A stretch of DNA of 64,000 bases from a virus. How positions within the stretch are numbered: the stretch's first letter is position 1; each line of letters begins with the position of its first letter. The notes under the pieces were generated by a model. That model was given only the letters and a program-made list of their open reading frames with translations. It ran no database searches and was not told where the DNA came from. This document shows positions 1 to 64,000 of the stretch, piece by piece. Location of the stretch: IMG/VR virus record IMGVR_UViG_3300025536_000012, positions 3,496 through 67,495 of that record; one strand, written 5' to 3'. Position numbers and translations under genes: made by a program.

Positions 1-1
1 C

Positions 2-79
2 GTGGGTGTCGTCACCCGACTTCCCGGAGGCGGTAAGGTCCGCTTCTGGCACAACGGCGGCTTCCAGATCACCATCTAA
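2..79 (+). CDS. 3' end of an upstream gene (partial)
   Basis: Open frame from the window edge to TAA at 77-79; an SD-like aaaggaaaagg follows before the next ATG. Confidence 0.3.
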   Translation: MGVVTRLPGGGKVRFWHNGGFQITI

Positions 80-118
80 TGAGCCCGGTCGCTAGACCAC
101 TCTGAAAAGGAAAAGGCA

Positions 119-1240
119 ATGAGCGTACCGGCAAGAGTACTCAACGACACGTTCGTACAGAACCTCGAGACCTCGGAAGGTAAGGAGAAGAACGCACAAA
201 TCGGTGCGGTCTATATCCGTGACCGCCTGAGGGAGGTCTGCTACGTCGACAAGATCATTCCACCCGACCCGGTCACCCGGGCCGACTGCCAGCGGTCGGT
301 GAACCACGACACCCTCGTCAAGATCGTCGATATCGAGCCCAAGTCTCGTGCGATGACCCTAACGTTCCGTGGTCAGCCCACTGCGAATCTCATCCGGGCA
401 CCCCGTGCCGAGGTCCCCTTCTTCACCGTCAGTTCGGAGAAGTTCGAGAAGACGGAGCAGGAGCTCCTCGCCTACGAGATGCCGATCACCAAGGTCATCG
501 AGGATAACTCGGTCAAGGACCTCCAGGAGATCAAGGATCGCGAGTTCACCCGCCACATCGAGTCGGCGGTTCAGGCTCTCCAGACGGAAGCCAACGCTGG
601 TGTTGCGACGGCTCTGAACGCTACCAACGTCAACACGGCGGCGGTTGTTCAGTCGTCCATCATCAAGGGTCAGGGTGCACTGACTCGCAACGTCAACGAC
701 TTCTTGGTGCAGCCGATCCTGCGCCCGGACCTCGTGAACCTCTTCAAGCTGCTGGACACGAACCGGCTTCGCTCGGAGCGGTTCCTCATGACCGAAGGTG
801 ACTACGACGATATTCTGTCGTGGACGCTCCAGGACATGGGCGACAAGATGCAATCCGAGACGATGGTCGACGGATACAAGTACAACGTCCTCCTAGGACG
901 CAAGTTGATCCGTACCATCAAGACGGATATCCTTCGTGCGGGTAACGTGTACGTCTTCACCGAGCCCGAATTCCTCGGTAAGAACTACATCCTCAACAAC
1001 ACCAAGTTCTACATCGACAAGGTGGCGAACCTGATCACTTGGCAGTCCTGGATGGACATCGCCATCGCGATCATCAACGTCGCTTCGGTGCGGAAGTTGG
1101 AGCTCTACGGCGGATCGGTCACCCCGACCGCTACGGACACTGGCTTCGCGGCCAAGCTACCCGTTGCAGAGGATGCGCTGGGTGCGGTGAACAACAGGGT
1201 TGACAGCAGCCTCAAGTTCCCCAACGTCAGCCAGTTCTAA
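119..1240 (+). CDS. virion structural protein, possibly the major capsid protein
   Basis: 373-aa ORF with an SD. Size and composition fit an HK97-like capsid protein and it is the first gene of the structural block. No diagnostic motif, so the product is inferred from position only. Confidence 0.4.
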   Translation: MSVPARVLNDTFVQNLETSEGKEKNAQIGAVYIRDRLREVCYVDKIIPPDPVTRADCQRSVNHDTLVKIVDIEPKSRAMTLTFRGQPTANLIRAPRAEVPFFTVSSEKFEKTEQELLAYEMPITKVIEDNSVKDLQEIKDREFTRHIESAVQALQTEANAGVATALNATNVNTAAVVQSSIIKGQGALTRNVNDFLVQPILRPDLVNLFKLLDTNRLRSERFLMTEGDYDDILSWTLQDMGDKMQSETMVDGYKYNVLLGRKLIRTIKTDILRAGNVYVFTEPEFLGKNYILNNTKFYIDKVANLITWQSWMDIAIAIINVASVRKLELYGGSVTPTATDTGFAAKLPVAEDALGAVNNRVDSSLKFPNVSQF

Positions 1241-1325
1241 GCCCGAGCTTTCGGGGGAGGCCCTAGGATCGACCCCCGGTCCTGGGGCCTTCTGTTTTTT
1301 GTGCTCTCTATCCTGGAGGCAACCC

Positions 1326-1763
1326 GTGCCCATCAAGATCAACAACGTCTCTCTGGACCCTGCGTTCGCCATGAAGCGTCGCATGGCTTCTCGTCTTCAG
1401 ATGGAACCGGTCATTGCCGGGGAGCGGCTGCGCCTCCGTCAGAGCCGAACCCTGACAGATGATCAAGTTGCTGCGAACGTACAGTGGCTGGCGGAACTCG
1501 AGCGTGGTGGTGTCATCTCCATCGAAAAAGATGGATCGATTCCACTCGACGTGCTTTTGCCGACCCCACCGCCACCGCCAGCTCCGGTTCCGGAGCCCAA
1601 GAAGGAGGAATTCGTTCTTCCTCCTGAGTCTCCACCATCGCCGCCAGCTCCTCCCGAGTCGGCTCCTTTGGCATCTTCTTCCGAAACACCTTCGACGGCT
1701 GCGGTTACTCAACCGCTTCCGAATATGGGACATCGGAAGGGTGACAAGAAGCAGGGTAGGTAA
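1326..1763 (+). CDS. Pro-rich hypothetical protein (start uncertain: GTG 1326 or ATG 1369)
   Basis: The ORF continues after the capsid-protein stop. PPPPPAPVPEP and SPPSPPAPPE tracts. Confidence 0.45.
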   Translation: MPIKINNVSLDPAFAMKRRMASRLQMEPVIAGERLRLRQSRTLTDDQVAANVQWLAELERGGVISIEKDGSIPLDVLLPTPPPPPAPVPEPKKEEFVLPPESPPSPPAPPESAPLASSSETPSTAAVTQPLPNMGHRKGDKKQGR

Positions 1764-1768
1764 TACCC

Positions 1769-2200
1769 ATGCAGGTGCGAATCACAAACGTTACGGACGG
1801 ACCCGGCAAGAAGCCGGTCGAAGCCCGTGTCTACAACAAGCGTCTTCGTCCAGGCTCCTGGATGGACGTGCCTGTTCAGTTCGTGGATGAGAAGGTCCGC
1901 AAGCTCGAACAGTCTGGTGTGATCGTCATCGGCAAGTTGCCCCCGTGGTACTCGGACTACGAGTCTCGTCGGAAGGTCCGCAACCTGACCGCTGAAGAAG
2001 TCACTGCGAACGTCGAGCTCAAGACGAATCACCAGAAGATGGTGGCCGCACGTCGAGCTTCGGCGCTTCAAGGAAAGATTGCTGCGACCAAGCCTGCTCC
2101 GGCAGTAAAGCATGAGCCGCCTGTGCTACCGCCATCTGACACTCCGGAGATGGAGGAAACCAAGGAGGACTTCCGGAGAAACCGCCCGCCAAAGAGGTGA
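1769..2200 (+). CDS. hypothetical protein (143 aa)
   Basis: Tightly packed ORF, ATG 5 nt after the previous stop. Confidence 0.55.
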   Translation: MQVRITNVTDGPGKKPVEARVYNKRLRPGSWMDVPVQFVDEKVRKLEQSGVIVIGKLPPWYSDYESRRKVRNLTAEEVTANVELKTNHQKMVAARRASALQGKIAATKPAPAVKHEPPVLPPSDTPEMEETKEDFRRNRPPKR

Positions 2201-2203
2201 TCT

Positions 2204-2704
2204 ATGTCGGACGGGGATACCCTGGGCGGATTCAATCCAGCCAGGAAAAGCGCGTATGAACAAATGGCTCAGGTAGTCCGCAACTTCACGCGGGACATGC
2301 CTGAGCTTAACCGTCTCATCCGTGGAGTGGAGAGCTCGAATCGGCTGATCTTCTGGGCAATTGATGATGCCGTAGAAGATTGGAACACCACACCTCCGCT
2401 TATTGGCCCCGTCAGTATCGAGAGTCATCCGGCTCGTCGTCTACTGATGCGAGGAGCGGTAATTCACCTCCTCGAGTCCGTAGGCCTTCTACAGACTCGC
2501 AACCACCTGACGTTCTCGGACGGCGGTATTCAGGTTGGCGTGAGCGACAAGACCCCACTCATTCATGCCTGGCTTCAATATTTCAAGAACGACTACGAGC
2601 AGAAGAAGCTTCGGCTCAAGGTATCGTTGAACATCGAAGCTGCTTGGGGCGGTGGTGTACATTCCGAGTATCTTTGGGTCAACGGTTTCTACGGAGGTTG
2701 GTAA
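2204..2704 (+). CDS. hypothetical protein (166 aa)
   Basis: ORF immediately follows the previous stop. Confidence 0.55.
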   Translation: MSDGDTLGGFNPARKSAYEQMAQVVRNFTRDMPELNRLIRGVESSNRLIFWAIDDAVEDWNTTPPLIGPVSIESHPARRLLMRGAVIHLLESVGLLQTRNHLTFSDGGIQVGVSDKTPLIHAWLQYFKNDYEQKKLRLKVSLNIEAAWGGGVHSEYLWVNGFYGGW

Positions 2705-2861
2705 CTCATGGCTCTTGCAAATCATCGTCTTCGAATTTTCCAGACCGCCAAGGAACTGGAGACATTCATTCGTACTGATGCCGCTATCTTGACGATCGTT
2801 AGCATTCATCAAGACAACAGCGGCGGATATATCCTCATCTTCACGGTCTAAAGGGGGGAAC

Positions 2862-4676
2862 ATGGGACGCGAAAACTCATTCAAGATGTACGAAGAACCG
2901 ATCCGCACGGAGTATCGCGAATCGGATTCTCGTGACATCGAGAACTTCTACGAGGGGCTTACCAATCGTAGGACCAAAGTCGCCCAACTCGGTGATGCTT
3001 CCGTTGCCTTCATCACGATGAAGAAGCATGCGATGGAGAAATGCGCCAAGTGCGGATCCACAATGATGAAGGAGAAATGCTCCAACGCTGATTGTGGTGA
3101 AGTGAAGATGGCTGGACTCATCAGCTCCGCTAAAGGCGTCGGCACTCGAGCTCTGAATGCGGTTAAGAAGAATCCTGCCATCACTGGAGCTGCTGTTGGA
3201 GCTGCGGGTGGAGCCATTGCTGGTGGCCCCGATCACCGTCTCAGTGGCGCCGCGGCCGGTGCTGGTCTTGGCGCCGCTGCTGGTCACGGAGCTGGAAAGC
3301 TGATGGCTCGAGGTGCTGCAAAGGCGGCACCGGCAGCAGCTGCGAAAGCGGCTCCGGCGGTAGAATCAATGGCGAACCCGGCAAACGTTGTTTCTTTGCC
3401 AAATCCAAACAAAACAGCCGTGATGCCAGCCAAGGGTCCGCACAACATCACCAAATCGTATGGTCCAGGAGAAGCTCCAGGATCTATGTCTGCCGCACCT
3501 GCTACGCCAGCACCGGCTCCGTCTGGTCCTACTCCTGTTCCCTGGGAAGCAGCACCAGGAACCGCTCGTGCTCAAGTACAAGCAGCGGCAAACCTGCCGA
3601 TGCCAGCAGGAGCTCGTACATCGGGTCTCGCCGAACCCGGAAGAGTACCAACTATGCCTTCTACTCCTGTAGCTAAAGGCACGGCTCCTGGAGTGGCAAA
3701 CCAATCTCCCGATGCTGTTGCAGCAGCGCGCCAGGAAATGATGGGTGGAACCCCCATGGGAGTTGGGCAGGCCAAGGGAACTGGTCCCGCTCCTGGATGG
3801 GTTCCTCCGCCCTCGAATAAAACGCAAGTCATGCAGAAAGCCGCGGCTTGGCTGCCCCCTTTCGTCGTAGCTGATGGTCCCTCGAATGCCGCTTCAAGCG
3901 GTGGGCTGTCGGCTGTGAAAGTAGCGTTCAAGATGCCGAAGATTCCTGCCTCGACCATCACCAACATCGTCGAGGAGATGGCAGATCTTGGTCGTCGCAA
4001 GCTGCAATCCGAACTGTCTGTTCAGGCAGAGAAGAGAAGGCGGAAGGAGAAGAACGCTTCTCCCTACGATGACACTTCGCTCATGGACATGAGACAGAGG
4101 GCAGCTGAAAAGTATCCAGAACGGGTGTCTCCTATCGAGGCAATCCGTACCGATTTCAAGAAGGCGTTGAAACTTCTCTCGGACAAAGTTCACGATCTCA
4201 GAACAGAACGAACGGATATCGCTTCTCCGAAGATTGCCATGCAGAACATCCTTCATCATGATGTTCCTCTCAACGCAAATGAGTTTCGAGCTCATCGAGA
4301 GAAGATTGCTGCCGAAGCCGGACTCGACATGAAGGAGATGGCTCAGATGGGCGGTATGCCCAAGACTCTGATGACTCCTAGAGGTGCCGGCTTTGCTGGT
4401 GCCGGAGCTCTCATTGGCGGAGCGATGGGATTTCTAGGTTCTCGTGGCAAGCCAGAGCTCGGTGGTAAAAGCAAGGTTGAGGTAGAGCTCGGAGCTGCAC
4501 GCGATCGTCAACCCGAGAAACCCGATGGTATCGGCGCCACGATCGGAAAACACGTCACTAACATCCACGCCGATGTCGCAGAGCAGATGAGAAAGCATCC
4601 TGTTGTCGCTACTCTCACGGGTGCCGGCGTTGGAGCCGGTCTTGCTCTTCGCGTCGCTTCTATGCTCGGTAAGTGA
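2862..4676 (+). CDS. Ala/Gly-rich virion-associated protein (604 aa)
   Basis: Long ORF with an SD (aaggggggaacATG). Extended AGAAVGAAGGAIAGG and AAAKAAPA tracts, plus a zinc-ribbon-like CAKCGS...CSNADCG. Confidence 0.6.
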   Translation: MGRENSFKMYEEPIRTEYRESDSRDIENFYEGLTNRRTKVAQLGDASVAFITMKKHAMEKCAKCGSTMMKEKCSNADCGEVKMAGLISSAKGVGTRALNAVKKNPAITGAAVGAAGGAIAGGPDHRLSGAAAGAGLGAAAGHGAGKLMARGAAKAAPAAAAKAAPAVESMANPANVVSLPNPNKTAVMPAKGPHNITKSYGPGEAPGSMSAAPATPAPAPSGPTPVPWEAAPGTARAQVQAAANLPMPAGARTSGLAEPGRVPTMPSTPVAKGTAPGVANQSPDAVAAARQEMMGGTPMGVGQAKGTGPAPGWVPPPSNKTQVMQKAAAWLPPFVVADGPSNAASSGGLSAVKVAFKMPKIPASTITNIVEEMADLGRRKLQSELSVQAEKRRRKEKNASPYDDTSLMDMRQRAAEKYPERVSPIEAIRTDFKKALKLLSDKVHDLRTERTDIASPKIAMQNILHHDVPLNANEFRAHREKIAAEAGLDMKEMAQMGGMPKTLMTPRGAGFAGAGALIGGAMGFLGSRGKPELGGKSKVEVELGAARDRQPEKPDGIGATIGKHVTNIHADVAEQMRKHPVVATLTGAGVGAGLALRVASMLGK

Positions 4677-5776
4677 GGAATACCATGGACAACTGGCTCG
4701 TCAAATTCGCATCCAAACAGCCCACTCAGATGACGCAGTTTCGTCAACAGGTGGAAACTCTTCCGCTCAACGAGCTCAGAGATTTGGTGGGTCCATCTCC
4801 AACAGGGAACGTCGACTCGTTCCAGGAGAAGGCGGCTTCTGCCATTCAAACTGGACGTCAGATGGCCCATCAAGTGGGTCCTCAACTCGTAGAGAAGACT
4901 GCTCAGGAAGCAGCAGAAGCACGAGCGATCTCTAACACTATCAGTGCTCTCTCTGATGAAGATGCCATCAAGGTGGCTCATGTTCTAGAGCACGGTTCCG
5001 AAGTCGAAAAGATCGCCGTTGTCGGTAAACTAATGCAAATGGCCGGTAAGGGACTCAAGGCCGTTGGTGGCTTCGCTGCCAAGCGTCCGGGTATGGCTGC
5101 CGCTATTGGTGGGGCAGGTATCGGTGCAATGATGGGTGGAGAAGGTAATCGCCTTGGCGGAGCTCTTGGTGGTGCGGCTCTTGGTGGTATGGGCGCCAAG
5201 ATGATTCCAGGAGCTGGGCAGAAGATCAAGAATCTAGGATTCGGAATGGGTCTTCACGGTCAGGGAATGATCAACAAGGGCATGGCCAAGATGGCTGAAG
5301 AGGTCACTGGCCTCTACAAAGTCGCCTTTGGCCTCGCGGCCAAGTGCGGAGGTTTTGGTGAAGACACCAGCTGGCTGACTCAGTTCGAGGGTTCACCGCT
5401 TCTCGAACAGGCCATTGGTTTGGCCGAGCAAGAACTCCAGATCGAGATTCAAGGCATTCAGAAAGCGCAACAGCGTCAGCAAGAAAGCCGTGATGACGAT
5501 TCGTGGACGCAGCGAGACATCATTGGTGCACGCAAGAAGCTCCTCGAACTCCAGCTTGTTTCTCAACGCAATGGTCTCGGTCAGCAGCAGGAATCCGAAG
5601 CGGCTCCTCCACAAGATCCACAAACACAGCCCCCACAACCCACTCCCAATCAGGGAGCTCAAGGACAGCAGCCACCTCAGGGTGTAGGTGGTCCTGGCGG
5701 TGTGCAGATGCCAATAGGTCAGCAGAAGCAAGCTTCCGCAAAAGTTGCTTCTCTCCCTTTTTCGGCACGTCGCTGA
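4673..5776 (+). CDS. glycine-zipper-rich protein with Gln/Pro-rich C-terminus (367 aa)
   Basis: ATGA overlap with the previous gene. GGAGIGAMMGGEGNRLGGALGGAALGGMG glycine-zipper stretch. Confidence 0.6.
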   Translation: MRNTMDNWLVKFASKQPTQMTQFRQQVETLPLNELRDLVGPSPTGNVDSFQEKAASAIQTGRQMAHQVGPQLVEKTAQEAAEARAISNTISALSDEDAIKVAHVLEHGSEVEKIAVVGKLMQMAGKGLKAVGGFAAKRPGMAAAIGGAGIGAMMGGEGNRLGGALGGAALGGMGAKMIPGAGQKIKNLGFGMGLHGQGMINKGMAKMAEEVTGLYKVAFGLAAKCGGFGEDTSWLTQFEGSPLLEQAIGLAEQELQIEIQGIQKAQQRQQESRDDDSWTQRDIIGARKKLLELQLVSQRNGLGQQQESEAAPPQDPQTQPPQPTPNQGAQGQQPPQGVGGPGGVQMPIGQQKQASAKVASLPFSARR

Positions 5777-5877
5777 ATACGGCACCGACCGCAGCGACGA
5801 TTAAGACGGCGATTTCGAAAGCCTGGGAGCTGGAAAGCAAACCCGGACGTTCTACTGTGACCAAGCAGCTCTCGATG

Positions 5878-6144
5878 ATCGATGGCCATCGTAGTCAGAT
5901 CGCTGCGTCTGAGGGTGGTTCCGTTGATTCAGTTCTAGACCGTCACAAGAAGGTGAAGCAGAGCGTTGGTGACTCGATGAAGATCGCCATGCTTCCCATT
6001 CATCCTCCTGCGGATCCAGAAATCCAGCAGAAATGGCGTGGTCGTCCTCCCAAGATGAAGGATAGTACGTCGGTCATGGGTGCCATGGAGAACACCAACT
6101 CGATGTTGTCTCCTGCCTCTACAACGACGGGACCGACGCAATGA
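5878..6144 (+). CDS. hypothetical protein (start uncertain)
   Basis: Open frame after the stop at 5776; first ATG at 5878. Overlaps the next start (ATGA). Confidence 0.35.
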   Translation: MDGHRSQIAASEGGSVDSVLDRHKKVKQSVGDSMKIAMLPIHPPADPEIQQKWRGRPPKMKDSTSVMGAMENTNSMLSPASTTTGPTQ

Positions 6145-7040
6145 GGTTGAAGGTCACCAAATTATACGCTCGAAGCTTCGATCTCGATTATCTCGATCTC
6201 TACTGGGAGATCGAATCGTTCGAAAGAGCGCAGGACGTCATCACTGCCTACGAGTTCACGATCCTACGATCTGAATCTCCAGAAGGCCCATTCAACAAAT
6301 TGGCTGGTCCGTTCAAGGATCAGTATCGATTCCGAGACTTCAGCCAGAACCTCCTCCACAAGTGGAGACAGCTCTACTACAAGCTCCAAATCCGTCATGT
6401 TCCAACTGACGAAACGGTGGATGCAGGAGTCTGCACGCTCGAGGCAGAGCCAGATCTGATTGCTCTCGAGATCCAGCGTCAAGAAGACGTCCTCTTTCGA
6501 GAGTTTGTTGGACGTCCGTGTTGGCTTTTTCCTGTTCGTATGTTTGGAGAGAAGTGCACGTGTTTCGATCGAGTCATGAACCGTCAGACTCACTCGAACT
6601 GCATCACCTGTTTCGATACTGGATTCATTGGTGGGTATATGACGCCCATCGAGATCTGGATGCAGATCGATCCAGACTCCGGTAATCCTCAAAACACCTC
6701 AATTATCGGCGAGATTCAACCAAAGAACACTTCATGTCGTGTTGGTCCCTATCCACCCATCAAGGCTAAAGACCTCATAGTCGAAGCCGAGAACAGGCGT
6801 TGGAAGGTGGTCACACAATCCGGAACAGAGAGACTACGAGCCATTGTTCACCAAGAGCTCTCACTCCACCTCGTAGTGAAGGGCGACGTTGAATTCAAGC
6901 TTCCAATCAACATCTCAGATTTGAGACGTACATGGGCGCAAGAAAGAAACTTCACTAACCCTCAACACGTCGACGACATGGACTACAAGGAGAGCGAGCT
7001 GCTGGATATCTACGACGGCAGCCCGCGAGGTGCCCAGTGA
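6141..7040 (+). CDS. Cys-cluster virion protein (299 aa)
   Basis: CTCFD...HSNCITCFD cysteine cluster. Sits inside the structural block. Confidence 0.55.
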   Translation: MRLKVTKLYARSFDLDYLDLYWEIESFERAQDVITAYEFTILRSESPEGPFNKLAGPFKDQYRFRDFSQNLLHKWRQLYYKLQIRHVPTDETVDAGVCTLEAEPDLIALEIQRQEDVLFREFVGRPCWLFPVRMFGEKCTCFDRVMNRQTHSNCITCFDTGFIGGYMTPIEIWMQIDPDSGNPQNTSIIGEIQPKNTSCRVGPYPPIKAKDLIVEAENRRWKVVTQSGTERLRAIVHQELSLHLVVKGDVEFKLPINISDLRRTWAQERNFTNPQHVDDMDYKESELLDIYDGSPRGAQ

Positions 7041-7369
7041 TCAATCACAGAGCTTTATTAGATGAGCTCGTGAAGATTGGGGAGGATGCTGAACAAGGCT
7101 CTGCCAATCGTGACCGATTAGTGAGCGCCCTGAAGACAATCGGGCTCGCTAGCCTCGGTGCAGCCGCAGGACATGGGGCGGCAGGGCTCGCAGAGACTGT
7201 CTTTCCTAAGTTCATGCACGCAGCCAAACCAGTTCAACCTGCTTACGTCAAAGCGGTTCAGATCGGTCTTCCCATATTGGGTGGTTTGAGTTTGAGTTTA
7301 GGGAACAAATACCGAGAGAAAGTCACTCAAGGAATCTCCGGTAAATCACCCAATGACCGCCGATCGTAG
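7037..7369 (+). CDS. hypothetical protein (110 aa)
   Basis: ATGA overlap with the previous gene. Confidence 0.45.
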   Translation: MINHRALLDELVKIGEDAEQGSANRDRLVSALKTIGLASLGAAAGHGAAGLAETVFPKFMHAAKPVQPAYVKAVQIGLPILGGLSLSLGNKYREKVTQGISGKSPNDRRS

Positions 7370-8129
7370 TAGCGTTCCGAGCGTACCTAGCCCTCAAGGT
7401 TTTGGTGAAGACCCGTATCTCTACTTCACTAAAGTCTACCTGACCTATCTCCAAGGTCTTTTTCGTCAATTCCCATCCGGCAGCTTCAAGTGGTCGGATA
7501 ATGAAGAAGACACGGAGATTATGATTACGGACCAATCCCCGATTCCTCGGGACCGTATCGAGCAGAGGCCGGCTTTGGTGACCTCCCGTGGTCCTGCTCA
7601 GTTTGCAGGGATGACCTTGGACCAACTTCGAAGTGTTGACCGTCGAACCGGAACTCGTGAGCATACGGATCTTGTGGCTTGCACCATGACGATCAATTGC
7701 ATCGCCAAGACAGGTCTCGAGGCACAGCGCCTTGGGTGGATAGTTCAGCGCCATCTCGGAATTGCGAACGGGAAACGACTTCTTCAGAAAGCTGGGATTC
7801 ACAAAATCTCAGACAATATCGGCTGTAGTGCAGAAACCCCTCCCGGCGCATTGGTCGCACCAGAACCAACTATAGAGATGGTCAACGTTTGCGTTACTAG
7901 TCCCTTTTTCTTCCAGTGGACCGAAAAAGTGACACCTCTCGACGCTGCTACCTTCGAAGCAGCAGAAGTGTATATGCAGGCGAACCTGCATCCGTTACCA
8001 CTAGAGGAAGAACTGACGAAGGCCCGAGAATCTACGATCTACAACAGAGCTCCAACGATTCGTGGAGTTCCGATTACGGGGCAGGCTGTTTCACTCGACA
8101 ACCCCATCAAGACCAAGGTCAAGATCTAG
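7353..8129 (+). CDS. hypothetical structural protein (258 aa)
   Basis: ORF overlapping the previous stop. Confidence 0.5.
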   Translation: MTADRSSVPSVPSPQGFGEDPYLYFTKVYLTYLQGLFRQFPSGSFKWSDNEEDTEIMITDQSPIPRDRIEQRPALVTSRGPAQFAGMTLDQLRSVDRRTGTREHTDLVACTMTINCIAKTGLEAQRLGWIVQRHLGIANGKRLLQKAGIHKISDNIGCSAETPPGALVAPEPTIEMVNVCVTSPFFFQWTEKVTPLDAATFEAAEVYMQANLHPLPLEEELTKARESTIYNRAPTIRGVPITGQAVSLDNPIKTKVKI

Positions 8130-8146
8130 TATGAGGAGCATTTAAG

Positions 8147-11100
8147 ATGGCCGAACTTCCAAGACCGGGCGTCGAAGTCATTCAGCAGTTTCAAGCTGCT
8201 TCACCGACTGTCCTGAACCCCACACTTGTTCCGTTCGTAACGGGACCCGCAAAAGAAATCGTCGAGTTCCTGAACTCAGACGGTTCCATCAACACAGGTG
8301 CCAAGCAGGGTACTTACGAGCAGCTTCCACAGGTAGTTGCCCAGAGTGCCTTTCCCTCCCCACGCAGCAACATTGCTGAAGTGAATGTCGAGGAAGGTAC
8401 CATTGAGGCAGCTATCCTATTCGGAGGAAAGCTCTCTCAGCTCGATCGCGACCCCGGCTCTGCCTTCTTGGTGGGCTGGAACAATGCTCGTCGTGCGGCC
8501 TATCGTTCTCCAGAAATCACTGGTGCCGGACTCGCTCTCGACGGTTTGACTCTTGTCATCGCCATCGACCAGACGGTTCGTCTGAACGTACTCAGCGATA
8601 TCGCTATCACCTTCGCCACAGTCGGAGGCGGTAACCTCACCGCTGCACAGATCGCAGACCAGATCAACGATGCCGTTGGTGAAGACGTCGCCTCTGTCAT
8701 CGAAGTCGGTGCTAACTTCCGTGTTCAGATCGCCTCGACCCTTTGGGGAGCTGGCTCTTCTGTCACCATTCGTGCCGGCGGTTCTGCTAACGCTCTGATG
8801 GTATCCCTCACCGACTCGGTCGAATACCGTGTGGAGGCCGCAGGCTTCTACGCCCAAGATCAGGTCGATAACACCACTCTCTCGCCGTACATTGTCTGGA
8901 GTCGGGGTGTTAAATACCTCGACGGTGTTGCTACCGCCTTCGGAGTGGCCCTGGCTGCCGACGCCAGCTTTGGTCAGATCTACCTCGACTCGAGCGACGT
9001 TGAAACCTACGAGGAAGCTCAGGCTTCGAACATCACCTTCACTGGTGGCGGTTCAATCGATCTCAAGGTCGGCGATTACTTCGTTGTGGATGGCGTTCGT
9101 CCGAACACGTCCGCTGAAGTCTCTCGTGTGGAGACGACTCGCTTCAAGCTTGGAATCATTAACACAGCGCTCTCCACGTTCGATGACGATGGGGATATCC
9201 TGACTGCCGTCTACGACGACAGCAAGGTCAACACTCTTCTCTCCAGCGTCCCATTCTCTCCGCACTATGCGTGGTTCAAAGCCCGTAAGCTTGCGGGAGA
9301 GAATGTCGCTGCCACCGCAGCAACGATGACCGGCACCAAGCTGGGAACTCCTGCAACGGTTGCAACTATCCTCGGCGTCGGTGCCGGTGCTGGTCCATTC
9401 GCTCTTGCTGGTCTGACTCTCAAGACCACACTCACGCTGGATGGAGAAATTCAGGACCAGTATACCTTCACCTTCACAGGTGGACCCTTCGCCGACATGG
9501 CAGCCGTTGTTGCGGTGATCGATATCGATGGGATTGTGGCTTTGGACGCTTCCGGCCAGCTCCGTCTATCGACCACAAGCACTGGTGCTGATCAGGCTCT
9601 GAGTCTAGATACTGGATCATCCGCAGCAGCCGTTCTCGGATTCGCAGCTCTTCCGACCTCTGATATCGGAACTGATGTCGAATTCAAAGATATGGCTGCT
9701 GTTCTGACAGGTGCAGCTCAGACTTTCGCGTTCACTGGAACGATCGGTCATACCCTTCTAGTCGATGTATCGACCGATGGGGGGCTCACCTATCCAGTTA
9801 CGAGGACCTTCACGCATGATGCGGGGTCGATCGGTCCTCATGCCAACATTACCGCTCTTATCGCTGCTCTCAACACAGCAGCTCGATGGGATGGCGGTGT
9901 TTTCCCAACCCAGTTCACGATCACGAACACCGGTAACCAAGTCGTTATCACCTCTACCGCAACGGGCGGTGGTGTGGCTCTTCGGATTGGTGCTGCTTCT
10001 ACCGGTATCTTGCCGGGTGCAACAAATGCCCAGCTTCAGTTCGCTGCTAGTGTTGCTGACATCGGTGAAGAAAACCTTCAGGGTCTCACCCTCAAGCTAC
10101 GCCTTAACGATCGTCCAGACATCTACTCCGTAGTCTTTCAATCCGACTCACTGGATGATGCGGTTGCTGAGATCAACGAGGTTATCGGCTTCTCTGTTGC
10201 CTCTATCGGAGGCGGTTCTCTTAGTCAGCTCGTACTGACGAGTCCTTTGGAAGGTGCGGCCTCCAGGATCGAAGTCGTTGACGATACAGTCAACATCCGC
10301 GGCTATTTGGCCTTCGGTTTCACCTCGAATCAGTCGGCTGTCGGTACTGGTCGTCCCAACCCGGATTTCCGGGTCGACGACTTGGGTAATGCCCTCATTG
10401 GAGGAGAGCTTCTCCGCAATGCAGTGACGGGCAATCCATTCAGCAACTCGATCGCAGACCTGTACATCCAGTACACCGGTCTCCGTCTCGACGTATCTCC
10501 CCTGGCAGCCAGCCCAGCTCTTCTCTCCATCAGCGACGTCACGACCCTCGAGCAGGTTCTCGGTCCTCTGAACCAGAACAATCCTCTCGGTCTCGCGATG
10601 TTCTTTCAGATCATCAACGCCCCCGGCATCGCTTGCAAGGGTATGGGTGTTTCTGGATCTTCTGCTGCGGAGCCCGAAGGAACGTTGACCGCGTACACGC
10701 AGGTCGCCTCGTTCATTCAAAGCGAAGAAGTCTACGCAATCTGTCCTCTGACGTCAGCACAGACCGTTCATGAAATGTTCACAACTCACGTGGGCTTCAT
10801 GTCCGGAGCGGCTCAGAAGGGCGAGCGTATCCTCATCACGTGTCCGCTGGATCCTCTTCGCGATAACGACACTGTCGTATCTTCTGGTCTTTCGGCCAAC
10901 ACTACGGCTACTCCGAACCAGCTCACTCTAGATACGAACCCCAATCAGGGTCTCATCGACAACGGTATCAACCCAGCTCTTCCGATCGATGAGGAAGACG
11001 AGGTCTATATCGAGCTAGCTGTAGTCGTTGGAGCCCTACAGGAGGTTCGTCGATACAGTGTTGCCTCGGTGAATGGTGTCCTCACCACGTTCCGTACGAC

Positions 11101-11869
11101 GTTCACGGGAGACTTCAACATCGACGGTTTCTACACCACGACTCCACTCACGGAGACGTTGGTGAACGCCAACTGGTCAATGGAGATCCGTGGATCCGAG
11201 CTCCTGATCCCTGGCTCTACACTACTCGACAAGGATCGGGTTGCCGCAACAGTAGCTGCTCGAAGCGAATCGATCGGCAATCGTCGAGTCATCTCCCTGT
11301 TCCCCGATACCGTAGTAGCGGTGGTCGAGGGTTCAGATCAGGAGCTCGAGTCATTCTACTACGGTGCCTGCATGACCGGCATGGTGGCCTCAAATCCACC
11401 ACAGCAGGGATTCACCAACCTACCCTCGACGGGCTTCACTGGTGTGAAGGGCTCGCAAGACTCCTTCTCTACCTCGCAGCTCAACATCATGGCGGGTGGT
11501 GGAACGTATATCATCGTTCAGGATGCCCAGGGCGGTCCGGTTACCTGTCGTCATCAGGTCACAACCGACCTGACTTCTACGGAAACCAGAGAGTTCTCTA
11601 TCACCAAGATCGTGGACTTCGTTGCGAAGTTCATGCGTACAGGTCTCCGGAACTACATCGGAACGTTCAACATCACCCAGCCGTTCCTGGACATGCTGTC
11701 TACAGTCATTCAGGGACAACTTTCCTTCCTGGAGGAAGGTGGTGTTATCCTCGGCGGTGACCTGAACAACCTGATTCAGGACAAGGACAATCCGGACACC
11801 GTCATTGTCGACATCACTCTCGACGTTCCCTACCCCTGTAACTACATCCGCCTCACCCTCGTGATCTAA
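8147..11869 (+). CDS. large tail-sheath-like structural protein (1240 aa)
   Basis: Strong SD (gaggagcatttaagATG). The N-terminus MAELPRPGVEVIQQF resembles the conserved PG(I/V)Y/E start of contractile-sheath proteins. Long, Thr/Ala/Gly-rich with internal repeats. Confidence 0.45.
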   Translation: MAELPRPGVEVIQQFQAASPTVLNPTLVPFVTGPAKEIVEFLNSDGSINTGAKQGTYEQLPQVVAQSAFPSPRSNIAEVNVEEGTIEAAILFGGKLSQLDRDPGSAFLVGWNNARRAAYRSPEITGAGLALDGLTLVIAIDQTVRLNVLSDIAITFATVGGGNLTAAQIADQINDAVGEDVASVIEVGANFRVQIASTLWGAGSSVTIRAGGSANALMVSLTDSVEYRVEAAGFYAQDQVDNTTLSPYIVWSRGVKYLDGVATAFGVALAADASFGQIYLDSSDVETYEEAQASNITFTGGGSIDLKVGDYFVVDGVRPNTSAEVSRVETTRFKLGIINTALSTFDDDGDILTAVYDDSKVNTLLSSVPFSPHYAWFKARKLAGENVAATAATMTGTKLGTPATVATILGVGAGAGPFALAGLTLKTTLTLDGEIQDQYTFTFTGGPFADMAAVVAVIDIDGIVALDASGQLRLSTTSTGADQALSLDTGSSAAAVLGFAALPTSDIGTDVEFKDMAAVLTGAAQTFAFTGTIGHTLLVDVSTDGGLTYPVTRTFTHDAGSIGPHANITALIAALNTAARWDGGVFPTQFTITNTGNQVVITSTATGGGVALRIGAASTGILPGATNAQLQFAASVADIGEENLQGLTLKLRLNDRPDIYSVVFQSDSLDDAVAEINEVIGFSVASIGGGSLSQLVLTSPLEGAASRIEVVDDTVNIRGYLAFGFTSNQSAVGTGRPNPDFRVDDLGNALIGGELLRNAVTGNPFSNSIADLYIQYTGLRLDVSPLAASPALLSISDVTTLEQVLGPLNQNNPLGLAMFFQIINAPGIACKGMGVSGSSAAEPEGTLTAYTQVASFIQSEEVYAICPLTSAQTVHEMFTTHVGFMSGAAQKGERILITCPLDPLRDNDTVVSSGLSANTTATPNQLTLDTNPNQGLIDNGINPALPIDEEDEVYIELAVVVGALQEVRRYSVASVNGVLTTFRTTFTGDFNIDGFYTTTPLTETLVNANWSMEIRGSELLIPGSTLLDKDRVAATVAARSESIGNRRVISLFPDTVVAVVEGSDQELESFYYGACMTGMVASNPPQQGFTNLPSTGFTGVKGSQDSFSTSQLNIMAGGGTYIIVQDAQGGPVTCRHQVTTDLTSTETREFSITKIVDFVAKFMRTGLRNYIGTFNITQPFLDMLSTVIQGQLSFLEEGGVILGGDLNNLIQDKDNPDTVIVDITLDVPYPCNYIRLTLVI

Positions 11870-11922
11870 ACCAGAACCCTAGTTCGAAAGGGCCGGGTTC
11901 CGGCTCGATACAGGAGATACCA

Positions 11923-12366
11923 ATGCCCGCAATCTTTGGTGCAGGAAATCAAGCTCTCGCAGCCGTTCAGAGCCTGGCAAACCGTGGCGACAACCTCGCA
12001 ACGGTTATCATGTCCATGCTCAACAACACCTACTACCTGGCAATGGTGCCTGGTGCAGAAGCTGGTGGCGGTGCCGCTGCCAACTCCATTCGTGTTGCCT
12101 GTCAGGTTCGAGATCAGGATGGCAGTGCCGTTGCCGGAATCAAGAACATCCTCATCACGTCGAAGCCGATCGCAGGAGCTGGTACCATTACCGATGGTGG
12201 TGCCGGTGCCGTCGTCGCTGGCTCTGCTTCGGTTTCGTGTTGGATGACCACCGATGCAAATGGTGCCCTTCAATTCGACGTGCTCAACGCTTCTGCCGAG
12301 ACCAACCTCGTGAAGGCAGAGCTCGACAACGGCACTACGGAGATCATTGTTCTCACCTTCGCCTGA
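11923..12366 (+). CDS. Ig-like domain protein (147 aa)
   Basis: SD (caggagataccaATG). A beta-rich SIRVACQVRDQDGSAVAG pattern is typical of Big/Ig-like folds. Confidence 0.5.
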   Translation: MPAIFGAGNQALAAVQSLANRGDNLATVIMSMLNNTYYLAMVPGAEAGGGAAANSIRVACQVRDQDGSAVAGIKNILITSKPIAGAGTITDGGAGAVVAGSASVSCWMTTDANGALQFDVLNASAETNLVKAELDNGTTEIIVLTFA

Positions 12367-12412
12367 GTCTGGCGGACTCTGATAGAATCGGAATCACCTC
12401 TTAGGAGACAAC

Positions 12413-13126
12413 ATGTCGAAGCTTTCAGAGTGGGCGCCATACAACCGGTACGTTCAAGGCGGACTGGTCGACGGACAGTTCTTGTCCGCTGCCTACACCC
12501 TCCTTGCAGCCGGTCCTCCTCGTCTCGCCAACATCGGCGGTGCAACTGGTGCTGCCGCTGCTCTGTCGAGCTCGGGGGCTGGCCAGGACTTCGCGATGCC
12601 TATCGGCGTCGTTCAGAACGTCAACCTGGCCCACAACCGTTCATTCGCCCGCTTCTGGGAACTTGGAAGCGAGCGTTCGTACTTCATCTCTGGACGCACC
12701 GTGGGACAGCTTGGGCTCTCTCGAGTCATGTATCACGGCCCTTCGCTGCTCAGGATGCTGTACGCATACTACCAGGACCTCTTGCCGCCTACGGTGGTAC
12801 CCTTCGTCTTCCCGAATCCGGGTGTCGTGACGCAGGCCAACCCCCACAACGTCAAGATCCCTCCTGGTTACGAGAACCTCTACCTGAACCTCGCCTCGGA
12901 TCTCTTCAGCCAGCCTGTTGGCATGCTGATGTACTTCCGTGACTCGAATGAGGATACGGTCGGCGCCATCTACATGGAGGAGTGCTACATCCCTTCGCAT
13001 ACCATTGCGACGGATGCTGGTGGTACTGTTATCCAGGAGTCGGCAGCCATCCAGTTCGAACGAGCAGTTCCTGTTGCAGTGAGCTCGCTGGCTCTCATCA
13101 CGGGTCAGTTCGATCCGAATGGCTAA
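12413..13126 (+). CDS. possible tail tube protein (237 aa)
   Basis: SD (taggagacaacATG). Position and size fit a tube protein downstream of the sheath; no motif proof. Confidence 0.35.
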   Translation: MSKLSEWAPYNRYVQGGLVDGQFLSAAYTLLAAGPPRLANIGGATGAAAALSSSGAGQDFAMPIGVVQNVNLAHNRSFARFWELGSERSYFISGRTVGQLGLSRVMYHGPSLLRMLYAYYQDLLPPTVVPFVFPNPGVVTQANPHNVKIPPGYENLYLNLASDLFSQPVGMLMYFRDSNEDTVGAIYMEECYIPSHTIATDAGGTVIQESAAIQFERAVPVAVSSLALITGQFDPNG

Positions 13127-13144
13127 AAAATAGCTGAGGGACAA

Positions 13145-14293
13145 ATGGATATCGAACTCGCCCAACAAGTCTTCAAGCGCTTCGCAAATGGACAGCCAGT
13201 TGCGGAGCAGCTTTTCTATAAAGCAGCTTCAGCCCTCGAGCTCAATCCGGATGATGCGTTGTTCGAAGCGCGATTCTACACTTGCCTCGATCACGATCTG
13301 AAGAAGATCGCCTCGGGTCGCGTGCTAGATGATGCCTCGGTGATGCTCTACTGCGCTGCCGCTGGCTTCAATCCATACGAGTTGGTGAAGACGGCTTCGG
13401 CCTATGCTCTTCATCCACTCAACCTCGCCATGGAGGTTCTCGAGCAGAAGAACTGGGTTCCAGATCTTCGAATGCTCAAGATCGCCATGATGGCTCCAGC
13501 TATGGATGATGGCTCGATGGCCCAGGGAGATCCAATGGCAATGGATCCTGCGGCGGCTGGTGGTGCGGCTGCTGCGCCTCCTCCTGGACAAGATCCAGCA
13601 ATGGCAGGACCGCAGGCAGGTGCTGCTGTTCAACAAGATCCGATGCGTCGGTTCAAGCCTTCTCCAATGGCTCCTGTTCAAGTTCCTCCTTCGAATGATG
13701 GAGGAAACATGCAGGAGCTTGCGAATTCGGCTCGTCATCCAGAAGCTGGCGCTGGAATGGCTGGTGGAATGGGATCTGAGGCTGGTGGCGACAGCATGAT
13801 GTCTGCTGCCGGTCCAATGGATCCCGCTCCTCCGATGCCCCCAGACCAGAAGCTTCTCGCTGTTCAGGCGAACATTCCTCCTGAAGCGCTCAATCGCTGG
13901 GCAGGAAAGCTGGCGGAGCTCGAAAAGCAGGTCGGCATGTCTGTCGATGACCCTGCACAGCTTGCGAAGTTCATCGCTCAGATGCAGAAGGATGATGGAA
14001 AGATGGTTGATGAGGCCATCAAGAACATGGCTGTACAGACAGCTCCTGTTCGTCCCACCATCCAACAGCAGGCTGCACAGCAAGCACAGGGAGGAGGACC
14101 TCCTGGTGGTTCTCCTGGTGGAGCCCCGCCGCCTCCATCGAGCGATGGCGCACAAGGAGCAGCGGGAGGACAGCCTCCGGCTGGGGGCCAACCGCCGCAG
14201 AAGCCTGCTCCCAAGAAACCAGCTCCTCAGCAACAAGCGCAACAACAGCAGCCTCAACAAGAGAAGATGGCAAAACGTGCGTGGATGCCCTGA
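13145..14293 (+). CDS. low-complexity Met/Pro/Ala/Gln-rich protein (382 aa)
   Basis: Globular N-terminus followed by MAPAMDDGSMAQGDPMAMDPAAAGGAAAAPPPGQ and QQQAQQQQPQQ tracts. Confidence 0.5.
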   Translation: MDIELAQQVFKRFANGQPVAEQLFYKAASALELNPDDALFEARFYTCLDHDLKKIASGRVLDDASVMLYCAAAGFNPYELVKTASAYALHPLNLAMEVLEQKNWVPDLRMLKIAMMAPAMDDGSMAQGDPMAMDPAAAGGAAAAPPPGQDPAMAGPQAGAAVQQDPMRRFKPSPMAPVQVPPSNDGGNMQELANSARHPEAGAGMAGGMGSEAGGDSMMSAAGPMDPAPPMPPDQKLLAVQANIPPEALNRWAGKLAELEKQVGMSVDDPAQLAKFIAQMQKDDGKMVDEAIKNMAVQTAPVRPTIQQQAAQQAQGGGPPGGSPGGAPPPPSSDGAQGAAGGQPPAGGQPPQKPAPKKPAPQQQAQQQQPQQEKMAKRAWMP

Positions 14294-14315
14294 GATTGGG
14301 TGCTGAGTTACAATA

Positions 14316-14348
14316 GGCTCGGTCTATTTCTGACCGGGCCTTTTTTTG
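14316..14348 (+). terminator. rho-independent terminator closing the plus-strand structural module
   Basis: GGCTCGGTC-tatttct-GACCGGGCC forms a 9-bp stem (one G-U pair) followed by TTTTTTT at 14341-14347. Confidence 0.7.
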
Positions 14349-14363
14349 TTATGGGGGTAGTAC

Positions 14364-14630
14364 ATGGACGTCGATATCATCCTTAAAATCATCCAGCTCT
14401 ATGGGTTTCCAGCAGCCATGTGCCTTTGGTTCATGATTCGCTTGGAGAAGAAGTTGGACAACATCGACAAGGTCAACCACAAGCAAGTCGTCATCATGGC
14501 GGTTCTGGTTCGCATTCTTGGAGACAAGAAAGCCATGGGATCTTTCCCTGATGACTTCATAGAAGATGTTACCGGTGTCACGGAAATCCCCCTTCCGGAA
14601 AGCACCAAATCAAAGGGAAGTCTGACATGA
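14364..14630 (+). CDS. small protein with hydrophobic segments (88 aa)
   Basis: SD (ggggtagtacATG). First gene after the terminator. Confidence 0.45.
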   Translation: MDVDIILKIIQLYGFPAAMCLWFMIRLEKKLDNIDKVNHKQVVIMAVLVRILGDKKAMGSFPDDFIEDVTGVTEIPLPESTKSKGSLT

Positions 14631-14845
14631 CCTACTTCTGGACTATCATTCCTTTCTTGATCTTCTTCGTCTTCATTCTCCGACACGAGATCAAGTACAA
14701 GAAGCGTGAGACCATTCAAAAGATCGAGACTGAGCGCTTCATGAGCCCGATTGCCACAGTCACCGGTCGCATGTTCGAGAAACGCTACGGTCGTCCGTCA
14801 TCTCAAATGGAGAACGCGTTCCCAGACATCAAAAACGCAAAGTAG
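14627..14845 (+). CDS. small single-TM membrane protein, holin-like candidate (72 aa)
   Basis: ATGA overlap. N-terminal hydrophobic helix YFWTIIPFLIFFVFIL, then a charged tail. Confidence 0.4.
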   Translation: MTYFWTIIPFLIFFVFILRHEIKYKKRETIQKIETERFMSPIATVTGRMFEKRYGRPSSQMENAFPDIKNAK

Positions 14846-14854
14846 TATAGTTTA

Positions 14855-15238
14855 ATGAGTTCGAACGAAATTGCCCTCGTGGTGGTGTCGGCAGTGCTTG
14901 CGGCTGCCTGGGTGCCGGTTGGCGTACACTTCTGGAGATCCTGGAAGCACCGGGGTTCTCCGTTAAGCCTCGCTATTTGCGGTCTGGTTGGATTTCCAGT
15001 CTTCACAAACGCGAGCACTGCGATCTTCTTGAATGGAGATGAGGTCCAGACAGTTCTTGCGATGGTTGGAACGAACTTTCTGCTCCTCTTGAACTTCATG
15101 ATCTGTTTCAAATGGCAAAAACAACGGTTTCCTGATGCCAGAACAGGTCCCTCCACATCCACCAATCCTCCAGACTTTTGGAAGATAGGTGGACAGAATG
15201 GCGAGCTCGAGGACGACGATCCGACGCCTCCGCGTTAA
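14855..15238 (+). CDS. membrane protein with about 3 TM segments (127 aa)
   Basis: Hydrophobic stretches IALVVVSAVLAAAWVPVGV, LSLAICGLVGFPVF and TNFLLLLNFMICF. Confidence 0.45.
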   Translation: MSSNEIALVVVSAVLAAAWVPVGVHFWRSWKHRGSPLSLAICGLVGFPVFTNASTAIFLNGDEVQTVLAMVGTNFLLLLNFMICFKWQKQRFPDARTGPSTSTNPPDFWKIGGQNGELEDDDPTPPR

Positions 15239-15429
15239 TAAATTCTTCCAAACTCGCGGCGACCTCTTCTACGGCCATCTGCTTCGGCATGCTGTTGGGT
15301 CGTATCTAGAAGGCGAGCTAGATCCATTTTCGCCATCTCCGACATCCCAGGTAGAGCTTTCTCTAGATCTGGGTACGGCCCAGCAGTGGTTCGGATGATG
15401 CGGATAATCTCTCTATCTGATCGGGTCAT

Positions 15430-16650
15430 TCACGGCTCCATGGCGTTGTTGGCTTTTCGCTTGAGCTTCTCTAGTGGAATGACCTGCTCTCGGTCAAGCA
15501 CGTAGGGAGCAATCAGGGCGAACTGACTCTGGTTGCAGTTGATGTAGAACGGATCGATTGTGTGCACCTGAAAACCGAGAAGGGGATGGAATGGGATGAT
15601 GAATTGGGCACTGTCACCTAATCCCTTAACAGCTTGAATTAGGTTGTCAGCTCGGGCGCAGATCGTGACTTCTTCTTGATTCTGCATTGACCTAGTCATT
15701 GGAATCTCACCCTGATAGATCGGTCGTGCAGGGCTGAGATACTTCTCGTCAGCTCCGTAGCTCGTGTACTGGAGGCCAGTGTTGGTTGTCTTCAAGGTCA
15801 CGACCGGTCTTTCTTTATCAGTCACGGCTTGCATCGTGCCAGTGAGAACTGACTCGAGGAACGGGCCATGAACCACGAAACCCACCGACCTCGGATCTAC
15901 GGCTGGGCGTGGATCTTTGTAGTCGTCGATGGGGTGGTACTTCGGCTTACTCCAGAAGAACATCTCTGAACCGTCATCTATCTCTACACGAACTCCGAAG
16001 ATGCCAGATTTCTTGGCTACCCCCATCTGAACCTCAGACACAAAAGGCGTCCTCAGGATCGAGTAGAGGGCCACCGCGGCATCGTAGCCAAGGAGTCGCG
16101 GCTCTGTCGTGACCACAGGAAGCCCGTTCTGGATGAGCATTAGCTGTCCAGTGGTGGTGATCATCTCGTCTCCACGGAAGATGACTCCAAAGTAGTCGCC
16201 TTGAGTTGTCTTCGAGAGATCTGGGCGAAGCAGGTAGCTCAATGCGTTCTTGAGCTGTTGTGGATCCATGTCTGCTCCGTCACTCGCCTTGATGCTTTTG
16301 TCCATCAAGTTATCATCCCAGCCCAGGGGTTGTGCGTAGCTAGGAACCGCGAAGCCTTTCCTCTCTGAAGGCATCGACAATGTCGAAATCACCTTGGAGA
16401 GCTCATCAGGTTTGAAATAGCACCGATCGCTTTCACCGAGGTATTCGCAGATGTACGTGAGATAGCTGACAGTAGTTGCTGTTGTGTACTTTCGATCGTC
16501 GTTCGACGCAAACAACTTTAAGAGATCGTCTCGAGCAACCATAAAAGCGATCTTAGTTTGCATCTCAGTAAAGGCTCTGAGCACCTTGGTCAAACGGTCT
16601 CGGTCTGTGCTCAGCTTCGATAGTTCAAAATGTTCCATTCCGTCCTCCAA
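15430..16650 (-). CDS. hypothetical protein (406 aa)
   Basis: Long ORF preceded by a 214-nt leader from promoter motif 16856-16863, with SD ggaggacggaATG. Confidence 0.6.
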   Translation of the reverse strand: MEDGMEHFELSKLSTDRDRLTKVLRAFTEMQTKIAFMVARDDLLKLFASNDDRKYTTATTVSYLTYICEYLGESDRCYFKPDELSKVISTLSMPSERKGFAVPSYAQPLGWDDNLMDKSIKASDGADMDPQQLKNALSYLLRPDLSKTTQGDYFGVIFRGDEMITTTGQLMLIQNGLPVVTTEPRLLGYDAAVALYSILRTPFVSEVQMGVAKKSGIFGVRVEIDDGSEMFFWSKPKYHPIDDYKDPRPAVDPRSVGFVVHGPFLESVLTGTMQAVTDKERPVVTLKTTNTGLQYTSYGADEKYLSPARPIYQGEIPMTRSMQNQEEVTICARADNLIQAVKGLGDSAQFIIPFHPLLGFQVHTIDPFYINCNQSQFALIAPYVLDREQVIPLEKLKRKANNAMEP

Positions 16651-16855
16651 CAGAAAAGGTGAACAGGTCCGCAGCCACTTGCTTCCATACGAACGATACG
16701 AGCTCGAGAAGGGTTTACTGGGAAGCCGTTAGCGCCTCCCCCTCTCGAGCTCGTCACAAGTTCGTGTTGGGGGCGTAGCGCCCTCGATGGGTAGTGTTGA
16801 TCAGCCCTGACGTAGCATCAGAGACAGAAGGCTATGCTTCGGACCTGTTCAAGTT

Positions 16856-16863
16856 CTTATCCC
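16856..16863 (-). promoter_or_regulatory. conserved promoter-like motif GGGATAAG (class A)
   Basis: Coding-strand GGGATAAG. The TAA stop codon of the upstream gene is embedded in the motif. Confidence 0.45.
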
Positions 16864-16864
16864 T

Positions 16865-18940
16865 TCAATGTCGGAGGAACCGTACGAACTCTCGAAGCAC
16901 CACTTCGAGCAAGGCTTGTCCTATCTCAATTGCGGGCACTCGACGCCAGAAGGAAGGAGGACCGAACATCTCGAGAGCGTCTGCATCCGTGATTTCGTTT
17001 CCAAGGATGACGGTATAGATCATCACCTTCTTCGTTCGTGCGTACTCAATCTCCTTCCGAACGAAACCCATCAACGCTTCTCTAGAAATGTCCTTGCCGT
17101 CGACCTTGAATTGGGTTGGATTACCGTCAGTGAGAAGAAATAACCTCTTCTTCATTCCAGGCGGAGTGCTCGATGCGAGGTGCTTCACCGCAACGTGAAT
17201 TCCCGTGTGTGTGGGAGTCATGCCATCACATGACACCGGTATAGTGCTCTTCTGGTTCGCGTAGAGACCCTGTGCCTCCACCTCAGTCGCTAAATAACCA
17301 TCACAATCCTTGTGGTACTTGTAGATCCACACCTCACCACCGTTTGTGAGGGCAGCGATCTTTTCTTTGATCGTGGGATAGACACCAAAGTCCTTTCCTA
17401 TGGCTCCTCGAAAACCCCACAGATTTCCGCGTACGAATGGATAGTCTAGAGCTCGCTTGAGCATCTCAGATCCGATGCAGACGTAGTTGAATGGATTGCC
17501 GGTCATGGACCCTGACATGTCACAAAGCGTCAGATAGGAGAACCCGCGATCAAATCCGTCGTCCTCGAATACTGCATCATCTTGGCCATCCATTCGATAT
17601 TGGATCATTGCCTGTACATCGATTTCATCTCCGTCGTCAACAAGTCTGGAGATCTTTTTGCCGATGAACTTCGCAAAGACCGAGCGCATCCGATCAATTT
17701 GCTCTTCTTCATCGAGGGGAATGACGATGCGAGCATTGGGCGAGATGTGTTTGGGCTCTACATCGGCGATGAGCACCTTGGCAGCAGCTTCGGTAAGCAG
17801 AAACTGGTTCTTGCTGAGCTCTCCTTCCGATGCTCTCTGAAGTGCCTTGATTGCGCCTTCCATATCTCCATCGACTGGAACCTTGAGCCCCATAGATTGG
17901 AGTGTGGGGACTTCTTCCTGTTTCCCCTGCATCGGCATGTTGAAGATCTTGGCCAGCGCCGCCTCATCAGAGATCTGTAGCTTGTGGAGAGGGTTTACTG
18001 TCTTGTCGTGCTGGCTGAGCTGGTAGTGCTCTTGGTCTCGACGGAACGTGTGTGCTCGGTCAGAGAGCTGCTGCGCTGCCTCATCTCTGGTTTCGGGCCG
18101 TGCCTGCGACTGTGGAGATTCTCTATCGTCGCTCTTGTCTCCACTTTCCTGCTGCTCTTCCTGTCCTTCACCTTTTTCTTCTTCCTCGGGAGGATTGATG
18201 AGTCGTTCCAAACACTGCTCGAGGAACCAGCGCACAACGGCCAGCATATTGGCCGCACCACGTCCCTTCACAGCCTCTGTAGCCTTACGAGCTAGCGGGA
18301 CTAGATCGTGAAAAGGTCCTTTTCTCCTATTGAGATTCTCGGCATCCAGAGCCACGCCGAAGATCCAAGAGATGAAGTTCTCATTGAGGTCTGGAGCAGC
18401 CTCTGCGAGCTCCTTCCACTTCAAGGCGATCTCTCCTGCTGAACCTGGATAGACGAGAGACCACAAACTGTTCACGCGTAGATCGTCGAAAGCCTCAACG
18501 ATCTGACGAATCAACACCTCTACGTGAGCTCCGAAATGTGCTGAGTACATCGTCACGAACCTGTGAAACAGAGCCGGAGACGATTTGAATATGATGTGAC
18601 TCCACTCGTGCTCGAAGCTGCGATAGGCGTACATCATGCCGCAGCGATAGCAGGACATCTCTGTTCCTGGACGAATAATGGCTTCTCGTCGTGCCATCGA
18701 AGTATGCCCACAACTCAGAAGGCACTCCACCGGGCCATACACCTCGATTACTTTCTGGATCACGACCTGGCTGAAATTCACAGCCACGAAACCGACGATG
18801 TTGGTGCTCGAGACCTTGTCTTCTTTGAGGACGATCTTCTTATCGAACAATCCGTTGAAGATGTGGTTGGTTTTGTAGAAGGGGTCCTTGCTTGGGATGT
18901 TGAACTCTGGATCTACGTACTCAGACAGCGGTCGTTTCAT
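16865..18940 (-). CDS. CobT-like VWA-domain protein with N-terminal HExxH motif (691 aa)
   Basis: MIDAS-like LTLCDMSGSMTG (DxSGS) places a VWA domain at the C-terminus. HEWSH zinc-hydrolase-like motif and an acidic E/Q-rich linker. Confidence 0.65.
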   Translation of the reverse strand: MKRPLSEYVDPEFNIPSKDPFYKTNHIFNGLFDKKIVLKEDKVSSTNIVGFVAVNFSQVVIQKVIEVYGPVECLLSCGHTSMARREAIIRPGTEMSCYRCGMMYAYRSFEHEWSHIIFKSSPALFHRFVTMYSAHFGAHVEVLIRQIVEAFDDLRVNSLWSLVYPGSAGEIALKWKELAEAAPDLNENFISWIFGVALDAENLNRRKGPFHDLVPLARKATEAVKGRGAANMLAVVRWFLEQCLERLINPPEEEEKGEGQEEQQESGDKSDDRESPQSQARPETRDEAAQQLSDRAHTFRRDQEHYQLSQHDKTVNPLHKLQISDEAALAKIFNMPMQGKQEEVPTLQSMGLKVPVDGDMEGAIKALQRASEGELSKNQFLLTEAAAKVLIADVEPKHISPNARIVIPLDEEEQIDRMRSVFAKFIGKKISRLVDDGDEIDVQAMIQYRMDGQDDAVFEDDGFDRGFSYLTLCDMSGSMTGNPFNYVCIGSEMLKRALDYPFVRGNLWGFRGAIGKDFGVYPTIKEKIAALTNGGEVWIYKYHKDCDGYLATEVEAQGLYANQKSTIPVSCDGMTPTHTGIHVAVKHLASSTPPGMKKRLFLLTDGNPTQFKVDGKDISREALMGFVRKEIEYARTKKVMIYTVILGNEITDADALEMFGPPSFWRRVPAIEIGQALLEVVLREFVRFLRH

Positions 18941-19941
18941 ACCGCTGCCCTAGTGCTGTTCCACTTCTCCTTGGCCTTGAATCCGGCAAAGCTTGAGCTG
19001 ATTCGAGCCGCCACGGTCTCTTTGTCCTTGCCCTCGAACTTGTGGAAGAGCATCTGCAAGGCCGATTCGGGCCCTAGAAGCAGGATGGTCCTCAATAGCT
19101 TCACCACGTCTCGAGTAGAGAGGGCATAGCTGAGGCTGTGTCTCTTCTCTCTGGTCTCAGCGGCCAACGTGGTGCAACCCAGAACGAAGGCATCGAAAGC
19201 AACTGGATCCATACCCACCGGTATAGGTACATTGGCTTCCAAAATGGCCTTCTCTTGGCTCTGTGTGGGGTAACCGATCTCAACCTCTACCCATCTAGAC
19301 CGGAAGTCTTCATTGAGATCGTAGGTGCCTCCGTAGAGAGACGGATTCATGAGACCAACAGCCCAAATCTGAGCTCCAGCTCTCAAGCGATAGGTCTTGC
19401 CAGCTTGAGGAATGGATACCGACTTACGGAAATCGAGAAACTCATTGAGCTGCTTTTGTGTCTGAGGTGTGAGGGCATTTACCTCTTCGAAGGCGATGAT
19501 GGCTCGACCGTACTCGTTGGCAACATCGATGGCGGTGGCCATGCTGCCCAACATGAAGGGCGTCTCACTACCTTTGAAGAAGAAGTTACCGATCAAATCT
19601 TTCTTCTTGATATCTTCACTACACGGTACAGTGATGGTTGGAGTTTGTGTAGTCGCCGCAAGAGCGATGAGGGAGAGGGATTTACCATCTCCTTTGGGCC
19701 CCCGTACAAGTAGATTCTCGTTGAACATCAGCTTGTGGTAGAGGGGAATCAGGTTGAAGACATCCACGTATGGAGGTGTGGAGGTGTACATGAAGTCTTC
19801 GATAGGGGATCGCACAATGGAGATATCTGACTCTCCGTTAGACATCTCGAGTTTCAACGAGGCGAACTGAGATGGAGTGAGCTCGCTCAACCACTTTTTC
19901 CACATAGACATTTCTTTCTCCTGGCAAAAAATGAGGCGCAC
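18937..19941 (-). CDS. MoxR/CobS-like AAA+ ATPase (334 aa)
   Basis: Walker A LLVRGPKGDGKSLS, Walker B-like AIIAFEEVNAL. ATGA overlap with the downstream VWA partner, a typical arrangement. Confidence 0.7.
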   Translation of the reverse strand: MRLIFCQEKEMSMWKKWLSELTPSQFASLKLEMSNGESDISIVRSPIEDFMYTSTPPYVDVFNLIPLYHKLMFNENLLVRGPKGDGKSLSLIALAATTQTPTITVPCSEDIKKKDLIGNFFFKGSETPFMLGSMATAIDVANEYGRAIIAFEEVNALTPQTQKQLNEFLDFRKSVSIPQAGKTYRLRAGAQIWAVGLMNPSLYGGTYDLNEDFRSRWVEVEIGYPTQSQEKAILEANVPIPVGMDPVAFDAFVLGCTTLAAETREKRHSLSYALSTRDVVKLLRTILLLGPESALQMLFHKFEGKDKETVAARISSSFAGFKAKEKWNSTRAAV

Positions 19942-19969
19942 AAGCCGCCCCTTAGAATCTCAGATCTCA

Positions 19970-20740
19970 TCAGATCATCGTTATGGTCCAGGGAAACGAT
20001 TCCTGAACCAACATACGGAAGCCCGAATCTATCAAATCCTGTCGACTTCCGGTTTGCCCAGACCCGCCCACACAATTCCCCCCGATTCTACGAGAGTTGT
20101 AGTTGATCGGACCTCCGAGCGAGTTGGTATCTCGCTTGAGTAAAACGTTAGATGCCGGCACCCAGAACAGCACATTGCTGAACGTTGGAATCGGAGACGT
20201 ACCAATCGCATTGACAAACCCGTTACCACTACACCCGGTGGTGATGTAGAAGATCTCAGGCGCAGGAATCGAGAGGACAATGAAGTCCTTTGGAGCCTGC
20301 GATGTGTTCTGTGTTACCTGGTGGCCGTAGAATCCGGCAACAAGAGGATCCGAGGCTCGGTAGTTGGCCGAGACCGGAAGACCGAGCTCCCGTCCATCCA
20401 TCGTCGGACCGCCTGCAATCAGTATCAGTCCCGATCCGGCAGGACCAGCCGGGCCTTGCGGTCCAGTCGCTCCAGTTGCACCCGTGGCCCCGGTAGCACC
20501 AGTGGCACCTTGAGGACCCTGACTGCCGGTATCGCCCTTCGGTCCCTGAGGTCCTTGCGGACCAGTAGCTCCAGTAGCGCCGCTACTACCCATAGCGCCG
20601 GTAGAACCCATAGGACCTTGAGGACCGGTATCTCCCTGTGGTCCCTGAGGTCCTTGGGGCCCCACAATATCTCCAGTATCAGTCGCATCGCTGCCACATC
20701 CCATCACGCATGCCATCAGAACAATAATCACCTTCGACAT
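19970..20740 (-). CDS. collagen-like repeat lipoprotein (256 aa)
   Basis: About 30 G-X-Y triplets ([19 protein letters not shown]...GATGATGATGATG). N-terminal signal with lipobox-like [11 protein letters not shown]. Globular C-terminal domain. Confidence 0.7.
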
Positions 20741-20776
20741 ATCACCCTCCTTGTTGTTCGTCCGGCGTGTTGATTG

Positions 20777-21472
20777 TTACGAGTGGTTTGCCTCGCCGAA
20801 GGCAGTCTCGTTGTTCTCAGATTGAGAACGGTTATGTGGCTCTACCATCGTCACTTGCTGGACGATATCATCGAACCATGCCTGATCTGTAGCAAGACCG
20901 AGAACGGCCTCGTCACATAGCTCCTTGGTAATCGCGAAAAACTTCTCGCTGAAGACCTTGTCGGGCGCATGCTCATGCATTGCGAGCACTGCCGTGACCA
21001 GACCCTCCCGAAGGATTGTCTGCGGAGTGACCGCATAGTCTTCGAAATAGGGAATGATTGGGCGGTAGACACTCCCGATCACTTTCCATTGCCCTTTTGG
21101 ATGAGGAGCTTGTGTGCTCCTCCATCCGTCTGATCCAATGGCCAGCCACAAATGACTCAACTTCTTCTCTCTCCACCACACCCACAACCCATCCCGATCC
21201 TTTTCGATCTTGAAACCAGCCCTCGCGAGCGTTGCGCACTCGTCTCTCGACAAGCGGTCAACAAAGCCTTCTTCTTGCCATTTGGCATGTAGAGCGGACG
21301 CAGCCCCCTGCTGCTGTCGCTGCACAAGAACGACCTCGTTGATGGCAAGCCCGTCATCAACACGAGCTCGAGGCTCGTATTGTGGTGCATTGTCTAGAAG
21401 CCTCTGCACCATTGGCTGAATTCGGGTTACTCTGGGCCCTCTACCATCGGGCCTTTCGCGTGCGTGTTCCAT
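20777..21472 (-). CDS. hypothetical protein (231 aa)
   Basis: ORF downstream of promoter motif 21525-21534 with SD caggaggaataggtcATG. Confidence 0.55.
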   Translation of the reverse strand: MEHARERPDGRGPRVTRIQPMVQRLLDNAPQYEPRARVDDGLAINEVVLVQRQQQGAASALHAKWQEEGFVDRLSRDECATLARAGFKIEKDRDGLWVWWREKKLSHLWLAIGSDGWRSTQAPHPKGQWKVIGSVYRPIIPYFEDYAVTPQTILREGLVTAVLAMHEHAPDKVFSEKFFAITKELCDEAVLGLATDQAWFDDIVQQVTMVEPHNRSQSENNETAFGEANHS

Positions 21473-21524
21473 GACCTATTCCTCCTGAAAAAAGATACCC
21501 GAAGCGCTCTACTACGGGTTCAAA

Positions 21525-21534
21525 CGCTTATACC
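21525..21534 (-). promoter_or_regulatory. promoter-like motif variant GGTATAAGCG plus leader hairpin
   Basis: Coding strand GGTATAAGCG, then ACCCG..CGGGT hairpin and CTTTTTTCAGGAGG; matches the consensus leader layout. Confidence 0.4.
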
Positions 21535-21595
21535 GTTTTTGGAGATAGGACTTGCGACGAAATAGGCAAAGAAGAGCCGTAGCTCCCCCAGTCGA

Positions 21596-21820
21596 TCAGC
21601 CTATTTCTTCGATGAAGCCGATCGCATTCTGAAGCGATTCGATTTCGGATTTCTTGCTATCGAGATCCTTGGCCGCTTGATCAATCAGCTTCTGACGGTC
21701 TGCATACGGAATGCCCATCCGGGCCATTTCTTCTTGGGTAGGTATCCCATTGGACCGTTCGAGGTGGGTAAGTCGTCGACGAAGCCAGAACAGTGTCTTG
21801 TCCTTGTCTTTGATCTTCAT
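21596..21820 (-). CDS. hypothetical small protein (74 aa)
   Basis: ORF with balanced charged composition. Confidence 0.4.
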   Translation of the reverse strand: MKIKDKDKTLFWLRRRLTHLERSNGIPTQEEMARMGIPYADRQKLIDQAAKDLDSKKSEIESLQNAIGFIEEIG

Positions 21821-21993
21821 GTTTCCTCAGGTAGCTAGAGAAGGTTGGAGCATCCTGCATCTTCCCTCAGTACCTTGGTTCACGCCGCATCACTCACTGG
21901 TGGAGGGTGTTCCCTGGTACGTCGCTGGGTAGACCGGCTTTTCAGCTCCTGGTCTCTGTTTCCAGAGCCAACAGCTTATGCCGTGTGTTGTGA

Positions 21994-22290
21994 CTATTTT
22001 TCGAAGGCCTGTGTGTTGAGAGTTTCTCGCCAGGGCTTCAGATTTGTGCCTGTAAATAGGATTGGATCGAGCTCGTAGAGCTTGACGATGCTCATAACAA
22101 CCCAGCGAGTATCCGGGCTGAGCGCCACCGGGTAATACTGCACCATCTGACTCTCGCCAGTAATGTACGTGACGGCACAGATCAACTCTCGACCTGTGTA
22201 CCTTCCAGCTCCAGTACCAGCACATAGAAGGCATTTCTTTGACGTAGTTTCGTCTTGATCTACGAAACGCTTCTCACCCGCACATGACAA
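21994..22290 (-). CDS. hypothetical protein (98 aa)
   Basis: ORF overlapping the next gene by 31 nt. Confidence 0.35.
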   Translation of the reverse strand: MSCAGEKRFVDQDETTSKKCLLCAGTGAGRYTGRELICAVTYITGESQMVQYYPVALSPDTRWVVMSIVKLYELDPILFTGTNLKPWRETLNTQAFEK

Positions 22291-22895
22291 TCAGCGCAAT
22301 ACCCTTTCTCGTCCCCAAATTCTTGAAGAACGAGAATATCTCCATTTCTGAAACCTCGATCCTGACGTCTCCACTCGTGGGTCTTTGCTCCGCTGTGGAT
22401 TGCATCGAACCCAGTGGGCCACGTCTTGAGCATGTGGACTTGTTTTCTTCCCCAGGCAACCTTGTTGAGAAGTTTGGATCGCGTTTGCTCGAGAAGTAAC
22501 AGCTCCTTAATTCGGGGCGGTTTCCAACCTTCTGGTTTGAGCTGTTTTCCTGTCACCGGATCTAGTGGTCCGCCTTCTTTCTGAAGATTGGTCCAACAAA
22601 CCTCCTCCCAGAACGGCGCTAGTCGGATACCAGCTTTGGACATGGCGTAGAGCACGACGAAAATCGTATCAGCTGCCCCATCGATGATTTCCGCCCAATT
22701 CTCCTCATCAATTGCGTCGAGCATTTCTTTGCTCTCTTCCTTGATGAGCTTGATGCAGAGATCTCGAACCTTGTCATCAGGCCAATGAGCAACTACGGCT
22801 CCCAAGTCCCCCTTCTTAACCCTGGTGATGAACTTGTCGACATCTTGCTGAATCAGTTCCATTGGAGTCATCGCGCAGCTCTTCCTTTCAGCCAT
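22260..22895 (-). CDS. MazG-like NTP pyrophosphohydrolase fused to an ASCH/PUA-like domain (211 aa)
   Basis: EESKEMLDAIDEENWAEIIDGAADTIFVVLY matches the MazG EExxE/D helix motifs. The C-terminal FDAIHSGAKTHEWRRQDRGFRNGDILVLQE resembles ASCH. Confidence 0.55.
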   Translation of the reverse strand: MAERKSCAMTPMELIQQDVDKFITRVKKGDLGAVVAHWPDDKVRDLCIKLIKEESKEMLDAIDEENWAEIIDGAADTIFVVLYAMSKAGIRLAPFWEEVCWTNLQKEGGPLDPVTGKQLKPEGWKPPRIKELLLLEQTRSKLLNKVAWGRKQVHMLKTWPTGFDAIHSGAKTHEWRRQDRGFRNGDILVLQEFGDEKGYCADCHVRVRSVS

Positions 22896-23368
22896 TTCTG
22901 GAGAAGCTTAACCACATCATATGGATCAGCATTCTCGATAAGGTGAATCCTGCATTCGACTCGAGATTCATCGGTGACAGGCACCCAAACATCATCCGTG
23001 TAGTTATAGGGTGTGAGACCGCCGATCATCTCACCCCCGTAGGAGGTAATATCTACGTTGAATGAGATACCTCCACGTGTACCATCCCAATCCTTGGAAT
23101 TCAGGATCTGAGCAACAACATCTACGTCTTGCTCGTCCGGATCTCCGTCACGGGTTAGGTGGTTCGCGTCCCGAGAGACACCGATGGCGTATCGCCCATC
23201 CTCTTGCTCGTAGATCTTGGAGCAGAACCATGAAAAACGCTCCAACTCGGTCTTGATCCCGGTTAGAACGTTTTTCAGTCTGTCCTCGTAGGTCGCCTTG
23301 ATCTTCTCGTAGCATTCGGTTAGTTCAGAATCATCCAAGTCTGGTGCCAGATCGTCTACCACTCCCAT
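22868..23368 (-). CDS. hypothetical acidic protein (about 166 aa, start at MGVVDD)
   Basis: The internal ATG at 23368 avoids a long overlap with the upstream gene. Confidence 0.45.
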   Translation of the reverse strand: MGVVDDLAPDLDDSELTECYEKIKATYEDRLKNVLTGIKTELERFSWFCSKIYEQEDGRYAIGVSRDANHLTRDGDPDEQDVDVVAQILNSKDWDGTRGGISFNVDITSYGGEMIGGLTPYNYTDDVWVPVTDESRVECRIHLIENADPYDVVKLLQKWLKGRAAR

Positions 23369-24579
23369 TCGTCGCGCTTCTCTTCGTCGATGGGCTCGAT
23401 TACGTAGTTCTTCTGGTAGAGGAGCTCGCCAGCCGCCTCCTCGAGGTCTTCCTGGTACCAGGGCGACTTCCAGCTTGGGGCCGATTCGTGAGCCATGCGA
23501 GTGATGGCTGCATTGACATGAGCGACAGTATCGCCCGGTTCCTTGTTCCACGCAGTCATGAGGTAGGAAAGAAGATCGTCCCTGTTGAGGTGGGGAACCA
23601 CAATCTTCTTGGCAGCGATGAGCCGCTTGAATGTCTCTTCGGCGCCCAGTGGGGTGCCATCGTACCTATCGTGGTACTGCTTCGTGTAGGCATCACTCCA
23701 ACGAGAAGCGAAGCTATCCAGAGCTGTGGAGGAGGCTCGGATGGCAGCCTCGACGACATCTTGAATCTTGTTGCCCCGGTGTGTGGTGCGAAACACCAAG
23801 TTCTCATCGCTGACGAGAGTGCAGTTGATGCAGGCGATACGAACCGCCTTGTATTTGATGCGGTATCCCTCGGTGCCATTGTCTGCACTCGAGATGATGA
23901 TGGCGACACGGAACAACCGACCAACTCCGAGCTCGTCCACTTCGTAGGGGTTGTGGAGAACAACCTCGAAGGTGGCTCGAGATCCGTCGTACTTAACGTC
24001 TGCCCGTGCATCGCTGGGGTATTGCGTCGCCTTGGTGACTGCCGCTAGTTGATCCCAGTCGAACGCCTGATAGTTCTTGCCCACCGCTGCGAAGCACTGC
24101 TTCATGTTGGTGGTCGCATCCGGGTTACGAGTACGGAGTTTCGTCTCCTTGGTGCAGTCCTTCATCCAGCTGTTGAGGTTGGACCGAAGCCGGCTATCCA
24201 TTGCATCGGGCCCGAGTTTGGCGAGCTGATTCCACCCAACGGGCTCCATGATGAGGCCACCACCGCCAGGAGCTCCACGAAGAACTCCCATACCATCGAC
24301 GGAGAGCTCCTTGATTTTGGTGACGATATCGTAGCGGTTCTCCGCCTTGATGCGCTCGATCAGCTTATCGCTGGCCTCCTCGACCATCGGAAGGTTCTCC
24401 CACTGGGTCCTACCCTCCATGGCCTTCTGTTCACCCATATCCAGCATCTTGGTGCCGTGAGCGAACCATGACTTGTTGAGGTTCTTGTTGTTGAGGAAGT
24501 TCTGAACCAGCTCGTACTCTTGATTCGCGAGATTGACTGCGTTGGGGTTGATATCGACTCCGGGGATGAGTGCTGTCAT
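23356..24579 (-). CDS. hypothetical protein (about 407 aa, start at MTALIPG)
   Basis: ATG at 24579 with SD acaaggaacacATG. Confidence 0.55.
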   Translation of the reverse strand: MTALIPGVDINPNAVNLANQEYELVQNFLNNKNLNKSWFAHGTKMLDMGEQKAMEGRTQWENLPMVEEASDKLIERIKAENRYDIVTKIKELSVDGMGVLRGAPGGGGLIMEPVGWNQLAKLGPDAMDSRLRSNLNSWMKDCTKETKLRTRNPDATTNMKQCFAAVGKNYQAFDWDQLAAVTKATQYPSDARADVKYDGSRATFEVVLHNPYEVDELGVGRLFRVAIIISSADNGTEGYRIKYKAVRIACINCTLVSDENLVFRTTHRGNKIQDVVEAAIRASSTALDSFASRWSDAYTKQYHDRYDGTPLGAEETFKRLIAAKKIVVPHLNRDDLLSYLMTAWNKEPGDTVAHVNAAITRMAHESAPSWKSPWYQEDLEEAAGELLYQKNYVIEPIDEEKRDEWEW

Positions 24580-25039
24580 GTGTTCCTTGTATTGGTTGGG
24601 TCTGACATCGGGCAAAAGAGAAGTCCCACGACTCCTCAACTAACAGCTGCGGCCGGTCGCAACATGTACCAATGTCGCAAGGCCGTTTCGATAACGAAGC
24701 AGGCTGCTTGGAGGATGACCCGCCAAGCGCTGCCAGGATCGAAATGAAAGCTGTAGGCCGCCCGTTCCTGGTGGAATTGGACGGTTATGGAGATCAAGTT
24801 TTAGTTCCAATCCATCTGATCGTAGCGGGCCGAGTGCTTCGGATTTCCGCCGCCAACGAAGCTGTGGTTCTTGTCCTCGTAGACGATCTCACCCTGCGGT
24901 GTCGAGCCCTCTCGAAAGAGAAGTCCTTCTACTTGACCGAGTGGATGCATATGGACGTGAGGGCATGGCTGGAACAGCATTCCTACTACCGACTCTCCTT
25001 TGTCTTTCTTCTCGTCACTCATAGATTTACCTTACCCCA

Positions 25040-25432
25040 CTAGGGTAGCTGAGAACCAGCATCCGTTTTCTTGGATTTGAGATGGTTAGTGATGAACGTC
25101 GTGAAGCTCTTCGAGTCCGCTGGTTTGTCAATGCGAGGAACGTTCTTCAAATCGACAGTAGTCAGTATGCTCTCGGAGCTCGAGTGGAATAGGAAGCTCG
25201 ACAACATGTGAGGCATGTGTTCCGCGAGCCATCGGTAGAACTCGATACCATCCATCTCTGGCATCCGTATATCGCTGACGATCAAATCGATATTCTCGTT
25301 CGAGGTTTTGAGAAACTCTCGAGCAAGACTGCCATCGCAGAAGCCGATGACCTTGTATCTCAACCGAATGAGCAGCTTAGTTGTGGCACGCCGAACAAGA
25401 TCATCGTCTTCAACTAGAAGAACCGTCACCAT
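25040..25432 (-). CDS. stand-alone response-regulator receiver (REC/CheY-like) domain protein (about 130 aa)
   Basis: MVTVLLVEDDDLV...IDLIVSDIRMPEMDG...KP carries the acidic pocket, the phospho-acceptor Asp and the conserved Lys-Pro. SD ttttggaggtcttATG. No output domain. Confidence 0.7.
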   Translation of the reverse strand: MVTVLLVEDDDLVRRATTKLLIRLRYKVIGFCDGSLAREFLKTSNENIDLIVSDIRMPEMDGIEFYRWLAEHMPHMLSSFLFHSSSESILTTVDLKNVPRIDKPADSKSFTTFITNHLKSKKTDAGSQLP

Positions 25433-25507
25433 AAGACCTCCAAAAAACGCCGAAGGGGAAGGGGCGTTCAAGGCCTTATGCCTCCAAAAGGGGTATTATT
25501 TTAGTGC

Positions 25508-25780
25508 TCAGTCTTCTACAACAGGAATTCCAAGACACCTGTGAACAGCTCGAGAGAGGTTCTCACCTGGGATAGTGTCCCACGCAACTGAATGCTCGGA
25601 AACTTGTTTGAACGCGTTGAGATTGGGATCTCCCCATCTGTGGTAGTACCCAACTCCAGTTGGAATGCCTTCTGGATCTAGGAAGAGAATGATCTTCCCG
25701 GCACGATTCTCATCTTCCATGTAGCAGTACCTTTGCGATGTGTGTACGTAGTTTATTGAATCGCCGATTAGAGATGCCAC
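25508..25780 (-). CDS. ORF overlapping the polymerase-like fragments (90 aa); possibly a frameshifted remnant
   Basis: Overlaps 25710-25961 in another frame. Both contain a similar SINY-encoding nucleotide stretch, suggesting local duplication or frameshift. Confidence 0.25.
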   Translation of the reverse strand: MASLIGDSINYVHTSQRYCYMEDENRAGKIILFLDPEGIPTGVGYYHRWGDPNLNAFKQVSEHSVAWDTIPGENLSRAVHRCLGIPVVED

Positions 25781-25961
25781 CGTACGCAGCCAAGATCCTC
25801 ATCTCGAGCTGCGTGTAGTTAATCGAATGAGAGACGTACGAGTGCGGGTAGTCTGACTGATTGAATCGACGCCCAGTCTTCAGCAATACATTGGGGCGCT
25901 CGTCGGTGAAGATTGAATTAATCCTCCCAGTCACCATAGGGATCCCATGGAATACTTTCAT
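25710..25961 (-). CDS. family-A DNA polymerase fragment carrying a motif-A-like segment (83 aa)
   Basis: TGRINSIF...KTGRRFNQSD...INYTQLEMRILAAYGG aligns with Pol I TGRLHTRFNQ...ATGRLSSSDP...DYSQIELRVLAHLSGD. Confidence 0.4.
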   Translation of the reverse strand: MKVFHGIPMVTGRINSIFTDERPNVLLKTGRRFNQSDYPHSYVSHSINYTQLEMRILAAYGGISNRRFNKLRTHIAKVLLHGR

Positions 25962-27165
25962 TCTCTTTCCTCTTCCGATCAGCTTCTTCTGATTTCGCTA
26001 TTCTTCTGCGAAGAGAGGCTGACCAAGCTGCTGAAGCATCCGGGTTGTTCTTGAGGAACTCTTTCCCGTTGGCAGCTAGTTTCTTGTCTGCAAAGCGCTG
26101 TGCGGTTTGAAATTGCCGGATCAGTTCCGGATCTTCGATGGTAGCGAGAAGCCAATCTCCCAACTCTGTGGACTTCCCTACAGCTCGAGACTTCTTGTAG
26201 AGAATAGGCTTCTCTGGTTCGACGAATTGCCCAAGTACCTCTCTGACGAAGTGTTTGTCATCTGCAAGGAAACGTCTCCGCCCATTCAATATGGGTACGT
26301 AACCCTTCTTCCTCGCCTGCTCTCTGGCCCATGCTTGATACGCCTCTAGAGTCGTTCTAGTCAGGTAGTAGGCTTCTCGACGGCAGTAATATTCAGATCC
26401 CTCTTCTGGAATGATGTGGTAGGCCCGCCATTCGATATTCTCCACATCTCGTCGATGAAGAAATAGCTCTCGAGCACAGCCTTCGCAGAGAGGTTCGTTC
26501 AATTCTCTAGGATAACTTGAGCTCTTTGGTGTGTCCTTCACACTCAGGCGCCCAGTCATCGATCCACCGTAAAGACTGTTGAATAACTGTTCCTTTTCCT
26601 TTTTAGTTCTACGAGGGATCTGTCCTGCCCTTGGTGGGCTTCTGGTATCGAACTTTCCAGTCAGAGGATCGCTCCACTCTCTGGCATGTGGATGGATTGG
26701 GATGTCGAATGGGACTTCTCCGTAAGCCGATCGATACTTCTCCACGATATCTTTGGTGAGCTCTTCGGTTCGCTTCTTGATGAGCTCTCCCCACTCCTTC
26801 AAGAATGCTTCTCGATTCTCCTCCGGTCCGTCGAAAGTGATCTCGTCATGTAAGAAGGTCATCGTGAAACTGTGTTTCTTGCATAGTTCTCGATACGCTT
26901 TGTACTGGCTAATCGCGTAGTGATAGCTTGCACCAGCCATTTCCTGCTCAGACAAACGGAACATGCTACCCGCGGAATCAGGTTTAGGCGTAACTGGTAT
27001 TGTTGGAGGAGGTGGAGGCATCTCGTCGAGCTGCTTTGGCTCAGACAAGAGGTACGTGGTCGTCTTTGATGGGTTGCATAGTCCGCACTCCGTCAAAACT
27101 TTTCCAGCTAGATCGAAGCCCCAGTTGATGTGTCCGCACGGCCACATTGGATCGCCTGTACTCAT
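25918..27165 (-). CDS. protein with family-A DNA-polymerase-like segments in non-canonical order (415 aa)
   Basis: FLHDEITFDGPEEN...VPFDIPIH..REWSD resembles the Pol I motif C to C-terminus. YQAWAREQARKKGYVPILNGRRRF resembles the Pol I segment VRAWIEKTLEEGRRRGYVETLFGRRRY. N-terminal CxH..CxxC. Confidence 0.45.
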   Translation of the reverse strand: MSTGDPMWPCGHINWGFDLAGKVLTECGLCNPSKTTTYLLSEPKQLDEMPPPPPTIPVTPKPDSAGSMFRLSEQEMAGASYHYAISQYKAYRELCKKHSFTMTFLHDEITFDGPEENREAFLKEWGELIKKRTEELTKDIVEKYRSAYGEVPFDIPIHPHAREWSDPLTGKFDTRSPPRAGQIPRRTKKEKEQLFNSLYGGSMTGRLSVKDTPKSSSYPRELNEPLCEGCARELFLHRRDVENIEWRAYHIIPEEGSEYYCRREAYYLTRTTLEAYQAWAREQARKKGYVPILNGRRRFLADDKHFVREVLGQFVEPEKPILYKKSRAVGKSTELGDWLLATIEDPELIRQFQTAQRFADKKLAANGKEFLKNNPDASAAWSASLRRRIAKSEEADRKRKENESIPWDPYGDWED

Positions 27166-27176
27166 GTTGTTCCTGA

Positions 27177-29599
<2,423 letters not shown>

Positions 29600-30034
29600 G
29601 AAATGACTTTGGTTGCTCGCGGTAGAATGAGCTCGGTGAGATCGTAGAGCTCGGCGTTGAATCTGTTCATCAGGAAGGCGCGAAGTTCTAGATCGAGGAC
29701 TGCAACGACTTCACTCAACTCCTGAATAGGTTTTCCGTCCGAAGTCTTCCACGATGTTCGCTTGTAAGACATCGGCGAAGTATGCGGACCGAGCATGCTG
29801 AACAGCTCTGTGTGGACAATACCGAAGTCTCGATTTCCTACAGGATGTTCGTCGACGATGACATCCGCATTCACTATGAGATCGGATGCGTAGAACATCT
29901 CGTGCTTAACGGTCAAGCTACGAACAACGTAATCCGATCCCATCGCTCGTTGTCGTAACCTCTCGACCCTCGTAGACATGTTCGCTCCTAGAAAGTGAAA
30001 GAAAAGGGTTGAATCATACCCTCCCCCAAGCAGC

Positions 30035-30430
30035 TTACGCCGCCTCTTTCACAATCCCCTTGATACCCCATTCCTTCTTGAGCTTGTCCACTTTCTTCAC
30101 CAACGGAGCTAGTTTCTTCTCGATGATGTAGAAGTTAGTGATGGTGAATCCAGCTTGTCTGGCGTAGTCGCCGATCCGCAGGGGATTCCACTTCTCCCCT
30201 TCCAGCAACCGACACCTTTCTGATCGAAGGTATCTGACCTGTGGTTGGCCCTTGACGTTAATGGTGTAGAACCCCTTCACCCATATGACCTGGGTTCGAT
30301 TGGTGCTCACAAGAGCAACAACATCCTTGGTGCCGAAGTTGCGACAGTTCGGATTCTTCTGAGCAAGGTCTACGAAGTTCGTGAGTTCACTTCGTCGAAA
30401 ATCGACGAATAGCATGTCTCTGAGATTCAC
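30035..30430 (-). CDS. hypothetical basic protein (131 aa)
   Basis: ORF downstream of promoter motif 30468-30476 with SD caggaggaaacaggtgaatctcagagacATG. Confidence 0.5.
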   Translation of the reverse strand: MNLRDMLFVDFRRSELTNFVDLAQKNPNCRNFGTKDVVALVSTNRTQVIWVKGFYTINVKGQPQVRYLRSERCRLLEGEKWNPLRIGDYARQAGFTITNFYIIEKKLAPLVKKVDKLKKEWGIKGIVKEAA

Positions 30431-30467
30431 CTGTTTCCTCCTGAGAAAGGGTTTTCCGCCTTCAAAC

Positions 30468-30476
30468 CCTTATCCC
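30468..30476 (-). promoter_or_regulatory. promoter-like motif GGGATAAGG
   Basis: Immediately downstream of terminator 30480-30540. Confidence 0.45.
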
Positions 30477-30479
30477 AGG

Positions 30480-30540
30480 AAAATAGGCAAAAGAAACCGG
30501 CAGTAGAGGAGTGTGCGTTCTCCTAGATAGCCGGTTTCCA
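30480..30540 (-). terminator. rho-independent terminator after the vault-protein-like gene
   Basis: Coding-strand GAAACCGGCTATCTAGGAGAACGCACACTCCTCTACTGCCGGTTTC long hairpin, then TTTTGCCTATTTT. Confidence 0.6.
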
Positions 30541-30560
30541 AACCAGGTAGCGACCCCGGT

Positions 30561-39418: not shown

Positions 39419-39734
39419 GTGACCACCACTCAGGCAACTTGATCACAAGATGTCCTTGACTATAATTAGCCCCTTGGATCGCTTCTACTAGATTCCCACC
39501 TACGGCTAGTACCTGTTTGTGGGTCATGTGGAAGGTCGGAAGGATCTTCAATGCCGATCGGGAGATATGCTTCTCCTTGTAGCCATCGGCGACGTGATGG
39601 AGCGTCTTCCACCACTGATCAGTCTCTTCCTCGCTTTGCGGAGGGTGTGTGAGCGCCCATGTCAATGTCTGAGGGCTCTCTCGAAGAGATGTGAAGTGGT
39701 CGTTCAGCAGTAAAACGACGGTATTGAAACCCAA
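39411..39734 (-). CDS. hypothetical protein (107 aa)
   Basis: ORF. Confidence 0.4.
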   Translation of the reverse strand: MGFNTVVLLLNDHFTSLRESPQTLTWALTHPPQSEEETDQWWKTLHHVADGYKEKHISRSALKILPTFHMTHKQVLAVGGNLVEAIQGANYSQGHLVIKLPEWWSRV

Positions 39735-39743
39735 ATTATCTCC

Positions 39744-40271
39744 TTAACTGAGTGGTTTGGTCTTCAGCTTCTTGGCCAACTCAAGAACCCTGGCTCCGTA
39801 GCCCTTTCCACCACAAGCGGTGGTAGGACCCAGGTTGCCACAGTTATGGCCATTGAGCGCCTGAAGAATGTTTCCGTTGGTTCGCTTCAGCCAATAGTTC
39901 AGCTCTGCAACTCCCTCCTTGTAGCCTTTGGAGATGTCTCTCATCTCGAGACATTTGCTCCAACTGTAGAAGGCTCTCGTTTGCAGCACACCGCAGAACC
40001 ACGGACCTTGCCCGGCTTGAGCTCGTGATGGCCAACTTCCTGTGATCCTCTTTCCATCCACCATCCGTGATGTGGCGGTTGAATCGAATCGACTCTCTAT
40101 CCAAGCCAAGGCCAGAAGGATCTCAGCGGCGTCTTCTTTGACGTTGAGGTCCTTTCCGGCTTGCTCCGCAGCCTGTACGTGGATCGCTGCCGATCCTTTG
40201 TTTAGATCACGGGGCCATAGCTCAACAGCTCGAGGGGCCAATGCGAGTAGAAACATCAGAATGAAATGCAT
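39744..40271 (-). CDS. secreted SLT-like lytic transglycosylase (about 175 aa)
   Basis: Signal peptide MHFILMFLLALAPRA after SD aaggagaacaacATG. LLALAWIESRFDSTATS resembles the SLT catalytic E-S motif. Confidence 0.5.
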   Translation of the reverse strand: MHFILMFLLALAPRAVELWPRDLNKGSAAIHVQAAEQAGKDLNVKEDAAEILLALAWIESRFDSTATSRMVDGKRITGSWPSRAQAGQGPWFCGVLQTRAFYSWSKCLEMRDISKGYKEGVAELNYWLKRTNGNILQALNGHNCGNLGPTTACGGKGYGARVLELAKKLKTKPLS

Positions 40272-40299
40272 GTTGTTCTCCTTGAGGGCGGACCATATA

Positions 40300-40599
40300 T
40301 CAATCGAGCCCCATTGAAAGGTGCCCGTGATCATCCAACCTTTCGGTGAACATCAAACCCGGCCCATCTCTATGCTCTTGCTCGTTAAAGAGCTCGATAT
40401 CCCATCCGATCTTTCGATACGTAGCAACAACACGCTGTTGCAACGCCTCGTTCCAGTGAGGGACATTCCTAAATGCCCAATATACTGGCCAATGATGGCA
40501 TTGGACGAGAAACTTGTCGATTTGCTCGCAGACTGCTTCGAATTCGTTCTTGTACTTCGCGGCCCTGTGTTCCCTGGCCTGCGATGGTGAAATAGGCAT
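40300..40599 (-). CDS. hypothetical protein (99 aa)
   Basis: ORF. Confidence 0.4.
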   Translation of the reverse strand: MPISPSQAREHRAAKYKNEFEAVCEQIDKFLVQCHHWPVYWAFRNVPHWNEALQQRVVATYRKIGWDIELFNEQEHRDGPGLMFTERLDDHGHLSMGLD

Positions 40600-40611
40600 C
40601 AGTCACTTCTC

Positions 40612-40884
40612 CTACTTGATGTCTTCGAAGCTGAGTCCCTTCAAGTACCCTTTCGCTTTCGCAAGTTCGAAGGTGTGCATTGACATTTCCTTCAACACCT
40701 TGATCACGTCGTAAACAGCGCTGTTCTCGTCTTTCCCTCCACCATTCATGATGTTTGACATGATGGTCAACGGAATCAGAGGAGCTCCGCTATACGTCGG
40801 AATGGCGACGTAATGCTCTCCGTTGTGGTTCATTGTGTTGGTGATCTGAATCCACATCCATTCCTTCTCTAACAGATTTGCCAT
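40612..40884 (-). CDS. hypothetical protein (90 aa)
   Basis: GGGGATAAGAACGTGGAGGAAACGTTTCATG gives the promoter motif, an SD and the start. Confidence 0.5.
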   Translation of the reverse strand: MANLLEKEWMWIQITNTMNHNGEHYVAIPTYSGAPLIPLTIMSNIMNGGGKDENSAVYDVIKVLKEMSMHTFELAKAKGYLKGLSFEDIK

Positions 40885-40903
40885 GAAACGTTTCCTCCAC
40901 GTT

Positions 40904-40912
40904 CTTATCCCC
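40904..40912 (-). promoter_or_regulatory. promoter-like motif GGGGATAAG
   Basis: Followed by TGGAGG and ATG at the conserved spacing. Confidence 0.45.
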
Positions 40913-41002
40913 GTGCTTGAGGGATTGCGTGCGAGGGTCGTTTAGCCTGATCTCTGCGGCTAAGTTATCCAGTAACCAGTTATCGTCGTACGGAGATGTC
41001 AT

Positions 41003-41163
41003 AGGGAGCTAGTTATCGAACTCTGCGAGACCCTTGCCAAGCTCTTCGTACAACTTCTTTGCAGCCTTTCGGGTCAAGTTCATGTCGATGACCTTGTGGT
41101 CGTCGGTAGTGATCACCAAGGGAATTCGGTCATCCTTGATGTTGAATCGTCTAACTTTCATTA
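41003..41163 (-). CDS. small hypothetical protein (about 50 aa, below the ORF-track cutoff)
   Basis: TAATG overlap with the upstream gene; in-frame to a TAG stop. Confidence 0.3.
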
Positions 41164-41535
41164 TGCGTTATCCTCTAACCATTTGAGACGGAGTTCGAAC
41201 AGACGTCCTCGAGCCTCAGGAGATAGCCCTTCAAAGCAAGGTCCTCCGGCCTTCATGTCGGGGAAGAAGTTGTTCTCGATGTCCTCCCAGACTTGACCGA
41301 AGATGAATCCATTACCACAGGCAAAATGATCGCGTATCTCTACGCACGACAAACACGTCTTGAACGTATCGATACTATCGCCCCACAGCCCTGTGACTCG
41401 TTCGTATTTGTCGCCCTTGGGTATGGTCTCTCCACACTCTGAACATCGATGGTCCTTACGAGCCACCACTCGCTCCTGTGTGAAGAATTTGGGATGGTCA
41501 GCATCGTCGCCACCAGACAAAGGGCAGCACAGCAT
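41161..41535 (-). CDS. zinc-finger protein (124 aa)
   Basis: HRCSECGETIPKGDKY...CLSCVEIRDHFAC cysteine pairs. Confidence 0.5.
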   Translation of the reverse strand: MLCCPLSGGDDADHPKFFTQERVVARKDHRCSECGETIPKGDKYERVTGLWGDSIDTFKTCLSCVEIRDHFACGNGFIFGQVWEDIENNFFPDMKAGGPCFEGLSPEARGRLFELRLKWLEDNA

Positions 41536-41885
41536 TATGAGATCTCGATGCGATGTACAAAAGCCTGATGAAGGATTCCGTGCAGCTCTTCCACGTTCGT
41601 TTGATCTACCGGCTTCTGCATGACCTTGTCTTCGACTCCAGCACAGTGGATCGCAAAAATGACAGCATCACCATCAATGCCCATAGACAAGCCGGTGCAG
41701 AACCCCACCTTGATATCCTCTTGGTTCTTGTACTCGAACGTAATCCCCGTGAACTTGTTAGAGGTCTTGACGTTCTCGACTTCAGCTTCTGTAATCTCTA
41801 TGAACGGAAGAGTGATAGAGACCATCCCCGCCAGCTCTATGAGCATTGCTGGTAGTTTTTCGCTCATACTGGCTTCACAATACAT
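41535..41885 (-). CDS. hypothetical protein (116 aa)
   Basis: ORF; start overlaps the upstream stop. Confidence 0.45.
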   Translation of the reverse strand: MYCEASMSEKLPAMLIELAGMVSITLPFIEITEAEVENVKTSNKFTGITFEYKNQEDIKVGFCTGLSMGIDGDAVIFAIHCAGVEDKVMQKPVDQTNVEELHGILHQAFVHRIEIS

Positions 41886-42106
41886 TCTCCACCATCGACG
41901 TCAATCTCGACGGAGATGTACTCGCCATCACGCACCCACTTCTTACCAACTTCCATCAGCTTCTCGAAGGCTTTGTCATAGACATCTTGAAGTTCATCAG
42001 GATCAAGTTGGTTCTCTTCTCCGGCCTCGTCCCTGATACGAGACGCTTGCTCACTAGCAGCATCTTCAAGAACGTCTGGGGTCTTGAATGTCAGATAGAG
42101 CTTCAT
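41864..42106 (-). CDS. hypothetical acidic protein (80 aa)
   Basis: ORF. Confidence 0.4.
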   Translation of the reverse strand: MKLYLTFKTPDVLEDAASEQASRIRDEAGEENQLDPDELQDVYDKAFEKLMEVGKKWVRDGEYISVEIDVDGGECIVKPV

Positions 42107-42453
42107 TTGTCATTCTCCCATGCAAACGCACCACGTTTTGCAGCAAAATCATCATAGTTCGAGAATATACCCAATCCCTGATCAGAGCAGTTCTCTGACG
42201 AATCCCAGATGTCGTCTGGAAGGAACTTGGCCGAAATCTTCAACTCAGCCAAACGCGCTTCCATCCTCTTGCCGTATTCCCTCTCCCACGAGTCTTTAGA
42301 GTTCTTCAGCTTCTCGATCTCTTCTTCATCGATCTGCTCGGAGGCTGCACAGTCTTCTGGATAGCGCAAAGTCATGTTCAAGAAGGCGATCGGAAGCTTA
42401 TGAGGGATGGCAATAGCCTTGGCTGTCAACAACACGTTCTTGGCATATACCAA
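42103..42453 (-). CDS. hypothetical protein (116 aa)
   Basis: ORF; ATGA overlap. Confidence 0.45.
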   Translation of the reverse strand: MVYAKNVLLTAKAIAIPHKLPIAFLNMTLRYPEDCAASEQIDEEEIEKLKNSKDSWEREYGKRMEARLAELKISAKFLPDDIWDSSENCSDQGLGIFSNYDDFAAKRGAFAWENDK

Positions 42454-42742
42454 GAGCAGTTGAATCGATTATTCAGCCCTCACCTTGGTTCCATCTTCGA
42501 GAACAAGATCCGTCAGTACCTTCAGAGCTTCCTCTGATTCTTTCAGGATCTTTTCCATCATCGCTGTACTCATATCACTCATGGCTTGCGTAGCTCCTTG
42601 AGCTCGTCCTCAGCTTCTTGTTGTGTAGGAAATGAGATCGCCGTCTTCAGCTTGGGATGACGAACAATCCAGCAAGTCGTGTATCCATCACCTTGACAAT
42701 CGCAAGGATACTCTTCGACGTATCCATCTGAATTGCCGCAAC

Positions 42743-43027
42743 TCACCAATCCTCCTCGAGAGCTAGTACTTCGTTCAATGCGTCTCTAAACCAAACAACA
42801 TCCCGCTTCTTGAGTACCGTCTGACATTTCTGATTCAGCACTCGATAGGCGTTTGGGCTGTTCACACGCTCTGGGAGAACTTGCTCCTCAATGAAGAAGA
42901 GGAGATCACCCTTCTGTTTGTCTAGGCGGTACCGCCATCCTGGATCTGCCCTGGGATCATCATCGGGTCGAAGCCAGACAACGCGTTCGTTATCCATCTC
43001 AGTGGCTGGAAGGATGTGTTTACTCAT
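42743..43027 (-). CDS. hypothetical protein (94 aa)
   Basis: ORF. Confidence 0.4.
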   Translation of the reverse strand: MSKHILPATEMDNERVVWLRPDDDPRADPGWRYRLDKQKGDLLFFIEEQVLPERVNSPNAYRVLNQKCQTVLKKRDVVWFRDALNEVLALEEDW

Positions 43028-43030
43028 GGA

Positions 43031-43234
43031 TCACCAATCTCCGTAGATGTAATGGGAGTAGCTGACGTAGAAAATGCCGTTATAGCCACAGCCCAATGGG
43101 CATAGTCCAGAAAGCCTAGGCCATCGACGCCTTATCTCACCAGGATCGCTAATTCCTTTGGCGGCATTCTCGTCGAAAGTGATGCCATGATTGCATGGCG
43201 GTGAGCTTCGATATGGATCGCCAGTACCATTCAT
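43031..43234 (-). CDS. hypothetical small protein (67 aa)
   Basis: ORF. Confidence 0.3.
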   Translation of the reverse strand: MNGTGDPYRSSPPCNHGITFDENAAKGISDPGEIRRRWPRLSGLCPLGCGYNGIFYVSYSHYIYGDW

Positions 43235-43383
43235 CTTACGTGGTTACCAGTTTTGATCCGCCGCGTTTGATGTAGACGGCGCAAGCTCCACAGATATCGA
43301 ACGTCTCGTCATTCTTCTCCGAGCCGTTGACTCCGTACTTGCGAACGAGCTCGTTGGAGCATAAAGGCGTTCCAGCCTCGCAT

Positions 43384-43677
43384 TTACGCTTCTTTCTTTC
43401 TGCCTTTGCCATTAGTCACCTTTGGTTCGAGGTACATGCCTTCTTCAGCTTCCTGAAGAGGGCACCATTTGGGGAACTCTCCGTCCTTAGGGAGTTCGCT
43501 CGGATACTCGATGTAGCCAACAATGTGGCGACCGATCTCCCTATAGTGCTGTTGGTTCTTGGGGGCCTTTGTGCGTGCACATAGATAGTCATCAGCACAA
43601 CCAGCACCGATCGTACGTTCCGTCCTGACGTGAGGGCATTGCTTGATGCAATTGCTAATGACAACTAGCTTCTTCAA
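43384..43677 (-). CDS. Cys-containing small protein (97 aa)
   Basis: ORF with a CIKQCPH...GAGCADDYLCAR pattern. Confidence 0.4.
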   Translation of the reverse strand: MKKLVVISNCIKQCPHVRTERTIGAGCADDYLCARTKAPKNQQHYREIGRHIVGYIEYPSELPKDGEFPKWCPLQEAEEGMYLEPKVTNGKGRKKEA

Positions 43678-43901
43678 TTACCCTCCGCCTTGTTGAGCTC
43701 GGCCTCAAGCTTTGCAGCGAAGCCAGGAGCTTTGAAAGCCTCTTTGAGTGCACGATCCATAGCCTGTGCTCGAGGCCAGCATTCAGTGCACCAGTAAATA
43801 CGCCCTTCCCCAATGTCATCGAAACTGAGGAAACAGTCAGGATGGGCTTCGTTCTCGCAATCCTGACATTTCATATCCAACCAAACCCGCACTTCTTGCA
43901 C
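43674..43901 (-). CDS. zinc-ribbon protein (75 aa)
   Basis: CQDCENEAHPDC...WCTECW. Confidence 0.45.
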   Translation of the reverse strand: MQEVRVWLDMKCQDCENEAHPDCFLSFDDIGEGRIYWCTECWPRAQAMDRALKEAFKAPGFAAKLEAELNKAEGN

Positions 43902-44122
43902 TTACTGAGGAGATCGTCCGTCAGTTCGTGAGGACAAGGGTTTCCACAGTTGGGACATGGTCTATCGATCACCTCAGCGGAGACACAACGACCATATTTG
44001 AGAGGATTGGAGACAAGTTCTTTCACAGCCTTCGATATGCCGTGGTCAGGACAATCTTCGGCCTTGCATTCGGTAGCTGACCTTCCACAGATCCCAATGA
44101 ACACCTTGTTGAATCTACTCAT
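43871..44122 (-). CDS. zinc-ribbon protein (83 aa)
   Basis: CKAEDCPDH...CPNCGNPCPH...CKKCGFGW. Confidence 0.45.
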   Translation of the reverse strand: MSRFNKVFIGICGRSATECKAEDCPDHGISKAVKELVSNPLKYGRCVSAEVIDRPCPNCGNPCPHELTDDLLSKCKKCGFGWI

Positions 44123-44294
44123 CGAACAAGCCCTCGAATATTGCCGAGTGTTTCGGTTTGCTTCTTAACAGCTTCGATTGCACTTTCCCAAGAGGAAGAA
44201 GGCATTCCGTGAGGAGTACCGTAACCAAGAGCCTCCCACAGCTCCCTGCGACATTTCTCTAGCTGTTCATCCGCAGCCTGTTTCTGCCAATTAC

Positions 44295-44525
44295 TCATGG
44301 TGTGTAGCCGCCTTTCTTCATGGTGGCCTCGATCATCTCCTGCTGCGTCTGGGTCAACGGCAACTTGAGGTAGCTCGGAATCGGAGTTCCCTTTCCGCCC
44401 GCCTTCACCTTCCCGTCCTCTTCAGCAATCACATCATCCCAGAGAGACACAAGGCCTTCTCCGTCGACGGTGAGATGGATGAATCCAGTACGCCATGTCT
44501 TGTTCGCAATTTCTTCAGACATCAT
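44295..44525 (-). CDS. hypothetical protein (76 aa)
   Basis: ORF. Confidence 0.4.
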   Translation of the reverse strand: MMSEEIANKTWRTGFIHLTVDGEGLVSLWDDVIAEEDGKVKAGGKGTPIPSYLKLPLTQTQQEMIEATMKKGGYTP

Positions 44526-44711
44526 TTACTCATTCAGTTGGTTGATGATGGTACGACGGGCACGACGACGTTCGGCCTTCTTGTATGGCCTTCTTGAGGC
44601 ATCGCGATTGAATCTCGGTCCGTGCTTGTTGTGCTTCGATTGAACTGCCCAATCTGAATGACCAGGACAGCAATCCATCGGAGCTTTTTGGTTGTGTCCA
44701 TAAGCTTTCAT
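44526..44711 (-). CDS. small basic protein (61 aa)
   Basis: Arg/Lys-rich C-terminus RRPYKKAERRRARR. Confidence 0.35.
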   Translation of the reverse strand: MKAYGHNQKAPMDCCPGHSDWAVQSKHNKHGPRFNRDASRRPYKKAERRRARRTIINQLNE

Positions 44712-44998
44712 TATTTTCTCCTTGGAAATAGGCCAACCTGAGCAAGGCCGTTGACCATGTCAGGGATAGCGATCTCGTAGTTGGGATCTGTGGTCCAGAG
44801 CCGCCAATTCTCCTTGGCACGCTCTAGTTGCTTCATTTTGGTATCGATCTCAAGAGACCAACCGGTACCAGTTCTTGAGATCCATTTGAGCATATCCGCA
44901 AATGAATATCCTCTCCATTTACGAGCCTCAGCTCTGTGTAATGATTCGAGCTCTTTCTCGACCCGCTTTACGCCCCAATCATCCTTGTAGATTGCCAT
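44711..44998 (-). CDS. hypothetical protein (95 aa)
   Basis: ORF. Confidence 0.4.
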   Translation of the reverse strand: MAIYKDDWGVKRVEKELESLHRAEARKWRGYSFADMLKWISRTGTGWSLEIDTKMKQLERAKENWRLWTTDPNYEIAIPDMVNGLAQVGLFPRRK

Positions 44999-45284
44999 CT
45001 ACGTACAACTTCTTGATCGCTTCGAGTGCGGCTTCGGCGGCTCTCGCTTTACGCTCTTCTCTATCTGCCCGCATATTGCGCTCGTGTATGGATTTCTGTA
45101 GGAAGCGGTTTTGCTCCAAAATATCAGCGAGATCCTTTCTCACTCTGTTGAGCTCCGCTTGTAATTCACCGAGTGTTTTCCTCATCACTTCCTCTTGAGT
45201 TTGATGCGGTGAGGGCGATCTGCCTTGCAGAATGTGCGATTCGGCAAATAGCCATGCATTGCGGTCCACATCCTTATCTCGCAA
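44979..45284 (-). CDS. coiled-coil protein (101 aa)
   Basis: Heptad-like ELNRVRKDLADILEQNRFLQK. Confidence 0.4.
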   Translation of the reverse strand: MRDKDVDRNAWLFAESHILQGRSPSPHQTQEEVMRKTLGELQAELNRVRKDLADILEQNRFLQKSIHERNMRADREERKARAAEAALEAIKKLYVDGNLQG

Positions 45285-45320
45285 GGAATGCCTTTACCCA
45301 TGTCACAGACAGGACAACGC

Positions 45321-45833
45321 TCACTGAGCTTTCTTAGGCGGGACTTTGGCTTCTTCATTTAGTTCCTCTAATCGTCTGTTGCAGAGCCCAACAAGCTCCT
45401 CAACGAGCTCTTTGTCTGCTTGCGTTTCTCTGCTAAGAACGTTGTCACAGGACACAAGTAGTTCTGCCACTTGATCTTTCGTGCCCGTTCTGGTCAGGGT
45501 GGTCATGAGTTCGACTAGGAAGCGCATTTCTCGCTTCAACCCTATCAGAGTTGGTGGTCCACAACTATTGATACGATTGTCGGGATACCAACCACCGCCT
45601 ATGTCGTAGACACGGATGATAGTATGGTGCCCAACCTTAGGTACGAATTCAGAGCTCGAAGGAACCCGTAACCATCCATCTAAGACGCCACTCTCCGTGC
45701 GAACTCTCAGATGAAAATCATCGATATCACCCTCGAGCTTATAGATTATCTCGATGACTTCTGCCGTGAGTTCTATGTATCTACCTCCCTCTCGATCAGA
45801 TGGGTATGAGAACCCGGGCTTGAAGAGACTCAT
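45321..45833 (-). CDS. hypothetical protein (170 aa)
   Basis: ORF. Confidence 0.45.
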   Translation of the reverse strand: MSLFKPGFSYPSDREGGRYIELTAEVIEIIYKLEGDIDDFHLRVRTESGVLDGWLRVPSSSEFVPKVGHHTIIRVYDIGGGWYPDNRINSCGPPTLIGLKREMRFLVELMTTLTRTGTKDQVAELLVSCDNVLSRETQADKELVEELVGLCNRRLEELNEEAKVPPKKAQ

Positions 45834-46363
45834 GTGCTTTCTTTTCCCATTAGATCACTGACTGCTCTTCTGAGCTCGGCCATGAGCTGCCATCTGTTAC
45901 CGCTTCGCACAACTGCGATGGCCTTGTCCACAACCGCTTTGGTCTCTTCATCCAAGTTGCGCTGAGACATCCCCAGCTCTCGAGCCAGAACAGCAATCAC
46001 ATCGAGCTCATGACCGGTTAGCAACCAATCGCGCAAGACCTCTAGAAGCTTGGGATCGATATACTGTGAGAAACTAAGACTCTTAGCTTCGTCGAGGTAG
46101 TCTTCACCTGAACGAGTTCGAATCACCTCTGCCTTCTCGATGACTTCCCATTCCATAGAGATCAGAGAGGCCTCGCTATTTCCCTTCTTGGTGGTCCAAT
46201 TAGAGGCTGCGAACCATTTCTCCCCGTTATGGAACTGCCCAACCGAGGCGAGCATGTATCCGCCAATACTTGGTTTGAGAATGAGCTTGTAGAGACCGAG
46301 CTCGAGAGCTGCTACTTCTCTTGGTTTCATGTGGTTTTTATCCCTGTAGAGAAACGAACCCAT
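45830..46363 (-). CDS. putative HTH-containing regulator (177 aa)
   Basis: C-terminal ELDVIAVLARELGMSQRNLDEETKAVVDKAIA resembles a sigma-region-4/HTH segment. Confidence 0.35.
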   Translation of the reverse strand: MGSFLYRDKNHMKPREVAALELGLYKLILKPSIGGYMLASVGQFHNGEKWFAASNWTTKKGNSEASLISMEWEVIEKAEVIRTRSGEDYLDEAKSLSFSQYIDPKLLEVLRDWLLTGHELDVIAVLARELGMSQRNLDEETKAVVDKAIAVVRSGNRWQLMAELRRAVSDLMGKEST

Positions 46364-46583
46364 ACCGCAGCACTTGGATGCCAGACGAATTGGCGATCGT
46401 CAATGACCGCAAGCAAGCGATCTCGAGAGACATATCCTCCGCCTTTGGCGTATGTCCCTTTCTTGCGATACAGGCGAAATCTAATTCGCTTTCGCACTAA
46501 GTCTGAAAGTTGAATGTCGAAATGTACGAAGGCTTCTGGGAATTGATGCTGCGCAAACAACGCCGATACAGCGTATCGATCTT

Positions 46584-47192
46584 CTACCTGATCACTACCC
46601 AATGTCCCATCTCCCCTCTGACTGCGTATTCGGCTCTCACCGGAGCACCAACATACGCATTCTTGATGACAGCGTTGCTGGATTGAACGAGCTCAAGTTG
46701 CCCATCATCGTTGGTCTTAAATGCGACCAGCTTTACTTCATCATCAAGGGAATCACGATGGGGATATTGCCCAAGGACCTTCAACCTAATGTAGAAATTG
46801 CGCCACCCAGACAGTCGTGAGTTGTTGTCCCAATAGACGGTACATCCTGGCCACAACTTCTCAAGTCCTTCCCGCTCACCAATGAGATCGATTTTGACGT
46901 CCCAGAACATGGGTTTGTTTCCAATGCCAAGAACTCTACCAACCTCACGAACAGTTCGTTTCATGCACTCTCTATTTGGGGGGCAACGGTGTTTATCTGC
47001 TGATCGCAACATGCTCATAGACCACCAAGGATTTATCAGACCCTGATCTCTAACACCTGGCTTTAGAATATCCGCTTTTCGTTGCCAACCACAGGTTTCA
47101 CAAGTGATGAAGGCTCTACGATAGCGCTTCAATATCTTGTTATTCCTTTTCCTCTTGGGCACCGGTAGATCTGAGAAGGAAAGAGTTAGCAT
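46584..47192 (-). CDS. hypothetical protein (202 aa)
   Basis: ORF with a basic N-terminus and a CETCGW motif. Confidence 0.45.
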   Translation of the reverse strand: MLTLSFSDLPVPKRKRNNKILKRYRRAFITCETCGWQRKADILKPGVRDQGLINPWWSMSMLRSADKHRCPPNRECMKRTVREVGRVLGIGNKPMFWDVKIDLIGEREGLEKLWPGCTVYWDNNSRLSGWRNFYIRLKVLGQYPHRDSLDDEVKLVAFKTNDDGQLELVQSSNAVIKNAYVGAPVRAEYAVRGEMGHWVVIR

Positions 47193-47204
47193 TACGCTCC
47201 TCCT

Positions 47205-47453
47205 CTAGATAACACCAGCCAAGATCAAGCAGGACTTCACGGCATCGTTATCGCACTCGCTACAAGTGCCTTCTTCCATGTCCGGTTCGCACGAGTCTTG
47301 AATAACAGCGCAAACTGTACAGGCACCAGGAACAACGCCATCGATAGCGAAGTGCTCCAAGAGATCCATGACGGATTCGAAGCCTTGGTCCGTGGCTATC
47401 TTCTTCAGCAGCTCTTTATTGGTGACTGGTGGATATAGGTGGTCGGTTGGCAT
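47205..47453 (-). CDS. Cys-rich small protein (82 aa)
   Basis: CTVCAV...CSECDND. Confidence 0.4.
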   Translation of the reverse strand: MPTDHLYPPVTNKELLKKIATDQGFESVMDLLEHFAIDGVVPGACTVCAVIQDSCEPDMEEGTCSECDNDAVKSCLILAGVI

Positions 47454-47705
47454 TTAGCTCTTCCTCGCTTTAAGGAACTCCTTCACCGAGCGATAGCCTT
47501 GTTCCTTGGCGAGTTCTTTGTTTGTCGGTGCCTTGATGGTCTTGGTCTTGATTTCGCTGCTGTATAGATGCGAGTAGTAGTTGGTCATGATGTCGTGCAT
47601 TCGCGAGCTCGTCAGATCGGCACCATCGGCGACCCACTCAGCAGCGATTTGTATTTCCACTGTCCACTTGTAGAACTTCTTCTTCACATATCCTCCAACG
47701 CGCAT
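47454..47705 (-). CDS. hypothetical protein (83 aa)
   Basis: ORF. Confidence 0.4.
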   Translation of the reverse strand: MRVGGYVKKKFYKWTVEIQIAAEWVADGADLTSSRMHDIMTNYYSHLYSSEIKTKTIKAPTNKELAKEQGYRSVKEFLKARKS

Positions 47706-47977
47706 TTGTTAGAGCAGTAGACCGCGTGCCAATTAGGATGTAGAGGCTTCTTACAGTCCTCGTTCTCACAGGTTCTACCTTCCGCTCTAGGCGTGATACA
47801 GAGCTCGCAGCGATGACCGAAGAACTCCACGCTGGATCAATTACATTGGCCATGGGCTCAACACCGTAATCCTGGAGCTCGTTCAGGTGAATCCTGCACA
47901 CAATCAACCCAGCATGTGGATTACTAGAGTAAAGAGGGTCTCTGCCTGGATCCAGTTGAGGCACCAACTTCAGTAGC

Positions 47978-48322
47978 TCAGCCACAGGTTTCTTCCTTTA
48001 TCTTGCGCAAACGAGCAATCCATTCATTGGGACCAGCGAAGCTGATACGCTGACCGAAGTCATAGCTGTTCAACAGTGCAGCGTAGTGGCTCTGCAACTT
48101 GACCGATTCTTTGAGCGCCTCCCAAATCTCTCCAGTGCTTGGTTTGCCGTCTTCCGGTTGAACCAAACCCAGACCCTCCTCACAGATCATCGCTATACGA
48201 GTTGTGGTTGCTGGAGAGAATGTAGAAGTGGAGCCTGGAGCTTTATCCAAGGCCCATGATCTTAGTTGTTGAAGAGCTGCACGCAGGCGCGCCAGCTCGG
48301 GTTCAATATTGTGGTCAGGCAT
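47978..48322 (-). CDS. hypothetical protein (114 aa)
   Basis: ORF. Confidence 0.45.
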   Translation of the reverse strand: MPDHNIEPELARLRAALQQLRSWALDKAPGSTSTFSPATTTRIAMICEEGLGLVQPEDGKPSTGEIWEALKESVKLQSHYAALLNSYDFGQRISFAGPNEWIARLRKIKEETCG

Positions 48323-48582
48323 TATATGTGTCCCATCGCTTGTTCAACTTGTTTGGCTGTTAGGACGACTCCAAGCTTGTTTGCGAGACCGACAAACTCC
48401 TTGGCCCTATTGGCTCTGAATTTATCCAGTCTCCCCTGAGCATCCATTGCAGCGTCGCAATCCGTGAAGTTTGAGCACTGCCATTCCAGTATTCCGGGGT
48501 GCCACTCGATGTACTTCGCAAGCCGTCTACGCATGCAATGGGCACAGCGTTTGGTCTTGGTTTTGGGTCTTTTGATATACAC
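48322..48582 (-). CDS. small zinc-ribbon protein (86 aa, GTG start)
   Basis: RCAHCMRR...CSNFTDCD. SD aaagagaggaaaccGTG. Reached by an about 240-nt leader from the promoter motif at 48822-48831. Confidence 0.45.
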   Translation of the reverse strand: MYIKRPKTKTKRCAHCMRRRLAKYIEWHPGILEWQCSNFTDCDAAMDAQGRLDKFRANRAKEFVGLANKLGVVLTAKQVEQAMGHI

Positions 48583-48821
48583 GGTTTCCTCTCTTTACGC
48601 AGAGCGCAAATTGCCAGCACAGTGGCTCCACTTGGGAGACCAGAAGCTGTGTTCGTACCAGAGCACCCAACCCACTTGACCCCAGCTTTCAGCGAATGCT
48701 GCCCACATCGGTTTCCTGTCCTTTTGTTTGGCGCAAACGTCGTAGGTAGTGGCTCGAGAAGAGAGCTCTCGTACCCCTAGTCAGAGACAGAAGGTGGCAT
48801 CGGAGATGCCCCTGCTTACAT

Positions 48822-48831
48822 GCTTATCCCC
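48822..48831 (-). promoter_or_regulatory. promoter-like motif GGGGATAAGC
   Basis: Followed by a GGCATCTCCGATGCC hairpin. The stop codon of the 29-aa ORF lies inside the motif. Confidence 0.4.
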
Positions 48832-48913
48832 ACTCCACAGCGTTCCTGCGTGGAAGTTGTAACCGACATGCGAGACGAGATAGAGGCTGGTTTGAGGAGT
48901 TCTTTCCCAGCAT
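48824..48913 (-). CDS. candidate 29-aa small ORF (MLGKNSSNQPLSRLACRLQLPRRNAVEWG)
   Basis: CAGATAAGAGGGAGATG gives promoter motif, SD and ATG in the consensus layout. Its TAA stop sits inside the next GGGGATAAGC motif. Confidence 0.25.
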   Translation of the reverse strand: MLGKNSSNQPLSRLACRLQLPRRNAVEWG

Positions 48914-48919
48914 CTCCCT

Positions 48920-48927
48920 CTTATCTG
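48920..48927 (-). promoter_or_regulatory. promoter-like motif CAGATAAG
   Basis: Same ATAAG, then 1-2 nt, AGGGAG and ATG arrangement as other copies. Confidence 0.3.
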
Positions 48928-49002
48928 AACGAAGCACCTTATGATTACAATTGGTCAAATGCCTCCCAACAGTTCCCTGGTAAGAGATCGGCTACAGCTA
49001 GC

Positions 49003-49040
49003 TAAGAAACGAGGATAGTTCCTCTCTGTTCTAGCTTGTC
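49003..49040 (-). terminator. conserved terminator cassette copy
   Basis: Coding strand AGAACAGAGAGGAACTATCCTCGTTTCTTAGC, i.e. AGAACAGAGG-like box, GAGG..CCTC hairpin and GTTTCTT. Confidence 0.4.
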
Positions 49041-49204
49041 TGCGGCCCCGCATCCAAACCTGCCTTACATCTGGAGTGACTGCCGTAGTCAGCTACATCA
49101 TGCGCTACTAACTTACTAACGTAGGGACGTCCTTCACTAGCAACGAGATACAGACACCTCTCACTTAGCGAAGCCAAGAGCGTAGTCTTATGAGCCAAGA
49201 AAAG

Positions 49205-49252
49205 GAGCGGAGATAATATCTCCACACCAGTACCCAGGATGTTATCCCGGGT
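49205..49252 (-). terminator. tandem hairpins after gene 49256-49459
   Basis: CCCGGGATAACATCCTGGG near-palindrome, then the GGAGATATTATCTCC perfect palindrome followed by GCTCCTTTTCTTGG. Confidence 0.45.
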
Positions 49253-49255
49253 TTG

Positions 49256-49459
49256 TTACGCCGCTGCCGACGTTTCGATGGCGACCTTCTTCGTCTTCTT
49301 CTCTTCCTTCTTCTCCTTCAACGACTCGGCGCCCTTGTTGAGCACCTTGGCCGCACCAGCCAGAACAGCTCCGGTGATTGCTGCACCGAGAGCCATTCCC
49401 GCACCACGAGGAATGTTCTCCACGACAACCGAACCAACACGCTTGATAGAGCTCCACAT
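49256..49459 (-). CDS. small protein with a Gly/Ala-rich hydrophobic segment and KEKKEEKK tail (67 aa)
   Basis: Class-B promoter, conserved leader hairpin and SD (caggaggtgaacacATG). Sequence MWSSIKRVGSVVVENIPRGAGMALGAAITGAVLAGAAKVL. Confidence 0.55.
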   Translation of the reverse strand: MWSSIKRVGSVVVENIPRGAGMALGAAITGAVLAGAAKVLNKGAESLKEKKEEKKTKKVAIETSAAA

Positions 49460-49510
49460 GTGTTCACCTCCTGAAAGTTGTACAAGCACAAGGGGTGTGC
49501 TCGTTCATAA

Positions 49511-49520
49511 GTATTATCCC
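49511..49520 (-). promoter_or_regulatory. class-B promoter-like motif GGGGATAATA with conserved leader
   Basis: GGGATAATACTTATGAACGAGCACACCCCTTGTGCTTG...CAGGAGG: motif, AGCACA..TGTGCT hairpin, then SD. Confidence 0.45.
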
Positions 49521-49630
49521 CTCGATTAACTAGATAATTGCAGCTCATCGTATATACCTAGCGTTATCGAAAGGGGACCCAGTCTGTTTAAGGAGGGGGA
49601 CAGTGTGAACCTAGACCAGTAGGGGTACTT

Positions 49631-49990
49631 TTAAATTGCCCTACTAAAGCGCGACAGCCAGGCCCTAAATTTTTTCTTGAGGGGTGCTAGGAGGCGGCGC
49701 AGTAAATTTTTCTTGGGAGTTGGTTGAGCAGTACACGCTAGCAAGTCGTCAAGCAGCTCCTTGGACATCTTCTCTGAAAGATAGAGTCTAGGTCGCGCAG
49801 GATGATTGCTCCAACCATCGATCTTCTTGAAGGTCTTATTTAAGGCTTCTTTGGTCCAAGGATCTGTAGACATAACCTCGAGCTCGAAGAAGGCTTCTCC
49901 GTACTTGAAGAAGTCAGCCTCGTTGTCGAAGTCGCAACGACAAGGGAACAGCTTGCAGCCACATTTAGAACAAGGCATAAATAACTCCAT
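49631..49990 (-). CDS. Cys-rich protein with basic amphipathic C-terminus (about 119 aa, start at MELFMPC)
   Basis: CSKCGCKLFPCRC cluster. Its start codon overlaps the divergent plus-strand start by 2 nt. Its 3' end runs through A/T-rich direct repeats. Confidence 0.4.
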   Translation of the reverse strand: MELFMPCSKCGCKLFPCRCDFDNEADFFKYGEAFFELEVMSTDPWTKEALNKTFKKIDGWSNHPARPRLYLSEKMSKELLDDLLACTAQPTPKKNLLRRLLAPLKKKFRAWLSRFSRAI

Positions 49991-50360
49991 GCTTAGAGAA
50001 CGAAACAAAGAACTCGCCCTTCTGATGCTACGCAACCTGATGAGCGATATCGAAAGAGATAACTTCATCGTCATGGATGTTTCTATGGATACGTCAGATC
50101 CTAGAGTCACCGATCCGTATTCTTACGCTTCGGGTGAACAGGTGATGCAGGTACGAGTTCGCTTGGACGAGAAGAAGTTCCGAGATATCGCCGAGAAGGC
50201 AACAGCGGCGATGGAAGTAGCTGCCAAGCGCCACGAGTGCAAGGGTGGCTATGTGGGACAGAAGAAGCTGACATTCGATGGACAAACCGCGGACATCTTC
50301 AAGTTCAGCTGTGCTTGTGGAAAGCTCATCGAGATCTCTGGTATGGAGGCCTCGGTATAA
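49989..50360 (+). CDS. hypothetical protein (about 123 aa, start at MLRERNK)
   Basis: Protein-like composition in the plus frame; the antisense minus frame is Leu/Ser/Arg-rich. C-terminal CACGK. Confidence 0.45.
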   Translation: MLRERNKELALLMLRNLMSDIERDNFIVMDVSMDTSDPRVTDPYSYASGEQVMQVRVRLDEKKFRDIAEKATAAMEVAAKRHECKGGYVGQKKLTFDGQTADIFKFSCACGKLIEISGMEASV

Positions 50361-50443
50361 CGAACTAGTTCCGCATAATCTGAGCTCGAGGTACATCAGG
50401 ACGTTTTATCGTAGAATCTTTCGATGACTAGGAAGGCACATAA

Positions 50444-50623
50444 ATGAGCTGCCCGAGAAGACTAATGGTAAGCCCAGAGGCGACGGAATTCCTAGAGCAA
50501 GCAATTGCTGCCGGCCTGATCGCTGGCTATGACGTCGAACTCTCGGAAGATGGCTTGACGGTCAATACAACCGTCCATCTTGTTCAGCCGATAAAGTTCA
50601 TCGAGCTCAAGTTCACGATCTAA
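50444..50623 (+). CDS. small hypothetical protein (59 aa)
   Basis: SD ctaggaaggcacataaATG. Confidence 0.35.
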   Translation: MSCPRRLMVSPEATEFLEQAIAAGLIAGYDVELSEDGLTVNTTVHLVQPIKFIELKFTI

Positions 50624-50920
50624 GGAAAATTTTCCGGGTAAATTTTACTAAAGCCCGAGCTAAGGAAACTTTCTTTACTAGGCGCATCTAGAACAGGCCC
50701 TGTGGAAGCTCCTGGTGATTTTCTTTTTTACGGTAGTACCGGACAGCGAAGCATATGGAATGCGAGAACGTTCAGGAGTGCAGCGCTATCTTCTGGGCTA
50801 CGGACTTTGAACTCTACCCCGCACTTGTCACAGGTAGCCTCCGCCATCAATACGACAGGATACTCTTCTTGTTGTATGGGACGTAGGACAAGACTGAAGA
50901 ACGCATGTTCCATGGAGCTC

Positions 50921-51436
50921 CTAGTAGTAGGTGAAGCTATCGAGCTTGGACTTCGTTCGTTCTTTGCAGAGGAGACCGAATGTCCTCTTCAAATCCTTCG
51001 GATGACCTACCGCAGCAGCAAGAACATGCTCGGCGTTGTAGACGTAGCGATGGTTGGGTGATCCTTCCATCTGTCCGGCTTGCCAGCGGTCGTTTTGATT
51101 CCACTCGATGAATTCTGCGTGGAAACCGTCTGTATTGGTGAAGCCCATCTGGTAAAGCCAGTCAGAGAAGTCCTCTCCATCGAATCCCATATCCTTGATC
51201 TGAGCTCCGCATTTAGAGCAGAACTCTGAGGATGGGTCTTTCTCTTTCGAAGCTGTACAACACTTCTTGAGCTTAGGTTTCCTGTCGATCATGAACTGCT
51301 CTTTGAGGAACGTGGCCAGATCTACCAAGGCTTCTTTGGCATCTTTGAACTGCTCCTCTGAGACCCACGGCATGTATGAGAGGCTCTGACTCTCGACGTA
51401 TCCAAAATTCAGAACGAAGGTGTAGCGTTTTCCCAT
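50921..51436 (-). CDS. hypothetical protein with Cys pairs (171 aa), probably leaderless
   Basis: GGGATAAGCCTGTATG: the ATG lies 5 nt after the motif with no SD. CCTASKEK...CSKCG zinc-ribbon-like. Confidence 0.5.
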   Translation of the reverse strand: MGKRYTFVLNFGYVESQSLSYMPWVSEEQFKDAKEALVDLATFLKEQFMIDRKPKLKKCCTASKEKDPSSEFCSKCGAQIKDMGFDGEDFSDWLYQMGFTNTDGFHAEFIEWNQNDRWQAGQMEGSPNHRYVYNAEHVLAAAVGHPKDLKRTFGLLCKERTKSKLDSFTYY

Positions 51437-51440
51437 ACAG

Positions 51441-51449
51441 GCTTATCCC
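51441..51449 (-). promoter_or_regulatory. promoter-like motif GGGATAAGC directly abutting a start codon (leaderless class)
   Basis: ATAAG-cctgt-ATG spacing places the ATG at the position expected for +1. Confidence 0.45.
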
Positions 51450-51488
51450 TGACTACTGGCAAAAAAACGACTACAGCCGAGTACTCGA

Positions 51489-51677
51489 TCATGACCTCAT
51501 CCATCCGTAGCGAAGACTTTCACTGGACCAAGGAGTCCAATTACTGGTCGGGCGCTTGAAGAGGACCCATTCGTAGAGCTCGTACATCATTTCTTGATGT
51601 CCGAAGTAGGTCACCTTCCGAGCATGGATCCCGGCACAAGCTGCGGCGTAGAGGAAAGACGCCAGAAGATCTTCCAT
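51489..51677 (-). CDS. hypothetical small protein (62 aa)
   Basis: SD gtggaggttccgtaATG; TAATG overlap with the upstream gene. Confidence 0.4.
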   Translation of the reverse strand: MEDLLASFLYAAACAGIHARKVTYFGHQEMMYELYEWVLFKRPTSNWTPWSSESLRYGWMRS

Positions 51678-51898
51678 TACGGAACCTCCACGTAACACAT
51701 CGATCCCTTGACCGCCGTCTGCCTATTGGGCGGAAGGACATCGAAGTGGGCGCTGTGGATGTACCAACCGGAGACATGCTCCTTCGCCTTTTGAAGGGCT
51801 AGCTCCTTGGAGGCGGCCTTGATGTGGAGCTCGTAGTACCTCTCCGCATTCATGTCCGTGATGGACTGAGCGCTGACGGCAACAACGAACTCCATCAT
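51677..51898 (-). CDS. hypothetical protein (73 aa)
   Basis: ORF; ATGA overlap with the upstream gene. Confidence 0.4.
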   Translation of the reverse strand: MMEFVVAVSAQSITDMNAERYYELHIKAASKELALQKAKEHVSGWYIHSAHFDVLPPNRQTAVKGSMCYVEVP

Positions 51899-52521
51899 AG
51901 GGATTCTCCTTGAGGGATGGAGTCACTTGTGGCACCCTCGTTGATCGCCCGAATCGTACGTTCCGCCCGTTCGACAATTCTTTCGATACGTCGACGGTGC
52001 GTTGTTCCGCACGATTCGCAGTTGGAGAAGGTTCCCCAGCCAGTCTTGTTCTTGGCTCCCCATCCCATCCCCAAGTACTCTTCTCGAGTAACGACTACGC
52101 CGCAGCTCCGGCAGAACTTCCGATCCTTCGTCGAGGTCGTGCAGCACTTGCGGAGCTTCGCCATCTTGATGCGAGGTCCCGTATGTTTCTGCCCGCACGC
52201 CGTACAGAAGACGGTCGTAGGATCGATACCCTCATGGATCTCTTTGAGGGCAGCTTCCGTGATCTTATCCGAGACCACTTTCCTATCGACGCCCTCGACC
52301 GCCCAACCGAACTTCCAGAGCCGGTCCTTGTGATCTCGGAACCTGCGGCTGAGCCCGAAGCCTTTGATGCCGAGACGGAACATCTGCGCCAGATTGGGGG
52401 CGCCCGACCCCTCATAGATGTCGGCTAGGACCAACATCGATTCGTGATCGCATGCCCGCGCTGAGAGAAGAACCGGCTCTGGAGTACCATCTCCAAGAAT
52501 CGGACTGATCACTTTCATCAT
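51895..52521 (-). CDS. hypothetical protein with zinc-ribbon-like Cys clusters (208 aa)
   Basis: Class-B promoter, leader and SD upstream. CTACGQKH...CRSCG...CESCG. Confidence 0.55.
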   Translation of the reverse strand: MMKVISPILGDGTPEPVLLSARACDHESMLVLADIYEGSGAPNLAQMFRLGIKGFGLSRRFRDHKDRLWKFGWAVEGVDRKVVSDKITEAALKEIHEGIDPTTVFCTACGQKHTGPRIKMAKLRKCCTTSTKDRKFCRSCGVVVTREEYLGMGWGAKNKTGWGTFSNCESCGTTHRRRIERIVERAERTIRAINEGATSDSIPQGESL

Positions 52522-52559
52522 CGCCTCCTAAAGTAAGCCCAAGGAAGTGGGCTCCACTA

Positions 52560-52569
52560 TATTATCTCC
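52560..52569 (-). promoter_or_regulatory. class-B promoter-like motif GGAGATAATA with conserved leader hairpin
   Basis: GGAGATAATATAGTGGAGCCCACTTCCTTGGGCTTACTTTAGGAGG. Confidence 0.45.
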
Positions 52570-52659
52570 TAGGATGTCTAGGAATTGCCGATTTGGGGCT
52601 CTGTAGTGGGCTCTATTTACCAGGCAAAGAAATCCAGACAGCTTCAAGGCTGCTGGATG

Positions 52660-52899
52660 TTATCCGAACTTCTCCATGAAGGCCTCGGCCCGAGCTTCTA
52701 TCATTGCCAAACTGAACTTCAACGCTCCTCCGAAAACGGATAGCGCGAAGACATGCCTGTGGGTGATCGCAGGATAGGCCTTCTCGTTAGCGCAGAGCAT
52801 TCCGAGCACAGAATTCAAGGTGTCGGACAGTAGCGCTGCCTTGATGAGGCTCATATCTTTCTCGAATGGTTCGGACTCGTCCGTAGGATGGTTCAACAT
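52660..52899 (-). CDS. hypothetical protein (79 aa)
   Basis: ORF. Confidence 0.35.
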   Translation of the reverse strand: MLNHPTDESEPFEKDMSLIKAALLSDTLNSVLGMLCANEKAYPAITHRHVFALSVFGGALKFSLAMIEARAEAFMEKFG

Positions 52900-53032
52900 C
52901 GTAGCGAATCCTCGAAGCTGGATCTGGTGGTGGGGTGGTGACCTCCAACCTATCCGCCTCGAGGATGATGTTGACGGCGGAGACCAAGTCCTTGCGAGAG
53001 AAGTCTTTGTCGAATTTGACCTTGATCTTCAT

Positions 53033-53248
53033 CTACCACCCCTTCTTCATGACGAGGACGTTGTGGATACCGGACACCAACTCCGTCGAAGCAATCATCG
53101 GAAGAAGAACTATCTCGCCGACCAGTCTGCCGAGTTTACCGGGAAGGACTTTCTGCATCTTCTTGATGATGGACTCACCAAGAGTATGGCCGGCGATCGA
53201 GACCCGACCATGGTGGATGCCGTAGTTGAATCTGTTGCAGACCCTCAT
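53033..53248 (-). CDS. hypothetical protein (71 aa)
   Basis: ORF. Confidence 0.35.
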   Translation of the reverse strand: MRVCNRFNYGIHHGRVSIAGHTLGESIIKKMQKVLPGKLGRLVGEIVLLPMIASTELVSGIHNVLVMKKGW

Positions 53249-53643
53249 TAGTCCACCGTCCAGCGAGGATACTGCTCGGTGGCCAGGAACTCGAATTTAT
53301 CGACCTTGGCCTCCTCGAGCCTCTGATGAAGTGCGCTTCGAGCGATGCCTTGAACGTCCTGACGATGGACATCGAGTTTCCCATCACACATCAAGTCGGG
53401 ATAGAGCACCACGGTCTCCACTTGACGAACTAGCTCACAGAGCAAGTCGCGAATAGCGAGAGCAAAGTGATTCCTCGGCCGCCAGTCCAACTCGAGCTTT
53501 GCGATCAGCAGATCGTGAGGATTTCTTGATAGTGGCAACTCGCAAGGAAGCTCCACTTGATACACGTGAGCAAGCTCCACGATCTCACGTGTAGCTTCCG
53601 CCACGATGTGATCGAAGCGCTGCCTCATAGTAAGTTTGGTCAT
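53248..53643 (-). CDS. hypothetical protein (131 aa)
   Basis: Class-B promoter and leader upstream (GGGATAATAGATTGTGAGGCAATTCCGCTTCATCTTTTAGGAAGG...ATG). Confidence 0.5.
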   Translation of the reverse strand: MTKLTMRQRFDHIVAEATREIVELAHVYQVELPCELPLSRNPHDLLIAKLELDWRPRNHFALAIRDLLCELVRQVETVVLYPDLMCDGKLDVHRQDVQGIARSALHQRLEEAKVDKFEFLATEQYPRWTVD

Positions 53644-53684
53644 CGACGCCCTTCCTAAAAGATGAAGCGGAATTGCCTCACAAT

Positions 53685-53694
53685 CTATTATCCC
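53685..53694 (-). promoter_or_regulatory. class-B promoter-like motif GGGATAATAG with conserved leader
   Basis: See the promoter-family finding. Confidence 0.45.
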
Positions 53695-53990
53695 GCCAAA
53701 TAGCCAGGAATTGAGGAATGGGCAAAGAACGAAGGGTCATCCTAGACGAACCTTCTCTATTCGTTTTCTACTACAGGCCATACGAACTTCTGCCCGTAAT
53801 TACGATCAATCTGCGCGATGTCCGGCATACGCACGTTCCTGAGCGTTCATCAAACTGCCGCGGGGAGCTCAGTCCAAGGCCAGCAGTGACTTCCAGAGCT
53901 CATTCTCGAGATTGTCCGTTAGCCCAAGTCTTAGAAGCTTAGGACCTTACACAGTAAGAGCAACCGCATACCAAGGATGGAAGCGCCACC

Positions 53991-54404
53991 CTACAATCTC
54001 CATTTCTTTAGTGGCTCGTGGAGGAGACCGGTGATCTCGTGAAGTTGATCGACTTTAACGAACTTCTGAGTTCCTGGTTCGTATCCTCTGGTGATGGCGA
54101 AGTGTATATCTATGAGCTGGACTTGAGGCATGCGTCCAGGAACGTAGACATCCAAGATCTTTCCGTAGGGACCATCCCCAAGAACTATCCACGTATGTTC
54201 GATGCACCAAAGAGATCCATCGACAACCGTGTTATCGAAGTCTTTGAATGTAAGGATCTTGCTGATGGCTCTGGCGAGTTCGTGACAACGAATCTCCTGG
54301 CCACCTAGCTTGTGGATCTCCAACGAATCGACGAGGTACGTAGCGAGCTCGAAGGCTTGTTTGACGTTTCCGCTGAAGATGTGTCGTTCGCTGTAGCTCT
54401 TCAT
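53991..54404 (-). CDS. hypothetical protein (137 aa)
   Basis: ORF. Confidence 0.45.
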   Translation of the reverse strand: MKSYSERHIFSGNVKQAFELATYLVDSLEIHKLGGQEIRCHELARAISKILTFKDFDNTVVDGSLWCIEHTWIVLGDGPYGKILDVYVPGRMPQVQLIDIHFAITRGYEPGTQKFVKVDQLHEITGLLHEPLKKWRL

Positions 54405-54703
54405 GGTTGTGGATCATCCCCGATGCAGTCGTAGCAAACGATGTCATGATCACCAGAGCCGTACGTATAGGGCTTACCTGGAATGGAACGATTGACGATA
54501 GGTGTTTTGCACCTGCCGCAAGGACCCATCACCTCGTACTCGTATTCCTCCGTCTTTTGTAGATGCTCTTCAGTCCCAACCCAGTCTGGAGACATATCGG
54601 GCTTCTTAGAAGACGCGAGTTGAACTGCCTCCTCGTAAGAATCAGCTTCAATAATGACCTCAGCAGTGACAGTCTTGGTGAAGTGAACGCGAAAGTTATT
54701 CAC
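54401..54703 (-). CDS. hypothetical protein with C-terminal Cys cluster (100 aa)
   Basis: GPCGRCK...CYDCIGDD. Confidence 0.45.
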   Translation of the reverse strand: MNNFRVHFTKTVTAEVIIEADSYEEAVQLASSKKPDMSPDWVGTEEHLQKTEEYEYEVMGPCGRCKTPIVNRSIPGKPYTYGSGDHDIVCYDCIGDDPQP

Positions 54704-54885
54704 GCGACGACCTCTACTTCCGCAACGATGTACGAGGATCCGTACGATCCTTCACGTTCTGAGACCTTGAGCCTGATCTTGGAGTTCTGATTGATTGGGT
54801 TATATCCGAAGAGTTCCCCGAGGGTGATCGTTTCTTCTTGGTCTTTTGGCCCAGAGAACCCAATGGTCAGAGATAGTTTCTTCAT
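54700..54885 (-). CDS. small protein (61 aa), probably leaderless
   Basis: GAGATAAGATTGTATG puts the motif 5 nt before the ATG. Confidence 0.4.
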   Translation of the reverse strand: MKKLSLTIGFSGPKDQEETITLGELFGYNPINQNSKIRLKVSEREGSYGSSYIVAEVEVVA

Positions 54886-54890
54886 ACAAT

Positions 54891-54898
54891 CTTATCTC
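54891..54898 (-). promoter_or_regulatory. promoter-like motif GAGATAAG (leaderless class)
   Basis: Immediately downstream of the terminator cassette at 54900-54938. Confidence 0.45.
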
Positions 54899-54899
54899 A

Positions 54900-54938
54900 G
54901 AAATAGACAAAAACGGAGCAAGCTCCTCTGTTCTTTAC
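54900..54938 (-). terminator. conserved terminator cassette
   Basis: Coding strand AGAACAGAGG-AGCTTGCTCC-GTTTTTGTCTATTT, with the GGAGC..GCTCC hairpin. Confidence 0.6.
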
Positions 54939-55050
54939 GTAGTTCGGCCCTCACCAACCGCTCGATACCGGTTTTGCAGGCAGACATTACGTCATAACGA
55001 ACACAGACCGGACCTTAGCAAGTGTCCCAGAGCCGATAGCTTTTTTCGCG

Positions 55051-55380
55051 TTACCTGATGATACCGTACTTCAGCGTGGTTCGTAGAATCGCCATACCTA
55101 CGATGTGAATGATCTTGAGGTTGGAGATGCTGTTCTCGTGAGTACAGATCTTCTCCAGAAGGTTTTCGAGGAGATCGAAGGTTCGGACAGCGTCGAAGAT
55201 GTCGAACTCAAGGATTCCGGATCCAGGACCTGGTGATAGAGACTTCTCCACCTTCGTTCTCAGAACTGCCAGAAGTTCCTTCTGATCCTCTGTTCCGTTT
55301 GGATCTATCATCCATTCTTGGACGATGCAGCAGGCTTCCTTCAGGATGTTCGCATCGGAAGTCGGAAATAGTATCTTCAT
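55051..55380 (-). CDS. hypothetical protein (about 110 aa)
   Basis: ATGA overlap with the upstream zinc-ribbon gene. Confidence 0.4.
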   Translation of the reverse strand: MKILFPTSDANILKEACCIVQEWMIDPNGTEDQKELLAVLRTKVEKSLSPGPGSGILEFDIFDAVRTFDLLENLLEKICTHENSISNLKIIHIVGMAILRTTLKYGIIR

Positions 55381-55583
55381 GCTGCCTTCTTGTCGTGACG
55401 ATGCAGATAACACCAACAATCGTCGCAGTGAAACGGGAGATCGTCTGCGGCTCCATAGCACCAAGGAACGCATCGCTTGCATCCCTGGCATTTATAGAAC
55501 CGCATGATCTTACCCTTCTGGTTGACGCATCCTGCGCAGATACACCTCGGAATGGCTTTTCTGAATATCTTGCTGAAGCTCAT
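55377..55583 (-). CDS. Cys-rich zinc-ribbon protein (68 aa)
   Basis: CICAGCVNQ...CQGCKRCVPWC...CDDCWC. Confidence 0.45.
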   Translation of the reverse strand: MSFSKIFRKAIPRCICAGCVNQKGKIMRFYKCQGCKRCVPWCYGAADDLPFHCDDCWCYLHRHDKKAA

Positions 55584-55963
55584 GGTTTATCGCTGAAATT
55601 AGAGAGATCGGAAATCCGAACTCGATGTTGATAGCCAACCTCGGCTGTCAAATCGCTGGTGACTCCGACGTCCCCATATGTGCTGGCCATGACGACTTGA
55701 ATGCGAACACCCTTGTAATCGGCGAAGAGCTTGGGGTAGGGCTCCTTAGACAACATGCCGTGAGCAGGTGAACGAGCTCGTTTGAGGTACGTCCTCAACA
55801 CCTGAGGCGCTTCAGGATCCTCGATGTAATCGTCGCAATGTTTGAAGTTAGATCGTTCCATTACCGCTTGGGTCCTTTGTCTCGGCATTTCTTCGTGCCG
55901 AATACGGGGAGCTCTGGACGAAACGCCCATTTGCGTTTCTTTCCACACCACTTCTTCTTGCAA
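55580..55963 (-). CDS. hypothetical protein (up to 127 aa, start uncertain)
   Basis: ORF. Confidence 0.4.
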   Translation of the reverse strand: MQEEVVWKETQMGVSSRAPRIRHEEMPRQRTQAVMERSNFKHCDDYIEDPEAPQVLRTYLKRARSPAHGMLSKEPYPKLFADYKGVRIQVVMASTYGDVGVTSDLTAEVGYQHRVRISDLSNFSDKP

Positions 55964-55975
55964 CGCTTACATCTC

Positions 55976-56464
55976 TTACTCACGGGTCACCAGATCGTCC
56001 TTGAGTGGGTACCACTCCTCTTGGTCACCGAGGCGTGCATTGAGTTGTTCGACCGACTCGGTATTGAGATGAAGACCTTCGCGAACGATACCAACATACA
56101 CCGTCAACCAGAAATTGCGGATGGTACCGTCTGGATGTTTGTATCCGATGATCTCCGCAGCGTGAGCAAAATGCATCACCCAGTGCATGGGATAGTGGTC
56201 TAGCCCCTTCTTGAGATCTACGAAGTCGTTCTCCGAGATCGTCGTCTTCATGTACTTATCAACCTCGCTATCCATGACGTTAATCATGGCCGGGTAGAAC
56301 AAGACCGAACGTAGCTTCCTCGTGAACTTCTTGCTGACATCTTCTTTAGGAATACCGTCGCATCCACGAAGAGCGGATAGAAGAACTGCCTGTTCCTTGA
56401 ACGAGCAGCACTCGGCCAACCAAGGACGGACGACCGATTTACCAACGTGTAGTTTTCTCTGCAT
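55976..56464 (-). CDS. hypothetical protein (162 aa), probably leaderless
   Basis: GAGATAAGCAAGTATG puts the motif 5 nt before the ATG. Confidence 0.5.
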   Translation of the reverse strand: MQRKLHVGKSVVRPWLAECCSFKEQAVLLSALRGCDGIPKEDVSKKFTRKLRSVLFYPAMINVMDSEVDKYMKTTISENDFVDLKKGLDHYPMHWVMHFAHAAEIIGYKHPDGTIRNFWLTVYVGIVREGLHLNTESVEQLNARLGDQEEWYPLKDDLVTRE

Positions 56465-56468
56465 ACTT

Positions 56469-56477
56469 GCTTATCTC
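56469..56477 (-). promoter_or_regulatory. promoter-like motif GAGATAAGC (leaderless class)
   Basis: Third copy with ATAAG-N5-ATG spacing. Confidence 0.45.
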
Positions 56478-56538
56478 AGCAAAGAAAACCGTATCCATTT
56501 GGGTATGCTAATTTTTTGGTAAGTGATACTGTCTGTTC

Positions 56539-57933
56539 ATGAACTCGGTAGAGCTTGCGGCCTTCAGCGACGAGCTGATGAAGATTGCTGCCGACAAGGA
56601 AAAACCCTTCTGGCAAAAAGCACTGCCATTTGCTGCGGCGGCCGGTGCTGGAGTCCTTGCCTACAAAGGCTTGAGGACACCATCCTTTTCCAAGAACCCG
56701 GCGTTACGGAAAGTTCAAGAGCTCGCATCTAGCAAAGGCTTCCACCGTATCGTCGACGTGACTCCTGATGGAACTGGTGGATTTCTTCGTCCTGTTGCTG
56801 ATGCTCAGGGCAAGCTCTCGCCATTGAACAAGGCCAAGCTGTTCCTGAACGAAGGAACTACAGAAGCCATTCCGATCACCTACACCCCGAACCAGGCGGG
56901 TAATTACTCCACCAAGGTTGTTGGTCAGAAAGGTCCGAGACAGGTAGAGGGTGTCGTTCATGGACGTCCTGATATTTACGGACGTGACAAGGCGGTTCGC
57001 GGAGGTGTGGATGTCGAAGGTACCCCTGAGGTGCAGAGAGCGATGACCAACCTTGCTGCGGGTGGAAAGAGGAGTGAAGCAGATCTCCTCAGCAAGCACG
57101 CCCCTGAAGCAATCCCAGAGACCTTCACGGATCTATCTCCGATGTTCAAGAAGCTCCCGAAGGATCGGCAGCAAGCCATCAACGAGCTCCGTAACAGAAT
57201 CAGAGCAGCCCATGGAGAGAATGTTCTACTGAAGCCGAACCAGGGCCTGTCTTCTGGAGGCAAATTTCCTCGATCCAATCAAGACTGGGGAGCTCAACTT
57301 CGGACCTACGACGAACACATGGCAGATCCAGTCAAGAGAAAGGCGTATCGAGCTCTGAAGGGTGAGGACAATGCTCTTGCCGATTATTCGAAAGAACATG
57401 GATTGTACGAGGGCAGTGTGCTTCACAATGCGCTCAAAGATCCGAAGTCGATGCTTGCTCAGAAGATAGTAGACAATCCAATGGGCGAGTGGAGAGTGCA
57501 TACTGTTGCAGGAGAAGCTCCGAGAGGGTTGATGACTCCCAGGTTCGCTAGCAACCCAGCAAAGACTCTAGCTGCTCGTGCCGGTGTTGGAGATGCCAGC
57601 ACCAAAGAACTCCAGCAATTCGTAGAGCAGGATATTCTACAGAAACTACCAAAAAATTATCGCGAGGGTAACTACGCCTTCGATGTCATGCCACATCGGA
57701 AGCCTGATGGCTCCATCGGGTTCAAGACCATCGAGATGAATCCAGCGGAGAGAGCGAAGAGCCAGAGTCTATCTGGTGGAGGATCGGGGTTCTTGGATAC
57801 AGCAGCCTCTCCGTTCTCTGGACTAAAACATTACCGCGCCGTAACTGGCAGACATACACCCCTAGTTGCTGGACTAGGAGCCGCCGGAGCCGCAGGCGCT
57901 ACCGGAGCAGTTACAGGGACCGTGGGCGAATGA
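56539..57933 (+). CDS. ATP-grasp superfamily ligase (RimK/GshB-like) with N-terminal extension and Gly/Ala-rich tail (464 aa)
   Basis: NVLLKPNQGLSSGGK matches the ATP-grasp P-loop-like VIKP..G.GG. EWRVHTVAGE matches the (D/E)xRV.VVGGE strand. YAFDVMPHRKPDGSIGFKTIEMNP matches the G.D......G..(V/I)E(V/M)N..P catalytic region. Confidence 0.6.
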   Translation: MNSVELAAFSDELMKIAADKEKPFWQKALPFAAAAGAGVLAYKGLRTPSFSKNPALRKVQELASSKGFHRIVDVTPDGTGGFLRPVADAQGKLSPLNKAKLFLNEGTTEAIPITYTPNQAGNYSTKVVGQKGPRQVEGVVHGRPDIYGRDKAVRGGVDVEGTPEVQRAMTNLAAGGKRSEADLLSKHAPEAIPETFTDLSPMFKKLPKDRQQAINELRNRIRAAHGENVLLKPNQGLSSGGKFPRSNQDWGAQLRTYDEHMADPVKRKAYRALKGEDNALADYSKEHGLYEGSVLHNALKDPKSMLAQKIVDNPMGEWRVHTVAGEAPRGLMTPRFASNPAKTLAARAGVGDASTKELQQFVEQDILQKLPKNYREGNYAFDVMPHRKPDGSIGFKTIEMNPAERAKSQSLSGGGSGFLDTAASPFSGLKHYRAVTGRHTPLVAGLGAAGAAGATGAVTGTVGE

Positions 57934-58393
57934 TCAGTCCTTCGTTGTTCCATCGCTTCTCGAACTGAGAGATCGAGCTCTCACGGAATAACTGACTTTT
58001 CCAACTTGGATCAGACAGGTAGACCGTGTCCTCTTTCTCGTCGATGGCGTAGACAACTCCGTAGTGATCTCCGTCCAGGCCAACCATCACTACATTGTCT
58101 GTAGCGATAGCCTTTACCAGATCTCTCCAGGACATCTTCGGTCTTCGGCCAACACGCATCCCATGAGAACGTAGGAAGCGTATGACTGGAGCCTCTGCTG
58201 TCCCGTCCGAATCCGTCTTGAGCTTCTCGTACACCTCTCTGTAGCTGACATCGACTCCGAAGAACGAAGTGATGGCATATACACAACACGGCCCGCAGGT
58301 GTACGACGTGAACTGAAACTTACGCGGAAAGTCTGCAAACCCGACGAGAGAATCTGATCTCTTATCGGGGATGCCGAGAAGTAGACCCAGCAT
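57911..58393 (-). CDS. C39-like (papain-fold) cysteine peptidase domain protein (160 aa)
   Basis: YTCGPCCVYAITSFFG matches the Peptidase_C39/C39_2 catalytic-Cys block (N.CGP..L.M.L.YYG). DGDHYGVVYAID supplies the His block. Its 3' end overlaps the ATP-grasp gene convergently by 23 nt. Confidence 0.6.
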   Translation of the reverse strand: MLGLLLGIPDKRSDSLVGFADFPRKFQFTSYTCGPCCVYAITSFFGVDVSYREVYEKLKTDSDGTAEAPVIRFLRSHGMRVGRRPKMSWRDLVKAIATDNVVMVGLDGDHYGVVYAIDEKEDTVYLSDPSWKSQLFRESSISQFEKRWNNEGLIIRPRSL

Positions 58394-58396
58394 TCT

Positions 58397-58597
58397 TCAC
58401 CACGAGTCGAGATCGGTACGATTCCTCAAGCCGTTGACCGCGGCGCCCAAGAAGAACGCCAGGACAGCGACCACCGCAACCGTCGACTTCTTGATTCCCG
58501 CCCTCACGACGATGGGATCTAGGATGATGAGCTCGACGACCTTGGGGCCGATGTTGGTAGCGATCTCGGAAGCAACCTTTGGAACTTGTGCAAGCAT
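58397..58597 (-). CDS. small membrane protein (66 aa)
   Basis: Class-B promoter, leader and SD (aggaggagggttcATG). TM segment TVAVVAVLAFFLGAAV. Confidence 0.5.
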   Translation of the reverse strand: MLAQVPKVASEIATNIGPKVVELIILDPIVVRAGIKKSTVAVVAVLAFFLGAAVNGLRNRTDLDSW

Positions 58598-58640
58598 GAA
58601 CCCTCCTCCTAAAGAATGAAGCGGAAGTGCTCCATCTAGA

Positions 58641-58649
58641 TATTATCCC
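58641..58649 (-). promoter_or_regulatory. class-B promoter-like motif GGGATAATA with conserved leader hairpin
   Basis: GGGATAATATCTAGATGGAGCACTTCCGCTTCATTCTTTAGGAGG. Confidence 0.45.
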
Positions 58650-58684
58650 TCCATATACAGGGTAATTTCAGGTAGGATTCGCGA

Positions 58685-59047
58685 ATGCCGACCAAGGTAA
58701 CAGAATCGACTGAAGAAGAAGTCAGAGACCATTACATCAAGTTTTTAGAGGGACTAGTCGATAAGGCAAAATCTGGAGAGATGGTCTTTCGAAGTATCAA
58801 CCAAGCAATGCCGTATGTGCAGGTCTATGATAACGAGACGGAGAAGTGGGAACACTTCCGCATCGGAAGTAGAACTCTGGGTTGGATCTACGAATGTCCA
58901 GCTCAGGACGAATTGGAACGAGCTCGATTAAAGCAGTTCTTGGTTGACCATCCCAAAGCAGAAGTCATCAAAGAAAAGAGTGCCGAAGATACCGCTAGAG
59001 AGTTACGCGCTTTGGTTGAAGGTAGCAAAAGAAACGGGCTCGAGTAG
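58685..59047 (+). CDS. hypothetical protein (120 aa), plus strand
   Basis: ORF divergent from the class-B promoter region. Followed by a T-rich bidirectional terminator-like sequence (ccctctgatctgttttttcg). Confidence 0.45.
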   Translation: MPTKVTESTEEEVRDHYIKFLEGLVDKAKSGEMVFRSINQAMPYVQVYDNETEKWEHFRIGSRTLGWIYECPAQDELERARLKQFLVDHPKAEVIKEKSAEDTARELRALVEGSKRNGLE

Positions 59048-59167
59048 AACCCTCTGATCTGTTTTTTCGTCCGTGCTACGCGTGCACATCCATGCGCTCA
59101 ACAGCTGTAAAGGAGCTCATACCATTGCTAGATGGCACCGACCTCTGCCAGCGATCTTCGATTTCAA

Positions 59168-59467
59168 TCAGGTTCTCATCTTGAAAAGGACGCCGGTCTC
59201 TTTGAACCTTTCGAGGGCCTTGGTGGCGTCCTCTTCCTTCTCGAAGTAGTCCGTCTCTCGAGAGTTGTAGTCGATCTCGTCACCAATGGATGGCGTTCGA
59301 TGATACTGGCTACAATCCTCGCAAGTGGAATCTCCGCATGCGAGCCACATCGTGCCGATGTAGAAGAGCCCAGAACCCTGAGATCGAATCACCTTGAACG
59401 GTCCGACGTGTGAATCGACTTTCATTACCAGTGCTTTGGCACTGAGTATTGTTTCTCCTGGAATCAT
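59168..59467 (-). CDS. hypothetical Cys-containing protein (about 100 aa)
   Basis: Strong SD gtaaggagaaagaaATG at 59467; this internal start avoids overlap with the upstream gene. Confidence 0.45.
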   Translation of the reverse strand: MIPGETILSAKALVMKVDSHVGPFKVIRSQGSGLFYIGTMWLACGDSTCEDCSQYHRTPSIGDEIDYNSRETDYFEKEEDATKALERFKETGVLFKMRT

Positions 59468-59477
59468 TTCTTTCTCC

Positions 59478-60122
59478 TTACACTTTTCTGAATACGGATA
59501 CAGACATGGGAGAATGGTTGCTTTGATATTCGAGTCCTCCCACGAATTCCAGCTTACTCTCAGAGATCTCGTCCACCGTTTTAAGAACTCCGGCCCATCG
59601 ACGATCATTGAGAGATCTACCCTTCTTAGCCCCCAGCCTTATGGTTCGTGTTCCGCTATGGTTGCGGACCTTGAGCTGTTCACGCCCACGTTCCCACGTA
59701 AGCCCAACGATTGACCCACTAATCATCTTCTCGTGGACCTCTCGCAGGCACGGAAGAACGTTGTAGGAGTTCAGGTGTCCCATGAAGTCCAGGTTGGCAA
59801 ACCCGACCTTATCGATCTGAGGAAGGGCTTCTCGTAAATTTCCAAGTCGAGCCTTTGCTCCAGGCCAATACACTCGAACTTGCTTGATGGCCTTTTGGAC
59901 GTGACGATTCTTGATATCGTTGTCAACGAACCAAGATCGTTCGGCCTCCCAACCCAAGTAGTCTCGAAGAAGTGAGACTTCCTCTCGGGGCTCGGTTCCG
60001 GCTAGCGTGATTGCATGTCCCTGTCGTGGAGCATCGACAGCGAATTTATACAAAAATAATCGCGCTGCCGTTTTGTCCTGATGGTTCCCAGGGAACGGAG
60101 ACGAGCGCAATTGTTCTTTCAT
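59478..60122 (-). CDS. hypothetical protein (214 aa)
   Basis: ORF. Confidence 0.5.
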   Translation of the reverse strand: MKEQLRSSPFPGNHQDKTAARLFLYKFAVDAPRQGHAITLAGTEPREEVSLLRDYLGWEAERSWFVDNDIKNRHVQKAIKQVRVYWPGAKARLGNLREALPQIDKVGFANLDFMGHLNSYNVLPCLREVHEKMISGSIVGLTWERGREQLKVRNHSGTRTIRLGAKKGRSLNDRRWAGVLKTVDEISESKLEFVGGLEYQSNHSPMSVSVFRKV

Positions 60123-60598
60123 ACGAGTGCCAGATACTTGAATGGGATGTGTGTCGTCGGATTCGTCTTCGTGACGTATTTAAGCTGCTTGCTGTTGATC
60201 AGCATATCGATAACTCTCCGAATGGGGTAGAAGCTCTTCTTCATTTTCTTCATGAGCTTGTGGACGGTGGCGAATTCGTCCGTCTTGACCATTTGAAGAA
60301 TAGGTTTCGTCAACTTCTCGTTGTTTGTGGCCATGATCTTCTCCCCTCGCTTCGCCTGATGCGACTTCGGCTTCTTACGTTTGACCTTCTTGTTGGCGAC
60401 GATCTTCTTGGCCTTGGGCTTGGTTGGCACAAGGGTCTCGACCTTCTTCGTGACATCGCGACCTCCGCCGGGCCCGTTTGTCAGCGCATCGAATTCGAAC
60501 TTTCCTTCAGTGAACAACCTTTGACCTTGATCCATCTTGCGAACCGCGTCGATCAGCAACTGTTGACGGTTCGTTATCTTTGACGTTTCTAACTGCAT
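60119..60598 (-). CDS. Lys-rich basic protein (about 159 aa)
   Basis: SD ggaggaaaaccacATG. KPKAKKIVANKKVKRKKPKSHQAKRGEK tract. Confidence 0.45.
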   Translation of the reverse strand: MQLETSKITNRQQLLIDAVRKMDQGQRLFTEGKFEFDALTNGPGGGRDVTKKVETLVPTKPKAKKIVANKKVKRKKPKSHQAKRGEKIMATNNEKLTKPILQMVKTDEFATVHKLMKKMKKSFYPIRRVIDMLINSKQLKYVTKTNPTTHIPFKYLALV

Positions 60599-60743
60599 GT
60601 GGTTTTCCTCCAAAGTAAGTTCCTCTTGTGATGTGAGCCCGATACGCAGCAATCACTCCTATCGAAATTGACGGGAAGTATTCCTGAATATCGTTGTTAG
60701 AGAACCCAATCTCGATCATCTCGATTAGGTCTGTTACCTCGGT
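60507..60743 (-). CDS. hypothetical protein (about 78 aa, start at MTEV; overlaps the next gene)
   Basis: GGAGATAAGC motif, then GAGGAAACC SD and ATG. Confidence 0.35.
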   Translation of the reverse strand, partial: TEVTDLIEMIEIGFSNNDIQEYFPSISIGVIAAYRAHITRGTYFGGKPHAVRNVKDNEPSTVADRRGSQDGSRSKVVH

Positions 60744-60769
60744 CATAAGAAGGGTTGGTTTCCTCACAT

Positions 60770-60779
60770 GCTTATCTCC
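60770..60779 (-). promoter_or_regulatory. promoter-like motif GGAGATAAGC (second copy GAGATAAC at 60789-60798)
   Basis: Directly downstream of terminator cassette 60799-60830. Confidence 0.45.
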
Positions 60780-60798
60780 TGCAAGTTTGTTATCTCGC

Positions 60799-60830
60799 AA
60801 AAAACGGAGGCTGTCCTCCTCTATTCTTCA
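60799..60830 (-). terminator. conserved terminator cassette
   Basis: AGAATAGAGG-AGGACAGCCTCC-GTTTTTTGC. Confidence 0.6.
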
Positions 60831-60968
60831 GCTGATTCAAATCATCCGAAAGACGTACGAGCCAATGTCCGCCAGTTCACCAGACTCGGAGTACGAACGG
60901 TATATCGAGCCGCTGTACTCAAGTACCTCGAGACCATCCTTCCCCTGCACGGGACTCCGTTCATCAAG

Positions 60969-61466
60969 TTATAGACCGCGACGCTTCCATATGCCTTGCG
61001 GCAAGTAGGTGCGATCCGAGTGAGAACAGACGCCGAGCTGACCAACAACGACAACTCCTTCGCGATAAGGAACTGCATTTTTCAGAAGCTCGTTGGAGTA
61101 GACCGGAGACGTGCCTTCGGCGCAGCTGATGGTGATGTGGAGAAGCTCGTTCTTGATTACAATCCCAGTGAAATCAATCCACGGAAATTTCACCGACACT
61201 GCTTGCGCCTTCTCGTCCTCGGCGTAACCAGTCACCTGGATCGCGAACTCTTGAGTGATCGGGCTGTTGGTCTTATTGATAAACCTGACCTGGTCTAAGT
61301 CCGGCTTGTACCAGAAGGTCACGTGGTCGGCGTAGATGTTCTGGTGCTTCGGCTTAAACACATCGAGAAGTGCTACGCGTTCCATCTCTTTTAGGAAGAC
61401 CCCCGTGTAGATGTGAAGCTTCTCCGGCAACTTCTCGAGGCTCGAAAATCCTTTGAAATTGATCAT
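60969..61466 (-). CDS. 2H phosphoesterase superfamily protein (LigT/CPDase/Acb1-like) (165 aa)
   Basis: Two H-x-T-x motifs (ADHVTFWY and LLHITISC) about 70 aa apart, the 2H-fold hallmark. Confidence 0.55.
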   Translation of the reverse strand: MINFKGFSSLEKLPEKLHIYTGVFLKEMERVALLDVFKPKHQNIYADHVTFWYKPDLDQVRFINKTNSPITQEFAIQVTGYAEDEKAQAVSVKFPWIDFTGIVIKNELLHITISCAEGTSPVYSNELLKNAVPYREGVVVVGQLGVCSHSDRTYLPQGIWKRRGL

Positions 61467-61825
61467 CAGTGAATGCTCGGATATGAGTGTTCTAGAGGAA
61501 GCAGCCTCTCGATGAGAAAGTAGCTACCATCATGCAGGTAGATGGCCAGCATTCCGGGCTCGACGTTTGGACTGAGAACACCACCCATCTGCTCTCCGAA
61601 AGCGGCCTGGATTGTGGTGATACCGTCGTCTCCGATCTTCTGTTCGAGACCGAGAATGACGAAGCCCTTGTTCAACCACAAGTATCCATCTGTGCATTCG
61701 AGATTGTGGCCAGACATTTCTTTGGCCTCTGCGAGCGTGAGATCTCGAACTCGTTTCCATGCCGGATTGTACTCGGCATCGTACTCGTCGAATGGGTTCG
61801 TACCGTGGATCTTCATGTGATTCAT
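61466..61825 (-). CDS. hypothetical protein (119 aa)
   Basis: Class-B promoter, leader and SD (ttaggaggaaacaATG). Confidence 0.5.
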   Translation of the reverse strand: MNHMKIHGTNPFDEYDAEYNPAWKRVRDLTLAEAKEMSGHNLECTDGYLWLNKGFVILGLEQKIGDDGITTIQAAFGEQMGGVLSPNVEPGMLAIYLHDGSYFLIERLLPLEHSYPSIH

Positions 61826-61863
61826 TGTTTCCTCCTAAAGCGCGAAGAAGTGCGCTCCATAAA

Positions 61864-61872
61864 GATTATCCC
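61864..61872 (-). promoter_or_regulatory. class-B promoter-like motif GGGATAATC with conserved leader hairpin
   Basis: GGGATAATCTTTATGGAGCGCACTTCTTCGCGCTTTAGGAGG. Confidence 0.45.
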
Positions 61873-61896
61873 GTCTAATGGACCTGATTTATCGAG

Positions 61897-61930
61897 CAAA
61901 GAAACGGAGCCGAGCTCCTCTGTTCTTACT
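61897..61930 (-). terminator. conserved terminator cassette
   Basis: AGAACAGAGG-AGCTCGGCTCC-GTTTCTTTGC. Confidence 0.6.
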
Positions 61931-61983
61931 ATCGGCCATTCATAGGTTCAACCGTCCACAAGAACTTTGATCGACCGTTCCTT

Positions 61984-62235
61984 CTATTCGGAGCAAGTGT
62001 CAATGCTGTCGAGTTCTTCACTTAACGGTTTCCTGGCGACTTCCAGAATCTTGTCTTCGCTGAATCCTGGTAGGAGCTTCTGTCCAAAGTCGATGGTCTG
62101 GCAGTTGCGTTCGTGCCGTAACTCGAACTGTCCATAGTTTGGAGAGAACCGAAGTGGGGCTTGGTGGAATTGCCGAAGTACTCTGAACTCCGCTTTGAAC
62201 TTCTCTTCCTCTTCTTCGGTACCCGACTCACTCAT
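61984..62235 (-). CDS. hypothetical acidic protein (83 aa)
   Basis: ORF. Confidence 0.4.
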   Translation of the reverse strand: MSESGTEEEEEKFKAEFRVLRQFHQAPLRFSPNYGQFELRHERNCQTIDFGQKLLPGFSEDKILEVARKPLSEELDSIDTCSE

Positions 62236-62370
62236 GTCTCTGGCCCCGGACGTCGATATCCAGACATTGCGAATGGGGCATCTTTGATGTCAATGAACTC
62301 TGGAAGGTCGAAGGGTTTCTTCCCTTCCCGAACCCAGCTATACAGATGTTCGAGGAACGGTTCGAACATT
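62233..62370 (-). CDS. small hypothetical protein (about 45 aa, below cutoff)
   Basis: In-frame ATG to TGA; ATGA overlap with the next gene. Confidence 0.25.
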
Positions 62371-62391
62371 GGACACACCCAGATACGGTGC

Positions 62392-62616
62392 TTATTGAGA
62401 TCGGCCCCCTACGTGCCCACCAAGCTTGAACCAAGCTCCTTCTCCAGTCTGAAGGTCGAAGACTAATATGTGCTCTGGTCCCCAACCACGTCCTCGAATC
62501 AGAAAGCCCTCGTCGATCTTGGAGCGGTACGCGAGCTCTTCTTCAGTGAACTCTCCGAGAAGGAACTTGCCCCAGTTGAGCTCGTTGTTCGTGACTTCGA
62601 TGATCTTGGTCTTCAT
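62392..62616 (-). CDS. hypothetical protein (74 aa)
   Basis: ORF. Confidence 0.4.
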   Translation of the reverse strand: MKTKIIEVTNNELNWGKFLLGEFTEEELAYRSKIDEGFLIRGRGWGPEHILVFDLQTGEGAWFKLGGHVGGRSQ

Positions 62617-62927
62617 CCGTCCACCGCCTCAATCTCGCTGACTTCGAAAGCGAGCGCATCTCCGTGGGCGTACCCAACGTCAAGAACTGGATCGTTGTCG
62701 AGGACTCCCTCGAGCTCGCCGCTCTTGTTGATCTTGTTGACCTTATCGACCTTGACCCACATGTGCTCGGTGTTTGTTCCGTCCTTGGTCTTGAAGCCGA
62801 GCTTGACGAACTTTCCGAGGAAGGTCTTTGGATCTTGTCCGGCGAACTTACCGGGTTTCGGTGCATGCTCAGAACAGACGTGCCCGAAGTTGCGCGGTGA
62901 TTCGCTATTACCGCCCTTCGCACTCAC
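62613..62927 (-). CDS. hypothetical protein (104 aa)
   Basis: ORF; ATGA overlap. Confidence 0.45.
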   Translation of the reverse strand: MSAKGGNSESPRNFGHVCSEHAPKPGKFAGQDPKTFLGKFVKLGFKTKDGTNTEHMWVKVDKVNKINKSGELEGVLDNDPVLDVGYAHGDALAFEVSEIEAVDG

Positions 62928-63193
62928 ACAGCAACCTTTGCTGCTTCAATAAGCGTAGCTTCGGTGATCTCGGAGTTGATGTTCTTGAGCTCTTGGCACT
63001 CCTTGCAGTACTTCTTGGGTGCGTCGGTATAGCTCTCTCCTTTCACGTCGGATTGGTGTCCGCAGATCCGACAGTAGAAGTACATCGGAGATCCGGCTGG
63101 CAAGCGACCATTGTCGATTTGCTCGGGTCGGTTCTCGATACGATTGCGCATGCGAAGAAGTGCTTGTTTGTCTTTGATGTCAGCAACGGCCAT
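62924..63193 (-). CDS. zinc-ribbon protein (89 aa)
   Basis: GGGATAAGCAACTGGAGGGCATATG upstream. CRICGH...CKEC. Confidence 0.5.
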   Translation of the reverse strand: MAVADIKDKQALLRMRNRIENRPEQIDNGRLPAGSPMYFYCRICGHQSDVKGESYTDAPKKYCKECQELKNINSEITEATLIEAAKVAV

Positions 63194-63206
63194 ATGCCCT
63201 CCAGTT

Positions 63207-63215
63207 GCTTATCCC
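63207..63215 (-). promoter_or_regulatory. promoter-like motif GGGATAAGC
   Basis: Downstream of terminator 63216-63246. Confidence 0.45.
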
Positions 63216-63246
63216 AGCAAAAAAACGGGTCGATGACCCTCTATTC
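63216..63246 (-). terminator. conserved terminator cassette
   Basis: AGAATAGAGG-GTCATCGACCC-GTTTTTTTGC. Confidence 0.65.
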
Positions 63247-63370
63247 TTTTGTTTCGCAGATCGATCCCCAGCACACAGAGGCTTCGAAATCCCAAACCGG
63301 TCTTAGTTCGACACGATTTACCATCACAACATCAGCCACGAACGGATCTCTTCCGGATCGCGACCAGCGT

Positions 63371-63628
63371 TCAACCAGAACGAGCAGACGGTGGCTCCGC
63401 CCTTTTGATATCGTCGTCAGACATAAACCATTCGATGGCCATCATAACCTTCGTTTGGTGTAGAGATGGGGGAATGTGCTCGACCTGAACGTCATGGAAC
63501 GCGAGATGTTGAAGGCGATTGATCAATCGCATCTTCTTCGTCAACGAGGTCCATCCCTTCCAACAACGATCGCATGCGCATTCATCGTGACAAGGCGCCT
63601 CTTCGTCTACAGCCTGCCCTTCGTTCAT
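63371..63628 (-). CDS. Cys/His-rich small protein (85 aa)
   Basis: CHDECACDRCW motif. Confidence 0.4.
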   Translation of the reverse strand: MNEGQAVDEEAPCHDECACDRCWKGWTSLTKKMRLINRLQHLAFHDVQVEHIPPSLHQTKVMMAIEWFMSDDDIKRAEPPSARSG

Positions 63629-63792
63629 TTGGTCTTCACCCGCATGAGCTCGATGTTGGCGATGGCGACCTTCAGTAGCGCGATGTGTTGCGGATAGGTC
63701 TTCGGTTTCTTCTTCCGAGTCTCCATCGACCCATGAACCTTCTTGAGAAGAACCTCTGTAATGCCTAGAAGCATATCTTCAACTTCCGTCAT
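63625..63792 (-). CDS. small hypothetical protein (55 aa, below cutoff)
   Basis: GGAGATAAGGGCGTAGGAGGGAAATTTATG upstream; ATGA overlap with the next gene. Confidence 0.35.
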   Translation of the reverse strand: MTEVEDMLLGITEVLLKKVHGSMETRKKKPKTYPQHIALLKVAIANIELMRVKTK

Positions 63793-63810
63793 AAATTTCC
63801 CTCCTACGCC

Positions 63811-63819
63811 CTTATCTCC
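63811..63819 (-). promoter_or_regulatory. promoter-like motif GGAGATAAG
   Basis: Downstream of terminator 63829-63862. Confidence 0.45.
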
Positions 63820-63828
63820 ACAACAGAA

Positions 63829-63862
63829 GGCAAAAATCGGGCATAGCCCTCTGATCTATTTT
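63829..63862 (-). terminator. conserved terminator cassette
   Basis: AGATCAGAGG-GCTATGCCC-GATTTTTGCC. Confidence 0.55.
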
Positions 63863-64000
63863 TCCGCCAGCCGCTCGATAACGAAAACCAAACCTCTGAG
63901 CAGCAAAACGATCTGCTTGAGATTCAATACTCGCACTCGCAATACTCAGCAAGTTCGATCGTACCATTCGGACCTATCTACCCTCCTTGCGAAGTGCCAT

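What the first reader, a model, noticed from the sequence alone, without database searches (positions are those of the whole stretch)
16856..63819. Family of at least 18 conserved promoter-like elements (coding-strand GGGATAAG or GGGATAAT) exclusive to the minus-strand gene array, some giving leaderless genes
Upstream of minus-strand genes the motif G(G/A)GATAA(G/T) recurs at 16856, 21525, 30468, 34032, 40904, 48822, 48920, 49511, 51441, 52560, 53685, 54891, 56469, 58641, 60770, 61864, 63207 and 63811. It is followed at fixed spacing by TGGAG. This TGGAG is either the SD (GGGGATAAGAAAATGGAGG..., GGGGATAAGAACGTGGAGG..., GGGATAAGCAACTGGAGGG...) or the start of a conserved leader. In three cases the start codon itself occupies that position with no SD (GGGATAAGCCTGTATG, GAGATAAGATTGTATG, GAGATAAGCAAGTATG). 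The -10-like ATAAG/ATAAT is then 5 nt from the AUG, so transcripts starting there would be leaderless. Several upstream genes end with their TAA stop inside the motif (GGGA-TAA-G), for example 16865, the 29-aa ORF at 48824 and the region near 63817. The motif is absent from the plus-strand structural module, suggesting an early or middle promoter class with its own regulation.
Basis: seen in the sequence. Interest (0 to 1): 0.6.

Follow-up and report, generated by a model that had tools for sequence, protein, structure and literature searches.

The report
Lineage-specific promoter family, jumbo phage
A 212-kb uncultured phage marks about 20 of its non-structural transcription units with one conserved 8-base signal (GRGATAAK) that behaves like a promoter lacking the usual second element and seems to start messages right at the ribosome-binding site or at the start codon itself; this is a new example of a familiar kind of phage-specific promoter rather than a new type of system.

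Summary
G(G/A)GATAA(G/T) occurs 24 times in the window against about 7 expected, 23 of them on the minus strand. In 84 kb of the source contig it is 28:1, with 21 of 28 sites in the 12% that is non-coding. It is the top enriched word upstream of minus-strand genes and is absent from the structural module. Positions outside the 8-mer also carry signal: T then a purine 5-6 nt downstream. Many sites follow an intrinsic terminator or sit at divergent gene junctions, where a promoter is logically required. Four genes (three in the window) have their only possible start codon at the predicted start site and no Shine-Dalgarno. Relatives with 73-90% identical PARP keep the motif on the gene strand (29:2 pooled over six relatives), several at orthologous positions, and repeat the leaderless layout. 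A sister lineage has canonical TATAAT in the same layout. Best reading: a lineage-specific, -35-independent, extended -10-type promoter class for non-structural genes, giving leaderless, 5'-SD-terminal or hairpin-led mRNAs. The polymerase or sigma is unidentified: none is recognisable in the 94 kb visible of 212 kb. The stop-codon sub-claim and the HTH/sigma suggestion are not supported. No transcription start sites were measured.

The parts
63811..63818 (-). Site GAGATAAG (class B). Follows a terminator; T13-A14 then AGGAGG; ATG 18 nt after the motif.
63208..63215 (-). Site GGGATAAG directly abutting the terminator tail TTTTTTTGCT. TGGAGG at positions 13-18, ATG 14 nt after the motif. Orthologous site in L199 at 19975.
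61865..61872 (-). Class-A site GGGATAAT with box TAAATCAG at 61884-61891 (spacer 11) and a 39-nt hairpin leader (61826-61859). Orthologous site in L199 at 21405.
60771..60778 (-). Site GAGATAAG 28 nt after terminator 60806-60819. A variant GAGATAAC lies at 60789-60796. Long leader (172 nt).
58642..58649 (-). Class-A site GGGATAAT in a divergent junction (58598-58684). Box AAATTACC at 58661-58668; leader 58598-58636.
56470..56477 (-). Site GAGATAAG in a divergent junction, just after a hairpin plus T-run. ATG of gene 55976-56464 at motif position 14 (leaderless candidate).
54891..54898 (-). Site GAGATAAG after terminator GGAGCTTGCTCC plus T-run. ATG of gene 54700-54885 at position 14 (leaderless candidate).
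53687..53694 (-). Class-A site GGGATAAT. Box CAATTCCT at 53706-53713 (spacer 11); leader 53644-53681.
52561..52568 (-). Class-A site GAGATAAT. Box CAATTCCT at 52580-52587 (spacer 11); leader 52519-52555 with TGGAGC at positions 13-18.
51442..51449 (-). Site GGGATAAG after a T-run (TTTTTTTGCC). ATG of gene 50921-51436 at position 14 (leaderless candidate).
49513..49520 (-). Class-A site GGGATAAT in divergent junction 49460-49805. Box CAATTATC at 49533-49540 (spacer 12); leader 49460-49507.
48823..48830 (-). Site GGGATAAG followed by 240 nt without a called gene. That stretch shares hairpin plus CCTTCTGTCTCTGA with the leader after 16863.
40904..40911 (-). Site GGGATAAG. TGGAGG at positions 13-18, ATG 19 nt after the motif.
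39165..39172 (-). Site GAGATAAG 23 nt after terminator (39195). GTGAAGGAG then ATG 18 nt after the motif.
36879..36886 (-). Site GAGATAAG inside the last codons of gene 36873-37133, 41 nt upstream of gene 36451-36837. Possible internal promoter; position 13 is A.
34032..34039 (-). Site GGGATAAG. TGGAGG at positions 13-18, GTG 14 nt after the motif. Heads the operon that ends with the vault-protein gene. Probable counterpart in L010 at 3815.
30469..30476 (-). Site GGGATAAG after a terminator, followed by TGAAGG. Heads the operon containing GyrB. Orthologous site conserved in L010 at 7496.
16856..16863 (-). Site GGGATAAG 1 nt after the TGA stop of the 691-aa VWA-like gene, followed by a 217-nt leader. 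Orthologous site in L010 at 13758.
21527..21534 (-). Variant GGTATAAG with T13-G14 (cgttTGAACCC), 54 nt upstream of gene 20777-21472. Probable family member.
21975..21982 (-). Variant GGCATAAG with T13-G14. Probable family member.
25475..25482 (-). Variant GGCATAAG with T13-G14 (gcctTGAACG), 42 nt upstream of the receiver-domain gene 25040-25432. Probable family member.
50921..51436 (-). 171-aa gene, leaderless candidate. The in-frame stop 9 nt upstream is the motif's TAA. No SD, and no alternative start with an SD.
54700..54885 (-). 61-aa gene, leaderless candidate by the same criteria.
55976..56464 (-). 162-aa gene, leaderless candidate by the same criteria.
63227..63239 (-). Example of the conserved intrinsic-terminator family: A(A/G)AA(T/C)AGA, a GC-rich stem, then GTTT(T/C)TTTGC. 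Other members at 61906-61918, 60806-60819 and 59036-59052.

Best explanation
GRGATAAK is the core (-10-region) element of a lineage-specific promoter class. It drives the non-structural, minus-strand transcription units of a 212-kb uncultured phage. No fixed -35 element accompanies it. If GATAAK is taken as the -10 hexamer, the invariant G two bases upstream occupies the position of the G in an extended -10 (TGn). Transcription most likely starts 6 nt after the 8-mer, at the purine that follows a conserved T (a pyrimidine -1 / purine +1 start). That single register explains three kinds of transcript. (i) Leaderless mRNAs, where AUG or GUG is the first codon: three genes in the window and one just outside. 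(ii) mRNAs whose 5' end is the Shine-Dalgarno sequence itself (5'-GGAGG...), with 9-19-nt leaders. (iii) A subclass (GRGATAAT plus a CAATTCC-like box 11-12 nt upstream) with 39-53-nt leaders that begin with a stem-loop. Units are delimited by a conserved family of hairpin plus U-tract terminators, so the array is a string of terminator-promoter-gene cassettes. Shown here: the statistics, placement, register and conservation. Inferred: promoter function, the start site, and the enzyme. The most likely enzyme is a bacterial-type multisubunit RNAP carrying a sigma70-family specificity factor, either the host's own or one supplied by the phage and not yet seen.
For: Enrichment and strand bias: 28:1 in 83.7 kb, with 21 of 28 sites intergenic (P = 1.7e-14). 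GGGATAA is the top k-mer upstream of minus-strand genes. The motif is at background level (0.02 per kb per strand) in about 1 Mb of structural-module DNA from 80 relatives. At least 12 sites lie 0-35 nt after an intrinsic terminator. Four lie in divergent junctions (49460-49805, 53644-53717, 56465-56538, 58598-58684), where no upstream same-strand transcription can supply the gene. Unselected positions carry signal: T13 in 15 of 20 sites (P = 1e-6), purine-rich 14-20 with no C; pooled with relatives, T13 is 30 of 52 and purine 14 is 42 of 52. Four genes start exactly at position 14 with no SD and no other possible start, and the same terminator-motif-5 nt-ATG unit recurs in relative L201 at 20873. 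The class-A leader hairpins begin within 0-3 nt of position 14. Relatives show conservation: L199 8:0, L201 7:2, L202 2:0, L203 3:0, L095 6:0, L183 3:0 (29:2 in total) across GC of 47-60%, with orthologous sites in diverged flanks. For sigma70-type recognition: the ATAAT core is 5 of 6 matches to TATAAT in class A, and GATAAT is the -10 of lambda PR (my own knowledge). The sister lineage L185/L192 has canonical GTAGTATAAT-N6-ATG and GTATTATAAT-N6-ATG in the same leaderless layout. The hairpin plus U-tract terminators are of the kind bacterial RNAP obeys.
Against: No transcription start site, RNA or protein-binding data exist. Class B (15 of 20 sites) has G where sigma70-family primary factors need the flipped-out T(-7), which argues against an ordinary housekeeping sigma. 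No sigma, anti-sigma or RNAP gene was recognisable in the 94 kb seen (Pfam hits on record; Pfam and PHROGs scans). However, 118 kb of the genome could not be read. Canonical sigma70 promoters are depleted in the array (2 against 12.8 expected), so nothing shows host housekeeping RNAP is used at all. The host is unknown. Not every unit has the motif, for example the starts at 24579 and 19911. Start codons in relatives sit at positions 12-15 rather than strictly 14, so the start site is uncertain by 1-2 nt.
Confidence: 0.7

Rival explanations
1. The motif is a promoter, but it is read by a phage-encoded RNA polymerase, virion-delivered or made early. RNAP-encoding jumbo phages offer the parallel: their early operons carry a roughly 10-nt conserved motif centred near -10.
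For: The review PMC7598289 describes this architecture for phiKZ/AR9-type phages: a short conserved motif near -10 and no -35. The AR9 late promoter also has a conserved T/purine at the start site. In this phage canonical sigma70 promoters are depleted, the motif is confined to one phage clade, G occupies the -7-equivalent position, and cryptic RNAPs can hide inside structural proteins (PMC10770324).
Against: No RNAP-like domain or NADFDGD-type catalytic signature appears in the 94 kb of this genome or in about 1.3 Mb of family loci. The capsid is not phiKZ-like; its best cultured match is Salmonella phage Arash at 27%. A sister lineage uses canonical TATAAT in the same layout. The motif is not AT-rich overall (GRG prefix).
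Confidence: 0.2
2. The motif acts at the RNA level inside polycistronic transcripts. It could be an endoribonuclease processing site, a translational operator, or a weak SD (GGGA/GAGA, 9 nt before the 'leaderless' AUGs).
For: An RNA-level element would also be strand-specific and intergenic. GGGA can pair with the anti-SD with one wobble, at acceptable spacing (inference from the sequences). T4 RegB-type nucleases target SD regions (my own knowledge).
Against: Many sites sit immediately downstream of strong intrinsic terminators, and four sit in divergent junctions where no upstream same-strand transcript is expected. All other genes use strong GGAGG-type SDs, so a GAGA 'SD' would be an outlier. 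Distance to the start codon ranges from 5 to 240 nt, which does not fit a translational element.
Confidence: 0.05
3. The motif is an operator for a phage or host DNA-binding regulator and not the core promoter. The true promoter elements would be elsewhere.
For: Short conserved words upstream of many genes can be regulator sites. An uncharacterised winged-helix-like 223-aa protein (window-equivalent 70584-71255) is conserved next to PARP in ours, with neighbours of the same size at that position in L199 and L201 and visible sequence similarity in L183 (inspection of sequences; gene tables).
Against: The motif is asymmetric and non-palindromic. It keeps a fixed register with start codons and with leader 5' ends. 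No other promoter-like element is shared by these regions: no -35 or -10 elsewhere in the profile, and the sigma70 scan is depleted.
Confidence: 0.04
4. The motif is a compositional or annotation artefact, for example a stop codon (TAA) plus spacer plus SD composite, or recent duplication of one cassette.
For: The motif contains TAA, is often followed by GGAGG, and two terminators (60806 and 66142) are identical.
Against: Only one called gene uses the motif's TAA as its stop. The flanks of the sites are unrelated in sequence. None of 100 shuffles reaches the observed count. Sites are conserved in relatives whose flanks have diverged.
Confidence: 0.01

Closest known systems
Extended -10 / -35-independent sigma70-family promoters, including lambda PR (-10 GATAAT) and PL (GATACT)
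   Same: The ATAAT core sits at the right distance (5-6 nt) from a pyrimidine/purine start. An invariant G lies two bases upstream of the hexamer, where the extended -10 G sits. There is no need for TTGACA. Class-A hexamer GATAAT is identical to that of lambda PR (my own knowledge).
   Different: No T at -15. Most sites have G rather than T at the -7-equivalent position. An invariant G replaces T(-12). The whole 8-mer is nearly invariant, unlike ordinary host promoters.
T4-type phage promoter classes: late promoters TATAAATA read by gp55/gp33, and middle promoters with a MotA box at -30 plus a -10
   Same: An 8-bp -10-region-only element defines a temporal or functional class. The class-A sites add a box centred near -30 (CAATTCC, 11-12 nt upstream of the 8-mer), formally like a MotA-box promoter.
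   Different: The sequences are unrelated. No gp55-, gp33-, MotA- or AsiA-like protein was detected by PHROGs or Pfam in 94 kb. The class here covers non-structural genes, not late genes.
[quoted passage not shown]
   Same: A roughly 10-nt highly conserved, bioinformatically detectable motif centred near -10 lies upstream of presumed early operons, differs from phage to phage, and has no -35 element.
   Different: Those motifs are AT-rich and are read by virion multisubunit RNAPs. Here no RNAP genes were found in the part of the genome seen, and the phage is not related to the phiKZ group by its capsid.
Leaderless mRNAs (lambda cI from PRM; widespread in Actinobacteria and Deinococcus-Thermus, where a -10 hexamer lies 6-7 nt before the start codon)
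   Same: A -10-like hexamer lies 5 nt before ATG, with no SD and no possible upstream start. The same layout occurs in relatives (L201) and, with canonical TATAAT-N6-ATG, in a sister lineage (L192/L185).
   Different: Leaderless status is inferred from sequence only. One case would start with GUG, which is a poor leaderless initiator in E. coli (my own knowledge).
5'-terminal stabilising stem-loops and 5'-proximal SD stabilisers of bacterial and phage mRNAs (for example ompA; Bacillus STAB-SD elements)
   Same: Class-A leaders begin with a stem-loop within 0-3 nt of the predicted 5' end. Class-B mRNAs would begin with GGAGG.
   Different: Function is untested. Fold z-scores are modest (-0.6 to -2.1). 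Only one clear compensatory change was seen (L197 851 against L199 739).

Membership tests
Canonical sigma70 (housekeeping) promoter | -35 hexamer resembling TTGACA, 16-18 bp upstream of the -10 hexamer | tested here: not met
   No information content at -35 in 20 own sites or 52 pooled sites. The consensus scan found 2 sigma70-type promoters in 46-64 kb against 12.8 +/- 3.5 in shuffles.
Canonical sigma70 (housekeeping) promoter | -10 hexamer TATAAT with A(-11) and T(-7) | tested here: inconclusive
   GATAAT (5 class-A sites) matches 5 of 6 positions, including A(-11) and T(-7). GATAAG (15 of 20 sites) lacks T(-7).
Extended -10 promoter | T(-15)G(-14) immediately upstream of the -10 hexamer, -35 dispensable | tested here: inconclusive
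   G at the -14-equivalent position (motif position 1) is invariant. T at the -15-equivalent position is not conserved (4 of 20). There is no -35 element.
Promoter (generic) | Primary transcript 5' ends a fixed short distance downstream | not testable with these tools
   No RNA data. Indirect support comes from the conserved T13/purine 14, leaderless ATGs at position 14, and leader hairpins starting at positions 14-16.
Promoter (generic) | Located where transcription must initiate (after terminators, in divergent junctions), on the gene strand | tested here: met
   At least 12 sites lie within 35 nt after a hairpin plus T-run, and 4 lie in divergent junctions. Strand ratios are 28:1 in this phage and 29:2 in relatives.
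Jumbo-phage virion-RNAP early promoter (phiKZ/AR9 type) | Phage encodes split beta/beta'-like RNAP subunits | tested here: inconclusive
   None found in 94 of 212 kb by Pfam hits on record, PHROGs or a catalytic-motif scan.
Jumbo-phage virion-RNAP early promoter (phiKZ/AR9 type) | About 10-nt AT-rich conserved motif centred at -10 upstream of early operons | tested here: inconclusive
   There is a conserved 8-mer at -13 to -6 upstream of non-structural operons, but it has a GRG prefix and is not AT-rich overall (PMC7598289).
T4 late promoter | TATAAATA at -10 and a gp55/gp33-type factor | tested here: not met
   The sequence differs. No PHROG or Pfam hit to such factors. The motif is absent from the structural genes.
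Leaderless mRNA | Start codon at the transcript's 5' end with no SD | tested here: inconclusive
   The sequence criteria are met for genes 50921-51436, 54700-54885 and 55976-56464, plus 64080-64361 outside the window: no SD, in-frame stop 9 nt upstream, no alternative start. The 5' end was not measured.
Intrinsic (rho-independent) terminator | GC-rich hairpin followed by a T-run at gene ends | tested here: met
   31 found against 15.0 +/- 3.5 expected in 46-64 kb. They form a conserved family with an A-rich 5' flank and a GTTTxTTTGC tail.
sigma28/FliA-type promoter (TAAAGTTT-N11-GCCGATAA) | CGA core in the -10 element and TAAA in the -35 element | tested here: not met
   Shares only GATAA and the 8-N11-8 geometry in class A. 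The C of the CGA core is G or A here, and the box is CAATTCC, not TAAA. The consensus is recalled from memory, so this is a lead only.

The most novel reading that the evidence does not exclude
The element is read by a specificity factor or polymerase of a kind not yet recognisable by sequence. The factor would be encoded by, or delivered with, this widespread family of roughly 200-kb environmental phages. It would prefer G at the position where all primary sigma factors need T(-7). The phage would use it to launch a whole programme of mRNAs that begin exactly at the Shine-Dalgarno sequence or at the AUG. That would amount to a compact promoter-to-ribosome design that bypasses host promoter rules.
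Probability: 0.3. Interest if true: 0.65.

Novelty: new member of a known kind. Interest (0 to 1): 0.4.

Why it matters
If correct, the motif gives a ready-made transcription map for the non-structural half of an uncultured jumbo-phage family that is common in soil, sediment and wetland metagenomes: more than 130 capsid relatives in IMG/VR and more than 200 PARP relatives. The map would hold about 20 promoters, their terminators, and leaderless and minimal-leader mRNAs. The motif also provides a sequence handle for finding the still unknown factor or polymerase that reads it, for example by looking for genes that co-occur with the motif across the clade. Finally, it supplies natural examples of promoters that place the mRNA 5' end directly on the SD or the AUG. 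As a kind of feature, lineage-specific phage promoter motifs are well known, so the general significance is moderate.

Tried and rejected
1. Near-identity DNA search of 20 kb against GenBank phages found nothing. Protein searches with capsid and GyrB found only very distant cultured relatives, so there is no host and no annotated model genome.

2. Rfam at gathering thresholds and a tRNA scan of the window found nothing.

3. Anchoring on the 464-aa plus-strand ORF in IMG/VR gave no hit.

4. A class-A promoter-plus-leader DNA pattern in IMG/VR matched only unrelated AT-rich contigs, i.e. chance.

5. GyrB-anchored and vault-protein-anchored relatives at 57% identity or less lack the motif. The element is therefore confined to a subclade.

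6. The JGI strain contigs are 99.9-100% identical and useless for footprinting.

7. Host inference from mis-binned MAG contigs gave mixed phyla, with 3 of 8 delta-proteobacterial. I rejected this as evidence.

9. A Sigma70_r4-only protein was found in relative L183, next to a motif site. It has no homologue in our 94 kb or in the syntenic relatives, so it cannot be linked to the motif.

One 10-kb step was obtained through the PARP search and showed rIIA-like, rIIB and ThyX genes but no sigma or RNAP.

11. A catalytic-motif scan for cryptic RNAPs was negative.

12. The two long leaders sharing CCTTCTGTCTCTGA are only a two-copy element with little other similarity. I did not pursue them.

Full report
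**What the window is.** The window is about one third of a 212,233-bp metagenomic contig (ENA ERZ27300258, k141_24263). Nearly identical pieces occur in JGI sample 3300001798. It is a tailed jumbo phage. Plus-strand genes from 1 to 15.2 kb include a major capsid protein and a sheath-like protein, and a terminase lies further left. From 15.2 kb to beyond 64 kb almost all genes are on the minus strand. They include a MoxR-type ATPase and VWA pair, a MazG-like protein, a receiver domain, GyrB, an 875-aa major-vault-protein homologue, an amidase and many small ORFans. Upstream of the window, on the same strand, lie a PARP-like protein, rIIB, an rIIA-like ATPase and ThyX. There is no close cultured relative: the capsid is 27% identical to Salmonella phage Arash. 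The capsid family is large in environmental data (131 IMG/VR loci). The host is unknown, because MAG bins holding capsid relatives span many phyla.

- GRGATAAK occurs 24 times against 6.8 +/- 2.7 expected, with 23 matches on the minus strand.
- I stitched the window to 10 kb on each side and used the database gene calls. In that 83.7 kb there are 28 minus-strand sites and one plus-strand site.
- 21 of the 28 lie in the 11.8% of sequence that is non-coding (P = 1.7e-14).
- The motif continues beyond the right end of the window (5 more sites). It is absent from the extra 10 kb on the structural side.
- A k-mer enrichment that knows nothing of the motif ranks GGGATAA first upstream of minus-strand genes (11 regions against 0.5 expected) and finds nothing comparable for plus-strand genes.
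- In about 1 Mb of structural-module DNA from 80 relatives the motif occurs at 0.02 per kb on both strands, which is background.
- 21527-21534 is a one-mismatch variant (GGTATAAG) that keeps the downstream signature, as do GGCATAAG at 21975-21982 and 25475-25482. The variant at 48920 is doubtful.

**Anatomy beyond the 8-mer.**
- Aligning the 20 clean intergenic sites shows no shared -35 element.
- Downstream, positions that the search pattern did not select carry information. Position 9 is A or C. Position 13 is T in 15 of 20 sites (P = 1e-6). Positions 14-20 are purine-rich with no C or T.
Examples are TGGAGG, TAGGAGG, TGTGAGG, TGAAGG, TGAAC and TATG.
- At least 12 sites lie 0-35 nt after a hairpin plus T-run. 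These terminators form a conserved family of their own: A(A/G)AA(T/C)AGA, a GC-rich stem, then GTTT(T/C)TTTGC.
- Four sites lie in divergent junctions between a minus-strand and a plus-strand gene.
- Five sites form a subclass ('class A': 49520, 52568, 53694, 58649, 61872). They have T at position 8, a CAATTCC-like box 11-12 nt upstream of the 8-mer, and 39-53-nt leaders of the form TGGAGC, hairpin, TTTAGGAGG.
- The leader hairpins start within 0-3 nt of position 14 and their stems differ in sequence. Folding gives the 5' hairpin as the best structure in 3 of 5 leaders. In the other 2, the CUUCC loop pairs with the SD instead. The z-scores are modest.

**Leaderless genes.** For genes 50921-51436, 54700-54885 and 55976-56464, and for 64080-64361 outside the window (a GTG start), the start codon sits at motif position 14.
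- The in-frame stop 9 nt upstream is the TAA of the motif, so no earlier start is possible.
- There is no GGAGG-type SD, although essentially every other gene has one.
- No downstream alternative start has an SD.
- The same register places the 5' end of other mRNAs on the first G of GGAGG, giving 9-19-nt leaders made only of SD plus spacer.

**Comparative evidence.** Most early-region proteins are too divergent to serve as anchors. GyrB or vault-protein relatives at 57% identity or less lack the motif. Relative L010/L095 (vault protein 61%, GyrB 65% identical) has six sites, all on the gene strand and all intergenic. Its sites after the vault-protein gene and after the VWA-like gene are orthologous to window sites 30476 and 16863, and its site at 3815 is a probable counterpart of 34039. 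A protein search with the PARP-like gene returned a graded series of relatives. Their contigs show:

| Relative | PARP identity | Sites (gene strand : other strand) |
|---|---|---|
| L199 | 90% | 8:0 |
| L201 | 80% | 7:2 |
| L202 | 74% | 2:0 |
| L203 | 73% | 3:0 |
| L183 (capsid 89%) | 60% | 3:0 |

- With L095 this totals 29:2 (P = 2e-7), in genomes whose GC ranges from 47% to 60%.
- Orthologous pairs keep the 8-mer while the flanks change. At window 63215 against L199 19975, a 7-nt insertion separates terminator and motif and the leader differs.
- At L197 16676 against L199 17559, the upstream sequence is unrelated.
- Window 61872 against L199 21405 is a class-A site with its hairpin leader.
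- At L197 851 against L199 739, the leader stem changes from GAAGCC/GGCTTC to GAAGCT/AGCTTC, a compensatory pair.
- L201 20873 is another terminator-motif-5 nt-ATG unit.
- Pooling 52 sites keeps T13 (30 of 52) and purine 14 (42 of 52), and again shows no -35.
- A sister lineage (L185/L192, vault protein 57-63% identical) lacks GRGATAAK. Instead it has GTAGTATAAT-N6-ATG, GTATTATAAT-N6-ATG and GTAGTAAGAT plus an SD leader. These are canonical -10 hexamers in the same -10-only, leaderless layout.

**Mechanism.** The placement after terminators and in divergent junctions, the strand specificity, the fixed register with start codons and leader 5' ends, and the conservation all fit a core promoter element. 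They fit RNA-level or operator explanations poorly.
- Taking GATAAK as the -10 hexamer puts the start 6 nt downstream, at a pyrimidine/purine step, and puts the invariant first G at the extended -10 position.
- GATAAT is a functional sigma70 -10 hexamer (lambda PR; my own knowledge), and the sister lineage uses TATAAT. I therefore favour a bacterial-type RNAP with a sigma70-family factor.
- Most sites have G at the -7-equivalent position, canonical sigma70 promoters are depleted, and the motif is clade-specific. So the factor may not be the host's housekeeping sigma.
- The literature gives a close formal parallel in RNAP-encoding jumbo phages. There, a roughly 10-nt motif near -10 marks early operons read by a virion RNAP, while jumbo phages without their own RNAP usually encode recognisable sigma homologues (PMC7598289). 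Cryptic RNAPs can also hide in structural proteins (PMC10770324).
- I found neither a sigma nor an RNAP in the 94 kb visible, and 118 kb could not be read.
- A Sigma70_r4-only protein sits next to a motif site in relative L183, but it has no counterpart in our phage or its syntenic relatives.
- The enzyme therefore remains open. I put about 0.55 on a sigma70-family holoenzyme and about 0.2 on a phage RNAP, within a probability of about 0.85 that these are promoters at all.

**What is not supported.** Upstream genes do not generally end with the TAA of the motif. The only called gene that does is outside the window. The protein at 45830-46363 is not a detectable sigma or anti-sigma factor. 'Early/middle' is an inference from gene content. 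Not all minus-strand units carry the motif.

**Verdict.** This is a genuine, statistically strong and evolutionarily conserved promoter-like family. It is a new member of the well-known kind 'phage lineage-specific promoter motif'. It has some attractive particulars: no -35, G at -7, 5' ends on the SD or the AUG, and paired conserved terminators. It also leaves one open question, namely what reads it. Interest is moderate.

Noticed in passing
window 63227-63239, 61906-61918, 60806-60819, 59036-59052, 49011-49024; beyond the window at 64009, 64387, 64974, 66142, 67668: The minus-strand intrinsic terminators form a conserved family: A(A/G)AA(T/C)AGA, a GC-rich stem, then GTTT(T/C)TTTGC. Two of them (60806 and 66142) have the identical hairpin GGAGGACAGCCTCC. 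The A-rich 5' flank makes several of them look bidirectional.
   Followed up: partly
window 61826-61859, 58598-58636, 53644-53681, 52519-52555, 49460-49507; L197 859-890 against L199 747-778: Leaders of the class-A sites begin with a stem-loop whose loop (ACUUCC, AAUUCC or CUUCCU) is complementary to the SD GGAGG. The alternative fold pairs loop with SD in 2 of 5 leaders. One clear compensatory stem change is seen between this phage and L199. This could be a 5' stabiliser or a translational switch.
   Followed up: partly
window 16639-16855 and 48583-48822 (minus strand): Two motif sites are followed by 217-nt and 240-nt stretches without called genes. Each starts with a short hairpin and the shared 14-mer CCTTCTGTCTCTGA, 33-37 nt from the motif. 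There is no Rfam hit. They may be long regulatory leaders or small RNAs.
   Followed up: partly
window 30561-33188 (-): An 875-aa homologue of the eukaryotic major vault protein (MVP shoulder domain at E = 3e-30, plus vault repeats) is encoded by the phage. Relatives occur in 462-735-kb 'huge phage' genomes (LR756500/501/503, about 40% identity) and in metagenomic contigs.
   Followed up: partly
window 56539-57933 (+) and hairpin 56490-56507: A 464-aa plus-strand ORF with no Pfam, PHROG or IMG/VR relative is embedded in the minus-strand array. It converges with, and overlaps, gene 57911-58393. A hairpin with T-runs on both strands sits in the divergent gap upstream of it. The ORF's reality and expression are unclear.
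   Followed up: no
L197 4878-11443 (source contig, upstream of the window's right end): ThyX, an rIIA-like HATPase protein, rIIB and a WGR-PARP protein lie in one long same-strand unit. The PARP-like protein has more than 200 relatives on phage-sized contigs, so it is a conserved marker of this phage group.
   Followed up: partly
L183 about 5428-5895 (+): The 191-kb relative encodes a 155-aa Sigma70_r4-only protein with a CxWxCxHH motif, just downstream of a GGGATAAG site. Its family has more than 2,000 members. Two of the top 120 carry an organism-bearing name, 'sigma factor-like helix-turn-helix DNA-binding protein' from Kofleriaceae (Myxococcota). It is not present in the visible part of this phage.
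   Followed up: yes
L184, L202 16461-20587, L203 15519-20776: Relatives carry large tRNA gene arrays (for example 23 copies of the T-arm word GGTTCGA in L184) where this phage has small ORFan genes. No tRNA was found in the window.
   Followed up: no
L192 636-660, L192 1829-1852 (= L185 832-855), L185 4536-4582: A sister lineage has canonical -10 hexamers preceded by GTA(G/T), either 6 nt before an ATG with no SD or upstream of the vault-protein gene. This suggests that -10-only promoters and leaderless genes are a trait of the wider group.
   Followed up: partly
window 19970-20740 (-) and 16865-19911 (-): A collagen-like (GxQ/GxT repeat) protein with tail-fibre PHROG hits, and a MoxR-type AAA ATPase plus VWA-domain pair, sit in the minus-strand array. 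The array is therefore not purely 'early' in gene content.
   Followed up: no
window 49207-49225: The only plus-strand match to the motif is one arm of a perfect palindromic hairpin (GTGGAGATATTATCTCCGC) followed by a T-run. It is probably a terminator and not a promoter.
   Followed up: no
L198 1080-1418 against L197 9744-9995: The near-identical JGI strain has a YpsA-like gene directly upstream of PARP, where the ENA contig has only an 83-aa reverse ORF call. This is strain-level variation, or a gene-call difference, at that junction.
   Followed up: no

Follow-up and report, generated by a model that had tools for sequence, protein, structure and literature searches.

The locus described here lies in a 64-kb stretch of viral DNA, analyzed at its full length and referred to below as the window. 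A 130-aa protein is encoded on the minus strand at positions 25040..25432 (stop codon included), which are the coordinates given by an earlier sequence-only reading of this DNA. The ATG start codon is found at 25432-25430 and the TAG stop codon at 25042-25040, and the product was recognized as a response-regulator receiver by Pfam, AlphaFold2, Foldseek and a table of family conservation. Direct reading of the sequence places a Shine-Dalgarno element, GGAGG, at 25437..25441 on the minus strand, 4 nt 5' of the ATG; AGGAG(G) is present at the equivalent site in all six orthologous leaders. A longer alternative ORF would begin with the TTG at 25471. Because the N-termini of the orthologs read MAT(V/I)LL, the start that gives the 130-aa protein is favored. 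The DNA of the receiver gene was found identical in three further assembled contigs. The gene is real and phage-borne.

Directly adjoining the receiver gene on its downstream side is a 73-aa ORF (24801..25022, minus strand), which is kept in part of the relatives. Its orthologs in L004, L005, L008 and L012 share 42-66% identity with it, and no ortholog was found in L009 or L013. Searches with this small ORF against Pfam, PHROG and PADLOC gave no match.

The leader of the receiver gene contains a promoter-like motif, GGCATAAGGCCTTGAA (25467..25482, minus strand), with the consensus G[GA]NATAAG-N3-5-TGA, about 35 nt 5' of the start codon. Its ATAAG and TGA elements are invariant 5' of the receiver gene in seven out of seven diverged phages, and the leaders of seven phages follow a common order: first the motif, then a small hairpin, then a stretch rich in U, and last the Shine-Dalgarno element. 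Five copies of the motif occur in the window, compared with 0.55 in shuffled sequences. All five are on the minus strand, which is the coding strand; the distance to the start codon that follows is about 25-60 nt for four of them and about 200 nt for the fifth. Besides the receiver gene, four more genes in this non-structural, minus-strand region have the motif. It is found again at orthologous positions in the relatives and is missing from the block of virion genes. Judged from its sequence and distribution, it looks like a phage-specific promoter class that may serve a handful of non-structural genes. Since the motif is found on non-structural genes and nowhere in the virion block, we infer that the timing of receiver expression is probably not late.

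Between the motif and the Shine-Dalgarno element, folding of the leader suggests a GC-rich hairpin with a U-run (25445..25469, minus strand), a weakly supported candidate for either a leader stem-loop or an upstream terminator. The hairpin is the minimum-free-energy fold in five of the seven orthologous leaders, whose stem sequences differ. Its stability is not greater than that of shuffled sequence (z from -0.2 to -1.6), and RNAalifold found no consensus structure in a gapped MAFFT alignment of the leaders. A scan for sigma-70 promoter and terminator consensus sequences near the gene was uninformative, as promoter-like sites were fewer than in shuffled sequences.

Domain, fold and phosphorylation chemistry

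The sequence-only reading attributed to the protein a complete CheY-like receiver signature, and the motifs that it quoted are all found: LLVEDDD at residues 5-11, LIVSDIRMPEMDG at residues 50-62, which contains D54, and the K103-P104 pair. The match to the Pfam family Response_reg (PF00072), which that reading had proposed as a check, scores 57.8 bits with E = 1.4e-15, the gathering cut-off being 30.2, and covers profile positions 1-106 of 111. In NCBIfam and PHROGs, the matches are receiver-containing families only, none of them above its curated cut-off.

Structure prediction, the second check that had been suggested, also gave a confident receiver fold. The AlphaFold2 model, built from a 74-sequence alignment, has a pLDDT of 93.1 and a pTM of 0.86. 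The strands and helices, five of each, are predicted to follow one another as expected for a (beta/alpha)5 fold. Helix alpha4 is short in the model (six residues, 87-92), and helix alpha5 is long (107-126). The receiver fold extends over residues 3-126 of 130 and is followed by a short disordered tail, with no output domain fused. The earlier statement that the protein has no output domain stands, as about 20 residues only were counted after the alpha5 helix. Assignment to some other flavodoxin-like fold family, which had been named as a possible ground for refutation, is contradicted by a Foldseek search of the PDB, in which the best 50 matches are receivers throughout (TM 0.72-0.82).

The key residues for phospho-chemistry are the acidic pair E8/D9, the phospho-acceptor D54, S84 at the Thr/Ser position, and K103-P104. 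Their conservation was examined in a family table of 17 rows, which correspond to 16 distinct members (the L014 ORF duplicates P0082). D9, D54 and K103 are invariant in the 16 distinct members, so that the acceptor aspartate, whose loss on careful alignment would have spoken against a receiver, is retained in every one. Position 8 is D or E throughout, position 84 is S in 11 rows and T in six, and P104 is present in 16 of the 17 rows. The switch position on beta5, three residues before the conserved lysine (K-3), is R100 in this protein; across the rows it is R in 12, L in four and I in one, and never aromatic. An aromatic switch residue on beta5 is typical of receivers but not obligatory. The K-3 position is aromatic in CheY (Y106), PhoB and Spo0F, and many relay-type receivers have no aromatic switch residue, so its absence here does not bar the protein from being a receiver. 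From these sequence features, the protein is a complete single-domain response-regulator receiver that is apparently phosphorylatable.

A receiver family of one clade of large phages

A word-indexed search returned only three close relatives. With HMMER, 37,117 receivers were found at E <= 1e-3 among 1.84 billion cluster representatives. Single-domain proteins account for 12 of the best 150 of these 37,117 matches; all 12 were aligned, and they share with the query the N-terminal MATILLVDD..., W68, FxF(H/C/Y)(S/T)SS and VPRxDKP. On a family profile, members score at least 142 bits and everything else at most 111 bits. The members are all stand-alone proteins of 116-135 aa, and one of them, L014, is on an IMG/VR viral contig.

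The family was found in one clade of large phages only, and at the same syntenic site wherever the gene could be placed on a contig. The order of genes is an MVP-like gene, GyrB, variable genes, the receiver, an optional ORF of about 70 aa, and then a conserved block. This block is composed of a highly conserved gene of about 402-408 aa, a gene of about 155-167 aa, PRA-PH/MazG and, in some members, a collagen-like gene; then come AAA_5, a gene of about 690 aa and a gene of about 400 aa. A pattern scan with a 7-sequence family alignment was also run over 185,579 prokaryotic species, each represented by one genome. Among the best matches listed there is no full-length member. Most of the matches listed are limited mainly to the N-terminal 65-100 residues, with an identity of 26-46%; a few are longer, and these reach about 26-34% identity only.

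The receiver gene is a conserved component of one clade of large tailed phages (up to ~212 kb). The novelty lies in the family, a distinct and deeply diverged set of receivers that is fixed in one uncultivated large-phage clade and is under selection.

The gene neighborhood and the fold both bear on an enzymatic explanation. Jumbo phages are known to encode cRec, a divergent "cyclic-phosphate processing Rec" with its catalytic aspartates kept (Iyer et al. 2021, PMC7824862). An enzyme of the cRec type would act on cADPR or on 2',3'-cyclic phosphate ends, and not in signaling. Occurrence in jumbo phages and the retained catalytic aspartates are in line with this explanation (PMC7824862), as is a weak 2H-phosphoesterase-like match 36 kb away. 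But the classical Pfam receiver model is matched at full length, and superposition on an annotated phage cRec protein gives a TM of 0.56 with an rmsd of 5.1, compared with a TM of 0.72-0.82 on classical receivers. Moreover, no NAD+/ADP-ribose, WYL or RNA-ligase gene occurs in the conserved neighborhood, which holds only GyrB, MazG/PRA-PH, AAA proteins and genes of unknown function. We consider the cRec explanation largely refuted and extremely improbable.

Selection and rate of evolution

Identity to the query goes down to 30-58% across the 16 distinct members. Between two moderately diverged phages, dN/dS is 0.17 (dS 0.78), and the receiver gene is thus clearly under purifying selection. Its dN, 0.131, is 2-3.4 times higher than that of two larger neighbors (0.060 and 0.038). 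When the syntenic genes of at least 100 aa are ranked by divergence, with small ORFs excluded, the receiver is the most divergent in three of four genome comparisons and ranks next to the top in the remaining one; in L012 and L013, an ORF of 415 aa lies below the receiver. The amino-acid identity of the receiver is 52% in L004, against 57-87% for its neighbors, and 32% in L009, against 37-75%. Taken from the alignments, the protein presents a frozen active site within a rapidly changing surface, as would be expected for a protein with an important chemistry and changing partners.

These rates also bear on whether the protein is a pseudo-receiver, that is, a phosphorylation-independent scaffold in which the ancestral residues are merely retained. 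Phosphorylation-independent receivers exist, and the alpha4 region of the phage protein is atypical. Nevertheless, all five catalytic positions are fixed while identity falls to 30-58% among the 16 distinct members, a pattern that one would hardly expect unless the chemistry itself were under selection. We find a pseudo-receiver very improbable.

Cellular relatives and type of receiver

Among the best 150 cluster representatives, 96 carry kinase motifs and are probably hybrid kinases. By sequence score, the closest cellular relatives of the phage protein appear to be mostly the receivers of hybrid kinases, a resemblance that is partly an artifact because multi-receiver proteins sum their scores. 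In all four members scanned, the best-scoring named families include CckA-receiver and CpdR, and also NosR, LuxN and EspC; the RssB model is also among the best named matches. For the CpdR equivalog (NCBIfam NF046022), this protein scores 49.3 bits and three relatives score 45.6-51.6, with a cut-off of 180, and for CckA the scores are 40-57 bits against a cut-off of 1000. The best N-terminal matches are 120-aa receivers of Hyphomicrobiales. Membership in CpdR was considered and rejected, as the phage proteins and these Hyphomicrobiales receivers are all far below the CpdR cut-off. A chemotaxis CheY was rejected as well: Pfam scans of the window ORFs contain no che gene, and there is no CheY model in the best 25 NCBIfam matches. 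The taxa of the named top matches are mixed (for example, Okeania and Desulfobacterales) and carry no signal on the origin of the receiver.

Receivers that merely pass phosphate on often have a non-aromatic K-3 position and a short alpha4. The phage protein has both, which would favor a relay or sink role somewhat over that of a classical output switch. Some conserved residues that are not catalytic, namely W68, F80, F82, P99, R100 and D102, are specific to the family, and could form a structural core or a partner surface.

If they form a partner surface, the protein could be a phospho-switch or adaptor. It would sense the state of the host via host kinases or acetyl phosphate, bind a phage or host protein in one phosphorylation state, and in this way tune phage development or redirect a host machine. 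Many single-domain regulators act as switches or adaptors, such as CheY with FliM, CpdR with ClpX, and RssB with sigma-S. Such a role would be consistent with the conserved full set of phospho-chemistry residues, with the possible partner surface made up of the six residues and the long conserved alpha5, and with the CpdR, CckA and RssB models among the best named matches. On the other hand, there is no aromatic residue at K-3 and alpha4 is short, so that the usual alpha4-beta5-alpha5 output face is reduced, and the scores of the named families are far under their cut-offs (e.g., 49 bits for CpdR against 180). No partner gene stands out either, because the whole block is syntenic and the flanking small ORFs are variable or absent. 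We regard a switch or adaptor as possible, if doubtful.

Search for a partner kinase

The sequence-only reading also noted that no histidine kinase is adjacent to the receiver gene. This is borne out over the 64-kb window, over 81 kb of the contig, and within 10 kb of the receiver in 14 relatives. A phmmer search of six-frame ORFs with 125 multi-domain queries, mostly hybrid kinases as judged by motif, returned the receiver ORF as the sole match in the window and 14 related loci. Pfam scans of most of the other larger window ORFs, a few short ones near the gene (29.3-35.5 kb) being omitted, found no HisKA and no Hpt, and HATPase_c within GyrB only. The precomputed Pfam list for positions 34.2-115.6 kb of the contig (81 of 212 kb) likewise contains no HisKA or Hpt, and neither a histidine kinase nor an Hpt was found within 10 kb of the receiver in the 14 related loci.

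The 407-aa downstream neighbor was considered as a hidden kinase or partner and rejected. It has only a weak, sub-threshold DUF932 match and no PHROG, PADLOC or PDB profile match, and no link to the receiver was found; its single-sequence AlphaFold2 model (pLDDT 35) is unusable.

These searches address the possibility that the receiver belongs to a two-component system or phosphorelay encoded by the phage, with the other half, a kinase or Hpt, elsewhere in the phage genome. The part of the contig that was read is positions 34.2-115.6 kb of 212 kb, and hybrid kinases are encoded by some IMG/VR viral contigs and some giant viruses, both of which would leave room for such a partner. Yet none was found within 10 kb in the 14 related loci or in the 81 kb of contig, and about 20 other viral stand-alone receivers likewise have no kinase within 10 kb. 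A phage-encoded partner is improbable.

The phage and its probable host

The window comes from a metagenomic contig of 212,233 bp (ERZ27300258 k141_24263). The GC content is about 52%, no tRNAs were found, and most ORFs are without a family match. The phage origin assumed in the sequence-only reading is confirmed by several phage genes. The capsid protein shares 27% identity with what is annotated as the major capsid protein of Salmonella phage Arash (E = 3e-25), a terminase of the GpA_ATPase family is encoded 10 kb past the capsid gene, and there are PHROG matches to tail sheath (in a protein with a tail-sheath-like C-terminus) and to a collagen-like tail fiber. Megablast of 20 kb against GenBank phages gave no nucleotide match. 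With tblastn, the receiver had no match at E <= 1e-3 in 50,697 GenBank phage records, and noise only at E <= 5. The phage clade is one without a deposited GenBank relative. No defense-system match was found by PADLOC for the receiver and nine of its neighbors.

Evidence about the host comes mainly from GyrB. The phage GyrB has 704 aa and no insert domain. Its nearest matches are insert-less relatives with 65-82% identity, and those on contigs are phage relatives. The next matches, with 64-69% identity, are cellular and lie on contigs of up to 3.3 Mb. The cellular GyrB sequences with an informative taxon are 100% Kofleriaceae, Myxococcales, Myxococcota or "Deltaproteobacteria". The phage clade also carries an MVP-like gene, and a preprint (bioRxiv 10.1101/872010) reports bacterial homologs of MVP in Myxococcales, Cytophagales and Oscillatoriales. 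A recent paper on CRISPR-linked myxobacterial viruses mentions no response regulators, jumbo phages or vault proteins. The large myxophage Mx1 has a GC content of 55.5%, compared with 68.8% for its host (PMC10720576), a precedent that makes a phage GC far below that of a myxobacterial host acceptable. Resting mainly on the one gene GyrB, the host is probably to be sought in the myxobacteria (Myxococcota). Orphan kinases, hybrid kinases and stand-alone receivers are exceptionally numerous in myxobacteria, and this richness in signaling would offer many circuits open to a viral receiver.

Proposed function

The reading that we prefer, with a probability of roughly 40%, is that host donors phosphorylate the receiver on D54 and that the protein acts as a competitor, a sink or decoy, within a phosphorelay of the host. 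This idea, already raised by the sequence-only reading, is plausible and circumstantially supported. Because no phage kinase or Hpt was found in the part of the contig read (81 of 212 kb), host donors are proposed. The phosphoryl groups would be taken from hybrid-kinase or Hpt-type phosphorelay proteins of the host, and possibly from acetyl phosphate. We infer that the receiver would then divert or buffer the flow of phosphate in the host phosphorelay, and that the host response may be blunted during infection. As the protein lacks an output domain and an aromatic switch residue and its alpha4 is shortened, a competitive effect is the most likely one. A role as a sink needs high expression and a specificity fitted to the host kinase.

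In weighing this proposal, we counted in its favor the hybrid-kinase-like relatives, the CckA and CpdR matches, the Arg at the switch position and the short alpha4, together with the fast evolution around a fixed active site and the richness of the presumed host phylum in two-component systems. The residues W68, F80, F82, P99, R100 and D102 were counted against it, as a possible target surface would favor a switch or adaptor.

The sink or decoy may be specified further. The receiver would be a viral mimic of a host phosphorelay component, siphoning phosphate from a developmental, motility or stress/abortive-infection phosphorelay of Myxococcota, so that the host is kept permissive for replication. 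We put this forward as a speculative and rather unlikely proposal. If it is true, a virus would for the first time have been demonstrated to hijack His-Asp signaling with a receiver of its own, and the fast evolution of the gene would be the trace of an arms race against kinases or Hpt proteins of the host.

Significance and comparison with known systems

Two-component phosphorelays are the principal circuits of bacterial sensing. The gene described here has value as a test case: it is a single small gene, present clade-wide in large phages with probable hosts that have many two-component systems, and its product combines an intact active site with a surface that changes rapidly. If a host relay is drained or rewired by the receiver sink or decoy, His-Asp mimicry would join the known strategies of viral takeover, and the protein would provide a natural tool to perturb specific phosphorelays. 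If it is only a generic auxiliary gene, the finding is ordinary, since receiver genes are scattered across phage and giant-virus catalogs. In the literature searched by exact phrase, no functional study of a virus-encoded receiver was found. Phages do interfere with two-component systems via small inhibitor proteins, for example PIT4 in Pseudomonas (PMC10714779).

The rarity of phage orphan receivers that was implied by the sequence-only reading is overstated, because receivers, including stand-alone ones, have already been annotated in phages and giant viruses. In BFVD, 27 viral receiver-fold proteins were found at E <= 1e-3, stand-alone phage and giant-virus ones among them. In IMG/VR, about 20 of 49 receiver loci consist of a stand-alone ORF no longer than 160 aa that has no kinase motif less than 10 kb away, and some of these are on contigs of 152-407 kb. 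The CheY-like proteins gp30 of Alteromonas phage vB_AmeM_PT11-V22 and gp11 of schitovirus A5, of 149 and 147 aa, are annotated as class II auxiliary genes with a function that is predicted only (PMC7289586, PMC10579305). Like the phage receiver studied here, they have a stand-alone receiver fold in tailed phages, with no kinase described. V22 gp30 superposes on the model of our receiver with a TMq of 0.78, at 14% identity in the structural alignment. In contrast, there is no detectable sequence relationship between these two proteins and the phage receiver, and the phage lineage and host differ. Furthermore, V22 gp30 and A5 gp11 are located in a host-recognition module, whereas the phage receiver is found among replication and nucleotide-metabolism genes.

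As for cRec, both it and the phage receiver are receiver-derived folds of jumbo phages, with catalytic aspartates kept and no kinase link (PMC7824862). The phage receiver is a better fit to classical receivers and stands outside the NAD+/RNA-repair context that defines cRec. Other parallels are offered by the CckA-receiver/CpdR group and the receivers of hybrid kinases, which share the full catalytic set with the phage receiver. In the few CpdR-like and hybrid-kinase receivers that we inspected, the K-3 position is likewise non-aromatic. The likeness to the CckA-receiver/CpdR group is mostly confined to residues 1-76, whereas the beta4-alpha4-beta5 half (FxFxS..., VPRxDKP) is specific to the phage family. 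Members of this group are phosphorelay intermediates served by Hpt proteins such as ChpT, whereas the phage protein is free-standing.

Single-domain regulators that act as sinks or relays are common in Myxococcota. Sinorhizobium CheY1, Bacillus Spo0F and Myxococcus RedF/RedD, which are phosphate-sink or relay regulators of this kind, are receiver-only proteins like the phage protein and act as is proposed here for the sink or decoy; the likeness is one of architecture. These regulators are chromosomal and have known kinases, whereas the phage receiver is viral.

Orphan receivers in other large phages

Stand-alone receivers are carried by other viruses as well. ORFs of at most 160 aa that encode a stand-alone receiver unrelated to the phage receiver occur on IMG/VR viral contigs at L017, L061, L062 and about 17 more loci. 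The contigs of the three named loci measure 407 kb (L017), 275 kb (L061) and 152 kb (L062), other huge phages are among the carriers, and no kinase motif was found within 10 kb of any of these receivers. Large phages thus appear to have acquired orphan receivers repeatedly.

Conserved genes and a recurrent motif near the receiver

The most conserved gene of the region, with 70-88% identity across the clade of related uncultivated large phages, lies directly downstream of the receiver block (23356-24579, minus strand). The only family match of its 407-aa product is DUF932, below threshold; no PDB relative was found, and a single-sequence structure model was unusable. Also on the minus strand is a PRA-PH/MazG-type nucleotide pyrophosphohydrolase fused to a DUF3850 domain (22260-22895), which is ASCH-like and belongs to an RNA-binding PHROG; in some relatives, the PRA-PH portion occurs without this fusion. 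Next after an AAA_5 ATPase (18937-19941, minus strand), MoxR/CobS-like and assigned to the PHROG 'porphyrin biosynthesis', comes a protein of 691 aa that weakly matches VWA (16865-18940, minus strand). The two look like a CobS/CobT- or MoxR-VWA-like pair, and they are retained across the clade at 52-80% identity.

The motif G[GA]NATAAG-N3-5-TGA recurs 5' of start codons, with five copies in the window against 0.55 expected. All are on the minus strand (first bases at 39172, 30476, 25482, 21534 and 16863); four of the five lie about 25-60 nt from the start codon, and the copy at 16863 about 200 nt. The motif is kept at orthologous sites in related phages, and no copy falls within the structural gene block. 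It is likely to be a phage-specific promoter or RNA element.

GyrB and the probable host

The phage encodes a 704-aa GyrB without the insert domain (27177-29291, minus strand); no GyrA-like gene was seen within the window. Because its closest cellular homologues all belong to Kofleriaceae, Myxococcales or Myxococcota (64-69% identity), the comparison points to capture of gyrB from myxobacteria, which the phage probably also infects.

Other non-structural and structural-side genes

In the non-structural region, a Pfam sweep identified a 377-aa protein with DUF7277 and DUF7275 (E = 1.9e-51; 37087-38220, minus strand) and a 160-aa Peptidase_C39-like cysteine protease (57911-58393, minus strand). 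On the structural side, a 1240-aa protein (8147-11869, plus strand) resembles tail sheath (phrog_279) solely in its final ~200 residues, which follow a long N-terminal extension, and it is unusually large for a sheath-like protein. Just beyond the window, the gene for a 738-aa protein matching Pfam InPase (PF18823) sits between the capsid and terminase genes (locus L143 of the same contig, 3409-5625).

A Major-Vault-Protein-like gene

An 875-aa Major-Vault-Protein (MVP)-like protein (30561-33188, minus strand) matches Pfam MVP_shoulder (3e-30) and Vault_3 (5.5e-10), besides one Vault repeat. Its gene is kept throughout the clade at 59-66% identity, and ORFs of the 'uncultured phage' genomes LR756500, LR756501 and LR756503 (462-735 kb) match it at 40% identity over 97% of its length. 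Two gut-phage MVPs were presented as the first viral MVPs in a 2023 preprint (10.1101/2023.11.10.566534); to these, the receiver-phage clade and the huge phages would add further cases.

Follow-up and report, generated by a model that had tools for sequence, protein, structure and literature searches.

Do the pieces of a family-A DNA polymerase (PolA) that lie out of order behind a phage gyrB gene represent the wreck of a polymerase, or do they belong to genes that are still maintained? The question arises in a 64,000-nucleotide stretch of DNA (the window; positions 3,496 to 67,495 of IMG/VR record IMGVR_UViG_3300025536_000012). A sequence-only reading had described PolA-like segments scattered over three overlapping ORFs and had offered four explanations: a decayed pseudogene, disruption by a mobile element, a programmed frameshift, and a genuinely rearranged polymerase-derived protein. 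The open-reading-frame call on the window returned the three minus-strand ORFs as described (ORF1, 25918-27165; ORF2, 25710-25961; ORF3, 25508-25780), and the last of the four explanations is the one favoured here. It appears that ORF1 and ORF2 are real, conserved phage genes that derive from the PolA palm and are rearranged, and that they have probably been repurposed as a non-catalytic accessory (probability of roughly 0.55). The features discussed are listed in Table 1.

The source is an uncultured myovirus-like jumbo phage on a 212-kb contig (ENA ERZ27300258 k141_24263), whose head and tail-sheath genes are present in the window. Its GyrB is 65-69% identical to GyrB of Myxococcota, and this group probably includes the host. 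In six loci, wherever the upstream gene is visible, a gene of the ORF1 family directly follows a host-like gyrB. The family comprises 14 clusters among 1.84 billion representatives. Megablast and tblastn searches of INPHARED gave no match, and no relative could be confirmed when IMG/VR, JGI metagenomes and GTDB genomes were scanned with GyrB or with the alignment of the family.

Table 1. Features of the locus (positions in the window)
Feature	Position	Strand	Remarks
gyrB	27177..29291	-	704 aa; Pfam GyrB domains; stop 11 nt before ORF1 start
ORF1	25918..27165	-	415 aa; PolA-derived, putative zinc-module-bearing; follows gyrB
WPCGH...CxxC motif, ORF1 residues 8-31	27073..27144	-	putative zinc ribbon; non-PolA
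PolA C-terminal block, ORF1 residues 73-160	26686..26949	-	motif 6-like start, motif C hairpin, beta14-like VPFDIPIH
HDE codons of ORF1 motif C	26842-26850	-	
Pre-motif-A block, ORF1 residues 196-224	26494..26580	-	TGRLS at 26542-26556, then YPRE
CxxC...H...C module, ORF1 residues 227-261	26383..26487	-	CEGC..WRAYH..YYC; putative CCHC zinc finger
Post-motif-B linker-like segment, ORF1 residues 260-305	26251..26388	-	...AWAREQARKKGYVPILNGRRRF
Conserved C-terminal region, ORF1 residues 365-415	25921..26073	-	FLxxxPEASxxWSxALRxKI helix + acidic/aromatic tail HWDPYGDWED
ORF2	25710..25961	-	83 aa from first ATG, 75 aa from ATG at 25937; +1 frame, over ORF1 end
ORF2 motif-A segment NYTQLEMRILA	25788-25820	-	Asn replaces catalytic Asp
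ORF3	25508..25720	-	70 aa from real start ATG at 25720; overlaps ORF2 end by 11 nt

Polymerase-like blocks and their significance

The block near the N-terminus of ORF1 that had been likened to motif C and the C-terminus of Pol I is borne out. It (residues ~73-160, FLHDEITFD ... VPFDIPIH) aligns to motif 6, motif C and the C-terminal strand of PolA (E. coli Pol I 848-916), with an hhalign score of 37.3 against 9.5+-1.5 for the shuffled null; nulls were 60-100 column shuffles per block, each block being tested separately. In nine family members the HDE block maps to positions 440-488 of our own PolA HMM, which was built from 12 sequences. The motif C beta-hairpin of PF00476 was found, with HDE present in the window's protein and in most family members. 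This block is also the sole part of ORF1 that AF2 models confidently (pLDDT >90), as a helix, a beta-hairpin with HDE at the turn, and a helix.

Between this block and the linker, the absence of motif B had been recorded correctly, but a pre-motif-A block had been overlooked. Its TGRxS segment maps to PolA HMM positions 233-259 in seven family members (E. coli 658-684), the alignment with Bst Pol I pairs TGRLSS with it, and ORF1 residues 196-262 score 35.6 in hhalign against a null of 10.7+-1.9. The linker-like segment (YQAWAREQARKKGYVPILNGRRRF), which had been recognised before, aligns to the post-motif-B linker of PolA (E. coli ~787-830). It is matched by the Pfam profile PF00476 (242-280, E=0.006, 16 bits), by Taq residues 683-739 in a single-sequence PDB search (E=0.016), by our own PolA HMM (360-403, 12.3 bits) and by hhalign (13.2 against a null of 6.9+-0.9 with a maximum of 9.5). 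In the alignments, this segment is confined to the window's lineage and is a gap in all other members. The pieces of PolA that are kept vary by lineage, GYV..GRRR being found here only and QGTASDIL in P0002 only.

ORF2 aligns to E. coli 664-743, which includes motif A, with an hhalign probability of 86% and P=5e-6 (score 40.9 against a null of 11.7+-1.8; 0/100 shuffles reach it). The assignment of motif A to this ORF is therefore upheld, whereas its TGRINS is probably no more than a product of the overlap: these codons occupy the same nucleotides as the conserved end of the ORF1 tail (DWED and stop), and TGRINS is not conserved in L001. The PolA match of ORF2 persists without it.

Could short motifs such as HDE, TGR, GRRR and YxQxExR simply mimic PolA without common ancestry? 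The library E-values are all weak (about 0.006-0.55) and lie below curated cut-offs, and the TGR of ORF2 is demonstrably an overlap by-product. PF00476 reaches 16 bits (E=0.0061) with ORF1, short of its gathering threshold of 34.3 bits; at E<=1 it matches three of the 14 family members, and ORF2 gives no match. However, each of three blocks maps to the fitting PolA region at P ~5e-6 to 4e-5 in hhalign, far above the column-shuffled nulls, with none of the 60-100 shuffles near. Of the 492 decoys (six-frame ORFs of the window), none scores as high with our own PolA HMM as ORF2 and eight members of the ORF1 family, and the mapping of blocks to motifs agrees across family members. Among the matches listed for the family profile against the PDB, 58 of 60 are family-A polymerases (Bst Pol I, E=0.019), and the secondary structure predicted for the C block agrees with the motif-C hairpin. 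PF00476 is the sole Pfam family matched by more than one member. Chance resemblance thus has little going for it and is considered very improbable.

The N- and C-terminal motifs of ORF1 are strongly conserved in the family alignment and are not of PolA type. WPCGH...CxxC is conserved in 11 of the 14 members (alignment A3), and its Cys/His pattern by itself suggests zinc binding; the CxxC...H...C module is conserved in 7/14. HMMER laid DVxxIEWRAYH of the latter over DYSQIELR, which would make it motif A, and this was rejected because the module alone does not rise above shuffles (6/60 reach its score) and the Asp is not conserved. Conservation within the family is highest in residues 365-415, whose PolA-likeness in hhalign is not significant; the suggestion of a second linker copy there was likewise dismissed (4/60 shuffles). 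For ORF1-3, NCBIfam and PADLOC gave nothing but a non-significant RT_VI palm match (E=0.059).

Order of the blocks and loss of catalytic motifs

The non-collinear order that had been proposed is confirmed by the PDB profile search, our own HMM and hhalign. ORF1 carries motif 6/C/beta14, then pre-motif A, then the post-motif-B linker, and ORF2 carries motif A; the collinear order of pre-A, motif A, motif B, linker, motif 6 and motif C was not found. In at least seven family members TGRxS comes after the motif-C block, and the family profile matches PDB entries in two separate pieces, TGRLSS/motif A and motif C, whose order is swapped. The succession C, pre-A, linker within ORF1 is compatible with rotation; nevertheless, a simple circular permutation fails because motif A follows the linker and the tail, on ORF2, rather than standing between pre-A and the linker.

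Motif B with the O-helix (RxxxKxxxFxxxYG), which in PolA serves dNTP binding, gave no domain match to PolA HMM ~325-345 (E. coli 754-770) in any member or in ORF2, and hhalign left the region unmatched. The catalytic Asp of motif A (E. coli D705) is replaced in all four ORF2 lineages, which read NYTQ(L/M)EM(R/K), and the alignment shows no motif A in frame within ORF1 of any family member. Judged from these sequences, the pair cannot act as a canonical polymerase, because the fingers (motif B, O-helix), thumb and exonuclease are gone and an invariant Asn takes the place of the motif-A Asp. PolA homology, loss of catalytic and substrate-binding motifs and conservation as intact genes are found together, as in an inactivated (pseudo-)polymerase derivative.

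A highly divergent but active split or permuted polymerase or nucleotidyltransferase, in which ORF1 and ORF2 rebuild a catalytic palm, would account for the conserved HDE and for the clustering of the retained motifs around the PolA active site. It would also suit the lack of any other polymerase in the 81 kb of contig read (record positions 34,227-115,574 of 212,233 bp), although the other 131 kb of the genome may hold the real one. Without motif B and the O-helix there is no canonical dNTP-binding site; moreover, motif-A Asp is Asn in 4/4 ORF2s and several family loci lack ORF2. Such an enzyme is hardly to be expected here, even though some jumbo phages have been proposed to encode split minimal polymerases (PMC7824862). 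The impression that no intact replicative polymerase is visible was correct for the window, in which no Pfam-recognisable polymerase, helicase or primase was detected among ORFs of at least 150 aa, and the complete polymerase that might have lain elsewhere did not appear in the 81 kb. The weak PolA match of ORF1 should not be taken in annotation as the phage's polymerase.

Conservation of the reading frames

Nothing but the look of overlapping frames speaks for a single collinear polymerase ORF split by sequencing or assembly errors, as had been considered. Three assemblies made from different samples (ENA, JGI and Logan) agree at 100% identity over the 1.8-kb region, and the two-ORF, +1-frame layout recurs in diverged relatives; a sequencing frameshift is therefore excluded. 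In addition, the order would still be non-collinear after joining the frames, so that an artefact has practically no likelihood. A look at population variation for dN/dS found L001, L002 and L003 identical over the ORF1-ORF2 region compared.

ORF1 is uninterrupted in all 14 clusters, which are just 26-47% identical. Intact ORF2 homologues occur in L001, L010 and L028, which makes four lineages with the window; in each the gene starts with ATG, is open and stands in the +1 frame relative to ORF1, overlapping it by 44 (or 20), 8, 20 and 50 nt. These lineages are ~40-47% identical, NYTQ.EM is invariant, and codon differences fall in the order position 3 > position 1 > position 2. ORF2 is missing at the more distant family loci L009, L024 and L026, and therefore a split palm is not general to the ORF1 family.

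These observations bear on the reading of the locus as a wrecked polymerase gene, no longer needed by the phage, in which the open frames would be incidental. Loss of the catalytic Asp and absence of motif B would be expected of a decaying polA pseudogene, as would the retention of different PolA fragments per lineage and the many indels. The slot after gyrB is hypervariable, ranging from 139 to 415 aa and holding an unrelated protein in L025 and L027. The lineage-specific PolA pieces and the variable slot also fit ongoing decay. Neutral DNA so diverged, on the other hand, would not hold frames of 66-83 codons open four times, and neither the open ORF1 with its conserved non-PolA termini nor the ATG-started ORF2 with its invariant segment suits a decaying gene. 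A plain decayed pseudogene is accordingly regarded as unlikely.

A programmed +1 ribosomal frameshift, by which ORF1 and ORF2 would be made as one fusion protein, is suggested by the position of ORF2 in the +1 frame over the ORF1 3' end in 4/4 lineages and by its frame being open some way upstream of the ATG in L001 and L010. A constant frame relation is nonetheless expected from common descent, while the overlap length is not constant (8 to 50 nt), and no common slippery or stop-codon-stimulated motif was seen at the three junctions inspected by eye. Each ORF2 starts at an ATG of its own, which in the window and L001 is preceded by Shine-Dalgarno-like purine runs; frameshifting would remove the acidic tail, the most conserved feature of ORF1, and motif A is in frame in no ORF1 family member. 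Programmed frameshifting is thus quite improbable.

Disruption by a mobile element, intein or intron was considered and found to be unsupported. Rfam returned nothing at E<=1 over 24900-27400, and no intein, HNH or LAGLIDADG domain was matched in Pfam, PHROG or NCBIfam; these last three libraries and PADLOC returned PolA-type matches only, save the non-significant RT_VI.

ORF3 had been counted as a third polymerase piece, with a repeated SINY-encoding stretch. It scores -3.6 bits with the PolA HMM, among the decoys, and has homologues in L001 (11486-11701), L010 (3507-3722) and L009 (1748-1981); in L001 and L010, an AAA gene sits between ORF2 and ORF3. The SINY stretch lies upstream of the real ORF3 start, and a repeat search gave only chance-level matches of 12-20 nt. 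By these sequence comparisons, ORF3 is a separate conserved small gene and no part of the polymerase relic. A promoter/terminator scan gave nothing notable; a hairpin followed by a U-run is visible after ORF3 and is energetically not exceptional.

Possible role and relation to known systems

Direct support exists for the PolA homology, the non-collinear order, the conservation of both ORFs, the placement after gyrB and the identical sequence in three samples. In the preferred reading, ORF1 and ORF2 would be co-transcribed, probably translationally coupled genes of the jumbo phage, both descended from a family-A DNA polymerase of which only palm-subdomain pieces survive, reordered. ORF1 would run from a zinc-ribbon-like N-terminus through motif 6/C/beta14, TGRLS, the CCHC module and a linker remnant to the helix and acidic/aromatic tail, and ORF2 would contribute the motif-A strand and helix. 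In PolA, the TGR Arg, HDE and the Glu/Arg of motif A surround the primer 3' end. As these are the residues kept, an accessory role in primer-terminus or DNA binding seems likeliest, and we infer that ORF1 may be a non-catalytic, zinc-stabilised factor of this kind in the phage replication/topology module. Its tail would dock a partner protein, and the motif-C hairpin of ORF1 may be joined by ORF2 into a small split palm of RRM-like fold.

It is also conceivable, if rather improbable, that the ORF1 hairpin and the ORF2 strand and helix form a minimal family-A palm, split, rearranged and fingerless, which would have its own new activity, such as specifically capturing or capping the primer 3' ends or the nicks that arise in gyrase-linked replication, or else a non-canonical nucleotidyl transfer. 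If so, it would be, to our knowledge, the first family-A polymerase derivative in nature that is both rearranged and reduced to the palm. A pair folding as a mini-palm would show how far a polymerase core can shrink and be re-wired while under selection, and would mean that the replication/topoisomerase module of an unstudied giant-phage clade, probably myxobacterial, has a component not recognised so far.

With family-A polymerases (PF00476; E. coli Pol I/Klenow, Taq, Bst, T7 gp5), ORF1 shares motif 6, motif C and the C-terminal strand; pre-motif A TGRLSS and the linker GYVxTxxGRRR are recognisable in it, and a DYSQIELR-like motif A in ORF2. Unlike these enzymes, the pair has the order C, pre-A, linker and then A on a second polypeptide, lacks motif B/O-helix, thumb and exonuclease, has Asn for the motif-A Asp, adds two putative zinc-type modules and an acidic tail, and scores under the Pfam threshold.

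The literature yielded no described inactivated or reused family-A polymerase, and no case of reordered palm fragments split over two overlapping genes. In family B, chordopoxvirus F12 is an inactivated polymerase (PMC4304020), and inactivated PolB paralogues in archaea and an inactive module of eukaryotic Pol epsilon have been described (PMC4104785). Like ORF1/ORF2, these are conserved polymerase derivatives without catalytic residues that presumably do another job, and F12 shares the large-virus setting; however, they are full-size and collinear, whereas ORF1/ORF2 are rearranged family-A palm fragments in two overlapping genes. Group 2.2 jumbo phages possess a split minimal DNA polymerase III alpha module (PMC7824862), which resembles ORF1/ORF2 as a minimal polymerase-derived core on separate polypeptides. 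That module has a Pol-beta fold, is predicted to be active, is not rearranged and has its halves at distant loci, whereas the present pair would, judged from sequence, have a PolA palm fold, has lost the catalytic Asp and is encoded by overlapping genes.

Three open reading frames downstream of gyrB

The window comes from a myovirus-like jumbo phage and belongs to a 212,233-bp metagenomic contig; nothing similar to its sequence was found in INPHARED. It had been stated that no intact replicative polymerase is visible, and indeed neither the window nor the 81 kb read of the contig contains a recognisable conventional polymerase, helicase, or primase. Three minus-strand ORFs follow gyrB, across which the sequence-only reading noted scrambled segments resembling a family-A DNA polymerase (PolA). 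ORF1 and ORF2 are a real, conserved, and rearranged PolA-derived gene pair. ORF3 is a separate conserved gene, which scores -3.6 bits with a PolA profile and has no family match.

Features of the locus and other genes of the window
Feature	Position	Strand	Remarks
Major head protein	119-1240		
1240-aa ORF	8147-11869	plus	tail-sheath domain (phrog_279) confined to C-terminal 200 residues; first ~1000 without match
691-aa protein	16865-18940	minus	weak VWA match; same stretch (16865-20740) as AAA_5 ATPase
AAA_5 (MoxR-like) ATPase	18937-19941	minus	adjoins collagen-repeat protein
Collagen-repeat protein	19970-20740	minus	
Response-regulator receiver	25040-25432	minus	stand-alone; PF00072, E=2e-15
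Terminator-like hairpin	25442-25469	minus	GAACGCC, 11-nt loop, GGCGUUC, then U6; between ORF3 and response regulator
ORF3	25508-25720	minus	70 aa from real ATG start at 25720; listed as 25508-25780
ORF2	25710-25961	minus	83 aa from first ATG, 75 aa from second ATG at 25937; +1 frame over ORF1 end
ORF1	25918-27165	minus	415 aa; starts 11 nt downstream of gyrB
gyrB	27177-29291	minus	
MVP-like ORF	30561-33188	minus	major-vault-protein-like, 875 aa; PF11978 MVP_shoulder, weak Vault_3
Peptidase C39 domain protein	57911-58393	minus	stand-alone, bacteriocin-processing type; amid small early-type genes

With regard to artefact as an explanation of the broken frames, frameshift sequencing errors are excluded because three assemblies made from different samples (ENA ERZ27300258, JGI 3300001798, and Logan SRR6213120) agree at 100% identity over a 1.8-kb region. 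The suggested disruption by a mobile element, intron, or intein found no backing either, as no intron or intein signature was detected at the locus.

The hairpin, whose folding energy is unexceptional (z=0.14), would end a gyrB-ORF1-ORF2-ORF3 transcription unit. The response regulator beyond it is kept in every relative with sequence reaching that far; the TTG start listed for it is probably wrong, its homologues beginning MVTVLLV. GyrB shows 65-69% identity to GyrB of Myxococcota (Kofleriaceae/Myxococcales) and is devoid of their PF18053 insert, a combination suggesting that it was acquired from a host among the myxobacteria; of the scanned window ORFs of at least 150 aa, none resembled a GyrA partner. 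Wherever the region upstream of gyrB was fetched in a relative, it contained an MVP-like ORF. Reports of viral MVPs have hitherto concerned gut phages (bioRxiv 10.1101/2023.11.10.566534).

Relatedness to PolA and motif order

Library matches to PolA were each weak, yet all pointed in one direction. Pfam PF00476 matched ORF1 residues 264-302 (E=0.006, 16 bits; cut-off 34.3), a PHROG 'DNA polymerase' family gave a match with E=3e-4, and phmmer against PDB aligned ORF1 residues 251-309 with Taq 683-739 (E=0.016) and, in a second, weak stretch, residues 90-123 with Taq 771-801. The ORF1 family comprises 14 clusters among 1.84 billion representatives, only 4-5 of which were recovered by word-indexed search. 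Among the PDB matches listed for the 14-sequence family profile, 58 of 60 are family-A polymerases (Bst Pol I, E=0.019), with TGRLSS and motif A at profile positions 108-238 and motif C at 44-85, that is, in swapped order.

Chance resemblance would be the rival reading of such weak matches. An independent PolA profile, made from ten diverse PolAs of phages together with T7 gp5 and E. coli Pol I (12 sequences), was run with hmmsearch --max, which placed eight family members and the window ORF2 above each of 492 decoy ORFs taken from the window in six frames (ORF1 16.3 bits, best decoy 4.6). The block mapping agrees between family members: in E. coli Pol I numbering (Eco), the HDE block of nine members falls at about 867-912, the TGRxS block of seven at 658-684, ORF1 260-305 at 787-830, 'IQGTASDIL' of one member (P0002) at about 847-858, and the ORF2s at 698-720. 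Separate blocks were also aligned to this PolA profile by hhalign, each score being set against column-shuffled nulls. The C block (ORF1 73-160; Eco 848-916) scored 37.3 vs 9.5+-1.5, the preA block (196-262; Eco 658-722) 35.6 vs 10.7+-1.9, the linker (262-310; Eco 788-832) 13.2 vs 6.9+-0.9, and ORF2 of four lineages (Eco 664-743) 40.9 vs 11.7+-1.8 (P=5e-6, probability 86%, 0/100 shuffles at that score), or 35.8 without its overlapping N-terminus. The CCHC module and the ORF1 tail, each tested alone in this way, showed no PolA likeness. The PolA-like segments noted earlier in ORF1 (motif C/C-terminal block, linker) and ORF2 (motif A) hold, and at the level of sequence statistics there is good support for shared ancestry with PolA.

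Along ORF1, the motif WPCGH...CxxC, a putative Zn ribbon, comes first and is followed by two PolA elements, motif 6/C/beta14 and then pre-motif A (TGRLS...YPRE). Next are a CCHC module, likewise a putative zinc binder, and the linker remnant (GYVPILNGRRRF), which only the window lineage has; a conserved helix (FLxxxPEASxxWSxALRxKI) and the acidic/aromatic tail HWDPYGDWED complete the protein. ORF2 contributes a motif-A strand and helix (NYTQLEMRILA) followed by a DIH..TA-like segment. The non-collinear order claimed previously was borne out, the family profile and block alignments placing motif C before preA; judged from the alignments, the order is neither canonical PolA nor a clean circular permutation. 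On the other hand, 'TGRINS' of ORF2 is not the pre-motif A it was taken for. It shares its nucleotides with the DWED* tail of ORF1 and is not conserved in relatives (TGK in L010, missing in L001), and is therefore an overlap by-product; the true pre-motif A is TGRLS within ORF1. The reported 'SINY' repeat proved not to be a real one in a repeat search. An 11/12-nt direct repeat in ORF2 (25755-25766, 25860-25871), which gives RRFN twice (GRRFNQ and NRRFNK), is probably due to chance.

Conservation of the gene pair and its surroundings

Pseudogene decay and a +1 frameshift fusion are further rivals, on which the related loci bear. Homologues of ORF1, 180-415 aa long and 26-47% identical to the window protein, have intact frames and strongly conserved termini. 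ORF2 is intact with an ATG start in four lineages (the window, L001 9106-9306, L010 1065-1280, and L028 6701-6922), in all of which it lies in the +1 frame over the ORF1 end (overlaps of 44 (or 20), 8, 20, and 50 nt); NYTQ.EM is invariant, and differences between lineages are greatest at third codon positions. In L028 (~6440-6550, NCBI JAWVHB010019195.1), the ORF1 homologue seems to fall into two parts (199 and 66 aa) on either side of an N run (XXXX), which is probably a scaffolding gap and no real disruption. The PolA scraps retained differ from member to member. With the plastic slot after gyrB and the loci that lack ORF2 (below), this makes a pattern that fits a fast-evolving exapted gene still losing ancestral pieces.

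The conserved gene order is MVP-like, small genes, gyrB, slot gene (ORF1), (ORF2), AAA, ORF3, 140-aa gene, response regulator, 400-aa gene, and MazG-like. In L001, L010, and L024-L027, the stretch from the slot next to gyrB to the response regulator includes a 690-856-aa AAA ATPase (with a weak nSTAND3 match in L024-L027) and a 136-145-aa gene; in L028, the AAA gene, or at least its start, precedes the contig end. Both genes are gone from the window lineage and L009, and because of this loss ORF2 and ORF3 overlap by 11 nt in the window lineage; the AAA gene separates them in L001 and L010. Homologues of ORF3 (MEDENRAGKIILFLDPEGIPTG...CLGIPVVED) occur in L001, L009, and L010, and a 71-72-aa ORF occupies its position in L024 and L026. 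ORF2 is absent from more distant loci of the family. In the more distant relatives L025 (9119-9538) and L027 (9128-9553), an unrelated zinc/coiled-coil protein of 139-141 aa, its coiled coil lying between two Cys/His clusters, takes the place downstream of gyrB; this slot is a gene-replacement hot spot.

Proposed function and known inactivated polymerases

An active split enzyme is the remaining rival. Motif B/O-helix, thumb, and exonuclease are all absent from ORF1 and ORF2, the dNTP-binding fingers are missing, and Asn replaces the catalytic motif-A Asp (Eco D705) in all four ORF2s. In the Klenow, Taq, and Bst structures, the TGR Arg, motif C H/D/E, and motif A E/R surround the primer terminus and the palm metal site. 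Since the retained residues are this set and the fingers are gone, a non-catalytic accessory that binds DNA ends is favoured over the split enzyme. ORF1 might be such a zinc-stabilised protein, binding DNA ends or the primer terminus and expressed together with the host-derived GyrB; its acidic/aromatic tail would dock a partner protein, and ORF2 is possibly the missing first palm strand. Support for this functional proposal is weak.

ORF1 and ORF2 share ancestry with family-A polymerases but are not members, because four defining features fail. No rearranged or palm-only PolA derivative was found in a literature search. Among the closest known systems are inactivated family-B derivatives, such as poxvirus F12 (PMC4304020) and the inactive PolBs of archaea and eukaryotes (PMC4104785), and the split minimal Pol III alpha module of some jumbo phages (PMC7824862). 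ORF1 and ORF2 are a further version of the 'inactivated polymerase' theme.

Follow-up and report, generated by a model that had tools for sequence, protein, structure and literature searches.

The locus analysed here raises the question of whether an ATP-grasp ligase and a C39-type cysteine peptidase, encoded tail to tail in a viral DNA, belong together and, if so, whether they form a graspetide-like RiPP module, as was first suggested, or instead modify phage or host proteins. The window (the whole 64-kb stretch of DNA that was analysed) carries the following features at this position:

56539–57933, plus strand: ATP-grasp ligase gene (464 aa), encoding a divergent and putatively amide-forming enzyme
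57911–58393, minus strand: stand-alone Peptidase_C39 gene (160 aa), encoding a predicted double-glycine-type cysteine endopeptidase
57911–57933, no strand: convergent overlap (23 nt) of the 3′ ends of the ligase and C39 genes
58397–58597, minus strand: gene for a 66-aa single-pass membrane protein, a neighbour of the module
58685–59047, plus strand: 120-aa ORF, a neighbour that nothing ties to the module

All four open reading frames, and the 23-nt overlap of the converging 3′ ends, are present as described in the initial annotation, which had also remarked that the ligase gene runs against its surroundings. Indeed, the long ORFs between 15 and 64 kb of the window are almost all on the minus strand. 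The ligase gene is real, given that 29 homologues were recovered with E-values down to ∼ 1e-170, that a profile search of 1.84 billion representatives places the family in 354 clusters at 50% identity, and that the motifs originally quoted for the protein (LLKPNQGLSSGGK, EWRVHT, FDV and IEMNP) are all present and fall on invariant columns. Within the ligase gene four segments can be distinguished:

56545–56589, plus strand: N-terminal amphipathic helix (aa 3–17, VELAAFSDELMKIAA; helix 3–17 in the model)
56620–56664, plus strand: N-terminal Ala/Gly-rich helix (aa 28–42, ALPFAAAAGAGVLAY), followed by a conserved Y-x-x-LRTPSFS
57214–57798, plus strand: ATP-grasp catalytic core (aa ∼ 226–420), with K232 (the strand-2 Lys), the S239/G241/F243 loop, Q308, E317-x-R319, D382 and E399-x-N401
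57856–57927, plus strand: C-terminal Ala/Gly ‘glycine-zipper’ helix (aa 440–463, TPLVAGLGAAGAAGATGAVTGTVG)

The ligase has the three-dimensional ATP-grasp fold, comprising a RAGNYA domain and a protein-kinase/PIPK-like domain, and its core positions match the canonical catalytic template of Burroughs et al. [quoted passage not shown] An alignment of 27 sequences shows no variation at the corresponding residues, K232, D382 and E399-M-N401, nor at S239, G241, Q308, E317 and R319; the residues were assigned to strands from motifs and the secondary structure of the model rather than by residue-level superposition. In the segment E317-W-R319-V-H, which contains the invariant R319, residues 317–321 form a strand in the model. 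The ‘200-aa N-terminal extension’ previously described for this protein appears, in the model, to be mostly an ordinary though enlarged ATP-grasp N-terminal domain, to which ∼ 47 residues of helices are added.

A RimK/GshB-type ATP-grasp signature had been noted. The ATP-grasp fold and an intact active site bear out one half of that observation; membership of the RimK or GshB families does not follow, since neither a match to the Pfam RimK or GSH-S_ATP profiles nor a distinctly closer structural likeness was found. Indeed, none of the 27 ligase members matches any curated Pfam ATP-grasp model at E ≤ 1, and searches of NCBIfam, PHROG and PDB sequences with the ligase gave no match. The best Foldseek matches are D-Ala-D-Ala ligases, and the structural likeness to graspetide ligases is no better than that to Ddl, RimK, TTLL or ITPK1, a kind of likeness that cannot tell a protein ligase from a small-molecule ligase (Ddl) or a kinase (ITPK1). 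The ligase thus founds a family that Pfam does not detect, a previously unrecognised type, which we infer to be a very divergent member of the amide-bond-forming ATP-grasp clade. In amide-forming ATP-grasp enzymes, ATP activates a carboxylate as an acyl-phosphate, which is then joined to an amine. From RimK, LysX/ArgX-LysW, tubulin tyrosine ligase (TTL) and the TTLL glutamylases, to which it shows no detectable sequence-profile relationship, the family is further set apart by its enlarged N-terminal domain with invariant motifs of its own (VRGGxDxEG and GKxxEA), by the Ala/Gly helices at both termini and by a constant C39 partner in the phage-like loci examined.

A likeness is also apparent to the R2K clade (Cdc123, R2K.2 and R2K.3), which is known from phages, jumbo phages included (Burroughs et al., 2015; PMC4431377): in each case a divergent ATP-grasp enzyme is carried by phages and is predicted to act in conflicts by modifying proteins. 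Among distant relatives of the ligase, weak similarity to Pfam R2K_3 and R2K_2 is seen (E 1e-5 to 4e-3), with sub-threshold R2K_3 matches in 6/10 and one match, at 26.3 bits, equal to the cut-off; the close ligase family has no R2K match at E ≤ 1. R2K enzymes are defined as lacking the conserved Gly-rich loop and the linker Lys and as having a second conserved Lys/Arg just after the strand-2 Lys (PMC4431377). In contrast, the ligase family keeps the Gly-rich loop as G-L-x-S-G-G-x-F-P (S239, G241 and F243 invariant, 242 variable), and on the loss of this loop falls outside the clade; moreover, it has a mostly basic residue, K/R187, ∼ 45 residues before K232 (Q or H in a few members), a standard ExN motif, and no conserved second Lys/Arg after K232.

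The partner protein matches Pfam PF03412 over profile positions 6–131 of 133 (E 1.6e-14; 54.3 bits against a cut-off of 22), a domain carried by all of its orthologues, and its best PDB sequence matches are the C39 domains of PCAT1 and ComA. Residues Q27, C33, H110 and D128 are invariant in nine orthologues; in PCAT1 and ComA they correspond to the aligned Q...CG, H and DP positions. The Peptidase_C39 assignment made at the outset therefore holds, with a full-domain match and with the quoted Cys and His blocks lying on the invariant C33 and H110, and the 160-aa protein is, as judged from its sequence, a true, soluble and catalytically complete C39 cysteine endopeptidase. The C39 family cleaves after Gly-Gly, Gly-Ala or Gly-Ser. 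The C39 domains of PCAT1, ComA and LahT share with the window protein the same Pfam match and the conserved Gln, Cys, His and Asp; unlike them, it is free-standing and phage-encoded, with neither a transporter nor a recognised double-glycine leader substrate. Stand-alone C39 proteins of this kind span 141–230 aa.

Conservation of the pair in related phages had been named beforehand as a test that could refute a module, and the pair passes it. A convergent C39 gene lies immediately downstream of the ligase gene in 13/13 distinct phage-like loci with enough flanking sequence (the window, L001, L003, L004, L005, L010, L011, L012, L014, L015, L018, L024 and L025), across which ligase identity is 38–62%. 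In L003 the C39 gene is the sole minus-strand gene within the immediate plus-strand run, and is convergent all the same. The 3′ ends of the two genes overlap by 17–83 nt in five loci and are separated by gaps of 14–40 nt in the rest, so the conserved feature is the tail-to-tail order and not the overlap, in which neither a terminator nor an unusual or stable RNA structure was found. Ligase and C39 thus constitute a conserved two-gene module of large phages (133–212 kb), one confined to large lytic-type phage contigs.

That the two genes are functionally unrelated and adjacent by chance might be argued from their opposite strands, which mean that they are not co-transcribed, and from the occurrence of each family without the other. 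The distant ligase relatives L007, L008 and L021 have no C39 neighbour and L006 has only a divergent papain-like gene, while close C39 relatives without the ligase occur on one Myxococcus chromosome and one other contig; each enzyme can therefore work alone. Against this, the same order is kept in every one of the 13 loci, down to 38% ligase identity and between otherwise unrelated flanks, and survives even where the ligase is fused into proteins of 983–1482 aa, which makes chance adjacency exceedingly improbable.

The two small neighbours do not share in this conservation. The 66-aa ORF ends 3 nt before the C39 ATG, has a strong RBS and is probably co-transcribed with the C39 gene; its upstream region holds a single weak sigma-70-like match (9/12) that is within shuffle expectation, and no promoter motif common to the plus-strand genes was found. 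The single transmembrane segment claimed for its product is credible (aa 39–57; Kyte-Doolittle 2.2; Hessa sum +0.8 kcal/mol). However, neither this protein nor the 120-aa ORF, which has no family match, can be retained as a part of the module: no homologue of either is present in the related loci, and the gene upstream of C39 differs in every relative, its product elsewhere being a REC-domain or Myb-like protein, or one that is secreted or lipoprotein-like.

The helical segments at the ligase termini, by comparison with the membrane protein, are weakly hydrophobic. The helix at aa 28–42, which is kept in all ligase family members, distant ones included, has a Kyte-Doolittle value of ∼ 1.0–1.25 and a Hessa sum of ∼ +9 kcal/mol, and on account of this low hydrophobicity is not a classical transmembrane segment. 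The C-terminal Ala/Gly helix, present in 26/27 members and followed by an acidic tail or, in a more distant C39-linked clade, by a terminal PHP[VA]G, has values of ∼ 1.5 and ∼ +5 kcal/mol. A role for these helices as membrane anchors of a cytoplasmic ligase was considered and set aside, their hydrophobicity being too low beside the +0.8 kcal/mol of the 66-aa protein, and they are accordingly treated as glycine-zipper-like or boundary elements only.

These observations bear on a cell-envelope function, according to which the 66-aa protein and the papain-like peptidase would be a holin-endolysin-type lysis pair, or the peptidase would act on stem peptides, and the Ddl-like ligase would remodel cell-wall precursors at the membrane. 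The D-Ala-D-Ala ligases at the head of the Foldseek matches, the small transmembrane protein encoded immediately upstream of C39 and the hydrophobic Ala/Gly helices at both ends of the ligase are compatible with such a role, as is a match of the C39 protein to PHROG 6007 (‘endolysin’; E 5e-7). That match, however, covers only 41 residues of the Cys-motif region, as against a whole-domain Pfam C39 match and best PDB matches to bacteriocin-processing C39 domains; the transmembrane protein is not conserved and no holin-endolysin cassette is recognisable; the C39 protein lacks a signal peptide; membrane insertion of the Ala/Gly helices is not predicted; and the window carries another amidase or endolysin-like gene at 34061–34963. 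An envelope role is thus highly improbable.

Viewed as a whole, the ligase is a self-contained cassette in which Ala/Gly helices flank the catalytic domains, with the N-terminal amphipathic helix ahead of the first and an acidic tail after the second. The helix at aa 3–17 reads [YF]xxG[AV]xxALxx[YHF][GS][LK] in the relatives and forms the extreme N-terminus of stand-alone and long family members alike, as well as of a 383-aa neighbour protein in L012; a profile of this motif found the L018 counterpart of the latter weakly (domain E 0.05) and no further protein in the window. In other phages the cassette recurs in larger proteins, fused behind other domains. SNF2 is fused to the ligase in L024 and P0082, and L004 has an adjacent SNF2 gene; P0085 combines LigD_N, a DNA ligase and the ATP-grasp ligase; P0042 combines KTSC, DUF5661, the ligase and an InPase whose PHROG matches are named DarB-like antirestriction, minor head and virion structural; and relatives of 1132–1482 aa carry a SWIM finger. 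The module swaps fall exactly at the Ala/Gly segments. Several unrelated effector domains on one polypeptide occur only in relatives (P0042, P0082, P0085, L024, L012, L015, L018 and L019); the window ligase is a single catalytic module and not a polyvalent fusion, and no homologue of SNF2 or of the L012 modules was found in the window.

The fusions of the ligase cassette have a polyvalent-protein-like architecture. Iyer et al. (2017; PMC5512222) describe polyvalent proteins as effectors in conflicts that are injected and have to be processed by proteolysis, the processing enzyme there being a zincin, MPTase. As in that account, the ligase relatives belong to multidomain proteins with SNF2, InPase, KTSC, DUF5661, DNA ligase and SWIM modules, and are shuffled as cassettes that a linked peptidase could process. 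Neither the ligase family nor C39 appears among the domains in the searchable part of that paper, where the only ATP-grasp enzymes mentioned are RNA ligases, and whereas polyvalent proteins are there packaged and delivered into the host, any link to the virion here is indirect and comes only from the PHROG names of the P0042 InPase.

If the pair were instead a graspetide-like RiPP module, the ligase would macrocyclise a precursor encoded in trans and the C39 protein would remove its double-glycine leader. Among graspetide loci, no association is commoner than that of an ATP-grasp enzyme with a double-glycine C39 peptidase, and some graspetide branches have peptidases with no detectable local precursor (Makarova et al., 2022; PMC8939145). 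The initial annotation had accordingly recommended that the flanking small ORFs be inspected for core-peptide-like sequences. When all ORFs of at least 25 aa from 50–64 kb of the window were compared with five loci (L001–L005) by all-against-all BLASTP, only the ligase and C39 matched, and no conserved third ORF was found within ∼ 6 kb. No precursor gene (leader plus Ser/Thr/Lys-Asp/Glu core) was found beside the ligase in the window flanks or in L001–L005, a regular-expression search for small ORFs with a double-glycine leader returned nothing plausible from the 64-kb window and the loci, and in no locus did a stretch of 6 kb on either side yield an ABC transporter.

In these respects the pair differs from graspetide clusters, which combine an MdnB/MdnC-type ligase, a precursor and a C39-ABC exporter: here the ligase has no leader-binding family signature and no sequence-level relation to graspetide ligases, the C39 protein is stand-alone and convergent, with no exporter fused or adjacent, and the context is that of a jumbo phage. 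Moreover, the fusions of the ligase to SNF2 helicase, DNA ligase, SWIM and InPase modules are un-RiPP-like, and the module is found only in large lytic-type phage contigs. The lack of a local precursor and of an ABC exporter, together with the polyvalent-like fusions, leaves the RiPP reading weak, and we regard it as very unlikely; the evidence is better accounted for if a phage or host protein is modified. A parallel may lie in ATP-grasp branches 7 and 8 of Makarova et al. (2022; PMC8939145), in which, by a similar logic, enzyme and peptidase are closely linked, no precursor is detectable nearby and the substrate is proposed to be released from another protein by the peptidase; those branches differ in being bacterial loci with other peptidase families.

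We tentatively propose, as the reading that fits best, that the pair consists of an amide ligase used in conflict or host takeover and a dedicated processing protease, with proteins or peptides as the putative substrates. The ligase may attach an amino acid or a peptide at a carboxylate of some host or phage protein, as do RimK, LysX or TTL, and such modification could serve host takeover or anti-defence. The C39 protein might mature the ligase cassette by cutting in or beside the small-residue-rich flanking helices, and so release it from polyprotein forms or strip off its terminal helices; alternatively, it might create a new C-terminal carboxylate or N-terminal amine for the ligase to use. 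The amphipathic helix and the Gly/Ala-rich helices of the ligase could hold C39 sites, with no conserved GG at a fixed position. A conserved GGGSGF after the ExN motif was considered as a cleavage site and set aside; it is also kept in ligase relatives that lack C39 and is more likely the usual post-ExN loop. Against such processing, the canonical double-glycine leader (LSxxELxxIxGG) is absent from the ligase. The N-terminus of the window ligase, FSDELMKIAAD, is loosely leader-like, with Ala-Asp in place of Gly-Gly, and the relatives read Y-G-L at this point.

A different division of labour would make the C39 protein a deubiquitinase-like anti-defence protease, cutting after Gly-Gly to strip bacterial ubiquitin-like/CD-NTase conjugates or to cleave a defence protein, with the ligase modifying another target and being unrelated or loosely coupled. 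The Gly-Gly specificity of C39 enzymes resembles that of deconjugating enzymes, and anti-restriction modules of polyvalent type are among the fusion partners of the ligase cassette. Moreover, the closest cellular C39 relatives (∼ 40% identity) sit in defence islands in the two cellular contexts examined: that of Myxococcus fulvus directly follows a complete type III CBASS operon (AAA, Cap8, HORMA, SMODS and NucC), and the second adjoins a Type ISP restriction enzyme. Two contexts are few, however, and the proximity of an IS66 element and an integrase may be fortuitous; PADLOC gave no match for the C39 protein, which is thus not a known defence component; and the constant tail-to-tail pairing with the ligase is left unexplained. 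Such a role is distinctly unlikely.

Both protein-tagging ATP-grasp ligases (RimK, LysX, the TTLLs and, by prediction, Cdc123-like enzymes) and cysteine peptidases specific for GG are familiar enzymes. The ligase family described here is large and invisible to Pfam, and it is coupled to a free C39 protease in every phage-like contig examined. If the pair modifies host or phage proteins, as we tentatively propose, it would represent a new enzymatic route in the host-takeover and anti-defence repertoire of large phages, and the C39 protein would be a second protease, besides the zincin MPTases, dedicated to modular or polyvalent phage effectors. As a defined two-protein system the pair is directly testable. 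The analysis also guards against annotating the pair as a RiPP cluster, a tempting mistake.

A more specific version of the proposal, cut-and-ligate protein tagging, is unlikely. The C39 protein would be the maturation protease of new effector cassettes delimited by glycine zippers, cutting at the boundaries of the amphipathic and Ala/Gly helices in stand-alone and polyprotein forms, and the ligase would then make an amide bond at the new terminus or at a host carboxylate. The logic would be similar to that of ubiquitin-like or Pup conjugation, but with an ATP-grasp enzyme and a double-glycine peptidase.

The window derives from a large myovirus-like phage with genes for a major head protein, a sheath-like protein and the large subunit of topoisomerase II, and a 212,233-bp contig carries a C39 protein identical to that of the window. 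Across 50,697 deposited phage records, neither the ligase nor the C39 protein was matched at the DNA or the protein level. All four ORFs named in the initial annotation lie where it had placed them. The ligase and C39 genes are indeed convergent, with 23 nt in common, and the strand of the ligase gene is an exception, since the long ORFs at 15–64 kb are almost all on the minus strand. The genes at this locus are:

56539-57933, plus strand: ligase gene, 464 aa
57911-58393, minus strand: C39 gene, 160 aa
58397-58597, minus strand: gene for a 66-aa membrane protein; stop 3 nt before the C39 ATG; strong Shine-Dalgarno sequence

In the divergent intergenic region, at 56490-56516 (plus strand), a terminator-like hairpin with a trailing T-run precedes the start codon of the ligase by only about 20 nt, and no Shine-Dalgarno sequence is obvious for the ligase gene. 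Elsewhere in the window, the sheath-like protein (8147-11869, plus strand; 1240 aa) is unusually long and its match to the sheath PHROG is confined to the last ∼200 residues, while a 300-aa protein (34061-34963, minus strand) with weak matches to endolysin and amidase PHROGs (E 3e-7) is a separate phage lysin candidate.

By sequence, the 464-aa protein had no match in Pfam, PHROGs, NCBIfam or PADLOC; neither it nor a 27-sequence profile found a match in the PDB, and none of 27 close homologues matched the ATP-grasp Pfam models even at E<=1. An AlphaFold2 model calculated from the family alignment was confident (pLDDT 89, pTM 0.85), and Foldseek concordantly matched it to Ddl, LysX/ArgX, VanA and CdnC at E values of about 1e-5 to 1e-4. 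The invariant columns of the alignment fall on the canonical ATP-grasp template, which was taken from PMC4431377: K232, within L-K-P, is the strand-2 lysine; S239, G241 and F243 preserve the Gly-rich loop; and E317-x-R319, D382 and E399-x-N401 are also invariant. The Arg of E-x-R marks the clade containing most peptide/amide ligases (PMC4431377). Because the model is confident, Foldseek agrees with it and the invariant columns map to the template, the predicted ATP-grasp fold and catalytic competence of this protein are well supported. The initial annotation as an ATP-grasp enzyme is borne out as regards the fold and the template residues, but a specific affiliation with RimK or GshB found no support. 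Distant relatives recovered by profile gave weak, mostly sub-threshold matches to Pfam R2K_3 and R2K_2. R2K proteins are phage ATP-grasp protein modifiers that have already been predicted (PMC4431377); their clade has lost the loop motif and the linker Lys and has a second Lys/Arg after the strand-2 Lys, whereas the ligase family displays none of these features.

The 160-aa protein covers the whole Pfam Peptidase_C39 domain (E 1.6e-14; 54.3 bits, cut-off 22) and more weakly matches C39_2, and the solved structures closest to it by sequence are the C39 domains of PCAT1 and ComA. Residues Gln27, Cys33, His110 and Asp128, which correspond to the oxyanion Gln and catalytic triad of the family, are unchanged in an alignment of nine orthologues. 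A signal peptide and a transmembrane segment were sought in the protein and neither was found. Taken together, the full-domain match, the invariant catalytic residues and the lack of such segments identify it as a soluble, probably active cysteine endopeptidase of the double-glycine type, unattached to an ABC transporter. The match to a PHROG named ‘endolysin’ is restricted to 41 residues around the Cys motif, and a function in lysis or at the cell wall is distinctly unlikely. [quoted passage not shown]

The pairing of these two genes is the strongest result of the analysis. Loci were gathered by exact-protein look-ups and pattern scans, and all of their ORFs were then scanned with HMMs built from the ligase and C39 alignments. 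A C39 gene was located on the opposite strand just downstream of the ligase gene in 13/13 distinct phage-like loci that have a close homologue of the ligase and sufficient flanking sequence (the window's own locus, L001, L003, L004, L005, L010, L011, L012, L014, L015, L018, L024 and L025); L019 was left out because its sequence ends before the C39 position. Across the paired loci the identity of the ligase to the window protein falls from 62% to 38%, and no common ORF was detectable by BLASTP in the flanks beyond ligase and C39. In L003 the ligase gene sits within a plus-strand gene run of which C39 is the sole minus-strand member, and in both L012 and L018 the pair is separated by an additional gene. 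The 3' overlap itself varies, being 17–83 nt in five loci and replaced elsewhere by gaps of 14–40 nt, and neither a terminator nor an unusual structure was found in it. The tail-to-tail linkage is obligate in the large phages examined, with contigs of 133–212 kb, and it is very unlikely that the two genes are neighbours by chance.

Neither the 66-aa membrane protein, which had been placed in the candidate module, nor the adjacent 120-aa ORF (58685-59047, plus strand) is conserved in relatives. By locus, the genes upstream of C39 elsewhere encode a REC domain protein, a Myb-like DNA-binding protein, a lipoprotein-like protein and a secreted Cys-rich protein. Two of these loci encode small secreted proteins:

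L001 7765-8142, minus strand: small secreted protein upstream of C39
L014 2641-2991, minus strand: small secreted protein upstream of C39

One of them contains the lipobox-like sequence LMFGC, and the second is rich in Cys and carries a signal peptide; these two and the 66-aa transmembrane protein of the window are mutually different, yet all are envelope-directed. Distant ligase relatives have other neighbours, namely an InPase protein (L008), a divergent papain-like protein (L006) and a tandem paralogue (L007), the last locus carrying two members of a distant ligase subfamily (2497-3939 and 3932-5002) with overlapping ends.

From the alignment and the model, a common order of elements is apparent in all members of the ligase family. 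An N-terminal amphipathic helix (VELAAFSDELMKIAA in the window; [YF]xxG[AV]xxALxx[YHF][GS][LK] in relatives) is followed by an Ala/Gly-rich helix with Y-x-x-LRxPxFS at its end, an N-domain that has invariant motifs of its own (VRGGxDxEG, GKxxEA and a basic residue then [HY]AP), the catalytic core, a short helix in which T-G is invariant and a following R nearly so, a second Ala/Gly helix and an acidic tail. In the more distant C39-linked clade the terminus is PHP[VA]G, which is conserved in five members. The Ala/Gly helices have Kyte-Doolittle values of 1.0–1.5 and median Hessa sums of +9 kcal/mol for the N-terminal and +5 kcal/mol for the C-terminal helix, against +0.8 for the segment of the 66-aa protein. 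A role as transmembrane anchors was rejected, as their hydrophobicity is too weak on both scales. They resemble glycine-zipper elements.

Two further proteins of the window, of 604 aa (2862-4676, plus strand) and 367 aa (4673-5776, plus strand), are rich in Ala/Gly glycine-zipper segments. Their genes are located in the structural block, in the part that separates head from sheath genes, and both proteins weakly match the Pfam families ‘Glycine zipper 2TM’ and ‘Gly-zipper_YMGG’, the 604-aa protein also having a Cys4 zinc ribbon. Because these segments are of the same kind as those flanking the ligase, the two may likewise belong to a class of virion or ejection proteins with glycine zippers.

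A profile search of 1.84 billion representatives returned 354 clusters of the ligase family, several of which are large fusions. Fusions among the profile hits (P) and related loci (L) comprise:

P0042: KTSC, DUF5661, ligase and InPase
P0082: SNF2 helicase and ligase
L024: SNF2 helicase and ligase, convergent C39 also present
P0085: LigD_N, DNA ligase and ligase
L012, L015, L018, L019: ligase proteins of 1132–1482 aa with a SWIM zinc finger

In L004 the ligase gene is abutted by an SNF2 helicase gene. In pairwise comparisons, the points at which modules are exchanged coincided exactly with the Ala/Gly segments: L015 consists of L012 residues 59-701 joined to 978-1482, P0029 corresponds to L012 from about residue 764 on, and the stand-alone ligases are the equivalent of L012 residues ∼975-1482. 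The SWIM-type zinc finger (CTCKSFKF...CKHI) of the long fusions is present in L012 (3025-7473), L015 (4018-7416), P0029, P0035 and P0036, and in some long fusions it is accompanied by a MPFKSEAQRRLFH motif at the N-terminus or by a His-rich motif (HIHSHPEHWTMHEDEH). Within P0042, the InPase portion hit PHROGs annotated as DarB-like antirestriction, minor head protein and virion structural protein. InPase, SNF2 and the other fused domains are hallmarks of phage polyvalent proteins, for which a role as conflict effectors that are packaged, injected and processed by proteolysis has been proposed (PMC5512222); to judge by text search, that paper describes neither this ligase nor a C39.

A 383-aa protein without a family match is encoded between ligase and C39 in L012 (7477-8628, plus strand), with an equivalent gene in L018. 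It has an N-terminal motif similar to that of the ligase (LKKLYAQGVQASIDKYGL), a C-terminal Ala/Gly helix and a charged tail. Because the N-terminal-motif profile matches it weakly, this protein is taken as no more than a hint that the boundary elements may mark a class of C39-associated cargo.

The cassette is modular, with polyvalent-type partners, and has no local precursor or exporter. Pairs of ATP-grasp enzymes and peptidases are familiar from RiPP loci, and reportedly occur in Aravind's amidoligase systems too. They are also known from branches 7 and 8 of Makarova 2022 (PMC8939145). With no precursor or exporter found locally, the RiPP-like module first proposed for the window would have to draw on a precursor encoded far away, and is a weak candidate. 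The reading that we favour, tentatively and at a little under an even chance, is that the ligase is an effector of host takeover or anti-defence that ligates protein carboxylates. Much as RimK, LysX or TTL do, it would attach an amino acid or a peptide to the carboxylate of a protein, and the C39 endopeptidase would either mature the cassette at its small-residue-rich boundaries or produce the terminus that the ligase then uses.

Apparent cellular defence islands also harbour close C39 relatives, with no ligase alongside. On the Myxococcus fulvus 124B02 chromosome (L022; CP006003.1, 9354520-9370978), a stand-alone C39 gene at 8001-8459, whose product is about 41% identical to that of the window, follows a complete type III CBASS operon (AAA, Cap8, HORMA, SMODS, NucC) on the same strand, starting 105 nt downstream of it, and adjoins an IS66 transposase and an integrase fragment. 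The ligase is absent from this locus, and its C39 matched no known component in PADLOC. A second ligase-less relative (L023, 6001-6447) has as its neighbours a Type ISP restriction-modification enzyme of 1648 aa and an SMC/AAA_13 ATPase. Because of these contexts, a deconjugase-like or anti-defence role for C39 is kept as a candidate, albeit an unlikely one; the remaining probability falls to something else.

No paper that connects an ATP-grasp enzyme, a C39 peptidase and phage came up in text searches of the literature. What is new here is a large ligase family missed by curated models, the convergent free C39 gene that accompanies it without exception in the large-phage contigs examined, and a cassette bounded by glycine zipper-like elements inside polyvalent-type proteins. 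Among the relatives, the phage-like contig L005 encodes a >893-aa protein with Major Vault Protein domains (12014-14286, minus strand; MVP_shoulder and, weakly, Vault_3), which is unusual for phage, and in L004 a ThyX (Thy1) gene is split by an intein with an HNH endonuclease (12567-13485, minus strand).
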